Shown here: piece by piece, positions 1-64,000 of the stretch
Layout: each line of letters begins with the position of its first letter
Numbering within the stretch: the first letter of the stretch is position 1
NCBI RefSeq assembly: GCF_004010195.1
Contig: NC_057719.1
Location: 33,379,520 to 33,443,519, forward strand
DNA from: Chiloscyllium plagiosum
Taxonomy: Eukaryota
Direction of reading: 5' to 3'
DNA: 64,000 bases
Position numbers and translations under genes: made by a program
The notes under the pieces: generated by a model
The model's database searches: none
Told to the model about the DNA's origin: nothing
Seen by the model: only the letters and a program-made list of their open reading frames with translations

Positions 1-850
1 CAGAGTGTTATGTACCCTGGTAGGCTGAACAGGAAAGCCTGCAATAAGGCTCAAATAGTTGGTAGTTGAAAGGACAAAGATGTGACTGAAGAAAATTTCT
101 CTTATGGAGTGAAGAAAAACAGAAATCTTCTTTTGGACTCAATGGGTAAACTCATGTCCTGCCCTTCTCCAGATGAAAAGAAACACCTTCTAACTCCACA
201 AAACCCTTGTCCACCATCACAGGTCAGGGATGTGATGGCATATTCCACACTTGCCAGGATAATTGCAGCTCCAACAATGCTCAAAAAGCTTGAGCCATTC
301 GGCTCAAAACTGTCCACTTGATTGGCGTCTCATCTCACACTTTCAACAGTCAATCCATCCCCCCCAACTCTCAGTGGCAGTGTGTACAATCTACAAGATG
401 CACTGTAATGTCTCAGCAGAGCTCCTTAGACAACCTTTGAAACCTGTGACCTTGACCATTTAGATGGGCAAGTACAGCAGATACACCAGAGTATCACATA
501 TTATGCAAAAGGAGCAAATCGATAGAGGCCCTGGTGGAGGATAGAAATTGTGGGTGGATCTTAAGAAAACAATTAAGCAAGCAAAGAGGCGCATGAGAAA
601 ACACTGACAGGTAAAATTAGGGAGAATCCGAAGTTATTCTAACAATGTAGTAAGGGGAAGAGAATAACCAGAAAAAGACTAGGAGCCATTACGGACCAAA
701 GGGGCAAACTATGCATGGAAATGGAGGCTATTGGCAGGGTGACAAACAAATGCTTCACACCTGTCTTCATTCAGGGAAAGGAGGATGTAGATATAGATCT
801 TGGGATGAGTGATTGTGAGGGTCTTGAGCAGATTGACATTTAAATGAGGA

Positions 851-1616
851 CTTAGTTAGAGACAACAACACTGCAGATGTTGGAATCTGAGGTAAACAAA
901 AGACTGGAAGAACACAGCAGCATCAGGAAGTGGGGAAATCAAAGTTTCGGGTATAACCCTTCTTCAGGATTCAAGGTGGGGGTAGAGGGGGGAACGAGGG
1001 GGGGGGCCAGGTTANNNNNNNNNGGGAAGGGGGGGGGGGGGGGAAGGTTATGGGTGGGGAGAGGGGCAAAGTGGTGAAGTAGAGATAGGTGAATACAGGT
1101 GGTGGGTACGATGTGGTTGGTCGATGGGAAAGAAGAATCCAGTTGGAAGCTAGAAGGAATGGTCAGTCGGAGGGATGGAAGGGAGGAGGCGAGAGATGGA
1201 TTGGAAGGTTATTTGAAATTGGAGAACCAATTGAAATTGAGGTTAATTTTGAAATAACGAGATCGAGAGCGGGTAACAGACTGGCATGGGATGTTCAGGT
1301 GGAGGGGACGTATTGAGTCCTCCGGGCTGCAGGATCTTCTGCCTTTCTAGCCCCGCCTCTTCCCTTCCATCCCACCCACTGACCCTCCCTTCCACCTACA
1401 ACTGGATTCATTCCTCCCATCGTCATACTCACCACCTATCATGACCTCACCACTCCGCCCCTTTCCCCATCCAAAACGCTCACCCCACTTTATCTGCAGC
1501 TCTCCCATCCCCACCCCCAGTCCTTAAGAAGGGTTATACCCAAACCTCTGACTTCTCCACCACCTGACATTGCTTGGCTTGCCGTGTTCTTCCAGCCTCC
1601 TCCTTATCTACCTTGG
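851..1616. mobile_element. Penelope-like terminal repeats in inverted arrangement, inserted in CR1
   Basis: A G-rich left arm is mirrored by a C-rich right arm. Degenerate hammerhead cores lie near 943-970 (-) and 1520-1550 (+). Flanking direct repeat AAATGAGGA at 842-850 and 1617-1625. Contains a small N gap. Confidence 0.7.
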
Positions 1617-1949
1617 AAATGAGGAGGCATTTGACGTTGTGCCAAGCTTAAAAGTTGACAAATTACCAGGTCCAGATGAGTTGTATATTAAAAGAGTATG
1701 TTTGCTGTGGAAGAGGAGACTCTGACCCAAATTTTGAATTCCTCTCTGGCCAAAGGGAAGTGCCAGAGGACTGGAGGACAGCTAATGTGGTTTCACTTTT
1801 TGAGAAAGATGGTAAAACTAAACCAGGGAATTATAGACCAGTGAGTCCCACAACAGTGGGAGGGAACACATTAGACAATATTCTGTCAGAGAGAATTAAT
1901 CTCTACTTGGAGAAGTATAATTGATGAGGGATAATCAGCGTGGTTTTGA

Positions 1950-3562
1950 CTTCCTACAAACTAGAGCAGTGGCTATGGTGAACCCACAGCTCTGCCTACC
2001 TCTTTGTCGGGTATGTGGAACAGCCTATCTTCCACAGCTACACCAGCACCATATGCCACCTTATCGGGTCTGTGGAACAGTACATCTTCCACAGCTACAC
2101 CAGCACCATTTGCCACCTTATCGGGTCTGTGGAACAGTACATCTTCCATAGCTACACCAGCACCATTTGCCACCTTATCCTCCATGATATTGATGACTGC
2201 ATCAGTGCTGCCTCGTGCACTCACGAAGAACTTGAACAGTTCATCTACCACACTAATATCTTCCACCCCGACTTCAAATTCACCTGAACTATCTCAACAC
2301 CTCCTTCCCCCTCCTGGACCTCTCCGTCTCTGTCCCTGGTGACCAACTCAACACTGATATCTGCTACGAACTCATTGACTCCCACAGCTACCTTGACTGC
2401 ACCTCCTCCTAACTTCCCTCCTGTAAAAACATGATCCCTTACTCCCAATTCCTCCACCTCTGTCTTATCTGCTCTCAGGATGAGCAATTCCACTCCAGGA
2501 CATCCCAGATGTCCTCCTACTTCAAGTACTGCAATTTTTACTGCTCCATGATCAACGGTGCCCTCAATCACATCTGCTCCATTTCCTACATCTCCACCCT
2601 TGAGCCCTACCCCCGCAACTGCAACAAGGATAGAATTCCTCCAGTCCTCACATTCCACCCCGCTAATCTTCAAATCCAGAGCATTATTCTCCACTATTTT
2701 CACCAAAAATATGTTTCCCTTCCCTCTCTTAGATGCATTCCATAGGGACTGTTCCCTCTGCTACTCCCTCATTAGGTTCACATTCCCCACCAATCCTGTC
2801 TCCACACCTGGTACCTTCCCTTGCCACCATAACAGGTGTGAAACCTGCACCCACACCTCCCCCTCACCTTAGTCCAAGGCCCCAAATGATCATTTCAAAT
2901 CTGGCAAAGGTTTACTTGTACATCGTCCAGCCTAATTTATTGCATCTGTTGCTCTCGATGTGGTCTCCTCTACATTGGAGAGGCCAAGCTCAAACTCGCT
3001 GAGCAGTTTAAGGAACATCTCTGGTCTGTACACACCAACCAACCGCACGTGACCATCCATTTAAATTACCTCTCCCACTCCCTGAGGACATGTCCATTCT
3101 GGGCCTCCTCCACCACCTAAACAAGGCCACCTGCAAACTGGAGGAGGAACACCTCTTCTTCCGCTTAGGGAGCCTACAATCACAAGGCATGAACATTTAA
3201 TTTGCCAGTTTCCAAATCTCCCCTCTCCCACCCCATCCCAGGTCCAACCCTCCAACTCGACATCACCCTCTTGACCTGACCTACCTGCCCATCTTCCTTC
3301 CCACTGATCTGCTCCACACTTCCCACCGAAATATCACAATCACCTACCTTCACCCACCAAGTGCCATCTCTCTTTCCCCTAGCCCAAACCCTATTTCCTG
3401 ATTTATCTCTCAGCATCCTTCATCCTCCCCTGTTGTGATGAAGGGTCCTTTCCTGAACCTGAACTCTCTTGTTCCTTGGATGCTGCCTGACCTGCTGTGC
3501 TTTTCCAACGCCACACTTTATCAACTCTGACTCCCCAGCATCTGCAGTCCTCACTTTCTCCA
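1950..3562 (+). mobile_element. 5'-truncated Penelope-like retroelement (RT C-terminus, GIY-YIG endonuclease, terminal repeat), pseudogenised
   Basis: Translates to LQTRAVAM..LFVGYVEQ..HDIDD (RT) and NLLHL/IYCICCSRCGLLYIGE (GIY-YIG, ~2930-2985). Ends in GGATGCTGCCTGACCTGCTGTGC..CAGCATCTGCAGTCCTCACTTTCTCC. Confidence 0.85.
2002..2178 (+). repeat. Three tandem copies of a 57-bp unit inside the Penelope RT
   Basis: Unit CCTTATCGGGTCTGTGGAACAGTACATCTTCCACAGCTACACCAGCACCATTTGCCA; gives 19-aa periodicity in the overlapping ORFs. Confidence 0.9.
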
Positions 3563-4295
3563 AGCTTGACAAAAGGAGGTCATGTCCAACAAATTTAACT
3601 AAATGATTTTAAGGAGGTGATCATGTTTATAGATGAGGGTAGTACAGTTGATGTAGTGTGCATGGATTTCAGCAAAGCCTTTGACAAGGTCCTACATGAG
3701 AGGCTAATAAAGAAAGTAAAAACATATGGGACCCAGGATAACTTGGCAAGATGGATCTAAAACTGGCTTAGTTGTGGGAGATAGGGGGTCGTGGTAGAAA
3801 CCTGTTTGTGTGACTGGAGGCTGCTGTCCAGTGACGCATACAGGAATCAATGCAGGGTTTCATATTGTCTGTGATATAGAGATGATGTAGAAGAAAATGA
3901 GGGCCGTAGTGGTAAGTAAGTTTGGCTGGATAGTTAGTGAAGAAGGAGGTCTTAAGTTACAGGAAGATATAAATAGATTTATCAGATGGACAGTTCGGTG
4001 GCAGATGGAACTTAATCCTGAAAAGTGTCAGGTGATTCACTGTGGAAGTAGTAACAAGACAAGGGAGGACTCAATGAATGGCAGAATGTTAGGAAGCTCA
4101 AAGGAACAGAGGGATCTTGCAGTACTTATCAACAGCTGCTGACAGGTTAATAGGACAGTTATAAAGGCATTTGGGACACTTGCCTTGATTAGTCATGAGC
4201 AGAGAGGTCGCGTTGGAGCTGTACAGAATTTTGGTTAGGCAACAGCTGAAGTACTTTGTGCAGTTCTGGTCACCACACTGGAATGATAGAATCTC

Positions 4296-4568
4296 TACAG
4301 TGTGGAAGCAGACTCCCCTGAGACCACACTGACCCTCTGAAGAGCATCCCACCCAGACCTACCATCGTATTCTAACCCTGCATTTCCTATGGCCAATCCA
4401 CCTAACCTGCACATCGTTGAACCTTGGAAGGAAACTGGAGCACCCAGAGGAAACCCACGCAGACACAAGAAAAATGTGCAAACTCCACACAAAGTCGTCC
4501 AAGGCTGAAATCAAATCCAGGTCCCTGGTGCAGTGAGGCAGCAGTGCTAACCACTGAACTACTGTGCC
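4296..4568 (-). mobile_element. tRNA-derived SINE (HE1/V-SINE type) nested in CR1
   Basis: Reverse complement of the CAGTGGTTAGCACTGCTGCCTCAC head and the TGTGGAGTTTGCAC..CTGCGTGGGTTTCCTC central domain. Confidence 0.85.
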
Positions 4569-5949
4569 AATCTTATAGAAGGATGTAATTAGATGGGAGT
4601 TTATGGAGAGGAGATTCACTAGGATGTTGCCCATGATGGAGCACCTTAGCTTTGAAGAGGCGCTGAATAAGCTCAGGTTGTTCTCTGTAGATAGAAAAGG
4701 ATGACAGGAGTCGTGACTAAGGTGCACAGGACTATGAAGGGCATGGACAGAGTGGATAGGAAGCAATTGTTCTCCTTAGTTGAAGGATTATTTACAGGAA
4801 GCATTTGTTTGGCAAGCTGAACAGGAAAACCTATCAGAAGGCTCAAAAAGTTTGTAGTTGGATGGACAAAGATGTGACTGAAGGGATATTCCCTTGTTGA
4901 GGGAAGAGAAGCAGGAATCTTCTTTAAGGTGAAAGGCAGCAGCTTTAGAAGGGACCTGAGGAAAATAAAATTTCACCTAGAGGCTGGTGGGAAACTTGAT
5001 TGCCTTGCCTAGGAGAATAGTCAAGGCGGGAAAACTTATAATGTTTAAAAAGTACTTGGATGAGCACTTGAAATGTCATAACAATCCAGACTAAGGCCAA
5101 GAGAGCTGGATAATGACATTAGTTTAAGCTTGGACTTGATAGGCTGAAGAACCTTTTTTGTGCTTTACAACTCTATCATCGCTTTCAAGCTTGCCTCCCC
5201 TCCACACACCAACTTGATTTGGAACTATATTGTTGCTCCTTACTTTGTTGGAAACCCATCCTTTAAAGCACCATGGGTGTACCCACACCACAAGGGACTG
5301 CTATGGTTTAAGAGGCCAGCTGAAAACTGCCTTCTCAAAAGATAAGCGATAAATCCTGGCATAGCCATCAATGTCCAAATTCCATGAGTGAATCAAAAAC
5401 TTTCTGAGCAGCAATTAAGAGTTGAGTAACAAGTTTGAGCTTAATGATTGTCACATCCCATGAATGAATTAAAGTAACAGCTGCCAGCTGGTGGGTGGGT
5501 CAGTGCCAACCAACGTTTGTCTGCTGGTAGTTTCACTGTGCCCTTTTCTGATTTTAGGTGGAAGAAGAACAGTGATATTTGCATCAGGCTAAACCTCAAT
5601 CATAGGTCTGTAAGCTGACTGAGCAAATTTCAGACATTTGTTCTCATTTTCCCCATTTTCTTGCTTTCCTTAGCTCTCAGTTAAAGAGCTCTAACTATTG
5701 ACATAAACAGGGAACATTTGTCAGAACGAAGAAAGGGGGAAAGCTCATGAAAATGGAGTTGAAATTTCTGCTGTGACTTTGTTTCCCAACAGCATAGCTG
5801 CCTCATTAACTCCACATTCTGCTATCAAGTTCAGCACAGATTGACGCATAGAAAACTTCCATCCATCTCAAATTCAGTAGCGGGTGACTGAAATTTGATT
5901 TGTTTTCCCTCCTTTTTCATGCATTTCTCTCTAGGGGTTGAACGTGAAG

Positions 5950-6248
5950 GGGCGGCACTGTGGTACAGTGGTTAGCACTGCTGCCTCATAGCACCAGGAA
6001 CCTAGGTTCAATCCCTGCCTTGGGTAACTGACTGTGTGGAGTTTGCACGTTCTCCCCGTGTCTGTGTGGGTTGCCTCTGGGTGCTCCGGTTTCCTCCCAC
6101 AGTCCAAAAATGTGCAGGTTAGGTGAATTGGCCATGCTAAATTGCCTGTAGTGTTAGGTGTAGGGGAATGGGTGGGTTGTGCTTCGGCGGGTCGGTGTGG
6201 ACTTTTTGGGCTGAAGGGCCTGTTTCCACACTGTAAGTAATCTAATCT
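5950..6248 (+). mobile_element. tRNA-derived SINE (HE1/V-SINE type)
   Basis: A-box-like TGGTACAGTGG, B-box-like GGTTCAATCC, conserved central domain and AATCT tail. Confidence 0.9.
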
Positions 6249-6430
6249 TTACTGCATTTGTTTTCATATGGTACAGAAAGCATGCTTTGTGTTGCTTCTT
6301 CAGTTACCGTGAACATTGCCTGAGGATCAGAGCTCTCTATTTCTTATCTACATGCTGATACAGCATGTGGAAACTTGGCCAGGATCTTGTAGTCTTAGTC
6401 CCTGAATGAATAACAAGATAACAATCACAA

Positions 6431-6723
6431 GGCAGCACGGCGGCTCAGTGGTTAGCACTGCTGCCTCACAGTGTCAGGAACCTAGGTTCAAATCCTGCCT
6501 TGGGTAAATGACTGTGTGGAGTTTACACATTCTCCCCATGTCTGCGTGGGTTTTTCTCTGGTTTCCTCCCACAAACCAAAGATGTGCAGGTTAGGTGAAT
6601 TAGTCATGCTAAATTGCCCACAGTCAGGGGAATGGGTCAGGGTGGGTTACTCTTTGGAGGATTGGTATGAACTTGTTGGGCCGAAGGGCCTGTTTCCATA
6701 CTGTAGGGAATTGAATCTAATCA
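6431..6723 (+). mobile_element. tRNA-derived SINE (HE1/V-SINE type)
   Basis: Same head, central domain and tail as 5950-6248. Confidence 0.88.
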
Positions 6724-7136
6724 TAACTCGTAATTTGGAACCTGAATGACCAATTTGTGTGTCTTTCTGCTACTTTTACTCAAAATAATTTAAATATCAC
6801 TTTCTTGAAAATGTGAGGCCGTTGAAATTCAAAAGAAAGCTTGCTGGTGGACATTCACTGCATGGAAGATTTTTCTGGCAATCTGGTTGTCGGTCAGTCA
6901 GTGCTTTGATGGCTATATGAATGCAACTGTTGACTCCTGGATCTGAGGTCATCCCTCAGTGGCAGCAAAGCCCATTGCCTATTGTGCCTGCAATAGTCTG
7001 CCTGTCTCAGGACGAATACAGTCTCCAACTCTCTGCAGCCTAATGACTGAGAGCTGCCACTCTTGTCTGAAGCTGATATATTAATATTCCACATCACGGT
7101 CACTTTGCTAGGAGGAAAGCACAAATGTCCAAAAGT

Positions 7137-7440
7137 GGGTGGCACGGTGGCACAGTGGTTAGCACTGCTGCCTCACAGCGCCAGAGACCTGGGTTCAATT
7201 CCCGCCTCAGGCGACTGACTGTGTGAAGTTTGCATGTTCTCCCCGTGTCTGCGTGGGTTTCCTCCGGGTGCTCCGGTTTCCTCCCACAGTCTAAACATGT
7301 GCAGGTCAGTTGAATTGGCCATGCTAAATTGCCCGTATTGTTAGGTAAGGGGTATGGATGGGTTGCGCTTCGGCGGGTCGGTGTGGACTTGTTGGGCCGA
7401 AGGGCCTGGTTCCACACTGTAATGTAATCTAATCTAATCT
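7137..7440 (+). mobile_element. tRNA-derived SINE (HE1/V-SINE type), well-preserved copy
   Basis: GGCACGGTGGCACAGTGGTTAGCACTGC..GGTTCAATTCC head and (AATCT)3 tail. Confidence 0.92.
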
Positions 7441-8189
7441 GCGGAACTGCCACTCTGTGACATTTGGGTGGAGAAAAGCTGAGATCCACATCTCTTCAGC
7501 ACATGCTTACAGAACTGACATTTGGGTGGTACACTTGATGTCTTGGGTAATCCTCCCTTCCCTTCACAGCCCTCACTCTGCTTCTCTGACCTCTCCAGAC
7601 CAGGAGGATACATGGTTGAAGCTTTCCCTCATTATTCTGTCCAATGTCAGAGTCTCCTGTTATTATCTCAACACCTTCAACCACTGGTTTATTTGGAACT
7701 TCTCTCTCAACTGATGTCCAGCTGATGCCAGCAGGCTCACATCTCTCTCAAGAAGCCAACTACTCACTCTTCATGTATGCAAACCTCTCAGTACCAGTGA
7801 TGGCAATGCTGTGCCACTGGTTCAGCATCTGAGTATATCCTTCCTGTTCACATAACTGTACTCATGGATCCCTGCTTTCTCCCCAAAAGCTACACTCTAA
7901 TGCATCCCTGAGTCACTAGTTCCCCATACTTCTTGGTGATATAGTGAAGACAGCAGTTCCCCAGACTGTTACAAATGTTCTGCAATTAGGTCAACAATTT
8001 CTTAACTGGAGCTATTCAGAATGTAATTGCAGCCCCTCTTATCCTGCCATTAAAAGTCACATCGTGTTCCAGTAGAATCTATAACTAGTGATGCATCTGA
8101 TTTTGAGATTTCCAATATGCATCCACATCACCTCATCCTCATGGGCTTTTGAAAATCCAGAATCTGTTGACAGCATTAAATATCACACT

Positions 8190-8408
8190 GTTGAAACTTT
8201 ATTGCTGGAACAGCACAGCAGGTCAGGCAGCATCCAGGGAACAGGAGATTCGACGTTTCGGGCACAGGCCCTTCTTCAGGAATCTGAAGAAGGGCCTGTG
8301 CCCGAAACGTCGAATCTCCTGTTCCCTGGATGCTGCCTGACCTGCTGTGCTGTTCCAGCAATAAAGTTTCAACTTTGATCTCCAGCATCTGCAGACCTTA
8401 CTTTCTCC
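8190..8408. mobile_element. Palindromic mini-element made of Penelope terminal repeats, with hammerhead motifs
   Basis: 90-bp inverted arms (8190-8279 and 8284-8373) with a GAAT loop, a ~35-bp tail on the right arm, and TSD TTAAATATCACACT at 8176-8189 and 8409-8422. Confidence 0.9.
8248..8283 (-). ncRNA. Minimal type I hammerhead ribozyme motif
   Basis: The minus strand reads ATTC CTGAAGA A GGGC CTGT GCCC GAAA CGTC GAAT: stem I, conserved core, stem II, loopless stem III and GUC cleavage triplet. Activity is not shown. Confidence 0.75.
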
Positions 8409-9721
8409 TTAAATATCACACTCCCAATTGGCATTTAACTGTTATTATGTTGAGTAGATGTCACTAATACATTCAATATCATGCTCTCCACTATGACAAT
8501 TTGGAATCCAATTTTACTCGTGTTCGGCACAACCTCATTTCTCATCAATTATAGGTGTGCGAATAGTGCCTGCGGACTAGATAAGGGCTGGAATCTTGTG
8601 GAGGTAGAAAGCAGGCAAGAGCCCTCTCTTGACGGAAGGCATGCTGCATCTTATTCCACACAGGCACTTGACTGACCAGCAACAAGCACCCAGAGTCAAA
8701 AGTCACTTCCATTGTGGAAGTCAGGGGATAAAAGCTCAATTAAACAGCAGCACCACCAAGGAATCTCCCTAAAGTTGTTTTCTTACATCTCTGTCTACTC
8801 CTTTAAGATCATCTTTAAAAGCATTACCTTTGACCACGTTTTTGGCCATCTGCCTTAAAACCACCTTATGCAATGACAAATTTGGTCCGATAACATTACT
8901 GTCAAGTGCCTCGAGGCATTTTATTAAGATGGAAGCGCCATATAAATAAGTCATTGATTTTGTTGCATCTTGATGCATTGAATAAAATCATAACACTATT
9001 TTTATCTTATCTACAGGGATCAAAAAACAATATTAAAGGAGAAGCAGAAGATTACACTGACACTGGTAAAAGTTGGCAGATTTGTCAGCAGACCACAGTG
9101 TAACTTTATCTAATAGACATGTCCTCCTTTATTCTTACAACTAAACAGTCAGACTCATTTCTGCACAACATGACTCCACATCACATTGCAATTCATGTGC
9201 CCTGTACACACAAGTACCATCAAAAGGATGAAAACTGTATAAAAAGCAAGCTGATCTCAGATTATTTCTTCCAAGATCATGTTATATTCGATTCTATAAT
9301 CAGCTACAAAATGACACAATAATAATCTCAGTTTCTCTTCACACCTGTTAACAAGAATATTCAATAATATTTCACAATCAGTCAATGCTGCACCTAATAA
9401 GAGTTCTTGGACAAAAACTGCATTATGCTCTTCACAGATCAGCTTCATACAAAAGTTCCAGAAGTTCTCAGGGAGATTGGTTAGTTTTCTTTGACACAAA
9501 GTCAATTGGAAATTCAGTCTATAGACTACAGCTGTTACCCAAAAGAGAAGAGAAACTAGATCAGAGGTTAAGGGTAAAATAGACTACCAGCAAACAAATA
9601 TTTTCGACTTCAGAGGTTTATTTGGAATAAATTGAAATGGGTGCCTTTTTAATTATTTCAAAATCATTGTCCCATTCAGCAGTTGTTAATCTAATAGAGT
9701 AAACATTAAATAAATATATAA

Positions 9722-9945
9722 TAAAAACTGAAAGAACTGCAGATGTTGTAAATCAGAAACAAAAGCAAAAGTTGCTGGAAAGGTTCATCAGGTCTGGCAG
9801 CATCTGTGAAGAGAAATCAAAGTTAGCGTTCCAGTAACCCTGGAACAGTTCTGAAGAAGGGTCACTGCACCCAGAACGTTAACTTTGATTTCTCTTCACA
9901 GATGCTGCCAGACTGGTGAACTTTTCCAGCAACTTCTGCTTTTGC
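9722..9945. mobile_element. Older palindromic Penelope-terminus mini-element (second subfamily)
   Basis: Inverted arms AAGTTGCTGGAAAG..AGAGAAATCAAAGTT and AACTTTGATTTCTCT..CTTTTCCAGCAACTT. Degenerate core AGTT CTGAAGA AGGGT..ACCC AGAACGTT AACT at ~9847-9884. Confidence 0.75.
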
Positions 9946-10337
9946 ATTAAACAAATACACTTTGCAGCAAGTAAACAAAACACTGTGATTTTCTTTCAAT
10001 CTTATGTGATGTAAACTGTGGGATGTACAAGTTTTAATGTTATTTGTTGACAGTTTGAGTTTCAGGTTTTTTGAGTTAATAACCGGTGGTTTTTCTGTGT
10101 GCCTGAAGTTAATAATCACCTTGCAAACATTTCTGTAGCCATGGTGATTTCTTTTACAAACAGATTTTAAAGCCTGGCTTTACAGTAAATGAGTTTTGTG
10201 AAATGCTACTGGCTTTTATTTATTTAGGTTGTTTTATAGCCCAGAATGGTAAAGTAATGGGACCTCAAAGCTTGTTAGAGAGTTCCAGAACTTGTTTATC
10301 TTTAAGCTGATGGGAAGCTGAACTGGCGGACATAGCT

Positions 10338-10340
10338 GAC

Positions 10341-10371
<31 letters not shown>

Positions 10372-10452
10372 CAGAGAGAGAGAGGCACAGAAAGAGAGAG
10401 AGAGAGAGAGACAGACAGAGAGCGACAGACAGAGAGAGAAAGAAAGAGAGAA

Positions 10453-10483
<31 letters not shown>

Positions 10484-10492
10484 GAGAGAGAG
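10338..10492. repeat. Compound (GA)n/(GACA)n microsatellite
   Basis: Visible directly. Confidence 0.97.
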
Positions 10493-10768
10493 GACCTTTA
10501 TCGTGGGCAGTCCTGCGAAGTTGTCGAAATAGGATGGCTATGTAGATTAGCGGTTCTTAGTAGGGAAGGATATACAGTGAACTAGGCTACCTTAGAGTAA
10601 AGAGATAATGTTAACCACAAATCAAAAGTATTGGGGTAAGATAATAAACTAGCCAAAAACATTTCTAACCACGAATGAACTATCTACTCGAGATTGAAGT
10701 GATCAGTCGAACACTGGAAGTTGTTTCCTGGATTACTACTCCTAAATCCTGAAAGTAAACTTTTTGTT

Positions 10769-11204
10769 TTTAACACTTCTATGCCCTTCTGCAACAACAT
10801 TGCACCCCACTGCAGTCTACCACCCCACTGTCACTACAAACAGCACAATCAAAGTTACAAACCTTTCAGTCTTTTCTCAGAGGCTCTGTGCTTATTTAAA
10901 CACTATATCTGCTGAGCCATGCAAGTGCTCACTAGCTTTCACTTCTACTCAATATTAGGCTCCTCTGTACAAAATTTTACTTGTCCAGATTATGTGAGAA
11001 TAACTCAGTTCTTAGGATGCTCAGCAACTTTGGTGCAGCCAACTGAAAAACAGAACCCAAAGTCCAAGAAAAGAATTTAGTGCTGTGTAAGGGAAAGGAG
11101 TCTTCCATTTATCAGTTAAGTATATCATACAAATGATCAAACATTATGCACTAGAACTGAATTTGGAAACATACGTAGCTTATGATAACATTGACTTGGG
11201 GCAA
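10769..11204 (+). repeat. Direct duplication, copy 1
   Basis: Matches 12944-13372; identical peptides appear in the ORF track (NTSMPFCNNIAPH..., TLLCPSATTLHP...). Confidence 0.92.
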
Positions 11205-11846
11205 CCTAGGTCAGCATTCAAGCATAAAAGAAACCAAAAGACTCTTTATACAGCACTTTTCACATTAGATGAGAATATAGATTTTCTGCCAATTGACTAC
11301 AAATGAATTTTAAAAATCTAGCCTTAGGACTTTTCAGCTCCAAACTCAGCATAGGCTGAAAGAATAATAATCACTCTGACAAACGCATGCCTTGTTGGTA
11401 AATGGAGTGATTCTGGACTCTCCTAATCTAGTTCAGGAGGAGTGTAGGATTCAGCAGTAAACTGTCAGTCTCAAGCATTAAGGCTTATAAACATATCTGG
11501 TGATGAAATGAGTTGTGTAAAGGAGAGCAGAAAGTCTCAGAAGTCTTGTAGACAGACTAAGTGAGTGAGAAAAACTGCAGCAATTGTACTTTGATGTAAC
11601 AAACTGCAGAGCTGTACATGGAAACACAGGAGTAGGAATAGGATATTTAGCCTGAGTGTCTATTCTGCCAGGTGTGAACCGAGGGCTAACTCCATACACC
11701 CATCTTCACCTTTCCTTTTAAAAAACTTAGCAATCCCAGATTTAAAGTTAAGAACAGATCTAATATGGATTGCAAACAGCAAAAGGGAATTCCAAACATC
11801 ATCTCTGAAAAAGAGATTACGAATATCACTCGAGAAAAATATGAAC

Positions 11847-12345
11847 GCCAGCGACCAATGGACTGAAATGGGGACACCAGCGACCAACGGACTGAAATGG
11901 GGACACCAGTGACCAATGAACTGAAATGGGGACACCAGTGACCAATGGACTGAAATGGGGACACCAGCGACCAGCGGACTGAAATGGGGACACCAGCGAC
12001 TAATGGACTGAAATGGGGACACCAGCGACCAATGGACTGAAAGGGGGACACCAACGACTAATGGACTGAAATGGGGACACCAGCAACCAACGGACTGAAA
12101 TGGGGACACAAGCGACCAGCGGACTGAAATGGGGACACCAGCGACCAATGGACTGAAATGGGGACACAAGCGACCAGCGGACTGAAATGGGGACACCAGT
12201 GACCAATGAACTGAAATGGGGACACCAGTGACCAATGGACTGAAATGGGGACGCCAGCGACCAGCGGACTGAAATGGGGACACCAGCGACCAATGGACTG
12301 AAATGGGGACACCAGCGACCAATGGACTGAAATGGGGACACCAAT
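11847..12345 (+). repeat. 29-bp minisatellite, about 17 copies
   Basis: Unit GCGACCAATGGACTGAAATGGGGACACCA, head-to-tail with point variants and no spacers. Confidence 0.97.
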
Positions 12346-12943
12346 GGCCCGAGAGGCAATATCAGTGGCCCAGTGCTGAATGTGAAGCTGTCAGCAGTCA
12401 GACCACATTGAGATCCCCTGCACTGGTTTGCTGCGGAAGGCCTTAAGAAAGAGACTGTAATTTTTGTCTTTCTGACCTATGGTTAAACTGTGTACAGCTG
12501 TAATGTAATTTTTTTTCTTCATTTTTCTGTTTTGAAGCTAAGGGTTATACATCGGTATGTTTGTAGCTACGAAGGCACCGTAAGTGGCGACTAATAAACT
12601 TTTCACTGTACTTATTTGAGTACATGTGACAATAAAAATAATTCAATTCAATTCATTATAATCTTTGGACCAAACATCCTCATGCTACTGAAAACGTTTC
12701 TCCCAAACTACCCTATCTATTCCTTTTAATTTCTTGAAGACTTTAATTAAAACAACCTCTGAGCCTTCTAAATTCCAATGAGTATATCCTTGCACCTTAA
12801 TCTTGAAGTCCTGCTATCATTCTAATAATCCACATTGCACTCTCAAATATTGATAATCCATCTTCTGGCTTCTGATGCCCAGAAATTAATATTAATTGAG
12901 ACATGGTCAAATCAAAGTTGGGGAAGTTATTTTCATTTCTTCC

Positions 12944-13372
12944 TTTAACACTTCTATGCCCTTCTGCAACAACATTGCACCCCACTGCAGTCTACCACCC
13001 CACTGTCACTACAAACAGCACAATCAAAGTTACAAACCTTTCAGTCTTTTCTCAGAGGCTCTGTGCTTATTTAAACACTATATCTGCTGAGCCATGCAAG
13101 TGCTCACTAGCTTTCACTTCTACTCAATATTAGGCTCCTCTGTACAAAATTTTACTTGTCCAGATTATGTGAGAATAACTCAGTTCTTAGGATGCTCAGC
13201 AACTTTGGTGCAACCAACTGAAAAACAGGACCCAATGTCCAAGAAAAGACTGGGTAAAAGAAAGGAGTCTTCCATTTATCGGTTCAGTATAATCAAACAG
13301 ATGATCAAACATTATGCACTAGAACTGAATTTGGAAACATACATAGTTTATGATAACATTGACTTAGAGCAA
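12944..13372 (+). repeat. Direct duplication, copy 2
   Basis: Matches 10769-11204. Confidence 0.92.
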
Positions 13373-13439
13373 TACTTGGCTAGTCCTCCTCTAAAATATA
13401 ACAATTAGTTGTGCACGGAGAACCTCAGCAAGATACGCT

Positions 13440-13905
13440 CGTCTTGGAGGATTTATGGCACTGATTTACTAGAGTGTAGCCAGTGCATAATAAGCTAAAT
13501 TATGAGGATAGTTTGCATAAATTTTAATAAGGATTTGAGGGTGATATAATTGATACCATTAAAATTATTCAACAGGGTAGAGGAAAAAAAATTACTTCCT
13601 TTGGTGAGAACCCTAAAGAAGGAGGCATAAATCTAAAATTAGAACTAAGCCATTTAGGAATGAAATCCAGAAGTGCATTTTCACACATCGTAGAAATCTG
13701 AACTTTGCTTTCCCCCAGAAGACTGTGGACATTGAGTTAATTGAAATATTTAAGCCTGACATTGATAGATTTATATTAGGTAAGGGTATTCAGAAATGTA
13801 TAACAAAGGCAGGAAATCAATTTGAAGTACAGATCAGTCAGGATCTAATTGAATGTTGGATTAGATTGAAGAGGCTAAATGACCTACTGTTGTTCCCATG
13901 CCTTA
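13440..13905 (+). mobile_element. Old CR1 3'-end fragment
   Basis: Decayed CR1 ORF2 C-terminus (IEIFKPDIDRFILGKGI) and a 3' UTR-like GAGGCTAAATGACCTACTGTTGTTCC. Confidence 0.6.
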
Positions 13906-15479
13906 GGTAGCATGAATAAATTGGCTGAAATTTGCATCTCCAAATAATCAGAGATTGGGCATTATCTGAAAGATGCGTGTCAGGATCCCTCAGAGATCCC
14001 GTTGCAATGATTGCATGGTAATTGCCTGAGAAGGTTACATTTCCAATGGGGAATTATCTGTTGCTTGTAACCCTCCAAAAAAGTCCACATCTTCAAGTTA
14101 GTGTCAGAGACTTTGGAGGGGTTTTGATTTATTTACTTCCATAGTTTGACAGGAAAAGTTACAGAAGTGCCCCTAGTGTGCAGAAGGAAAGATAACAACT
14201 TGAGACAGAGAAAATGAGTTTTATTTTTCCACTCTAATGTCTTCCAGCATTGTTGAGAGTGTAATCCAGTCAACCCGATTAAGTGTTTTTGTCAACATTT
14301 ACAAAGAAACATATAAATCCTGCCAAATTCTATACTGTGACCACTCATTAATCTTATAATGCTGCTGGATTCTAGGGACAGAGATGGACATGAAAAGCAA
14401 AACTGATCATCTTCAATGTACTTCTATGCCCTGCCACCCAGACTCTTTGTTGCAATTCTCAACACCGCATGGAAAATCTGACAAATTGTATGAAAGTCAG
14501 AATATTAGTGTACCTTTGTTATTTTTCTTATGGTGATCAGTTTGGTCACCATTTTCTGCCCGTTCTGAGTAGAAAGCCAGTGTCAATGATGTGCAGGGCT
14601 TAAAATTGCTGTGAACTCAGCTTGCTACTACGGGTCAGACATTGTTACCCACTGTGACATTACAAAGCCAACCTTCATCACAAAATAACAAATATCAGTA
14701 ATATATATGATATTAGTATTTTAGTAAGATTTATTATACTCTCAAGATGTCCCAAAGCACTTCAAAACTATCAACTGCTGTTATTGAGCACTTTTACAAA
14801 ATATAATGTAAGTCTGGTGGATTAAAAAAAAATTCAACTTAATCTCCATGTTCAGGCTGAATTTAACTATTGTCACCACTGTTCACATTCTGGGACACAT
14901 TGATTAAATTCAATTGGTAATCATTTACAAATGAGGAAATTAAAATTTATTTCTGATTTTAGCATACACATATTTATGTTATTCAATTAACACTAGAAGT
15001 GCATGTATAGCAATTACTGTAACATTATTAAAAAAAAAATTGATTCAAAGAAAAGGGCAGAACTCAAGACGAGTGAGTCACCATGGCCTGAAGATATATA
15101 TCCTATGATGCTGAAAGATGAAAAAGAGGAGAAAGTGAAAGCTTTCATCACATTGCCAATCCCTGCTTAGTGTGCAACCTCTGATAAGGGACTGAGATTG
15201 GGAAATGTAATATCCTGGAAGGAACAGAAGGATAAACTGGGTAATTAGTTACCAGTTAGTCAAACACTGATAGGGGCCAGTTCTATGTTGTCTTTTGAGT
15301 TAGAGTAGCAGGGGAGAAAACTTCACCTGAAAAATGCTACATCCTGCTCAGAGATAGATTCAGCCTATGGGAAACCAGGTGGGAACGGAGGATAATATGT
15401 GAAAGTTTGAGGATAGTAGTAAGAATAAAATTGGTTTTTCTTTTTTAAATGAGTAAGACTTTCAAAATATGATGTTTTG

Positions 15480-18400
15480 ACAAACTTGTATGCAATTGTA
15501 CAAAAGATGAAAGAACAAAATAGGAAAGTGAATGGCATTTTGGCCATTATTGCAAAGGTAATGGAGTACAAGAACAAGGAAATCTTGCTTCAACTGTACA
15601 GGGTTTTGTTGAGTTGAGATCTGGAGTACTTGGAGCAGTTTCAGTCTACATATCTAAGGGAGAATAAAGCTGCCTTGGAGACGGCAGAGTCAAGTTTCAC
15701 TCAATTAATTCCTTAGCTGAGGGAATTATCTGCTATTAGCCTGAATACATTGTGTCTGAACACACTGGAATTTAAAAAAAATAAGAAGTGACCCTATTGA
15801 ACCATGTACGATTATGAAGAAGTTTGACAGAGTAGACACAGAGGTTGTTTCAATAGAACATAGAACATTACAGCGTAGTACAGGCCCTTTGGCCCTCAAT
15901 GTTGGCTGACCTGTGAAACCAATCAGAAGCCTATTTATCCTACACTATTCCATTTTCATCTACATGATTATCCAATGACCGTTTAAATGCCCTTAAAGTT
16001 GGTGAGTCTACTACTGTTGCAGGCAGTGCATTCCACGCCCCGACTACTCTGAGTAAAGAAACTACCTCTGACATCTGTCCTATACCTGTCACTCCTCAAT
16101 TTAAAGCTATGACCCCCCCCCGCCCCCCACCCCAACTAGCCATCACCATCTGAGAAAAAAAGGCTCTCACTGTCCAAACTATCTAACCCTCTGATTATCT
16201 TATACGTCTCAATTAAGTCACCTCTCAACATTCTTCACTCTAACAAAAACAGCCTCAAGTCCCTTAGCCTTCCCTCATAAGACCTTCCCGCCATACAGGC
16301 AACATCCACATCCTTCCTATAATGTGGTGACCAGAACTGTACACAATACTCCAAGTGCAGCCACACCAGAGTTTTGTACAGCTGCAACATGACTTTGTGG
16401 CTCCAAAACTCAATCCCTCTACCAATAAAAGCTAACACATTGTATGGCCTTCAACCCTTTCAACCTGGGTGGCAATTTTCAAGAATCTATGTATATGGAC
16501 ACCAAGATCTCTCTGCTCATCCACATTGCCCATAATCTTACCATTAGCCCAGTACTCTTTAATACTGTTACTCATTCCAAAGTGTATCACCTTATACTTT
16601 TCCACATTAAACTCAATTTGCCGCCTCTCAGCCCAGCTCTGCAGCTTATCTATGTCTCGCTGTAACCTGCAACATCCTTTGGTATTATCCACAACCCCAT
16701 CAACCATTGTGTCATCCGCAAATTTATTGACCCATTCTTCTACGCCCTCACCCAGGTCATTTATAAAAATGACAATCAGCAGTGGATCAAAACAGATCCT
16801 TGTGAAACATCACTAGTAACTGAACTCCAGGATGAACATTTCCCATCAACCACCACCCTGTCTTCTTTCAGCTAGCCAATTTCTGATCCAAACCGCTAAA
16901 TCACACTCAATCTCATGCCTCTGTATTTTGTGCAATAACCTACCATGGGGAACCTTATCAAACACCTTACTAAAATCCATATACACCACATCAACCGTGT
17001 TACCCTTATCGACCTGTTTGATCACCATCTCAAATAAGGTTTGTGAGGCATGACCTACCCATCACAAAACTGCGTTGACTATCCCTAATCAACTTATTCC
17101 TTTCTAGATGATTGTAAATCCTGTCTCTTATAATATTTTCTAACACTTCATCCATAACTGAAGTAAAGCTCACTGGTCTATAATTACTAGGATTGTCTCT
17201 ACTACCATTTGTGAACAGGGGACAACATTTGATTTCCTCCAGTCGTCTGGCAATATTCCTGTAGACAATGACGACATGAAGATTAAAGTCAAAGGCTCTG
17301 CAATCTCCTCTCTGGCATTCCAGAGAATCCCAGGATAAATCCTATCCAGCCAAAGGGATTTATCTATTTTCACATTTTCTAGAATTGCTAACACCACCTC
17401 CTTGTGAACCTCAATCCCATTATTTAGTCTAGTAGCCGATATCTCAGCATTTTCCTTTGCAACATTGTCTTTTTCCACTGTGAACACTGATGTAAAATAT
17501 TCACTTAGCACTTTTCCAATCTCCTCGGACTCCACACACAACTTCACACTGCTGTCCTTGATTGGCCTAATCTTAGTCTAGTCATTCTTTTATTCCTGAT
17601 ATACCTATAGAAAGCTTTAGGGTTTTCCTTGATCCTACCTCCCAACGTCTACTCATGTCTCCTCCTGGCTCTTCTTAGCTCTCTCTTTCAGTCTTTCCTG
17701 GCTAACTTGCAACTCTCATGTGCCCTAACTGAGCTTTCACATCTCATCCTAAGCCACCTTCTTCCTCTTGACAAGGGATTCAACTTTCTCAGTAAACCAT
17801 GGCTCCCTCACTCCACCACTTCCTCCCTGCCTGACAGGTGCGTACTTATCAAGGACATGCAGTAGCTAGTCCTTGAATAAGCTCCACATTTCAATTGTGC
17901 CCCTCTGCTGCAGTTTCCTTCCCCATCCTATACATTCTAAATCTTGCCTAATTGCATCATAATTGCCTTTCTCCCAGCTATAACTCTTGCCCTGCGATAT
18001 ATTGCTATCCCTTTCCATTGATAAATTGAACATAACCAAATTGTGGTCACTATCACCAAAGTGCTCACCTACCTCCTAATATAACACCTGGCTGGGTTCA
18101 TTACCCAGTACCAAATTGAATACGGCCTTGCCCCTTTTTGGCCTGTCTACATACTGTGTCAGGAAACCCTCCTGCCTACATTGGGCAAACCTGACCCATC
18201 TAAAGTACTTGAACTATAGTATTTCCAGTCAATATTTGGAAAGTTAAAATCCCCCATAAAAACTACCCTGTTACTCTCGCTTCTATCCAGAATCATCTTT
18301 GCTATCCTTTCCCCTACATCTCTAGAACTATTCAGAGGCCTATAGAAAACTCTCAAAAGGGTGACCTCTCCTTTCCTGTTTCTAACCTCAGCTCATACGA

Positions 18401-19120
18401 CCTCAGTAGATGTGTCCTCAGATGTCCTTTCTACCACCTGTCCTTGACTAACAATCCTACACCTTCCTCTCTTACCAACTTCTTTGTTCTTACTGAAATA
18501 TCTAAATCCCTGCTCTATCTATGTCTCTGAAATGGCCACAACATTGAGGTCCCAGGTACCAACCCATGCTGCAAGTCCACCCGCCTTATTCCAGATTCTC
18601 CTGGTGTTGAAGTAGACACACTTCAAACCACCTTCCTGCTTGCTGGTGCACTCTTGCAACCTTGAAACCATATTTCTGACCTCACTACACTCAACCTCCT
18701 GAATACTGGAACTACAATTTAGGTCCCTATCCCCCATTGAATTGGTTTAAATCCTCCCAAAGAGTATTAGCAAATTCCACCCCCACCCTCCAGGATATTG
18801 GTACCCTTCTGGTTCCCTTGTTGGACAATCGACAGCAAGGATGCACAGTCTTAGGACAAGGGTTTGGTCATTTTAGACTAAACCAAAGAGAAATACCTTC
18901 ACTCTGAGGGTTGTGAATCTTTGAAATTTATAACCCCAGATGGTTGTGAATATTCCATCATTTAATTTATACAAGATAGATAGAAATTTGTTCTTTCAGG
19001 GGATGGAGAGGGTATGGGAGAGTGGAGTCGAGGTAAATAAGTTTCTATGATTATATTGAATGGCAGAACAGTCTCAAAGGGTTATACGTCTATCCCTGCT
19101 CCAATTTATGTTCTCATATT
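15480..19120 (+). mobile_element. Older CR1 3' fragment (15480-15852 and ~18816-19120) split by a younger antisense CR1
   Basis: CR1-like coding sequence (ILLQLYRVLLS..LEY) stops at GAGGTTGTTTC and resumes after ~18816 with GGGTTGTGAATCTTTG and a 3' UTR. Confidence 0.65.
15853..18815 (-). mobile_element. CR1 LINE, near-complete ORF2 (APE endonuclease + RT), pseudogenised
   Basis: LKCVYFNTRRI, YRPLNS, MGDFNFPNIDW, VYMDFSKVFDKVPHGRL and LEYCVQFWSPHYRKD; (TTCTATG)n tail at 15853. Confidence 0.92.
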
Positions 19121-21939
19121 TGAAAAACATCTATTGAAAATTTATTTAAAGAAATGTGGCTGAAAGAAATTAAGTAAACATATGGATTTTCGAAGCATGG
19201 AAGTGGTCCACAAAAGAATTGTTAAAAATAAATTCAGACATATGTTTTGAGAGAAAATTTAGCTCATGGATAAAACCTGATTTGACAGGTCAGAAGCAAA
19301 GTTAAGTTAAATAATACATTTTAAATGTTCACACCACTGAATGGTCAAGTAATGTCACTCAGGTTTCAAAGCTGAGTCCAGCTTGGCTCATCATTGGATG
19401 CTTTGCACTTCAATAAGGAGGACACAATCTCAAAATGTGCTAAATACACAAAAGTAGGCAAACAGCCAAAAAACCTCAGCAAAGCGTGGACAACCTAATG
19501 GCTATAACGAAATGGGAATAAGTGTGAATAGGAAAACATGAAATTATATTTTCCATTCAATGACAAATAGCTGAATGGTGTAGAGCTGGTAAGACCTGAA
19601 ACTTGTCATTTCAGCTCAGAGATAGGGCTGCTAGATTCCTTATATATTTCAATACTATTCATTCATTCATTCACCAAACATGTCTGCTTAGTTACCTCTG
19701 TCTCCTAGACATTTAGCATCCTGTTATAAGAATTCAGTACTGACATGGATGAACAAAAGGAATAATATTGTCCATTGTATAATTAAAATATTACAGTGGA
19801 GAAGTTCTGATACATTTGTACAAGACATTACTCATGATTCGAATAGTGTGAATCCCAACTTTGGCTATTTTTGGAAAAACATTACAATTATACAGGGTGG
19901 CTGATTCATTAGAACAATGCCAGAGACAAGAACGTATAATTCTGAAAAGAGATTCCAGATATTAGGTCAATTTACACTGGAGTAGAAAAGTGTGAGGAAT
20001 TTAGTTTTGGCACAGATTTGCAGTGGAGAATGATAGCAAAGCTGCTAGCACTTATTGTTATGACACCACTAAAAACGAACAACAGGGAATCCGTACATGA
20101 ATAGAATAATTTAGAAATTTAGAAAATGCTATCAATGATTCTGCATTTCTAAAGTTATTGATGTCCCCATCCCCTGTGCTCAATCAATGGGAAATCTTTG
20201 AATAGACATAAATGCACACTTTTAGACTACTTGTACACCTTGAATGGAATAAGGTGAAATTGGGTATTTATTGGCAAACTAACTTCATAATTATCCTTAT
20301 TGAAACACAGATTTGGAACAAATAACTACTTTTTAAAAATCTATTGAAGCTCTTCGCTGTAAGGTGACTGCTCTACCTAAACTATGCCTACTGCTCCAGA
20401 TAAACTGGTAGGAGGTTTGGTGCTAGACCTGCCCTCAACAAATAAGGAAGTCCACTCTTGAGAAACAAATTTACATGAAATGAAAATGTCAAAATTCGCC
20501 ATTATGAAGAATAATATTGTAAAAATTTTAAAAGTCATGTATTAAAGAACATTTGGTTATTTACCATCCATCTTAATCCAATCAAAATCCTTTATTTTAT
20601 CATCCGAAAATTTATGAATGAAGGATAAAGTTTTGGGGAATTCATGAAGAGGACTCATTAGTTTACCATGAGTATGCAGAGGTGTTCATGAAATTGTCTT
20701 CATACAGAGAAGGCAAATCAAGAACATGTGAAATGATGCAAGTAACCTTCTCCTGCATTCTTCTATTTATTGTTTCAACAGAGGAAGTAAATGTTTCATT
20801 TTACTTGCGTTAGCAAATTTATTAAGATAAGCAATGCTATATGAATCTTATAAAGACACATATTAGAGCATAATTTTTCAAGTCACTTTATTAGCCATCT
20901 ACTTCACCATTGGAACTATCATTCCTTGAATAATCATTGAATGCTAAACCGCAAGCAATTAAATATCAGTAACATTTCACAGCACAATGCAACCCCAACT
21001 TTCAACAAGCTACCACGAAGACAAGCATTTTGCTTTAAAATTGTTGCTTGACTTAAGTTACTCATGCTACTTCAAATAAACTGATAAAATAGGCACAGTG
21101 TGGCTGCAATATGGTCAAGGCATCCATGTTCAAAACAGCAGGCCTGGCAATGTTCCAACCAGGTGACTGTACTCAAAATGTTTTCAGGTTATATACTTTT
21201 AATTAATAAATTGTTAAAAAGTGAAAGAAACAAGGGTCCAATTCTACCACGAATCACATACTGAGGGACAATAAGGGACGTGCAATATGTGCTGCCCCAG
21301 CCAATGATACACACGTCCAATGAGTGAATTAAAAGAAACTGAATTCAAAGCTGATTTGGAAATATATTACACGTCCCTTGCTTTTCTAATGAAGCTGGTG
21401 TTTAGCTATTTTCTTGAACTTCTGCAGTCCAAACACTATGGAATCAGAATTTCTGATCATTTCCAACATTCTCTCTTTATTTGCAGCTTCTACAGTCTTT
21501 TTACTTTGGTTTCTAAGTATTTTCAATCTTCCTCACAGAATGAAAATCCAGTCAAATCCAAACTAGTTGTCCAAATACAATCAAGCTCCTAGCTCGAATA
21601 CAAAGAATGACCTAATTTCAAACCACAGGTGTATACTCTGTTGCAAAGTTAAGTACTATCTTCTGAGTAACACATCTCTTCATGTCTCAGGAGTATCTCT
21701 GTACAGCATCACATGCACCAGCATGAGACAGAGCAGTCGATTAGTCAGTAACACTGTCAATCGACTTATGGTTTTCTCTTGCATTTCTTTACTTTCTCAG
21801 TACAATTTCTGACCTTTCCTGATCAAAGCTACTTCACTAGAATTGTCACAAATGTGTAAAGCAATTGTAAACTTCTGCAAATTTGAATCTGTGTTTGATC
21901 TAGTGCCTGAGAAGTGACAATGTGACATAGATTACTTAC

Positions 21940-22114
21940 AGTATACATCTACTCTGATGGATTTGATTGCAGGGGTGCTCAAGCCATTGTCAGCCTTGCA
22001 GTAGTAACGGCCTCCCTGGTGACGTTGGATTTTTGTGATCCTCAGGGTCTCATTGAAGACACTGTTGTCGTGAAACCTGTCAGAGGCACTTCCTGCTGTT
22101 TTGGTCCATCTGAT
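21940..22114 (-). CDS. MDGA2: MDGA2 coding exon, C-terminal half of Ig domain 1 (IRWTKTAGSASDRFHDNSVFNETLRITKIQRHQGGRYYCKADNGLSTPAIKSIRVDVY)
   Basis: 175-bp exon with a GCTCAG acceptor and a T|GTAAGT donor. It joins in frame to the 33351-33490 exon across an 11,236-bp phase-0 intron and supplies the Ig Trp and the YYC cysteine. Confidence 0.95.
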
Positions 22115-22869
22115 CTGAGCAAGCATCATTAGAAATGGTTATTATACTTAAAGCAGAAGGCACAATAAGAGTCTACCAATTAATAAAATAGACTGCTGAA
22201 TTATTTAGAATCTGTTAGACTTGTGAAAATTTAGATGAATACAGAACCTAAATATATTTTAAGCCATTTTGATCATCAAAGGATTAAAAAAAAATGTGCT
22301 GGAAAAGATTCAAAGATATACAGGGTCCCTGCGCCCGGACTAAAATCGCTTAGTCTGAACAACATTGTGACCAAACTTTACTCTCAATTAATTAACATTC
22401 CCTAATGTTCCATCATTCCATAGAAACTTTGGGTAAAGGTCAATCTTTTACCATGTTGTTGTATCTGGGAGACCATCATATTCGTTAATAAGATGTTCTT
22501 TATTAACAGATGTTGCTTTATTTGATTCTCAAAAAGGCAACAGTAAAGGACACCATTTTGCAAATTTTCAAGAAATGCTGAACCTTTAGATTTGAAACTG
22601 AAAATTCACTGCATTTAACTTTACTCAGTATTTTGACAGCATCATATCAGGTATAAACAATGGCCAATGGTTTGCTTCAGGACCAGGAATCAGGAGTCAG
22701 GACATTTCCTCATTTGAAACCCACCCTGAGGAAAAACAGAGGAAACCACTTAATAGGTGTGGAGATAGTCTCCCTGTCCAGTTAAGGGGGTGTGATGGAG
22801 GAAAAGCATTTTCTCAAAATTGTTTTCAATTTGTCTTACATTTGTTGGGAAAGTGCAATATGTTTCCAC

Positions 22870-23435
22870 AATAATATTATGTTGCATTCTTATTGAAATT
22901 GATTTTCAAGCACTTTGAGATTTTTGACTTGGACATTCTGAACATTCTTATTTAGTTCTTTCTAAGCAAAGTCAACAGTTTCCAGTTTTTAACAGTATTT
23001 TGTGAACTCTTCCCCTGTCTGGCTTCCTCCTGCTTTGAATATCTGGATCTGTTCCTTTATACCACACATCTCAGTCTCTTTATTCCCTAAATTATACTGG
23101 ATTTCTGATACTTACAAATCATTGAGTGTTAATTGAAGATCTATGGAGTTTGCTTCAGCCCTCATTCAAGTGTCCTAGTTTTTGTGATTGACACTGAATT
23201 GTTCTCATTAATTCTGATTTTTCATGAGCAAACTTATTTATGTTGACAAAGGTTGCTTCTCTGCATTGATCAATTCGTCCTTCAGTGGCTCATTATTAGC
23301 AATAAGCTTTTTGTGTTTGGCCACAGTAAATTTGAGGAGCTTCACAAACTCAACATAATCACGCAACCGCTTGATGTTATTCTCTGAACCAGCAACTTTA
23401 AAGACTAGAGCTGCTTCTGTTTTCTTCAGAAAAGT
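22870..23435 (-). repeat. Left arm of a ~565-bp inverted duplication
   Basis: Reverse complement of 24587-25151; an identical peptide is encoded on opposite strands (FLKKTEAALVFK...KQPLST). Confidence 0.93.
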
Positions 23436-23443
23436 GCACAAGA

Positions 23444-23539
23444 ATTCCTGAAGAAGGGCCTGTGCCCGAAACGTCGAATCTCCTGTTCCCTGGATGCTGC
23501 CTGACCTGCTGTGCTGTTCCAGCAATAAAGTTTCAACTT
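23444..23539 (+). mobile_element. Solo Penelope-terminus mini-element with an intact hammerhead motif (23444-23479)
   Basis: ATTC CTGAAGA A GGGC CTGT GCCC GAAA CGTC GAAT followed by the same body as 8284-8373. Confidence 0.88.
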
Positions 23540-24586
23540 GGGAAAGTGCAACCAAGTTGTCCTCTGCCAAAGCAGAAGTAGTGTCTCTTGCTGCTGTTAG
23601 TACACAGCAGGCAATTAGGAAGAGTCTCATAAAATGATAATTCCATGGATGCAAAAAATGGTTAGGCTTAATAGAAGTCTTGAAAGCCATTGATAGCTCA
23701 CTATAGTTGGGAGTGGGGTTAAGAAAGCACACAAGTAACATTTGCCTAATGCACTGCTGGAGGGCTGATGCCAAGATAAATTCAGTAGCAACTTCATGAA
23801 ATGAGCTATTTTATAAAAGTTGGAATTGTTCCAATAATTAGATGCTTAGGAGCAATCTCAGAACTGTTGAGGAACTCAGTTTCAGGAGAACAACCGGCAC
23901 ATGAACAACTATTGAGGCAATCCAAATCAAAGAGACTTTGTGTGTATTCCAAACTTAGACCATTAAGAGCGTTAATTTGGAATTCCTCACCAAGGAAATA
24001 GATTTTAATTAGCTTTAGTGACGCAATATCTTTAAAGTCTGTGTGGAATCTATCTTGACCAGATCGACTACTTGTAATAGAGCTGGCAAAGTATTTGACC
24101 ATATTTATTATGTTAATACATATTTACTTCCTATTAATACTGATTGCTTGTAAGGTGTGTACATAACGCATATAGTTAAGAGTTATTATCTCAAATATTC
24201 AGTATATTTATTTATTCAATATTGTTTATGTTTGATTTATTCAAATTTGTATACTATAGTGCAAATTGTTTTGTATTTCAACTTAACTGTGGAAACCTGC
24301 CACTTATTTCCTTACCCTAGGTTCTTCCACACATTCAGTTCTTTAAAATATAATGGTCTATCCAGCCTAATCATAAAGATCTGGCTTGTCCAGTATTTTC
24401 ATAACTGGGATCATAAAGTATGTTATAGCAAGATCGAAAAAAAATCTAAGATTACAGAATGCTGAGACCAAGTAGCATCTTCAAACATTTCAAAAAAGAT
24501 GATTCAGTGGAACTCAATGGAATTAAACAAATAGGATTTCATGGTAAAATGTATGGTATTTGTTGAAAATGACTGTCCTTGCTACA

Positions 24587-25151
24587 ACTTTTCTGAAGAA
24601 AACAGAAGCAGCTCTAGTCTTTAAAGTTGCTGGTTCAGAGAATAACATCAAGCGGTTGCGTGATTATGTTGAGTTTGTGAAGCTCCTCAAATTTACTGTG
24701 GCCAAACACAAAAAGCTTATTGCTAATAATGAGCCACTGAAGGACGAATTGATCAATGCAGAGAAGCAACCTTTGTCAACATAAATAAGTTTGCTCATGA
24801 AAAATCAGAATTAATGAGAACAATTCAGTGTCAATCACAAAAACTAGGACACTTGAATGAGGGCTGAAGCAAACTCCATAGATCTTCAATTAACACTCAA
24901 TGATTTGTAAGTATCAGAAATCCAGTATAATTTAGGGAATAAAGAGACTGAGATGTGTGGTATAAAGGAACAGATCCAGATATTCAAAGCAGGAGGAAGC
25001 CAGACAGGGGAAGAGTTCACAAAATACTGTTAAAAACTGGAAACTGTTGACTTTGCTTAGAAAGAACTAAATAAGAATGTTCAGAATGTCCAAGTCAAAA
25101 ATCTCAAAGTGCTTGAAAATCAATTTCAATAAGAATGCAACATAATATTAT
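24587..25151 (+). repeat. Right arm of a ~565-bp inverted duplication
   Basis: Reverse complement of 22870-23435. Confidence 0.93.
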
Positions 25152-25329
25152 GTGAACATAAAAAATATCAATAACAACAAGTTATACTTTAAAAGTGGAG
25201 CACAGTAAGATCAGTCCCAAATGCTTTACGGGGGTACTATAACACAACAAAAACCAACTGATATAAGAATATATTAAGTCAGATGACAAAACAAATTTGG
25301 CAAAGAGGTAGGTATAGATGTTATAATGT

Positions 25330-26120
25330 ATCTTGAATGAAGTAGGCAAGGTAGAGAGTGGAAAGGTGTAGGGAGGTAATGCCAGGCCTAGTGTTGGAGC
25401 AATGATAGCTAGAAATGCACAAGGGACTGGGATGAGAAGAGCTGGGTATCTCAGGGGTTTGAGCTGAAAATGTGTTGCTAGAAAAGCACAGCAGGTCAGG
25501 CAGCATCCAGGGAACAGGAGAATCGACGTTTCGGGCATAAGCCCTTCGGGGTTTGCAATGCTTGAGGAGATTAGAATGATAGTAAGGCATGAGGCTATGG
25601 AGGGAGTTGAATACAAATTTAGAAAATTAAAGTGAACATGTTGCTTGCCTAGGAGTCAATGTCAGTCAGGAAGTACGAGAAGAGTGGTGAAAGGAACTTG
25701 CTATAATAGAGTTTTGGATAACCTTAGGTTTAAAGGCAGTGGAATGTGGGGGACGAGCCATGAGTGCACCAGAAGACATGATGTTAATGACAATGAATGA
25801 ATGAGGATTTCAGTGGCTGATCAACTGAAACAGGGTCAATGTTGACTAACGTTGTAAAAGTGAAAATAGGCACTGTTAGTGAAGACCGAAATATGAGCTT
25901 GGAAGCTCCTCTCAGGATCAGATCTGATGCCAAGGTTTTGAACAGACTGGCTTAATTCAAGATTTTTGTCAGAGAAAGGGATGGAGTTAGTAGCTAGGGA
26001 ACAGAGTTTGAAAATGGGGACCAAAAACAAGGGTTTCAATCTTCTAATAGTAACTCAGGGGAAATCTCAGCTCATCCAGTACTCGATGTTGAATAAGCAG
26101 AAAGGTAATTTACAAAAAAA
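25330..26120 (-). mobile_element. Highly decayed L2-type LINE fragment
   Basis: Minus-strand peptide LSQSVQNLGIRSDPERSFQAHISVFTNSAYFH resembles the L2 ORF2 C-terminal region. Confidence 0.55.
25462..25547 (-). mobile_element. Penelope-terminus mini-element, truncated within the hammerhead core
   Basis: GAAAAGCACAGCAGGTCAGGCAGCATCC..GACGTTTCGGGCATAAGCCCTTC; flanking repeat GGGGTTTG at 25454-25461 and 25548-25555. Confidence 0.8.
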
Positions 26121-27463
26121 CAGTAAAGCAAAAAAGACTATGGACTCAACTGATCAGTACAATGCCAGGAAATGTATTTAAGAATGTAAATGTGTTTTCT
26201 CAAACAGGGTGTTCAAATATTTACAATATACAGTGATGACTCAAAGTGGACTTACTTCATTCCCAAAATACTGCATTCAGCCCTGAGGACTTGGTGCAAA
26301 ATGCTACTGGACCAATTATGGAGTCAGCACATACTGACATTTTGAATTAGTTCTAATCGGATGATGGTTCATAGTAGTTGATGTTTTTCCAATAATCTGA
26401 TTCATAATATTTTAAGATTTAAAACAATGGTAAGGAATTCATCCACCCAAAACTGGTATTATTTTAATATGTACTTAAGAACAGAGTGAGAACAGCTTTG
26501 ATAAATTTAAAAAATAGATTTGAACATTGTGCAATCATCAACAAACATGGTCACTTTTAACCATAAGATGGAGGGAAGGGTTATTAATAAAACAGCTGAA
26601 GATCCAGGACGCTACTCTGGGGAACTCCTGTTCACTGTCTTAGAGTTGAGATGTCCAACAACTACAATCACCTGCCTGTATGTTAAATATGACTCTGACC
26701 ATTGGAATGTTTTACCCATATTTCCATGCTCTCCAATTTTGGTTGGGGTCCTTGATGCCATAGTTAGTTAAATGCAGCGTTGACATCAAGACAGACACTC
26801 TCACCTCACCTCTTCTGTCCATATTTGCACGAATGCTGTAAAAACATCTGAAGCTGAGTGGCCCTTGTGGAACCCAAATATGTGTATGCAGGCTGCTAGC
26901 TGCTAGAACTGTTGAAACTGCCTTCCATCACTTGGTTGGTGATTGGGAGTAGACTGATGAGGCAACAATTGATAGAATTGGATTTTCTCTTTTTTCATTG
27001 ACAGCATGTACCTTGGCAATTTTCCACAAGGTTGGAGAGACATCAGTTTTTTTAGTTACACTGGAAAGCTACACTTGGCTAGGGCTGCAACTTATTCTAG
27101 AGCACAAATCCTCAGTACAAATCCAGTGTTTTCAACCATTTCTTGATATCATATAGAGTGAAACAAAGTAATTGAAGGCTGGCATCTGTGGAAGACCTCA
27201 GAAGGCTGCTCAGATAGATCATCCATGTGGCACTACTGGTTGAAGGCGATACAAGTGCAACGGCCTTGCCTTTTTGCACCAATGTGTCAGGCTCCCTCAT
27301 CTTGGAGGTTGAGAATATTTGTGGAGTTCTACCTTCCTGTCCATTGTTTAGTTGCTCCACCTAGATTTCACACCACCTCAAAACTCAGATTTGAACTGCT
27401 AGTTGTGGGAGAACCCTGTTGATTTTGGCTGTCTTCATACATGGGGTGGGGTGGGAGGTGGGG

Positions 27464-27790
27464 AGCAGCATGGTGGCTCAGTAGTTAGCACTGCTGCCTC
27501 ACAGTGCCAGAGACTTGGGTTTGGTTCCAGCCTCGGCCAATTGTCTGTGTGGATTTTGCACATTCTTCCAGTATCTGCGTGGGCTTCCTCCAGGTGCTCC
27601 GATTTCCTCCCACAGTCCAAAGATGTGCAGGTCAAGTGAATTGACCATGCTAAATTTCCCATAATGTTTAGGGATGCTTTAGTTAGGGATAAATGTAGGG
27701 GAATGAGTCTGGGTGGGTTACTCTTCAGAGGGTTGGTGTGGATCTGTTGGGCCAAAGGGCCTGTAGGGATTCCAATTCTAATTCTAATGT
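27464..27790 (+). mobile_element. tRNA-derived SINE (HE1/V-SINE type) inside an older antisense LINE remnant
   Basis: GGTGGCTCAGTAGTTAGCACTGCTGCCTCAC head, central domain and ATTCTA tail. Confidence 0.85.
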
Positions 27791-30700
27791 AACTTCACCA
27801 TGTTCAGAACTCATTTTCCATGATGTCTGGTGCTGCTCCTGCACTCTTCCCCAAACCAGGATTGATCTCCTGGCTTGATGACAATGGTAGCGTGGGAGAG
27901 CCAGGCATTAGATTACATTGCTGATTGTGTACTGTTCTGCTATAGCTGATTGGTGCAGACAAAATCAAGTGGTCTTCTCCTTTCTGTTGGTTCCCTATCC
28001 ACTTGCTTGCAGATGCGCTTACCAGCTGCATCTTTAATGAATTGCTTTTTAAACAAGTCATTTTGTTTTAAAAATTTCCTTGCCATCTTTCAGCTTCTAT
28101 TTTAACACAATGTTTATGTCCCAGTCTTTAATTTGCTCTCTGCAATATGTTTCCACAAGAATTTGAATATTACTGATTTCCACTTCCAGGTTTGCTGTCC
28201 ATGAGATTTCTTTAATATGATTGCCTATTTAGACAGCTTGATGCTATCACTGCAGCTCAGTATTGGGAATACCCATCAAACAACACTGGAATCAACTGTC
28301 CATCAAGAGAGGTCATACTCCAAAATGATCATGAAATCTGCTCAGCATAGTTTTCTTCAAAATCAGCAACAATTATCATTGCTTTGCACCTGACTGCAAG
28401 TTGAGATGAAGGTTTTGGCAAGATGGTACTGCAGCTCTCTCATGATATAGATGATACTGTGCCCTACATTCTCTAGTGATGTGGAACACACTGTACTTCA
28501 CTTCAGTGTTTACCCTTGTCGGTCAAAGTGATAGCATAATCCCAACTTTCAAGATAAGTTTTTGATTCTCATCAGCTATCTCTGCAACACTCTCAGCTTA
28601 TCAAATAACACCAATATGAGATGAAAGCACCTTTGAAGTTGCCTGGGAGGAGTAATGGTCATAGTATCCATTGCTCCATTTGACCTAATTATTCTAGAGT
28701 GTCAGTGCTTTCTGTTTCTGAGCAGTGTGCATTCACTGCAAGGTAACTGTTTACAATGCTAAAAGAGAATATTTTATGACCCAAACTGCAGCAATGCCTC
28801 AGGCACTTGGACCACATTGCCAACCATTGTGTAAACTTAATGGGACCTTACAAGAAAAAAATCAATTGAATCAAATAGGGAAGTACTGAAATGGAATATT
28901 CATGTCATACACTTAAATTTCACAAGGATAACTTGTCTAACAATGTCACCTTCAAATCCTTCAATACATTGTTACTACATAGATAAAGGGCAATTCTATG
29001 ATACCTGTCATGATAGATGTCAGTTTGGTCCCATGGAATTTTTGTCTTACAAATTCATTAACAAGAGAATGCAATTCTTCTTGTCTAAGGTTAACACTGA
29101 AAGGCTTTCCTTGTTGGATGAAATGACTCATGAATATATTTAGTACATACTTATGCAGTGAGAAATGCTCTTGTTTCCTTCATCCATGTAGTTTCCAGGT
29201 GTTGAGCATTTGCAGCTGCCTGGGGCAATTTAATTTGAAGCATGGTGTTGCAAAATCAGCATTAATATTCCAAACAGAATGACTTGCAATCAGAATTAAC
29301 AAAGAACCAGATGCTTCTGAATACATCATTCTGTTCAAAAAATGTCAGATTTTTCCTGTACAGAGCTCTTGGCCAAATTGTATAAAGAGGTAGATGGCTA
29401 GGTTTCGTCAGCTCCAAAATTGTTTTAGAATTCTACTGATTACACACTCTCTTTGGGAATGAAATTGTCAAATTCAGAAAATTTAAGAGAAGTGCCAGTA
29501 CAGTTAAGAAATGAGCAGTATTCCCGTCCATAGTTAATACCACAGAACGCTTTCCCTAGCCCAAATCGTCCAGTACATTGTCTGGATAGCTGGAAAATGG
29601 ATGCACATTGGGAGTTGTGTTCAAATTCTGTGGAATTCCTGGTGCACATGCACGGGCAGTAATTACCTGGGTAGTTTTAACTTCCAAAGAGCTGATTTCC
29701 ACTGCAGTTATCAATTTCTTGGGTCATATTTGCAGTAGGCTCAATGTGGTTGATAGCCAACATAACCATCTGAGCACTACAATCACCAACATCCAACAGA
29801 CCAAACAGCTCCCCAGCCGACCACCATCTCAGTCACTCTTTCACCCACATACTAATCCACTGAAATATTTGGACTTTTTAAAATATGCTGGGATGCATCA
29901 GCTACAGTCACGAAAAAGTGGAGTTCCCTTACTTTGTCGTTTTTTGCACTCGATGGTCTACCCATCGATGTTGCATTGACCATCAATGCTTCAGTCAGGT
30001 CAGAAGACCCAGCTAAAGAATTGTGCAAGGACTACAGTGCAGGAATCCACATAAACAGCATCAATGCATTGGGCATCGATTTTGACCAGAAGATTTTGGG
30101 TGCCAAGTTAAATCTGCTTTCTTTAAGATAGATGGGGATAACTGTTAAAACAAATCAAATCTTTGAGTAAACGTGGACATAATTTTATTAAGTTTTGATT
30201 TCCATCAAACCCATCTAAATTCTATTTGTTTCTGTAGTTGTGGAACATCAGTCTCCATGACAATCTAATGGGTCTGTCTGTACAAGATGTCAATATAGCT
30301 GATAAATTTGGATGTGTTTACAGTCTGGGTCACTCCATTTCAGGAAGAATGAAAATTTAATGAAAATGGTACAGCATAGATTCACAAAGCAATTACTAGA
30401 GTTATAGTTACAGAAGAAACTTGCAAAGTTAGGCCTGTTTCGGGTCAGCAAAAAGTGTTAAGTGGTGACAAAACATAATCACGGCAGGAGAACCAAATTG
30501 TTTTTACAGGCCAGTCAAATTGGTCAAGTAGGTCACAAACTTAAGCAATGAGCAAAAAGGATTTTAAATGAATGCTAGAAAGATATTCTTTACAACTTTC
30601 TTTTCTTAGTTATGGTGGGCAATTCTCTTTCACAAATTGTTGCTTTATTCTTTTGAGTGGGAAAACAAATCTTTAAATAAGTTGGGGTTAATGAAGCATT

Positions 30701-32087
30701 GGATCAGATTAGGTCCAAATCACTTTGTCTTTTCAATGACTTCAGTTACAACTTTAAGGGCATATAGTTGCCAGTTAACTATTTGACAAAAAAATGCCTA
30801 ATGACTTTAATGTTTGACAAGAAGAAAATATTCTAAGTCATATTTATTGCCAGAGGGGATTCAATGGATAAATTTGAAATAATTGTATTAATGTTGTTGA
30901 GCCTGCAGGGTAAGGTGGGCTTTCTACCAGTTTGTTAGCAGAATTACTATATGCATAAATAACTGTTTCTTCATTATCTCCAATTATTTACTGCTCTGTT
31001 TAGAAAACTGAAATTAATTTTTTCTGGCACCTCATACATTCCAGTGCTTCTAGCTGTTACAAATACACCATGGTTGAGGCAGAGAGAAGATGTTCTTTGC
31101 CGGATAAACTTAGTCTATATACGGTATTACTGAATGTTAAAGCATATCTAACTGAAACTGGCTTCATCTGGGAGGAAGCAAAACTAAATCTCTCAAAAAA
31201 ATTAACTCAAATCATGCTCATCACTAAGAATTCTTGTAATCATGGGAAACCTAACCGAAATATGTCAGAACATAAATTATTTTCTGGAAAGGTTCTCTCA
31301 TCTCCACTCATTATAATAATGAGATAACTTTAAAGTGGCCATTGAGACTGTACTTGTAGAAAATCTCAAACATTTAAAGCTGGATCTTTCATGCCCCCCC
31401 CAACCCGATGTGATTTTAGTAGGGTGACGGTGGGGGTACTTAACTGATTATTCCATTGATATCTGTCTGAAGTCTACAGCTTCTTGTTATTATTTTATAA
31501 TCAAGATAGGAAATACAAGTTGGAAAATTGACCAGCTCAGCAGATTTCCCCTTCCCATAGAGAGTTCTGGGGGTGGCTACACAGATATTTGAGTGTCAAG
31601 CCAAACTGTTTCGTAAACTCTGCTCCATTCTCTGAGACTTTGGTTCAGTTGTATAAAAGGCTGTTAGGTCTGTAACCCTCAACTCCCAACCCAAACCCCT
31701 GCCCCCAGTAGTCATTTAACTAATATCCACCATGGGCCTTGAGGTGATGAGAAAGGAATTAAAATTCTAGCAATCTAAGTGAGCTCTCACTCATAATCAC
31801 TGGATACTGAAAGACTCCCAATCATGAAATCCATTCAAAAATGTTATATTTCCACAAGTGGTAAATCTGTTGTCAAATCAAACTTTTATTCACGAATTAC
31901 ATTAAAGACAGATCATCTTGTAATAGTCTCATAAAACTGCCAATCAAAATATGAATTGTGAAAATAAGGTAAATTTAAATTTGATATGGATTTAAAATAG
32001 CCTTGCTGAGTTTGAGTTTCTCACTCATGTGATTCTTGCCCCATCCACTCTCCCTGTTGCCAAAATAGGACCTGTCAGTATAAAGGG

Positions 32088-32400
32088 AAGTGACGACATA
32101 GTGATATTATTACTCGACTATTAACCCAGAGATTTAGGTTCTGATGCTGGGGACTCAGATTCAGCTATGGCAGTTGGTGGAATTGGAATTCATCTCAAAA
32201 AGGTTTGGAATTAAGAGGCTAAAAATGATCACAAATCCATTATTGATTGTTGGAAAAACGCAATCTGTTCACTTTGGGAAAGGACTTTCCCTGGTCTGGC
32301 CTAAATGTGACTCTAGACCCATACAATGTGATTGACTCAAACAATTAGGACAATAAATGTCGAGCCAATGGTAACCCCCACCCTGTGAATGAATAAAGAA
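32088..32400 (+). mobile_element. tRNA-derived SINE, second family (diverged)
   Basis: Similar to the reverse complement of 47075-47405; ends CCCTGTGAATGAATAAA. Confidence 0.6.
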
Positions 32401-33350
32401 GGAAATGTGGCACTTCAACATATTGTCATCGATTATTAAAGTTGGTCTGATCCTATATGTGCTCATTTTTCATTTTTATTCACAGTTGTTTTGATTTGGA
32501 AGAGAGTGCACAATGTGAGGAAAACATTCTTCATTTTTTTTTAAATTTAGAAATGGTGCTAGTGCCAACTCTACCTGTCCACAGTGCAAATGAGCTGCAG
32601 CCTGTTTGACAAGTGCATCTTCAAACAAAGAGAAGTTGATTGGAAAACACAGTATTACACACCATAGAGGCACAGACAGATGATCAGTGACGGCATACAT
32701 CAGACAGAAAGCAATCAAGAGTGATGGCTAAGGTGGAAAACACCAGAAAGCAAATTAAAAGATGTTTAGTGATACGCTTATCTTAATTTTTACTTTCTTG
32801 TGCCTCAGAGTGAAGAATGTTAGTGCCATCTACTTTTCCATCTAATGTGCCAAAAACAATGCACTCAGAAAATTATGATAATTCAGTCTAACATCCCTGG
32901 TCCCCCATTAATTAGTCTCAGCTCCAACTTGAGAGAGCACTCCTGACAGCATGAGAGAAACAATTGTTTGCATTTTTACCAGCAACAATTTTATGACCAC
33001 AATTAAACTGAGAATTTGCAGAACTAATTAGTAGCAAATTAGGAGTGTTTCATGTAATGTGCTGTTTCCACTGGCCACTGGATTGAAGTAGGTCAAACTA
33101 TTTTATATGGAGCTGAACATTCAGCAGACAGGTTGTTTCATTGTACTTCTCTGCATTAGAGTTAAACCCTGTCTCTGAACTGAACGACAAACATTAACCC
33201 ATATTATTAAGTGCCTCATACATCATATTTGCAAGGAGTATATTAATCTTTTAATTGTACATAACTTAAAATAAAATTCATAAAATCACCACATAACAAA
33301 ATTAAGACGACAAATTGGCAATTCAAATAGGAAAAGGATTTTGGATTCAC

Positions 33351-33490
33351 CTGTGGCCGTGGGTGACCTCTAACAAGGCAGGTTAGCTCCAAGGTTTCTC
33401 CTTCCCGAATTGTGTACACCCTTTCTGTATATCGTTCTTCTTCTATGTTACATGCTTGACCAGAGTGCATGATGCTCACAGTTGGCGGAG
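33351..33490 (-). CDS. MDGA2: MDGA2 coding exon, N-terminal half of Ig domain 1 ((A)PPTVSIMHSGQACNIEEERYTERVYTIREGETLELTCLVRGHPRPQ)
   Basis: 140-bp exon with a pyrimidine-rich TTCTTCAG acceptor and a CAG|GTGAAT donor, phase 1 in and phase 0 out. The peptide closely resembles vertebrate MDGA2 as I recall it (ACNIEEERY.ERVYTIREGETLELTCLV.GHPRPQ). Confidence 0.95.
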
Positions 33491-34271
33491 CTGAAGAATA
33501 ATAAAAAGAGGTGCAGTCAGTACTAATTTTACAAATGCCTGATTAATATTTCCTGTTCAGTGAAAATCCAAGACCTGTTCTACCCCAATTTAAAACAATT
33601 CATCTGCTGTAAATTCCTATTCTCTGAACAATGTTCCACCTGGATAACATTGGGAGGTTTACAGTCCAGAAGCTCTACTCAGCTGAGTGAAATGAGCTGT
33701 TAAGTGGTACCAATTTGGTTCTCTACAAGTTCCCAGAAAGTCACACATGAAATATTTTGTATTTCAGAATATTCTGGAGGAATTGGCCAATTCTTATAAG
33801 TATGTGACTCTACAATTGTGCTCATTGGCTAATGAAGATACAGAAGAAAAATAAGGTTAAGAAAATTGAGTATGGGAGAAAGGCAGATAAATTGGTTTCT
33901 TTTCATTGTTTGTTGGTGTATGACGAGGTGGGGTGTGCATTCTCTCCAATATGGTTTGTCCATATAATGCTTTCCTCATGACTAGTGAAGTATCAAATCA
34001 AAAGATACTTCTCCAGGAAATGACCAGCACAAGAACAACATTGGCACAGACTTGAAAACAGTTCACTTACATTCCATACTATAATTTGGTTCAACAATAT
34101 CAAACCCACTTACATACATAAAGACTGTTACATTAAACCCTACTTCAGAATTGCTGTCTGTAATTTGAACTAACATCTAGATGCGGAACTGAGAGATTGC
34201 CATTCTGTTGGAGCTTCTATCTTTTGGAATAAGTTAAATTCAAGATATGCACCAGACGGATGTAAAATATG

Positions 34272-35926
34272 TGGTGTAGATTTGCTCACTGAGCTGTAGG
34301 TTTGATATCTAGACGTTTCATTATCTGGCTAGGTAACATCATCAGTGGGGACCTCCAAGTGAAGCGAAGCTGTTGTCTCCTGCCTTCTATTTATATGTTT
34401 GTCCTGGATGGGGTACCTGGGGTTTGTGGTGATGTCATTTCCTGTTCGTTTTCTGAGGGGTTGATAGATGGGATCTAGACCTATGTGTTTGTTTATGGCG
34501 TTGTGGTTGGAGTGCCAGGCCTCTAGGAATTCTCTGGCATGTCTTTGCTTAGCCTGTCCCAGGATAGATGTGTTGGCCCAGTCGGAATGGTGGGTTTTTT
34601 CCTCTGTGTGTACGCCTATGAGGGAGAGAGGATTGTGTCTTTTTGTGGCTAGCTGGTTTTTGTGTATCCTGGTGGCTAACTTTCTTCCTGTTTGTCCAAG
34701 TAGTGTTTGTGGCAGTCCTTGCATGGAATTTTGTAGACGACGTTGGTTTTTGGCCATGGGTTGTACTGGGTCTTTTAAGTTTGTTAGTTTTTGTTTGAGA
34801 GAGTTGGTGGGTTTGTGTGCTACTGGGATTCCGAGGGGTCTTAGTAGTCTGGCTGTCATTTCTGAGACTTCTTTGATGGATGGTAAGGTGGTTAGGGTTT
34901 CTGGCTGTGTTAGGTCTGCTTGTCGTGGTTTGTTCCTGAGGAATCTGCGGACTGTATTTTTTGAGTATCTGTTCTTCTTGAATACGTTGTATAGGTGGTA
35001 TGTGCTGCAATGTGTGGTGGCTCATTGGAATAGTATCCTGATACAGCTTCGTTTGTGTGTGTTGGGATGGTTGCTGGTGTAGTTAAGTATTTGGTCAGTG
35101 TTTGTCGGTTTTCTGTATACGCAGGTTTGTAGTTCTCAGATGTCCTTTCTTTCGACTGTGATGTCCAGGAATGCGAGTTTGTTGTCGGTTTCTTCCTTCT
35201 TGGTGAACTTTATGCCTGTGAGGGTTTCATTTTGTGATGACAAAGGTGTCATCTATGTAGCGGACCCAGATTTTTGATTTGATGGTTGGTAGGGCTGTTT
35301 GTTCTAGTCTTTGCATTACCACTTCTGCTATGAATCCTGATAGCGGAGATCCCATGGGACAAACAGGAAGAAAGTTAGTCACCAGGATACAACCCATGGA
35401 CAAAACCAACGTCATCCACAAAATTCCATGCAAGGACTGCCACAAACACTATGTAGGACAAACAGGAAGAAAGTTAGCCACCAGGATACACGAACACCAA
35501 CTAGCCACAAAAAGACACAACCCTCTCTCCCTCGTAGCCCTACACACGGATGAAAAAAAACACCATTTTGACTGGGCCAACACATCTATCCTGGGACAGA
35601 TTAAGCAAAGACATGCCAGAGAATTCCTAGAGGCCTGGCACTCCAACCACAACGCCATAAAAAAACACATAGATCTATCTACCATCTATCAACCCCTCAG
35701 AAAACAAACAGGAAATGACATCCCCACAAACCCCAGGAACCGCATCCAGGACAAACATATAAATAGAAAGCAGGAGACAACAGCTTCGCTTCACTTGGAG
35801 GTCGCCACTGATGATGTTACCGAGCCAGGTACTGAAACGTCTGGATATCAAACCTACAGCTCAGCGAGCAAGCCTACACCCTAAACCTCAACCTGAGCTA
35901 CAAACCTTCACAAACCTTGTAAAAAA
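34272..35926. mobile_element. Penelope-like retroelement with inverted structure: RT C-terminus + GIY-YIG on the minus strand (34272-35358) and an inverted GIY-YIG/terminal-repeat copy on the plus strand (~35390-35926)
   Basis: PMGSPLSGFIAEVVMQRLE..WVRYIDDTFVI (RT) and NVIHKIPCKDCHKHYVGQTGRKLATRIHEH (GIY-YIG). 13-bp TSD GATGTAAAATATG at 34259-34271 and 35927-35939. Confidence 0.93.
35805..35844 (+). ncRNA. Hammerhead ribozyme motif in the Penelope terminal repeat (mirror copy at ~34309-34348 on the minus strand)
   Basis: CCA CTGATGA TGTTACC GAGCCA GGTACT GAAA CGTC TGG. Confidence 0.7.
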
Positions 35927-37068
35927 GATGTAAAATATGCCAATACTCAACAGGGTTCATTGAAGGGCACACGATTGTTCTAATTTCTTGGCCAATATTT
36001 CTCCCTTAATCAACGATACCAAAACAGGTCAAAAGATAACTATTTGTGATTATAATCTTGTTGTTGCCTTCCAAGTACAGTTTTCTGTAAATACAATGCT
36101 ACTCTCCAGAGTTAAAGGAATTTTGTACAGAAACAGTAAGATTAGTTTATAAGAATCATGTTAGTTATGCCTATGAAATTGCTGCGGGGAAGAAGGACAA
36201 TTAATGATCAGCTGCTATTACTGAGTCTATCCCATTCTGGCACAGTGGATCTTCTGCACATAATCATCCCATTCGTACCCTATGCTGCTAAAATGGCAAA
36301 TGACATTCGAGGGAATGCATAAACATCACTAAAGAATATATCCAGCTGTGCTAAACATTTGCTGGATGATTTTATGAGACAGAAAACCTACAAAAGATAT
36401 AAAATGTTAAATTATATTGACTGCCACGCTTAATCATTCAAGGACAGCAACTACTGAACAATATACTTATCTTATGAAATGATCTGCTAAATTGAAAGAA
36501 GCTAAATTATCATTGTAATTCAATCTCATACATATAATAAAACTGATCTACAACAAACATTTCTCTGAGTAGCAGAATGAACTACTTATTTCCTTCAACT
36601 GCCTTATCACAAAATAGCATTTTAGAGATTGCTTTAAAGTTTAAAAAAAACAAACAGCCAAAAATGATGCTAAATCAAAAGATAGTGTACTGTATGTTGA
36701 AAATCTGAAATTAAAAACAGAATTATTGGAAATACTCTGCAGATAGCAGATCAGGAGAGAGGGAAATGAGAAGGCTGCAGAAATTTCAATGGTGGTTTTT
36801 GCAAGGCTGCAACTGCACACAGGACCAGGCGAAAACCCCAAAGCAGCTGATTCAACGTGAGCTATTCTGCAAATACAAATTTCCTTTGGCTGATTACTCC
36901 ACATCTGGAATTCTCTGAAAAAGTCCCTTGTCATTGTAGGATTTTGGAGGGCTCTAACTCATTTGAGTTAAATGTGCAAACAGGAAAGTTACAAGATTAA
37001 AAACCTATTCTAACTCTTGGGCAACTATTAAAGAGAACCACTGACTCACCATAACCTGTACAAAACTA

Positions 37069-37100
37069 CACCCCCCCCCCCCCCCCCCCCCCCCGCCCCC
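37069..37100. repeat. Poly-C tract
   Basis: Visible directly. Confidence 0.9.
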
Positions 37101-37659
37101 GACACTTTATAATCTCCCAACCCAAAACACCAACACCACCAAACCCAGCTGGACCTGATACCAGCCCTTGAACCAACCCTTTGATCGACCCTAAGTTCTC
37201 ATCCACTTCCCTAAAACCAAATGATCTCACTTATTTGCCTCCTTCACACCTCACCCACCTGGCACTGCAACCCACTCATGTGTCAGTCACCCTATCTCTA
37301 CCCTCCATATGCCTTGAACATTCCAAACCCACTTGGCACCCTAGCCCCTCACCCAATGACACCCTCACCCACCAGCCACCCAATGCGTTCAACCACCTGA
37401 CATCCTAACCTCTCAGCATTCTGACACACTTGCCCCTACCCCTCCACTCTCCAACTCCGCATTTGCCATCTTATCCATTTGCAGCAGCTGTCAAACCAGT
37501 GAATGGACATTTAAACTACAAATTGCAACACTTAATGTAAAGGGGGCATAGTTTTGAAATTGATTCTCCCTGCTGCTGGATTGATCTCCACTGTTTCATA
37601 TCAAGAGGCTCCGGTCCAGGAAATTCCAAGACAAAGTCGAGGAAAGATAAGTATGTATC

Positions 37660-37788
37660 TATTCTTGATGAAGGGCTTATGCCTGAAATATCAATTTTCC
37701 TGCTACCTGGATGCTGCCTGACCTGCTGTGCTTTCTAGCACCACACTCTCGACTCTGATCTCTAGCATCTGCAGTCCTCACTTTCTCC
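37660..37788 (+). mobile_element. Solo Penelope-terminus mini-element with tail and degenerate hammerhead
   Basis: TTGATGAAGGGCTTATGCCTGAAATATC..GGATGCTGCCTGACCTGCTGTGC..CATCTGCAGTCCTCACTTTCTCC. Confidence 0.82.
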
Positions 37789-38801
37789 CCTATTCATGTA
37801 TTGCAAGAAGTCAGCACAGTTATGGAAGTCAAGTCTCTCCAGCATTTAGGAAAATGCATGTTTGAAAGTAATGCTCCCTTTATATTCTTAAACAAGACAC
37901 TGCTATTCTCTAAATTGGGGTACTATTTCCCTCCAGGAGGGATTTTTAAGAAATATAAGAGAACATGCAGTCAGCAAGTTTCCAATCATTGAAGAGGAAT
38001 GTTTCCAAGAAATTAGTAAATTTTTGTTTGTCCTCCTGCTTACAAGATGACTGCTAGCCACCTGAAAATTTGCTGACTTTTCTCTATCCCTCTGACACAG
38101 TGGCTGACAGCTTGAAACAATTAGAGATAAATTCAACCCTTGAAACCCCTCTCAAGAAGCCAAGTGATCACTCATCGTCAACACTGCTTGGAGCATCACA
38201 GACATTTATCTCAGGGCTGTGATGTCCAGTGGAGGTAAAGACAGTACAGGGCTCACTAAAGGTGGTACCACTCAGCTCTATAATAATATCCAGAGTATAA
38301 CCACACTGGTATTTGCTGCCTGGCAAGTATAGAGGCTTTAAGTGCAGCTCCGTCTTTATTTATTTGGAGACTCTCAGTGACTTGAAGATTTACTTGGAAA
38401 TCATTAAGAAGGATCTGCTCTTGTACACCGAGCACACTGAATACAAGACCAATGCCATCATAATCTGTACCCTCAAATGCCATGGAAAATATTTCTATGA
38501 ATTCAGTGGTTGGAAACTCTGAAGGAAATATCTCAACACTGCCCTGGTATACTCAGTACCTGCTTGGATTGGTAATTCACTTTCCAGTCACAGAGAGCTA
38601 TCCTCATTTATATTCCATCTGCGAGCATCTTGTTGGCCTCTTTTGCCTCTTAAGGAAAAGGATCACTAGTAAGTTATGACACAGTTCATAAGTTTGAATT
38701 CTCAACAGTACAATATCAAACCTTGCAAGTAGTGAAATGAATGGGACAACTCTCAATAAATTGTATGAATGCACTGTCACTACCCTCCTTGATGTGGAGT
38801 T

Positions 38802-38898
38802 GCTGGTGTTGGACTGGGGTGGACAAAGTTAAAAATCACACAACACCAGGTTACAGTCCAACAGGTGAATTTGGAGGGACATGCTTTCAGAGAGCTGC
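38802..38898 (-). mobile_element. Probable terminal-repeat remnant of another Penelope-like family
   Basis: The minus strand reads AGCAGCTCTCTGAAAGC..CCTGTTGGACTGTAACCTGGTGTTGTGTGATTTTTAACTTTG, recalled as a common shark repeat; only half of a hammerhead core remains. Confidence 0.45.
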
Positions 38899-39225
38899 TA
38901 GTGGGACATGATCCTCCTCAATATAGTGATGCAGCCTATCCCTTTGAATGACAGTTTCACCAACTGGAGATACAATCTGTTGACTGTTTGCATCTCCATT
39001 GACTGCTCGGTTATGTGCATTTCAAAATCGCTCAGAAAAGGACACAAAATCACTTCTTTTTGGATAATCATGGTAAGAAAGATTCCTTTGGACCACTGCA
39101 ACCATAAATAAGTACTCATAAACATACAGAGATATCTTTATGGGCTGGAAACAATGATACACCAAGTTGACATTTGATCCAATGGACTACCTGAAAATTG
39201 GAAAAATTCGAAAAAGAGTACTGCA

Positions 39226-42200
39226 TTAGAACATAGAACATTACAGCGCAGTACAGGCCCTTCGGTCCTCAATGTTGTGCTGACCCGTGGAACTAATCTG
39301 AAGCCCATCTAACGTATACTATTCCATTCTCGTCCATATGTCTATCCAATGACCATTTGAATCCGCTTAAAGTTGGTGAGTCTACCACTGTTGCAGGTAG
39401 TGTGTTCCATGCCCCATTACTCTCTGAGTAAAGAAACTATCTCTGACATTTGTCCTATATCTATCACTCTTCAATTTAAAACTATGTCCCCCTGTGCTAG
39501 CCATCACCATCAGAGGAAAAATGCTCTTACTGTCCAACCTATCTAACCCTCTGATTATCTTATATGTCTCAATTAAGTAACCTCTCAACCTTCTTCTGTC
39601 TAACGAAAACTGCCTCAAGACCCTCAGCCTTCCCTTCATAACAGGCAACATCCTAGTAAATCTCCTCTGAACCCTTTCCAAAGCTTCCACATCCTTCCTA
39701 TAATGCAGTGACCAGAACTATACACAGTACTACAAATGTGGCTGCACCAGAGTTTTGTACAGCTGCAGCATGACCTCATGCTTCTAAAATTCAATTCCTC
39801 TACGATAAAAGCTAATACATCGTATGCCTTCTTAACAACCCTATCAACACGGGTGGCAACTTTCAAGGATCTATATACCTGGACACCGAGATCTCTCTGC
39901 TCATCTACATGACCAATAATCTTACCATTCGCCCAGTGCTCTGCATTCTTGTTTCTCCTTCCAAAGTGAATCACCTCACACTTTTCACATTAAACTCCAT
40001 TTGCCATCTCTCAGCCCAGCTCTGCAGCTTATCTATGTCTCTCTGTAACCTACAACATCCTTTGTCACTATTCACAATGCCACTGACCTTAGTGTCATCC
40101 GCAAGTTTACTAATCCATCCTTCCATGCTCTCATCCAGGTCATTTATAAAAATGATAAACAACAGTGGACCCAAAACAGATCCTTGCGGTACGCCAGTAG
40201 TAACTGAGCTCCAAGATGAACATTTCCCATCAATCATCATCCTCTGTCTTCTTTCAGCTAGCTAATTACTGACCCAAACTGCTAAATCATCCTTAATCCC
40301 ATGCCTCCATATTTTGTGCAATAGCCTACTGTGGGGAACCTTACCAAATGCCTTGCTAAAATCCATATATACCACATCGACCACTTTACCCTCACCCACC
40401 TGTTTGATCACCTTCTCAAAGAACTCAATAAGGTTTGTGAGGCACGTCCTACCCTTCACAAAACCATGTTGATTATCCCTAATCAACATTTTCCTTCTAG
40501 ATGATTATAAATCCTATCTCTTACAACCTTTCCCAGACATTTTACCAACAACAGAAGTAAGGCTCACTGCTCTATAACTTCCAGGGTTTTTTCTACTCCC
40601 CTTCTTGAAAAGGGAACAACATTTGCTATCCTCAAGTCTTCTGGCACTGTTCCTGTGACAATGATGACAAAGATCAAAGCCAAAGATCAGTAATCTCCTC
40701 CCTGGCTTCCCAGAAAATCCTAGGATAAATCCCAACCTGGCCCAAGCGATTTATCTATTTTTACACTTTCCAGAATTGCTAACACCTCCTCCTTGTGAAC
40801 CTCACTCCCATCTAGTCTAGTAGCCTGCATCTCAGTATTCTCCTCAACTACATTGTCTTTTTCTAGTGCGACAATTGATGCAAAGTATTCATTTAGCACT
40901 TCCCTTATCTCCTCCACCTCCAGGCACAACCTCCCACTACTATGCTTGGTTGGCCCTAATCTTACTCTAGTCATACTTTTATTCCTGATATACCTATAGA
41001 AAGCTTTAGGATTTTCCTTGATCCTATCCGCCAACGACTTCTCATGGTTCCCCACCGCCCCGGCTCTTCTTAGCTCTTTCTTTAGGTCTTTCCTGGCTAA
41101 GTTGTAACTCTCATACGCCCTAACTGAGCCATCACATCTCATCCTAACATAAGCCGCCTTCTTCCACTTGACAAGAGATTCAACTTCCTTAGTAAACCAT
41201 GGTTCCCTCGCTCAACCACTTCCTCCTTGTCTGACAGGTACATACATATCAAGGACATGCAGTAGGTGGTCCTTGAATAAGTCCCACATTTCAATTGTGC
41301 CGTTACCCTTCAGTTTCCTTCCCCATTCTATGCATCCTAAATCTTGCCTAATCGCATTGTATTTGCCTTTCCCCCAGCTGTAACATTTCCCCTTTCTATC
41401 ACTAAAGTAAGCATATCTGAACTGTGGTCACTATCACCAAAGTGCTCACGTACCTCCAACTTCCCAGTCAATATTTGGAAAGATAAGTTCTCCATAACAA
41501 TTACCCCATCATTCTCACTCCTATCAACGATCATTTTTGGTGGTCCTTGAATAAGTCCCACATTTCAATTGTGCCGTTACCCTTCAGTTTCCTTCCCCAT
41601 TCTATGCATCCTAAATCTTGCCTAATCGCATTGTATTTGCCTTTCCCCCAGCTGTAACATTTCCCCTTTCCATCACTAAAGTAAGCATAACTGGACTGTG
41701 GTCACTATCACCAAAGTGCTCACGTCCTTCCAACTTCCCAGTCAATATTTGGAAAGATAAGTTCTCCATAACAATTACCCCGTCATTCTCGCTCCTATCA
41801 ACGATCATCTTTGCTATCCTATCCTCTACATCTCTGGAACTATTTGGAGGCCTATAGAAAACTCACAAAAGGGTGACTTCTCCTTTTCTGTTTCTAATCT
41901 CAGCCCATACAACCTCAGTAGACTAGTCCTCAAACGTCCTTTCTGCAACCGTAATACTGTCCTTGACTAGCAATGCCACACCAGCCCCTCTTTTACCATT
42001 TTCTCTGTTCTTACTGAAACATCTAAATCCTGGAGCCTGCAATAACAATTCCTGTCCCTGCTCTACCCATGTCTCTGAAATGGCCACAACATTGAAATCT
42101 CAGGTAGCAACCCATGCTGCAAGTTCACACACTTCAAACCAACGTCTTGCTTGTAGTGCCTTCTTGTGATCTTGAAATCTTAGTTCTGACTTCATTACTC

Positions 42201-42360
42201 TCGATCTCCTGTATACTCAAACTGCAATTTCATTTCCCATCCCCCTGTTGAATTAGTTTAAAACCACCCATGGAGCATTAGCAAATTTTGTCCCCAGGAT
42301 ATTGATATCCCTCTGGTTCAGGTAAGACCCTCCTGTTTGTAGAGGCCCCAATTATCCAGG
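39226..42360 (-). mobile_element. CR1 LINE, near-complete ORF2, pseudogenised; same family as 15853-18815
   Basis: GVPQGSVLGPLLFIIFINDLD, KLADDTK, NQHGFVKGRTCLTNLIEFFE; same AGAACATAGAACATTACAGCG tail. Confidence 0.93.
41265..41812. repeat. Tandem duplication with a 274-bp period inside CR1
   Basis: GGTGGTCCTTGAATAAGTCCCAC starts at 41265 and again at 41539; duplicated peptides in the ORF track. Confidence 0.93.
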
Positions 42361-42486
42361 AAACTCTTCTTGCAAACTCTTAATCACTGAGAGATAGTAG
42401 ATCATTGCATTGTCTATCTAAATGTAGGTTGAGAGATGTTGGATAATATCTCACTGAATTCCTAAAAGCTGGTTTAGGTAAAAGAA

Positions 42487-42763
42487 GATTAGATTACTTT
42501 CAGTGTGGAAACAGGCCCTTCGGCCCAACACCGACCCCCGAAACGTAACCCATCCAGACCCATTCTCCTACATTTACCCCTTCACCTAACACTACGGGCA
42601 ATTTAGCATGGCCAATCCACCTAACCTACACATTTTTGGACTGTGGGAGGAAACCGGAGCACCCGGAGGAAACCCACGCAGACACGGGGAGAATGTGCAA
42701 ACTCCACACAGAGGGTCACCTGAGGCGGGAATTGAACCCGGGTCTCTGGCGCTGTGAGGCAGC
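42487..42763 (-). mobile_element. tRNA-derived SINE (HE1/V-SINE type), slightly 5'-truncated
   Basis: Reverse complement of the 7137-7440 family; AGATT tail. Confidence 0.9.
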
Positions 42764-43871
42764 AGATAATCCATAGTGACTTGAAAATCAGTTCTAGGTG
42801 CAGCTAAAGTACCTCAAAATTGGGAATTTTATTTGGGGAGAACATTATTGAATAATATAATTGATTAAAAAGCTTGACAGTTTGTCATTCTTAAACTAAC
42901 CCAACATTTGCACCTTTATTCTGTTTCAAATATCTGTGTCTTTATGCTTGCACAAAAAATATTGCTTCAGGTCAGTCATATAGATTGCTTTGAAGAATTA
43001 ACTTATTCACCATTATTAGGTTCTTTCATTGTTCATGGAAAAATATAGCTGAATAAACAGAAACTATTATGAACAATGAGCCTACAGAAAAAATTCAAAC
43101 GTGATAATGAAATTGATTCATGAATTAATTCCTTGAATTCACTAAACATGACTCTGTGTGTGAGAAATGCCTCACAAACTTGCTTGAGTTTTTTTGAAGA
43201 AGTAACAAAGAAGATTGATGAGGTCAGATCAGTAGATGTGATCTATATTGACTTCAGTAAGGCATTTGATAAGGTTCCGCATGGGAGGCTGGTTAGCAAA
43301 GTTAGATCTCATGGAATACAGGGAGAACTAGCCATTTGGATACAGAACTGGCTCAAAAGGTAAAAGACAGAGGGTGGAGGTGGTGGAGGGCTGTTTTTCA
43401 GACTAAAGGCCTGTGATCAGTGGAGTGCCCCAAGGATTGGTTCTGGGTTCACTACTTTTCATCATTTATGCTTACATCCAAGTCATTCATATAAGAGGTA
43501 TAGTTAGTAAGTTTGCAGATGACACCAAAATTAGAGGTGTAGCGGACAATGAAGAAGGCTACCTTGGATTACAATGGGATCTTCGTATGCTTTCTTTTAT
43601 TGGTCAGAGTGTTGAGTACAGGAGTTGGGAGGTCATGTTGCAGCTGTACAGGACATTGATTAGGCCACTGTTGGAATATTGTGCGCAAATCTGGTCTCCT
43701 TCCTATCAGAAAGATGTTGTGAAACTTAAAAAGGTTTAGAAAAGGTTTACAATAATCTTGCCAGCATTGGAGGATTTGAGCTATAGGGAGAGGCTGAACA
43801 GGCTAGGGCCATTTTCCTGGAGCATTAGAGGCGGAGGGGTGACCTTATTGAGGTTTATAAAATCTTTTTTT

Positions 43872-44191
43872 TAGATTAGATTACTTACAGTGTGGAAACA
43901 GGCCCTTCGGCCCAACAAGTCCACACCGACCCTCCGAAGAGCAACCCATCCAGACCCATTCCCCTGCATTTACCTCTTCATCTAGCACTACGGGCAATTT
44001 AGCATGGCCAATTCACCTAAGCTGCACATTTTTTCAGGCTGTGGGAGGAAACCAGAGCACCCGGGGGAAACCCACACAGACATGGGGAGAATGTGCAAAC
44101 TCCACACAGACAGTCGTCTGAGGCGGGAATTGAACCCAGGTCTCTGGCGCTGTGAGGCACCAGTGCTAACCACTGTGCCACCGTGCCGCCC
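43872..44191 (-). mobile_element. tRNA-derived SINE (HE1/V-SINE type) nested in CR1
   Basis: Full head (reverse complement of GGGCGGCACGGTGGCACAGTGGTTAGCAC) and AGATT tail. Confidence 0.92.
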
Positions 44192-44479
44192 AAAGAGGGG
44201 CATAGGTAGCGTAAATAGACCAGGTATTTTCCCGGAGGTGGGTGAGTCCAGAACTAGAATGCATAGGTTGGGGGGGGTTTAGGGTGGAGATATGATAGAG
44301 ACCTAAGGGGCAACCTTTTCACGCAGAGGGTGGTGTGTGTGTGGAATGGGCTGGAGGCTAGTACAATTGCAACATTTAAAAAGGCATCTGGATGGGTATA
44401 TAAATAGGAAGGGTTGGAGAGATATGGGCCGGGTGCTGGCAGGTGGGACTACATTGGATGGGATAGAGTCATGGATGAG

Positions 44480-44592
44480 GAAGGGCTTATGCCCCCACAT
44501 TCCTGAAGAAGGGCTTATGCCCGAAACGTTGATTCTCCTGCTCCTTGGATGCTGCCTGACCTGCTACGCTTTTCCAGCAACACATTTTCAGC
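44480..44592 (+). mobile_element. Penelope-terminus mini-element with hammerhead motif, inserted in the CR1 3' end
   Basis: 16-bp TSD TAGAGTCATGGATGAG at 44464-44479 and 44593-44608; core ATTC CTGAAGA A GGGC TTAT GCCC GAAA CGTT. Confidence 0.88.
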
Positions 44593-44959
44593 TAGAGTCA
44601 TGGATGAGTTTGACTGAAGGGTCCATTTCCGCGCTTACATCTCTATGACTCTAAATAGAAATTGATGAAACCTCAAGGATTGGACATTCAAATAGGTCTG
44701 CCCTTTTAACAACATAACAATTAAAGTTGGTATCTGTATATAATTTATTTAATCATGTCCTTTTCCCATATGTAACACATACTAGTGGATCTATGAAACT
44801 TGAAGAGTACACATACTATCAGGAAATATATATTGATAAATTTACTGCTTAGACTTAATCTTATTGAAAACAAAAGTAACTTGCCTCAAGATGTGACTGT
44901 AAATGTTTTTGAGCAAAGACATTGCAACCTAAAATGTTACAACCTCTCTTTCTAATGCT

Positions 44960-45535
44960 TTCACACAAAAACCAAGACTGATGCTCCAGTGCTGTCCTGA
45001 GGGAATCTGCACCCCTGAAGGTGGCATCTTTCAGAGGATGTTTTTGGTTGCTCAGATGAATGCAAAGGATCACATGGAAGTATTTTGTGAAAGAACAGAA
45101 GTTATCCATGGGGTCCTAGCCAATATTTAGGGCTAATTCAGCTTCAAAAAGGCAGATTAGCTTGTCATTCACATTGCAATTGAAATAACTCCACAGAGGC
45201 CACCTGGTTAACTGTTATTTACACATGGAGAGTTCTTGACACAGATCTAGCTCTCAGAGTGAACAGAGCCTCTAACACTCCTTATATGTCTGTCAGCCAG
45301 GGTTCCCTGATTGGGGCTGTTAATGTTGTTCAATCAGTGAACTCACATTCTATGAGGTCCACCTGGCTGACCTTGTTACATTCACTACAGCTACCTTCGG
45401 CAGTTTGCTATGTGCAAATTGGTTGCCACATTGCATACATTACAACATGATGATACTTCAAAAGTACTTTATTGGCTGGAAGGTATGTCCAGTAGTTGTG
45501 AAAATTTTAACATGAATGCAAATCTTTCTTTTCTG
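44960..45535 (+). mobile_element. Old Deu-domain SINE (SacSINE1/AmnSINE1-like), interrupted at 45181-45389
   Basis: CTCCAGTGCTGTCCTGAGGGA..GTCCTAGCCAATATTT..TGTGCAAATTGG..CTTCAAAAGTACTTTATTGGCTG..ATGCAAATCTTTCTT, recalled as similar to the DeuSINE consensus. Confidence 0.6.
45181..45389. mobile_element. Probable solo LTR
   Basis: 209-bp insert with TG...CA ends (TGAAATAA..TTCACTACA) that splits a SINE; flanks GCAAT and GCTAC may be a decayed 5-bp TSD. Confidence 0.5.
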
Positions 45536-46423
45536 TTATATTTCATGAGACTGCTGCTGCACACGTTGGGGAGTGCAGCTCAGAACCCAGGCCATCAAGG
45601 CCCAGGACTGCTCCAGGTTAACATACAAAGATCGGCTGCATTCTCATGTGAAAACCACCAGACATCCACTGGCCATGCTGCAGCTACTGGGGGAGAACTG
45701 CATACCAGCACTAGGTCAGGAAAAGGTACCCACAAAACAGACACTAGGGCAATGCAAGAAGCTAAATAATTTGTTTTTTAATGTTTTGTGAAAAGTACTT
45801 TTGAATAAAGTTTTTTTTGTTGTTAGTGGTGCCTTTAGTCTCAGGATTTCGACAAGGAGATGACAGTGATGATCCTTTCAACATTGCAGAAAATAACAGG
45901 ATGGCATCTTAGGGGAATTGGTATTGAAGAGGTAGCTTGCATCAATCTTTATCATTTGATAATAGTCACATCCAGAATTGCGGTACCTCAGGAAAATGGA
46001 GTGAAGGAGGAACACATGATAATTACAGTCATTGGAGAAGTGAGACTGAGCAAATTATTGAATCTAGGAGCTGACAAATACAAGGTCTCAATGGACTTCA
46101 TCCTTATTGTCTTAAGAGAAGTAGATACTTCGATAGTTGACGCATTCGCTTTGAATTTTTAATGTTCCCTCAATGTTGGCAAGATTTATTAGATGGACAT
46201 TAGCAAATGTAACTCTTTTATTCAAAGAGGATGGGAGACAGGAAACAATAATTTACAGGACAGTTTGCTTAATATTTGCCAAAGGAAAATGTTAGAAACT
46301 TTTAAAAGTTCAAGGTAATCATTGAACATGGTTTGGGAAAGGGAAATCATATTTAACCAATTTAATAAAGTACTTCAAAAAGTGTCATGCACTGTTTAAA
46401 AAAAGGAAAACAGTGGATAAATT

Positions 46424-46558
46424 TGACAAAGGGTCAGTTAGACTCAAAATGTCAGCTCTTTTCTCTCCTTACAGGTGCTGTCAGACTTGCTGAGATTTTC
46501 CAACATTTTCTCTTTTTTGGTTTCAGATTCCAGCATCTGCAGTAATTTGCTTTTATCT
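46424..46558 (+). mobile_element. Older solo Penelope-terminus mini-element inside a decayed CR1 (~45900-47070)
   Basis: TTGACAAAGGGTCAGTTAGACTCAAAATGTC degenerate core and CAGCATCTGCAG tail; flanking AGTGGATRAATT at 46412-46423 and 46559-46570. Confidence 0.7.
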
Positions 46559-46846
46559 AGTGGATGAATTGTGTTTAGATCTCCAGAAGTCATTTTATAA
46601 GATGCCACTTCAAAGGTTCTTGCAGAAAATAAAAGCCCACATTGTAGGTGGGTAACATGTTGGTAAGGATATAAGATGTGCTAGCTAAGAGGAAACTGAG
46701 AAAAAGTATAAAGGAGTGATTTTTCTATATGAGAAGAAGCCAGTGTTGCAAAATTTACTGATGACACAAAAAACATTAGGAAAGTAAGTTGTAAAAGAGA
46801 ACATAAGCAGCATGCAAAGGAATAGAAATAAGTCAGGGATAGAAAT

Positions 46847-47019
46847 AGGCGAAAGTGAGGACTGCAGATGCTGGATATTAGAGTCAAGATTAGAGTGGTG
46901 CTGGAAAAGTGCAGCAGGTCAGGCAGCATCCGAGGAGCAGGAAAATCGACTTTTCGGGCAGGAGCTCCTCGGATGCTGCCTGACCTGCTATGCTTTTCCA
47001 GCACCACTCTCATCTTGAC
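46847..47019. mobile_element. Palindromic Penelope-terminus mini-element
   Basis: Inverted arms GTCAAGAT..GGCAGCATCCGAGGAGC and GCTCCTCGGATGCTGCC..ATCTTGAC; flanks AGGGATAGAAAT and AGGGATGGAGAT. Confidence 0.8.
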
Positions 47020-47074
47020 AGGGATGGAGATAGGTTAGGTGAGTGGACAAAAATCTGACAAATGGAGCACTTTT

Positions 47075-47405
47075 TAAAATTAATTCATGGGATGAGGACA
47101 TTGCTGACTAGACAGCATTTATTGCACATCCTTAATTGCCCAGAGGGCAGTTAAGAGTCAATCACATTACTGTGGGTCTGGAGTCAGATGTCGGCAGGTA
47201 AGGATGGTAGTTACTTTCCCTCAAGGCCCTTAGTGAACCAGATGGGTTTTTCCCGACAGTTGGCAATGGATTTGTGGTCATCGTTAGATTCTTAATTCCA
47301 GATATTCATTGAATTCAAATTCCACAATCTGCCATGGCGGGATTTGAACCTGTGTCCCCAGAATGTTATCTTGGTCTCTGGATTAACAGTTCCAGTGATA
47401 ATAAT
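47075..47405 (-). mobile_element. tRNA-derived SINE, second family
   Basis: B-box-like GGTTCAAATCC on the minus strand (~47340-47350) and CATCCCATGAAT..AAAA tail. Confidence 0.7.
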
Positions 47406-48452
47406 CTTTTAATCAATTAGTAAAACCATTTGTGCAGAATTCATTTATGCTTTACTTATGAAAATGAAAAATAAAACATTAAAAGCAATTTTTTGAACTC
47501 TGGCAGCCATTTTAAATGTGCATGAACAGGTCAACAGGGGGTTGAGTGATTTTGCTCGGTTTGTTTTTATTAATTCCAAATTATATTCTGAAAAGAGATA
47601 TCAATGCCCAGTTTGAAAACATATGATGAAGTAACAACATTATAAACCCTAAAATACTTGCATGATGGAGCTGTGGAATACTGTTGAAATTAATACAAAA
47701 CAAAATATAGGTATTTACCGACAGCTTTCTCTCAAAGCTAAATGAAAACATATTTATAATGAAGAATTCCAGGAACAATGTGATTAGTTGTTAAAGAGTG
47801 TTATAGTGATGCATACAACACACAGGGTGCTGTAGTATCAGCAGACTTGCTAATCTCTTGAAAGGATAAATGCTGAGGAAGTGTGGAATGTTGACTTTTC
47901 AGAACAGGCCTCAGAGAAAATGGTCATAATAATGGGCATCAGTCAAGTTGCTATTTTCCAGAGTGCAGGGAGCTCCATTGCTCAGAATTACAGTAGCCCC
48001 ACTAACTTTATTTCTGCATTGTTCTGCTTTGATTACCATTTCTTGAGGACAAGCTAAGATCCATTTTCAAGACACATGCAACTTCTGTTTTAAATTAGCA
48101 CAAAAACCAAAAAGTGGCTATGTGCAGTCCTGCCATTCCCAGTTAATAAACATGCTCACAACAAACCTTCTGCATGACAAAATGGTACAATTTTCAGATA
48201 TAGTGGTTTCACTTGATGAGCAGTCAATTCAGGAAAGGTTTTCCTGATGGCTTCCCCCCACTCTCCATTCCCATTCCCTTGCTCTGTTTGAACCTTTGGT
48301 TTAATTATGTTACCAACCCTGAATACATCAATACTGTCCTCAGTCTGGACCCCTCCACTGACAGGGGTTTGGCTAGTTGTATATTTTATTTTGCTCATAG
48401 GAAATGCATAATAATTTCAGGTGCAATTGCTATATTTATATATTGTTATCCA

Positions 48453-48665
48453 GGAGACTGGTTAGCTCAGTTGGGGTTGCAATATGGAGTGACGCCAACA
48501 GTGTGGGCTCAATTCCCATAGCATCTGAGTTATTGATGAAGGACTTTCCTTCAACCTCTCCTCTCAATTGAGGCACAGTGACCCTCAGGTTAAACCGCCA
48601 CTAGTCATTTCTCTATGACGAAAGAGTAGCTTTATGGTCCTCAGGGACTATTGCAACTTTTATCT
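48453..48665 (+). mobile_element. tRNA-derived SINE, third family
   Basis: A-box-like TAGCTCAGTTGG and B-box-like GGCTCAATTCC, followed by a non-tRNA body. Confidence 0.5.
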
Positions 48666-51600
48666 TTAGATTGTTCTCTCAAATAAATTGTTCATTTGCT
48701 CAGTTATTTGTTTTTATTTCTCATTTGTTGAGAATAGCAGAATTCAAAATATCATTACTAAAAGTATTAGGCCATGATGGGAAAAAGATCTTCTGGAGAT
48801 GGAATTGGAAAGTAGGGCTATCAAGGTAATAAGAATAACCTGCCTTCGAAGATTTCACTCTGCATTCTGCTCTATTACATGCTCATTTTGCATTATCATG
48901 CATAAAGTGGTGGAAAACTAAAACACTCGTCACTTCGTTTTCCTTTTATGTCCAGCTTTTCATTTGTCAACTTTCAATGTTTTTGGGATTATACATCCAT
49001 TTTCTCACAAATGTTTGACATTGATACCACTGCCTTATAGTTGGATTTTACAAACAGGTCGGTTCCAAGCATAATTTCCTCAGAGGAGAGGAAATTGTAG
49101 GACATTATTTGCCACTGACCTCATGCAACTGAAGAAAGACAAGGGCAAGGAGAAGCTCACTTACCTGCCTTTCAAGTTTCTCTGTAGTGGCAAGCTTTTA
49201 AACATTTGAAGGAAAAGCCCTGAGGAGTGACAGCAGTGTTTTTTTTTAAAAGACAGAATTGCTACTAATTAAATCTGTGAAGGTTCATCTGCACTTTATG
49301 GACTGTTGTGTTTTATTAGGTGCTCTGTCTTTCATTGCATTTGGCAAAAAAACTCTTAAAGAGGTTGAGCTCCATTACTTCTCATCTACAATGTTGTAAG
49401 ACATTTATAGGCAAAAAGACAGAGATCCATCAGTTCAATCCATCTTTTAAATTCTCTTTTCTGTGTCTTGGTGGCTGTCAAGATTTACCAATGGCAAGTT
49501 TCAAGATTTTAGAATAATCTGGATGACACCTAGGGATTTATCACTCCCCACACAGTGCCCGCCCCCACCACCCATTCCTATCCCCTGATAATATGTAACA
49601 CAGTGAGCAAAAGGACCAGGAAAAAAAATTGCATAGAAGTGAAAGAAATTACAGCTCATCTAATTTCATAAGATACTATAAATGCTAGTTTAGCAAAAGG
49701 AAATTAAAAATCTGATTAGCATTTGTATTGTAATATTTTTTCAAAAATATTATGTTATATGTTTAGCGTATAAAACTTTATTAAAAAGGCTGAAAATATA
49801 ATCTATTCACATTCAATGCATTGCTTACTAACTTCACTTGGAATCAGTCCCACAGTGCCACTACAACACAACAAGCTATTAATTCAGCTCTGCAGTTTGG
49901 ATGTAGCTAATGACAGAGCTATGGCAATGTGAAGCGGTCAAGATAATGACAACTGTGAGAAGAGTTTCTACTGGAATGAACTGATCTTTTTGCAGGCCAA
50001 CTTATCAATATCAGCCCAACCAACATTAATGAACAAGAATTATGAGCATAAATTTGATTGTCCAAAATCGAGTAGGCTAGTTTAAAATTATCTTGCAGCT
50101 GGCCCAGCAGACAAAACTGGCGACATTTCCATCTCAATTGAACCACAACTGGAAGCTTCAATGAGGACTGTAAAATCAAGTTGTTCTTTTCAGTCACAAG
50201 AATATTAATACATACCTTTTAAAAGATTTCATTTAGTAAGGAACTCACTATTGCATGCCACTGAAATGAGTAATTGGTTCTGCATAGTTTTTTGGAAATA
50301 TCTACTGTTATTTAAAATCAGATTACTTACATGCAGCAAACTGTACACTGATAAAAAAAATGTTTTTTTGTCCCATTAACTTACATGCAGTTATAGTACC
50401 TAAACTACATCAACTTACTACTCAAACATATCCAGAAATATTGATATTATGCAATTTTTTCATGAAGCTGAAATACTGTTTACAAATGTCCATAGAAGTT
50501 TTTTATACAGCAACATGTACATACGTTACCGAAATATAAACAGAAATTTCTGAAAGCTCGCACAATCTGGAGCATAATTTATCCTTTGATTATCAATTAT
50601 ACACAAAACAAAAATTCTTGACCACCGTGTTTAATTTGCATGGATCTAATTTTATACTAGGTCACAGTGTCTGCTAAGCTATGAAGGAATGAATTTGCTT
50701 ATTTACTTCCAAATTAATATCTATTTCAATCATGGAACATCCTAGATTGGAAAAGTATTGGAATTGTTACTTTATTTCCTGAACCCCAGCCTGTTAAGTG
50801 TGAATATTGAATTCTGAGTCACAACATATGCAAGATTGCTATCTAAATACAGAAACAATAGTCTGAATTTATCCTATTTGTTTTGGGTGCAACTTCAGAA
50901 GCTTAAGGTAAATCACTTGATTTTCCTACAGTCACTAACCCAAGCCTTTCTAGAACCAATCATTGAACAAGATGCATGATCTTTGAAAAATCATTTGACT
51001 TGAACTTGGATAATGTCTGTGAAAATATATGCACTCTATCTGAAATTAGGTTCTTGGCTCATTGTGCTCTGGTACTTTGAGCCATTACTATGTCAATGAC
51101 AGATTTTACTGGTTTTTTACTCTCAGTGGCAGGATGAGGAGGCAGGTCCACAGCTGGAATTGCAATTACATCCATGTTGTTGGCATTAATCTAAGCCTTA
51201 TGCCTGCCACCAATCTGCCTGATCTACCTGACCTCCCAGCCTTATGATTATGAAAAGAAATGGCAGTACAAAATTATTTTTCATGTCACTTTTATTTTCC
51301 CATCTCAAAGCATGTAAAGACAAAGTTATCAAAATTCCCATTATAAGGACCATAATAACCTTGCTTCAAAATAACTTGCAGTTCCTTGGTCAAACGATCA
51401 ATAGCACTCATATTGATTCAAGTCAGTGGCAACTGTAAAAAAGATTACACATTCCTTGTTATAGCAATGGCCATAACATTGGATCAATTCCTGCTCTTTT
51501 AAATTCATTTAGCTTTGTCCCGTCTTACAATAGGATGACGATGGCTCCTGAGTTACGACTGTCATGACTGTTCTACATTCAGCAATTCTTCAGGCTCAAC

Positions 51601-54600
51601 CTGTGCATTGTCACTGTTAATTTATCCCCATTAGGAGTGAGAGCAAACATGTTCAAACTGAATCAATTAATCTAACCAACTGTTAAACCAGGGAGAAAAA
51701 GGCAAACAGAAGTCTTAGGGTTATAATATTGATCAATTTTCAACTTGAAACAATAAGGCACCAAACTGGCATGTTTAAAGTATACAAGAAAATGACTACT
51801 GTCTTACCCTAAATCACAGCACCTCAGCCAGCAAGAGATGGAAGGTTATCCCATGTTGAAATCACTCATTAAAGACAGAATACAATGCATAGTGCAGTGC
51901 AATGAAATTCAGAAGGAGGGTATCAAACAGTCAGAGAAGTGGTCACCTTAGCCAATACTTGTGCATTTCAACAAATTTACAGAGTGGGAGCAAAAGTAAC
52001 TGCTACTCTCTTTTTGGGACTTGAACTCATCAGTCCAGAAAATTTGGCATAATCTCAAAGGTTTCCCAGCCAACCTCAGGCTATGCAGAGCTTTAAATGT
52101 GTTCAGGAACTAATTTCACCATACTACAAATCCTCAGTTATAAGATCTGCTAATGTAAAATATCTCCAGCTTTGGGAGTGAGAGTATCCAAAATATAATA
52201 AGTTCAGAAGAGAATTGCTAATCAGATGAGAAAGCAAATGTCATTTAGGAAGGACATTCTCTAAACCTACTAAATTGGGATTTGCTCCTGGTGTGGATGA
52301 TAGGATCAAAACATTAAATAAGGTGCAGGTAGAGGAACCTTTTATGTTGATTCATTCCCTGATAAATTCATATTGATATTTTGTAGCTAACCTGCAACAG
52401 AGTAAGAATGAAGATTTTTTTTGTCATGCATGCCCATATTTTTGATTCTATCATAAAAAAGGAATTGATTCTGTAGCTGGCATTAAAACATCGCACAACA
52501 ATACTGACACCAAAGCTTGTTGCTGCCTCCTTCAAAATGCCCTGAAGTTTCAGCAATCTGACTCCAAAGATGAACCATCTTTATTCTTGGTCACAGTAGT
52601 GGTGAAAGAGTTTAGCTCCATGATGGGAGATTTTCAAAGATCACAAATTTTAACTAAGTTCAGTTTCACAGTTTGATCTGACATATTCCAAAATATAATT
52701 GAAAATTAGTTCCACTTTGGATTTGAAATTCTCTCCAACTTTCAAATAGCCAAGTTTGGCTTCTGTTGCTTTGGATACAGCTAAGAAAACTATAATTTTA
52801 GAAATTTTGAACATATTTGCAACATTTTTTAAAATGACTTGAGATGAAACATCCAGCTCAAAATTCTTTGAATCAAGTTATTTTGTGTTGGAGGTACAGG
52901 AAGAAATTGAACTGTGCTATTGGTTCCAAAGGCAATAGTGTGAATACATTTAGTTTACAGATTTACAGCTCACATTTATAAAAACTTAATTGTGTGAATT
53001 GCTTTTGTATCTCTTCTCTATAGAAATAGGGTCCAAAGGGAGTGCTGTAAAAGCTCCACCAAAAATTTAACAATTCCACTAATAGCTTTGAAGATATATT
53101 ATCAAATGTATTCAATCGACAACTAATGACCGTTATTGCCTCTATCCACATCCCGTGGAGCACCTTGCCATGAGAACAAAGAAATATTGACAACCTCACT
53201 ATTGTTTCATGTAGAGAATACTAATCCAATCAGCTGAGTACCCAGCAGAACAGCAGTTGGTCATGAGCAACTGTGCAGTCTTCACTCTCAATTACAGAAA
53301 CTGTGGCAAAGCAAAACATCATAACAAATGCAAAAGATGGGAAAATGCTGAGTCATTAAGATCTCACCTCACAGACATTTGGAGTTTACATCCTTCTGTG
53401 CTTGTTTTGAATTATTTGTAACTCGCATTAGAGATGATGGCTTCCAATCTAGTAGTTGTAATGACTAAGTTGGTCTGCCAGTTTTGGATGTGACCATGAA
53501 GTTCAGTGAGTGCTGAAGAGGGTTAGTGAGAAGTCACAGCTCTGTTCCACAACACTTCAGCTACATTTTATAAAAGGTGGTTAGACCACCTAGCCCTAAG
53601 CTGTCCGTATACTCCATGCCACTTCATACTACCTCACACCACTCCACCTCCATAGTAACTCATCCAGTATTGACCATGGGCAGATCCCAGGGACCAGGTG
53701 GTGAAAATAAATGAGATCTCTCTCACCTATACAATTAGTTTTAAACAAACATTCTCAAGTGGTCCATTTGTTATAACAACAAACTTCTAATCAGTAACCA
53801 CATCAAAGATAGAATTTGTTTTTAGTCACCTCTTTAAATTGTGAATCCAAATATGAACTCAACCTCCCAGCAGACGTCAGCGGTTTTGGAAAATCCAGCT
53901 ATTTAAAATGGGCTCATAGTAATAATAGTATACTGAAAAACATCAACAAATGAGACTATAGTAACTGCAGGAGAAGACAGTAAGGACTTTTTCCCATGTT
54001 AAACCAGATAGTGTTTCAATCAATGCACTGCAACAGCATTTTTTTAAAACCCTGACAGCTGCAGTTTTTTTTTTTAAAAGTGCTGGAGATCTAATTGACT
54101 TAAGATCATGGCTCTTTCTGTCCATCAAGAACATTTACATCTCTTTCATCAATTCATGACTCTCACTCTGTAGGTTCAAGACCTAGAAACAGCCAAAAGA
54201 GTTTGTTTGAACTCAGTACTAAATTTCAGGTGGCTTAACTAGTCTCAGGTTTCCCATCTATGTGATTCCTGGCCTGCTCCCTTTCTCCAGCACCAACACT
54301 GGGAGCTGCTGGAAACTGGTGCAGGACTTGTTCATCCAAACCCTGCCTATATTTTAAAGTTACTCCAACTATACAAACTCCAGCTGGTACTCTATCCTAC
54401 GCTATAGTCTGTGTCAAACACAGAAGGGACGTTCAAGATTTGGTTCTCAAGAGTTAGGGAAGGGAAGATTAGCCAAGATTTCTATTCCAGATCACAATCC
54501 AGCATTAACTGAAATGAAAGGTTGATAATTAAGATGGTAGAGAATATCAATAGGAGGAAGAGAGTAGAGAAATTCAAGACAGAAAATAAATAACTCAATG

Positions 54601-55411
54601 AGTAATCTCAGACTTTCAATGTGAGTGGATGAACAGAAGATCAAACAATAACACATTCCAAAAATATGGCCTTCAATGTTGCAATGTAATCCTTCAAATT
54701 TTCAAAATTAGTCCCTTTCAAAATGCATAAAATATAACTGACATTCGTCTCTAGTTGTTTTCTGGGTTTTCACACTTGTAAACTGCCACTCTGAAAATTT
54801 ACAATTAAATCACAACAATGAAATTGCCCATTATCATTCATTATTTACAAAATAATTCTGTTAAAGTCTACAAAAGCATCAAAACATTTTTGCTAATTTA
54901 GACTAGTTAACTTTAATCAGATTTGCTACGGTACTTAGAGCTTTGTGACAATCATAGCTATCCACAGGCCAAAAGCATTTTCCAATGAAGTAAAATTAGC
55001 TTCTCTGTCTTCAATTCCATATTCAAAAATTGCTTTCAATCCAATATTTTAATTTAAAATGCAGACAGATAAACAAGGCTGTTAACTGGATGACAAGCAT
55101 GAGAAACCCATAACAGGGATGTTGGTCTCACTGTTTGGGATGAGACAAGGAGTTTAAAATAGCAATATCTAGCAACCCAATGTCAATTCTGGTTCCTGTA
55201 ATACATACAATAGAGATTCAGGTGCTGGGTGAAGCATGCACTAAACGTGGTTAGGAGAAAAGGCACTGTTAAGGAGGATTTTAAGAGAAGTTGTCTTAGT
55301 CACTGCAACCGAGAAGGGAGCACAGAAGAGCTGGTGTCAACGCATGGTGCAAGGGCATCCAACAGTGTGCGCTGTTGAGAAGGATTCTGGGAGGAATTGT
55401 TTTAGTCACTG

Positions 55412-57336
55412 ATTGGCCAGGACCTGCTGGAGGTGTATGTTAGTACGCTTCGGGCAGGTACCATGAGTGAATCCATGAGGAAAGGCATCATCACCCTCAT
55501 CTACAAGTGGAAGGGGGAGAGGGAGGAACTCAAAAATTGGAGACCAATCTCACTGTTGAATGCGGATTACAAAATTCTGTCAAAGGTAATCGCCAACTGG
55601 GTCAGGTCTGCTCTGGGGTCGGTGATTCACACTGACCAAACCTGTGCTATGCCGGGCAGGAAGATCGCTGAGAGTCTCGCGCTCCTCAGGGATACGATCG
55701 CCTACGTGCAGGACAGAGGGTTGGACACCTGCCTGATCAGCCTGGACCAGGAGAAAGCCTTTGACAGGATATCACACAGGTATAGGAAAGATGTTCTCTC
55801 CAAAATGGCTTTGGAGAGGGAATCTGCAATTGGATCAGACTGCTCTACACCAACATTGTCAGTGCAGTCTCAATCAATGGGTGGGAATCAGATAGCTTCC
55901 CAGTCAGATCTGGAGTCAGGCAGGGCTGCCCTCTCTCTCCTGCCTTGTTTGTGTGCTGCATAGAGCCATTTGCCGAGTCCATCAGGAAAGATGCGAGCCT
56001 GAGAGGGGTGACTATTCCTGGCAGCGGGGGCCTGCAGGTTAAGGCCTCCCTGTACATGGATGATGTCACCATTTTCTGCTCGGATGCACTGTCCGTGTGC
56101 AGACTCATGTGCATATGTGACCAGTTCGAATTGGCCTCGGGGGCCAAGGTAAACCGAGGCAAGAGTGAGGCCATGCTCTTCAGGAACTGGGCCGACCTCA
56201 CCGTCAGGACCGACCACCTGAAGGTGCTGGGTATTTGGTTCGGGGGGGCTGGGGCGTGCGCAAAGTCTTGGGAGGAGCGTATCAGCAAAGTGAGGCAGAA
56301 ACTGGGCAGATGGAAGCTACGGTCGCTCTCCATCACGGGAAAAAACCTGGTCATCAGGTGTGAGGCACTGTCATTGCTGTTATACGTGGCACAGGTCTGG
56401 CCTATTCCCAGAACCTGTGCCGCTGCAGTCAACCGGGCCATCTTCCAGTTTATNNNNNNNNNNNNNNNNNNNNNNNNNNNNNNNNNNNNNNNNNNNNNNN
56501 NNNNNNNNNNNNNNNNNNNNNNNNNNNNNNNNNNNNNNNNNNNNNNNNNNNNNNNNNNNNNNNNNNNNNNNNNNNNNNNNNNNNNNNNNNNNNNNNNNNN
56601 NNNNNNNNNNNNNNNNNNNNNNNNNNNNNNNNNNNNNNNNNNNNNNNNNNNNNNNNNNNNNNNNNNNNNNNNNNNNNNNNNNNNNNNNNNNNNNNNNNNN
56701 NNNNNNNNNNNNNNNNNNNNNNNNNNNNNNNNNNNNNNNNNNNNNNNNNNNNNNNNNNNNNNNNNNNNNNNNNNNNNNNNNNNNNNNNNNNNNNNNNNNN
56801 NNNNNNNNNNNNNNNNNNNNNNNNNNNNNNNNNNNNNNNNNNNNNNNNNNNTTTGTCCCGAGCAGCGCCGTGACGTGGGACTCCGTGCTCTACGGCCTGT
56901 TCCCCGGGACACACACCGAGACGAACATCAACTGTGCCTGGAGGATCATCAACTCGGTGAAGGACGCTCTCTGGGCGATCTGAAACCTGTTGATCTTCCA
57001 GCTGAAGGAGTTGACCCTGACTGAGTGTTGCAGACTGGCACATTCCAAGGTCCAGGACTACGCGTTGAGGGACGCGCTGACGCTTGGGGCAGCTGCCGCC
57101 AAGGCGCAGTGGGGAAAGACCACCGTGTAATATCTGCCTGCCTAAAGAAGAACAGGGGCAGTCATTTGGGCTCTGCTGACGCCTCAGCTAAAAATGTAAT
57201 CGTACCGACCTGTAAATAGGAATTACTCTGTTTCGGTATGCAAACAAATGGAATGTTTACATATGTATGGCATGTCCAACTGTACAGACCATTAAAGTAT
57301 TTTATGAATAAAGTTTATTTTTGAAATAAAAAAAAA
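55412..57336 (+). mobile_element. 5'-truncated Tx1/L1-clade LINE (RT), spanning an assembly gap
   Basis: SMRKGIITLIYK..NWRPISLLNADYKILSK, LDQEKAFDRISH and LYMDD; AATAAA and poly-A; 13-bp TSD GTTTTAGTCACTG at 55399-55411 and 57337-57349. Confidence 0.92.
56454..56851. other. Assembly gap (N run)
   Basis: Run of N. Confidence 1.
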
Positions 57337-58792
57337 GTTTTAGTCACTGCCCAAAAGCAAATAAAAGGAAGTCAAGCTACAGTGGAGGGGCCATTTTGAG
57401 AAGGGCTGCTTAATGGTGGAAGTGCTGCTGGAGGTTTACACGCATTCTGGGCTTCTGTGAGAAGGGCGAGCAGCAGTAAGGTAAGGCATTCTGAGGAGGA
57501 GCAAACTACTGCAGCTACTGAAGGCATGAAAGTAAAGGTGAATGAAAAGGAATTTAATGGTGCAGTCACAGGCAGCATATAAGTGAATGGCTGGATAATG
57601 TTTCCCTCTTTCTTATTTTCTCTTTGCTTTGCTATTGATGTTAACTTAAGGGTTAAGTCAGGGCAGGAGATCCCAGGCCTGTGTCATGCTCCTTCTATGC
57701 AATGTGGGAATTCAGGGACCATTCCAATGTTCCGAATCCTTCACGTGTAGATAGTGTGACCAACTGCAGCTCCTGTCTGACCGCCTAACAGCTCGAGAGC
57801 TGTGGTTTGATTCACTTTGGAGCATCTGCAAGGTTGAGGGAATCATGGCTAGCACCATCACTAAGTTGGTCACACCACAGATTACTGAGGAATGGGTGAC
57901 CAACAAACAGGCGAAGGGTCGGAAAGCAATACAAGGGTGCCCTCCTGCATCTCCCTCCAAAACAGATATACGGTTTTGGATACTGTTAGGAGAGAAGGCT
58001 CACCAGTGGAAGATGGCAGCAGCCTGGTTCATTGCACCTGGTTGATTGGCTCTGCTGCACAGTAAGGCAAGAAAAAGAGCGGCAGTATTATAGTGATATG
58101 AGATTCAATTGTAAGGGGAATAGATAAATATTTCTGTGGTTGCAACGGAGAGTCCAGGATGGTATGTTATCTCCCTGGTACACGCGTTAAGGATTTCTCA
58201 AAGTGGCTGCATGACATTCTGGAGGGGGAGGGTGAACAACCAGCTGTCATGGTGCAGGTAGGCTCCTACGATGTAGATAGAAAAAAGGGGTGAGGTCCTA
58301 CAATTTAAATAATGGAGTTATGCTACCAGTGCCATGTGCTAGTCAGAGTAGGAATGGCAGGATAGCTAAAATGAATACATGGCTTGAAGGATGGTGCAAG
58401 GGAAGGGATTTGCATTCCTGGGACAGTGGGACCAGTACAAACTGGACAGCTGCACCTGGGCAGGACTGGAATCAATGTCCTTGGGGAGTGTTTACTGGTG
58501 CTGCTGGGGATGGTTTAAACTAATACATGTATAGCAAGAGGATGGGAATCAATGCAGGAAGTCAGAGGGAAGTAAAGTAGGAACAGAAATAAAAAAACAG
58601 CAAGGGGAAAAGTGATAGTGGAAGGCAGAGAAATCAAAAAGAATTCAAAAAGGGCCACATTACATCATAATTCCAAAAGGCAATACATGTCAAGAAAAAT
58701 GAGCCTAAAGGCTATGTGCTTCAAGGCAAGGAGCATTTGTAATAAGGTGGATGAATTAACTACTGTAAACAATTATTATTCAATATGATGTG

Positions 58793-58965
58793 CAGAGGAA
58801 CCTCGATTATCCGAAGAACACAGACAGGGAGTATTTCGTTCAGTTAATTAAATTCCGGATAGTCGAATGCCAGATAGCATCGTTTAGCCGAACATTGGGA
58901 CCTTGTGATCTTGCCACTAATCCAATATTCTGAAAATCGAATGCTGGATAATCGAGGTTCCTCTG
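58793..58965. mobile_element. MITE, Tc1/mariner (pogo/Tigger-type), nested in CR1
   Basis: Perfect 20-bp terminal inverted repeats CAGAGGAACCTCGATTATCC / GGATAATCGAGGTTCCTCTG; flanked by TG on the left and TA on the right (probable decayed TA duplication). Confidence 0.85.
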
Positions 58966-59037
58966 TAATTGGGACAATGGAGACCTGGCTCCAGGGTGGC
59001 CAAGGATGGGAATCAATGTCCAGTGTTATTCAGTTTT

Positions 59038-59082
59038 ATGGATAGATGGATAGATGGATAAATGGATAGATGGATAGATAGA
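59038..59082. repeat. (TGGATAGA)n microsatellite
   Basis: Visible directly. Confidence 0.9.
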
Positions 59083-59959
59083 AAGGAAAGTGGAGAAGCA
59101 TTGCTGGTTAAGGAGGAAATTAACACAATAGTAAGGAAGGACATTAGCCTGGACGTTGTGGAAACAATATGGGTGGAGGTGCGGAACACAAAATGGAAAA
59201 AGACATCAGTGGGACTTGTGTACAGACCACCAAGCAGTAATTGTGATGTTAGGATTGTTTCAACAGGAAATTAGAGATCTATGCAGTAAGACTACAGCAG
59301 TTATTGTGGGTGACTTCAATCTACATATTGATTATACTAACCAAACTGGTAGCAATGCAATGGAGGAGGACTTTCTGGAATAGATGAGGGATGGTTTCCT
59401 CAACCAATACATCAGGGAACCAACTACTGAGCAAGCCATCCTAAGCTGGGTATTGTGTAATGAGAGAGAATTAATCAGCAACATGGTGGTAGAATTCTTC
59501 ATTCAGATGGAGAGTAATATAATTAAATCTGAAACTAGGGGCCTGAACTTAAAGAAATCTAACTTTGATGGTATGAGGCACGTATTGGCTAGGATAAACT
59601 GGCCAAGGATACTTAAGGGGTTGACGATGGATAGGCAATGGCAGACATTTAAAGAACACATGGATGAATTTCAACAATTGTATATCCCTGTCAGGCTTAA
59701 GAGTAAAACAGGGAAGGTGGCTTAACTATGGTTAACAAAGGAAATCAGGGATAGAGATAAAGCCGAATTGGCCAGAAAGTGCAGCAAATCTGAGGACCAG
59801 GAGAACAAAGCAGAGGAAGACAAAGGGTTTAATTTGGAAGGGATAAATGAAATATGAAGGTAAGGTTATGGAAAACATAAAAGCTGACTGCAAAAGCTTC
59901 TATACATATGTCAAGAGATAAAGACTAGTGAAAACAAATGTAGGTCCCGTGCAGTTTGA

Positions 59960-60087
59960 GGAGAAAGTGAGGTCTGCAGACGCTGGAGATCAAAGTTGAA
60001 ACTTTATTGCTGGAACAGCACAGCAGGTCAGGCAGCATCTAGGGAACAGGAGATTCGACGTTTCGGGCACATGCCCTTCTTCAGGAA
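59960..60087 (-). mobile_element. Solo Penelope-terminus mini-element with tail and intact hammerhead motif (60053-60088), inserted in CR1
   Basis: 15-bp TSD TCCCGTGCAGTTTGA at 59945-59959 and 60088-60102; the minus strand reads ATTC CTGAAGA A GGGC ATGT GCCC GAAA CGTC GAAT. Confidence 0.9.
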
Positions 60088-63000
60088 TCCCGTGCAGTTT
60101 GAATCAGGTGAGTTCATAATGGACAACAAAGAGATGGCAGACCAGTTAAACAAATACTTTAGAGCTGATTTCACTGAGGAAGACATAAAAAACCCTCAGG
60201 AAATGCTCAGGGGACATCAGGTCAAGCATGAAGGAAGAACTGAAGGGAATCCTTATTAATAAGGAAATGGTATTGGGGAGATTGATGGGATTAAAACCTG
60301 GTAAGTCCTCAGAGCCTGTTGCTCTGAAAGAAGTGGCCCTAGAAATAGCAGACATATCGGTGATCATTTTCTAGCATGCTGTAGACTCTGGAAGAGTTCC
60401 AATGGCTAGGAGGGTAGCTCGTGTAACCCCATGCCTTAAGAAAGGTGGGAGAGGGAAAATGGGGAATTATTGGCTGGTTAGCCTGACATCGGCAATGGGG
60501 AAAAATCAAGGATGCAATAGCTGAGCATTTGCAAAGCAATGACAGAATCGATCCGAGTCAGCATGGATTCACGAAAGAGAGATCATGCTTGACAAATCTT
60601 CTGGAATTTTTTGAAGATGTGACCAGTACAGCAGACAATGTTGAATCAGTAGATATTGTATATCTGGACTTTCAAAAGGCTTTTGACAAAATTCCACACA
60701 AAAGATTAGTAAGGACAATTAAAGCTCATGGAATTGGAGGTAAAGCATTGACATGGATAGAGAACTGGTTGGCAGACCGGAAGCAGAGAGTTGGAATAAA
60801 CGGGTCCTTTTCAGAGTGGCAGGCAGTGGTGAGAGGGGTGTCGCGGGGTTCAGTGCTGGGAGCCAAACTGTTTACAATGTACTTTAACGATTTGGATGAA
60901 GGAATTGAATGCTATATCACCAAATTTACAGATAACACTAAGCTGGGTATGTGTGCCGTGAGGAAGATGCTAAAAGGATGACTTGGACAGACTGGCTGAG
61001 TGGGCAAATACTTGGCAAATGCAATATAATGTGGATAAGTGTGAAGTTATTCACTTAGGTCATAAAAACAGGAAGGCAGATTATTATCTGAATGGTGACA
61101 GTCGAGGAAAAGGTGAGGTGCAATGAGACCTGGGTGTCATGGTGGAACAGTCACTGAAGGATGGCATGCAGGTGCAGCAGGCAGTGAGGAAAGTTAATGT
61201 CATGCTGGCTTTCATAGTGAGAGAATGTGAGTATCAGAGTAAGGATATCTTACTGCAGTTATACAGGACTTTGGTGAAGCCACAACTTTAGAATTGAGTG
61301 TAGTTTTGGTCTCCTAGTCTGAGGAAGGACATTCTTACTGTTAAGGGAGTTCAGTGAAAGTTCACCAGACTGATTCCTGGCACTGACACATAAGGAAAGA
61401 CTGAATCAACTGAACTTGTACTTGCTGGAATTTAGAAAAACGAGGGGGGAAATCGCATAGAAACATATAAAATCCGAATCGGACTGGATAGGCTGGATGC
61501 AGGAATAATTTTTTCTGATGTTGGGGAAGTCCAGAATTAAGGGTCACAGTCTAAGAATAAGGGGTAAGCCATTCAGGACTGCGATGAGGAAGAATTTCTT
61601 CACTCAAAGAGTTGTGAACCTGTTTAAATTCTTTCCCACAGGATGCTGTTGGGGCCAGTTCATTAGATATATTCAAGAGGGAGCTGAATGTGGCCTTTGT
61701 GGCTAAAGGAATCAAGAGATATGGGGAGAAAATGGGAGTGGGATGCTGAGATTGCATGATCAACCATGACCATACTGGATTGTGGTGCAGAATCCATGGG
61801 CCTATGTCTGCATCTCTTTTCTATGTTTTTATGTTAATATGCAAATGTTAAGGCCAATTCCTCCTCACCACAGGAGTGCACCATTTTGTTAGCTGTCTGA
61901 TAACACAAAACAAGGCTGAGGGAGGCAATGGGCTAGAAAAAGGACCAAGGTAAATGGAGAATCATCTGTTTTTAAACACCCTCTGACTAGGAGCTGCAAA
62001 ACCAAATCCTCCCCAAGACAACTAACCCCCACTGCCCCACAAGGTAACTTCCAAACTTTAAATCATCAATTACATCTATTTATTCCTTCACACCAACTCC
62101 AATTGATTCCAACCTCAGTCCTCCCCTCCCCCAATCTTGATTTCTTCTACATCCCTGAGCCCCAAATTTGCCTTTAACTTCTCATGCCTCTACCCTCCCA
62201 ATCATGGCCATGATTGCTCATGTCACCCCTGCTATGGATTACTGGGAATTATTCCCACAAGTTCCTGGCTACAATCCCCTGGTACTAATACTGCTCCCCC
62301 CCCCCACCCCACCCCATCACAAAGACACTCCATTATCACAGTGTCATGCAGGAGTCTGTACTGGTTTATCCAAATAAACTCTGGCTCCTGCAGGGCTTTT
62401 TTTGCCCACTAATGGGATTAACCCAATACTTCCACCTGAGGGCCACAATTCTGAGCCATCGCACAACATTTTTTCAATTGCTGGTCTTCAATGTTTCTGT
62501 TACCATGCAGAAAAATTCATTTTTCTTTCAGTACAAATTGACTCTTTTTCTATTTTCATATTGATGAAATATTTAAATATTTAAACTTGCCTGTCTCATT
62601 ATTTCAATGCCCACAAAGGAACTATACACCACATCATTCTGCGTGATTTTATCATTAGAACTCATTATCCTGTTGTAATCCAATATCTCCAGACTCTCAA
62701 AAGTGTGGCTGACCACTCCTCCTTCAGTCTTCCCATTTCCAGCTTCTCAAGACCCAAGAATGGAAGTACCCAGATGCTCTACCCAGCTTTATTATTTTAC
62801 GAGCATTTTTTTTTCAATCTTGGTGATTTACTATGCGATGGATCCTATTTTTATATGTGGTATTTCAGTATAAAAATAAACAAACAAACAAACTTGACAC
62901 TTTGGTCAAAATATAAATATTTTGAGCTAAATCAATACCTTATACTCATAAAGAGAAACTGCTGTTGCAACAACATTCCAATTCACCACAGGTCTAGTAT

Positions 63001-64000
63001 AGATTGACATTTGAAGAATTTCATCAATCTTAACAAATTAATTGAGTCCAAATTTTACCCAGCCACAACTCTCATCCTTACAGCTCAAAACTCCAGCTCC
63101 ACACTCGAGAGGTTGTTCCGCATATTGTTTTAGGGCTAGCATGATTGAGCAAATCTGGTTACTTAACACTTTTGGTCTACTCCACAAAACAATTAAAAAT
63201 ATGTCACTAGGATCTATAATTGTAAATCAAAACAATTATTTCCAAGAGTTTTTCATTCAACTGCAAGGTTTTTATTCTAAAAACACAAGTTCAACCATTA
63301 ACCATAACACTTTTGCCTTTGAGTCACAATGTTTGGATTTCAATCCCACTGCAGGGACTTGGGGAATGGAGGCTTGAGCCCTGGGAATTGTCAGTTGTAG
63401 AGAAGACTCAGAATGAGCCTTGGGAGTCTTTGGTAGTTAAATGCAGCTGAAGATGGGGGTGAAAGAAACCCATAGGCAGGTTTTGTTTGGTATAGGTGAG
63501 AAACATTAGAGCCTGAAGAAACCCAGGGGCAATGTCACCATTGGCTTGGTAAAGCCAACTGTTTGTGAAAGAGATGGAATTGTGTCTGAGATTAGACAGT
63601 GGAGCGTGGTCTTGGGAATCCAGAGAAATGCAAACTCGGGAGAAGAGATTGTACACCAAAATGTGAGCAGCTGTTGATGCAGTCTATGATAGTGCGACCT
63701 TTGAGAGAGTTCCAAAGTTTGAGTTTTGAAAGTGAAGAAATGTAATGTCTTGTAAAGAAAATAAAGATTTAATGATATTTAGTGAGACAGTGTCACTACA
63801 ATCTGGGTGTCGAGAGTGCTGAGAAATCTGTGGGGGCTGTTTTGAACACATTTACTACTTAATGTGCTTTGCTAAGTGCTCAGTTGTCTGTTACCCGTAT
63901 TTATCTCATTTTAAATCTCAGCTTTCTTTATTGGTTGATAAGTTGTGTAGACATTGTAGATTGTTTTAGCATTCTAACTGCATAAAGTTTAGTTTATTGG

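Follow-up and report, generated by a model that had tools for sequence, protein, structure and literature searches.

Nine short inserts in the window, the 64,000-nt stretch of DNA analyzed here, are ultra-short insertions of Neptune-type Penelope-like elements (PLEs). A single SINE or retrozyme family is not supported, because their subfamilies are 54-64% alike, they have no Pol III boxes, poly(A) or tandem arrays, and only four of the nine carry the hammerhead core. The insertion anatomy is the one published for ordinary PLE insertions (PMC3846280, PMC8557442, PMC11167929); the feature that is not ordinary is the placing of half of the arm 5' ends in a 6-nt interval at hammerhead stem I. On balance, the inserts were probably copied from the PLE end module by the element's own RT/GIY-YIG, the 5' ends piling up at stem I probably because the template RNA begins there.

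A sequence-only reading of the window had listed nine short inserts, a longer relative at 851 and a matching PLE end, and all were present where it had placed them (Table 1). The inserts are 86-223 bp each and sum to 1299 bp, or 2.0% of the window. They were recovered by blastn with one unit or the PLE end as query, most weakly in the case of 9722 (E 2.6e-6) and 46424 (E 3.8e-5). A profile made from the inserts returned the same 15 arms at E<=3.5e-17, as it must by construction, and nothing more below E 0.6 in the window. Two further weak, decayed matches were found with a subfamily profile, at 36694-36769 (E 0.004) and 21445-21505 (E 0.008), where the best match in eight local shuffles had E 0.06. 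The inserts had been called one family, a loose term: the PLE end module is shared, but the divergence given above separates arms of the 8190 type from those of the 9722/46424 type.

Table 1. PLE-derived features of the window. Arm 5' ends are counted from the first C of the hammerhead core; TSD, target-site duplication.
Feature	Position	Strand	Description
Older inverted PLE insertion (851 relative)	851..1616	.	Tail on minus arm only; contains N gap; 9-bp TSD, 842-850/1617-1625
Neptune-type PLE (by linker), 5'-truncated, broken	1951..3565	+	RT C-terminal part, CX4CxxC linker, GIY-YIG, 3' UTR, tail; decayed hammerhead at 3434-3460
Young hairpin insert	8190..8408	.	Exact 14-bp TSD, 8176-8189/8409-8422; two arms: 8190-8283 (minus), tailless with 5' end -4, and 8284-8408 (plus), tailed with 5' end 0
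Inverted insert, second subfamily	9722..9944	.	Mutated GAAA, stem I AGTT/AACT; plus arm begins at -4; minus arm carries tail and deletions; 13-bp TSD, 1 mismatch
Young single arm	23444..23542	+	Intact hammerhead, tailless, 5' end -4; TSD of 8 bp and 5 further bases
Single arm	25462..25547	-	5' end +5 (core CUGAA missing), no tail; exact 8-bp TSD
Poseidon/Penelope-type PLE, inverted insertion	34272..35926	.	Exact 13-bp TSD; both arms with a hammerhead-like motif, one of them tailed; serves as internal comparison, outside the nine-insert finding
Possible old decayed copy without hammerhead (weak)	36694..36769	-	Subfamily profile match
Older single arm (37660)	37661..37789	+	Tail; core decayed at CpG; 5' end -4 to 0, overlapping putative 6-bp TSD (not significant)
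Single arm	44480..44592	+	Tailless, 5' end -4; exact TSD of 16 bp
Old single arm, second subfamily	46424..46558	+	Tail, 5' end +1, decayed core; 12-bp TSD, 1 mismatch
Inverted insert (46847)	46850..47018	.	Arms joined at GCTCCT microhomology; tail on minus arm; arms begin at +10 and ~+37, hence no hammerhead core; 16-bp TSD, 2 mismatches
Young single arm	59960..60088	-	Intact hammerhead with 5' end -4; tailed; exact TSD of 15 bp; within LINE fragment

The insert bodies are 69-75% identical to the 3' end of the coding PLE at 1951-3565, which bears out the earlier match of the body to a PLE 3' end module (there 3435-3562). In tblastn, P0001, whose RVT_1 and GIY-YIG matches both lie below the Pfam cut-offs, spans 2099-3317 (E 4e-67). 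A linker, CHHNRCETC, is found in frame 2552-2872, upstream of GIY-YIG, and by this linker the element is assigned to the Neptune type, the CX2-5CxxC linker being the Neptune criterion and found also in Nematis (PMC8557442). Both arms of the 851 insertion extend beyond the hammerhead on its upstream side by 190-350 nt and enter C-rich 3' UTR; in tblastn at E<0.01 the 851 arm was not tied to any coding frame. In a tree that left out arm 46964 (too short) and the Poseidon arms, the long copy at 3435 grouped with subfamily A short copies (support 85/95), and monophyly of the short copies was not rejected (AU p 0.060), the placement of the long coding copy among short ones being weak.

Each insert represents a separate retrotransposition event, as had been proposed, with its own TSD and with paralogous LINE copies that lack the insert. 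The TSD lengths originally noted were borne out by exact duplications of 14 (8190), 8 (25462 and 23444), 16 (44480) and 15 bp (59960), and 9722, 46424 and 46847 are flanked by TSDs of 12-16 bp with 1-2 mismatches. Compared with 1975 random boundary pairs, the TSDs of eight of the nine inserts had P<=0.011; that of 37660 was not significant against the same pairs (P 0.11). Insert 23444 overlaps a 565-bp inverted duplication, and a second 15-nt stem-II fragment lies directly before the 44480 arm.

The arms have two 3' ends, at +89 to +91 without the tail and at +124 with it. Three of the nine inserts (8190, 9722 and 46850) are palindromic, being head-to-head inversions, and in 5/5 inverted insertions (these three, 851 and the Poseidon-type 34272) a 35-45-nt tail was present on exactly one arm, with 1-2-nt overlaps at the junctions. 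The sequence-only reading was right that the inserts are real, but it mentioned neither the palindromes nor the inversions with a one-arm tail. Young-subfamily copies, 97-100% identical, come in different forms (a single arm with or without the tail, or a hairpin), which fits the form being made at insertion. At 8190, the 4-nt loop reads as cDNA of the short arm, which its partner exceeds in length by 35 nt; neither of the two therefore appears to be a fold-back copy of the other, and loop orientation and tail asymmetry would rule out simple fold-back self-priming. The short inserts were likely dead on arrival.

A minimal-hammerhead descriptor gave five sites in the window, where the null averaged 0.17 and never exceeded 1, and no Rfam hammerhead family matched the window at E<=10. 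A module common to all nine inserts had been claimed; descriptor sites do exceed the null, but the CUGANGA, GAAA and UH core with its stems is kept in only four (8190, 23444, 59960 and 44480, the last a variant with GUU and a 2-bp stem I). The proposed subfamily with stem I AGTT/AACT was seen in insert 9722. Variation of the stem II loop (CTGT, TTAT, ATGT) was also confirmed, but it is mere loop change and not covariation; genuine compensatory pair changes occur between the subfamilies. The terminal-repeat module contains a type I minimal hammerhead. Folding stability was not unusual in any of eight hammerhead segments (z -1.0 to +0.9), and the hairpin copies fold, in the model, as a 90-bp duplex that abolishes the hammerhead. 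Minimum-energy co-folding of two young copies did not yield an active dimer, although such models do not test dimer activity. The seven matches from the Rfam search of the window were all under gathering scores and were mostly miRNA models on palindromes.

Eight of 16 arm 5' ends fall inside 6 nt (-4 to +1) at the front of stem I, approximately 32 nt upstream of the cleavage site (+28), and the earlier statement that ends gather at stem I, and not at random truncation points, therefore holds. Ends around stem I are spread from -4 to +10 and do not sit on a single base; 7-8 of the 16 arms end outside the cluster, and none ends between -10 and -190. Self-cleavage was considered as the event that sets the 5' end and was rejected: none of the 16 arms ends at +28, and self-cleavage does not define the end because the core, which lies upstream of the cut site, is kept. 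Ordinary random 5' truncation, with a cluster produced by choosing copies that show a hammerhead, is highly improbable. Copies were indeed picked by motif in the first reading, they are few, the two arms of an insertion do not count as independent, and very short old copies may be missed (the two weak matches lack a hammerhead); however, the profile search gave no more clear copies, the interval from -10 to -190 is empty, and geometric truncation was rejected by simulation at mean lengths of at least 40 (P<=0.003). The cluster had P<=5e-5 under geometric truncation if it was required to lie away from the detection limit. Without this condition the scan P was 0.24 for a mean length of 15 and 0.035 for 25, or, counted per insertion (7/12 in the cluster), 0.14 and 0.018. 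The end simulation left out the weak match 21445 (tail region only) and the Poseidon arms.

The likeliest reading of the 5' cluster would be run-off at the template RNA's 5' end. A staggered cut of 8-16 bp, presumably made by the PLE enzyme, would give the TSDs observed, and copying would begin at an internal position of the RNA, as in PMC11167929, here at either of two set points, ~+90 or ~+124, that correspond to the two 3' ends. Priming of one nick would yield a single arm; priming of both may yield two cDNAs joined head to head with a 1-2-nt overlap and the tail on one. Run-off would then halt the cDNA at -4 to +1. Penelope transcripts of D. virilis begin in the upstream terminal repeat (PMC2377424); a PLE transcript begun there would bear the module at both its 5' and 3' ends, and priming on the 5' copy could produce a stub of 90-130 nt. 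In Anolis, the PLE protein was found to cut both strands and to extend them, to start inside the RNA at two sites and to accept uncleaved RNA, and its product gets shorter as the template is 5'-truncated (PMC11167929). Counting against run-off, the 5' edge of helix I in D. virilis is described in passages of PMC4209133 as an intron end and not a start site; neither a promoter nor an ORF start was located for the stub family. A more specific version, tentatively advanced, is a 'strong-stop'-like PLE product, with the 5' module primed, run-off at the hammerhead front, and both nicks primed separately by a protein dimer.

The same by-products might also have been copied from the 3' module of full-length RNA, with the enzyme stalling at the copied hammerhead fold or at a C-rich tract, or with the junction resolved by cutting or microhomology; in a variant, a splice junction lies at the front of stem I. 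The scatter of ends from -4 to +10 instead of at one base would suit this, as would the 1-2-nt junction overlaps, the C-rich tracts that long copies have just upstream, and the preference of the Anolis endonuclease for ATT (PMC11167929), which is present on both strands of young-subfamily stem I; the D. virilis intron end at helix I, from the same passages, points to the splice variant. However, the weakly folding hammerhead (z as above) would have its stems open before the enzyme reaches -4, the ends occur before the C-rich tract gets copied, and the stubs in the window share no exon-like sequence ahead of them. Stalling or junction resolution is considered unlikely.

Public DNA runs gave a genome-wide view. 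Among loose-end sites with diverse flanks, the tail end ranked first in 3/3 runs (164, 101 and 151 contigs; agreement 0.34-0.35), and -4 was the top 5' loose-end site in 3/3 (99, 96 and 63 contigs), a peak confounded because the reference copy ends at -4, so that longer copies become loose there too. Letters past -4 agreed at 0.40-0.42, with the same first four bases in all three runs, and part of the peak is thus shared upstream sequence. Contigs at least 99% alike numbered 2075/19269 and 1808/16956 in organism A versus 73/11182 in organism B; the family is very abundant and underwent a young burst in this species (depth summed over contigs does not serve as a copy number).

Abundance and a species-specific burst would also suit a SINE-like or retrozyme-like family that is non-autonomous, has a ~130-nt master RNA of its own and is moved in trans by PLE proteins, and non-autonomous PLE derivatives exist (PMC8557442; bioRxiv 10.64898/2026.07.22.740005). 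The near-identity of the young subfamily, which has no long copy in the window, is in keeping with such a family, as are the AU result for short-copy monophyly, one joint (60089->59955, depth 60.7; rare and outside the window) that reads as head-to-tail, and loose letters beyond -4 that look like the tail end. Yet Pol III A and B boxes were found in 0/7 units against both boxes in 2/2 tRNA-type SINE controls, and the inserts have no poly(A). The module was in 0/8 tandem-repeat rows of the window, tail sequence, expected of a circular template, preceded 0/8 clustered arms, no 5' end lies at the cleavage site, and the 90-bp duplex eliminates the hammerhead of hairpin copies. Near-identical copies are also of unlike architecture, and the pattern returns in the divergent subfamilies. 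Of the SINE-like or retrozyme-like units first proposed, independent insertion of a PLE end module stands but the distinct family is doubtful. Non-LTR retrozymes (Cervera and De la Pena 2020, PMC7229834; Li et al. bioRxiv 10.64898/2026.07.22.740005) are similarly non-coding, with type I hammerheads, kinship to PLE terminal repeats, larger TSDs and solo monomers, and one cartilaginous fish is reported; they are defined by head-to-tail tandems and circular RNA, whereas copies in the window stand singly or head to head, and their minimal motifs have often decayed. SINEs, among them the hammerhead-bearing Schistosoma Sm/Sj-alpha (review PMC6765202), are likewise short, non-coding and TSD-flanked, and share a 3' end with an autonomous partner, but the inserts lack a Pol III promoter head and an A-rich or simple-repeat tail.

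The elements are in themselves nothing unusual, since the class, the hammerheads and inverted-plus-tail insertions are published. Minimal hammerheads of truncated PLEs, both solo and opposed, have already been described (Cervera and De la Pena 2014, PMC4209133). Passages of that paper and its supplement describe the same type I minimal motifs, with a 4-5-bp helix I, an extra base between 9 and 10.1, a palindromic helix III remnant and a common CUGAAGA core (30 occurrences), mostly as single motifs ascribed to truncated PLEs, thousands per vertebrate genome. Opposed pairs there are 100-700 bp apart, whereas those in the window abut; the supplement file holds no shark, and those passages do not tabulate TSDs or 5' ends. 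EN+ PLE insertions (Arkhipova 2013, PMC3846280; Craig 2021, PMC8557442) show the same head-to-head inversion, one-arm tail and small junction overlap, with inverted pLTR, a 30-40-bp tail, 8-10-bp TSDs and strong 5' truncation; here, in contrast, insertions often consist of nothing but the end module, with 5' ends clustered at stem I. The Anolis Poseidon PAc in vitro (Frangieh 2024, PMC11167929) similarly starts at two internal sites, which lie downstream of the hammerhead and delimit the tail; it also cuts both strands, extends them and uses uncleaved RNA, but it is Poseidon and not Neptune, its ORF starts inside the hammerhead, and the main text gives no genomic 5' ends at stem I.

The useful part is the 5' boundary, which bears on how PLE insertions finish and on the role of the hammerhead (PMC8557442, PMC11167929). 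A young, abundant family with 5' ends upstream of the cleavage site argues in vivo for an uncleaved RNA template, and its natural copies are a large data set for run-off versus stalling. If the 'strong-stop' reading is true, the stubs, many thousands of them in the shark, would record in vivo where the transcript starts, where the two primings occur and how far the cuts are staggered, and the origin of pseudo-LTRs, inverted repeats and retrozyme seeds would be explained. In metagenomes, a 19-nt body pattern gave 48 loci, of which 0/48 fit the profile with the seed masked and which were rejected as chance matches; the pattern was in 0 viral contigs. Perfect 90-bp hairpins across the genome would be a source of dsRNA if transcribed.

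All nine short inserts, the longer relative at 851 and the long element ending at about 3565 were present where the sequence-only reading had placed them. The short inserts were 86-223 bp each and totalled 1299 bp (2.0% of the window). A blastn search with one unit and the end of the long element as queries recovered every insert. A window search with a profile built from the arms (an arm being one copy of the Penelope-like element [PLE] end module: hammerhead, body and optional 35-45-nt tail) returned the same 15 arms (E<=3.5e-17) and no further match below E 0.6, a result that is circular for the 15 arms and informative on the absence of others. A subfamily profile added two weak, decayed matches (best E in eight local shuffles, 0.06). 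The top protein match carries a name from Chiloscyllium punctatum, so a shark is the probable host. The inserts are real, abundant and mostly explained, and PLE end inserts belong to an already known class.

Against 1975 random boundary pairs, target-site duplications (TSDs) were significant (P<=0.011) for eight of the nine short inserts; those of 14, 8, 16 and 15 bp claimed at four copies proved exact on re-measurement, and further copies were added. In the same comparison, neither insert 37660 (P 0.11) nor the long Neptune-type PLE had a significant TSD. The TSD of 23444 is less secure because one end of a perfect 565-bp inverted duplication extends into it. This duplication, which adjoins the insert and covers five bases of the left 8-bp TSD, is either an assembly artefact or an insertion-linked rearrangement. 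In public DNA runs, contigs of related LINE copies lacked insert 59960 (e.g., joints 59956->60114 and 59916->60096), and its own junction was present in a second sample (107-nt contig, 0 mismatches).

Features of the window, with TSDs and arm 5' ends (counted from the first C of the hammerhead core; -4, front of stem I; m, handle suffix)
Feature	Position	TSD	5' end
Short insert, inverted	8190	14 bp, exact	8283m, -4; 8284, 0
Short insert, inverted	9722	13 bp, 1-2 mismatches	9846m, +7 (least favourable reading); 9847, -4
Short insert	23444	8 bp, exact	-4
Short insert	25462	8 bp, exact	+5
Short insert	37660	not significant	about -2 (range -4 to 0)
Short insert	44480	16 bp, exact	44499, -4
Short insert	46424	12 bp, 1-2 mismatches	+1
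Short insert, inverted	46847	16 bp, 1-2 mismatches	+10; about +37 (entered as +41)
Short insert	59960	15 bp, exact	-4
Longer relative, inverted	851	9 bp	far upstream (both arms)
Neptune-type PLE	1951-3565	not significant	far upstream
Poseidon/Penelope-type PLE, inverted	34272-35926	13 bp	
Weak copy (decayed match 36694-36769)			about +38
Decayed match (E 0.004)	36694-36769		
Decayed match (E 0.008)	21445-21505		
565-bp inverted duplication	22871-23435 / 24587-25151		
Three tandem 57-bp copies	2007-2179		
15-nt stem-II fragment	44480-44498		
tRNA-type SINEs (A and B boxes)	5950-6248, 6430-6718, 7137-7434, 27463-27789, 42577-42765, 43871-44192, 4382-4546		
29-bp minisatellite, 17 copies	11848-12343		
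300-bp direct repeats (99%)	10769-11068/12944-13243		
274-bp tandem duplication	41265-41813		
Long repeat copies	15905-18438, 39279-41950		

The long element encodes a broken reverse transcriptase (RT), a CX4CxxC linker and GIY-YIG, a layout like that of Neptune/Nematis PLEs. As had been proposed, the insert body matched its end, with 69-75% identity to the stubs (short inserts) of the 8190-like subfamily A; these shared only 54-64% identity with the 9722/46424 type. A tree of 14 rows placed the long copy with subfamily A (support 85/95). Short copies came together in 0% of bootstrap trees, yet an AU test did not reject that grouping (p 0.060). An independent non-autonomous family is an unlikely alternative. 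Inserts 8190, 23444 and 59960 are 97-100% identical, yet differ in form: 8190 is a hairpin, whereas 23444 and 59960 are single arms, the former lacking a tail and the latter having one. The suggestion of a SINE-like family was not supported: none of seven units had Pol III boxes or an A-rich end, so the inserts are not SINEs (for comparison, see the review PMC6765202); boxes were found in both SINE controls. A retrozyme-like family fared no better: non-LTR retrozymes are defined by tandem units in the available text of bioRxiv 10.64898/2026.07.22.740005 and PMC7229834, and identity with them as so defined is ruled out, there being no tandem units in the window. Rare tandem-like joints do occur elsewhere in the genome (public DNA runs; e.g., 60089->59955, depth 60.7; 60089->60055, depth 119), apparently tandem or re-primed forms. 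The same preprint reports retrozymes in one cartilaginous fish, and its supplementary tables may list the present family. The whale shark is reported to have Penelope elements (PMC8455134).

Head-to-head inversions at 8190, 9722, 46847 and 851 had been overlooked, as had the second PLE, of Poseidon/Penelope type, which has a hammerhead-like motif on both arms and a tail on one. Two 3' ends occurred among arms (+89 to +91, and +124), and the tail lay on exactly one arm in five of five inverted insertions, the Poseidon-type PLE included. Penelope insertions with this build have been described before (PMC3846280, PMC8557442 and PMC8969392). The Anolis PLE protein, according to the text available from PMC11167929, cuts and extends both strands, uses uncleaved RNA and has two internal start sites, which define the tail. 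Insert 8190 is predicted to fold as a 90-bp perfect hairpin, which would remove the hammerhead fold. Its loop GAAT was assigned to the short arm's cDNA and its other arm is 35 nt longer, which rules out arms that are fold-back copies of one another and therefore points to two primings.

A minimal type I hammerhead descriptor found five sites in the window (8279-, 23448+, 44503+, 60084- and 967-; null mean 0.17, maximum 1), and an Rfam search gave no hammerhead match. The supposedly common module therefore has its core kept in four of the nine inserts; in five it is incomplete (25462 and 46847, without the 5' half) or mutated (37660, 46424 and 9722, partly by CpG decay; at 37665, 5/8 CpG sites had changed vs 19/120 other sites). 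In a 10-row alignment 91% of cells paired (slid controls, 10-52%) and three of eight pairs had both-side changes, which lends modest support to the hammerhead structure, as that structure was drawn from the same sequences, the rows are related and stem I of two rows includes flank or shifted bases. The stem II loop changes cited in the sequence-only reading are not covariation; the stem I versions ATTC/GAAT, AGTT/AACT, AATC/GATT and AGTC/GACT are, and show selection on source elements, not on inserted copies. The motif matches the published minimal hammerhead, down to the additional base that follows position 9. Opposed pairs are already described in that paper (PMC4209133), in which most motifs are solo and called 'probably related to truncated PLEs'. 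At 60054 an older base, giving a U-U mismatch in stem I, made up ~47% of organism A depth and 97% of organism B; the pair is restored in the young subfamily. The stem-II fragment ahead of the main arm of 44480, inside the TSD, resembles a jump to a second template.

The expectation that solo copies often begin at stem I was borne out, a 6-nt span holding the 5' ends of 8 of 16 arms. Random truncation with ascertainment was simulated as geometric truncation with a detection limit of +50. At mean lengths of 15, 25, 40 and >=60, unconstrained P was 0.24, 0.035, 0.003 and <=0.0003 per arm, and 0.14, 0.018, 0.003 and <=0.0002 per insertion (7/12); short mean lengths are incompatible with three copies exceeding 200 nt, and P was <=5e-5 when the cluster was required away from the detection limit. 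This explanation is very improbable, and the cluster is real within the window, on small numbers. Among the 16 arms, no 5' end lay at the cleavage site (+28) or from -10 to -190. Stalling at stem I, or resolution of the junction there, is a possible but unlikely cause of the cluster. Penelope transcripts begin in the upstream terminal repeat (PMC2377424, in part), and the end module would therefore sit at both ends of Neptune PLE RNA; target-primed reverse transcription would then run off the template start and fix the insert 5' end. We lean towards the inserts being by-products of this process with ends set by run-off; that they are fragments of PLE ends and were produced by PLE machinery is highly probable, and much firmer than the run-off step. 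The interest lies in this 5' boundary and the mechanism testable through it. The literature covered (abstracts and the texts cited here; Repbase, Dfam and Arkhipova 2006 outside its scope) held no account of 5' ends clustered at the hammerhead.

Contigs of three public DNA runs (organism A, two samples; organism B, one) gave 19269, 16956 and 11182 records on 59850-60210. Summed depth, which is not a copy number, was in the millions inside the element and dropped to hundreds or thousands over the flanking LINE sequence. The top loose-end site was 59959, the tail end, with long, diverse flanks (164, 101 and 151 contigs); its consensus ended in the same four bases in all three runs, so many copies extend a few bases more, the extended end resembling a pyrimidine tract, then AG. 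The top 5' site was 60088 (-4; 99, 96 and 63 contigs), with no less than double the count of any other listed 5' site (X1, X5), a peak confounded because the reference copy ends there. Beyond it, agreement was 0.40-0.42, median lengths were short and the first four bases were common; some copies thus run on into shared sequence, which is either 3' UTR or a tandem tail. Contigs at least 99% alike (2075 and 1808 in organism A, 73 in organism B) mark a recent burst in organism A.

The tandem 57-bp copies lie near the long PLE's 5' end, inside RT coding sequence, and possibly arose by slippage or template jumps. The tRNA-type SINE resembles shark HE1. The minisatellite lies between the 300-bp direct repeats, and the two long repeat copies, 77-85% alike and 23.4 kb apart, are probably LINEs.
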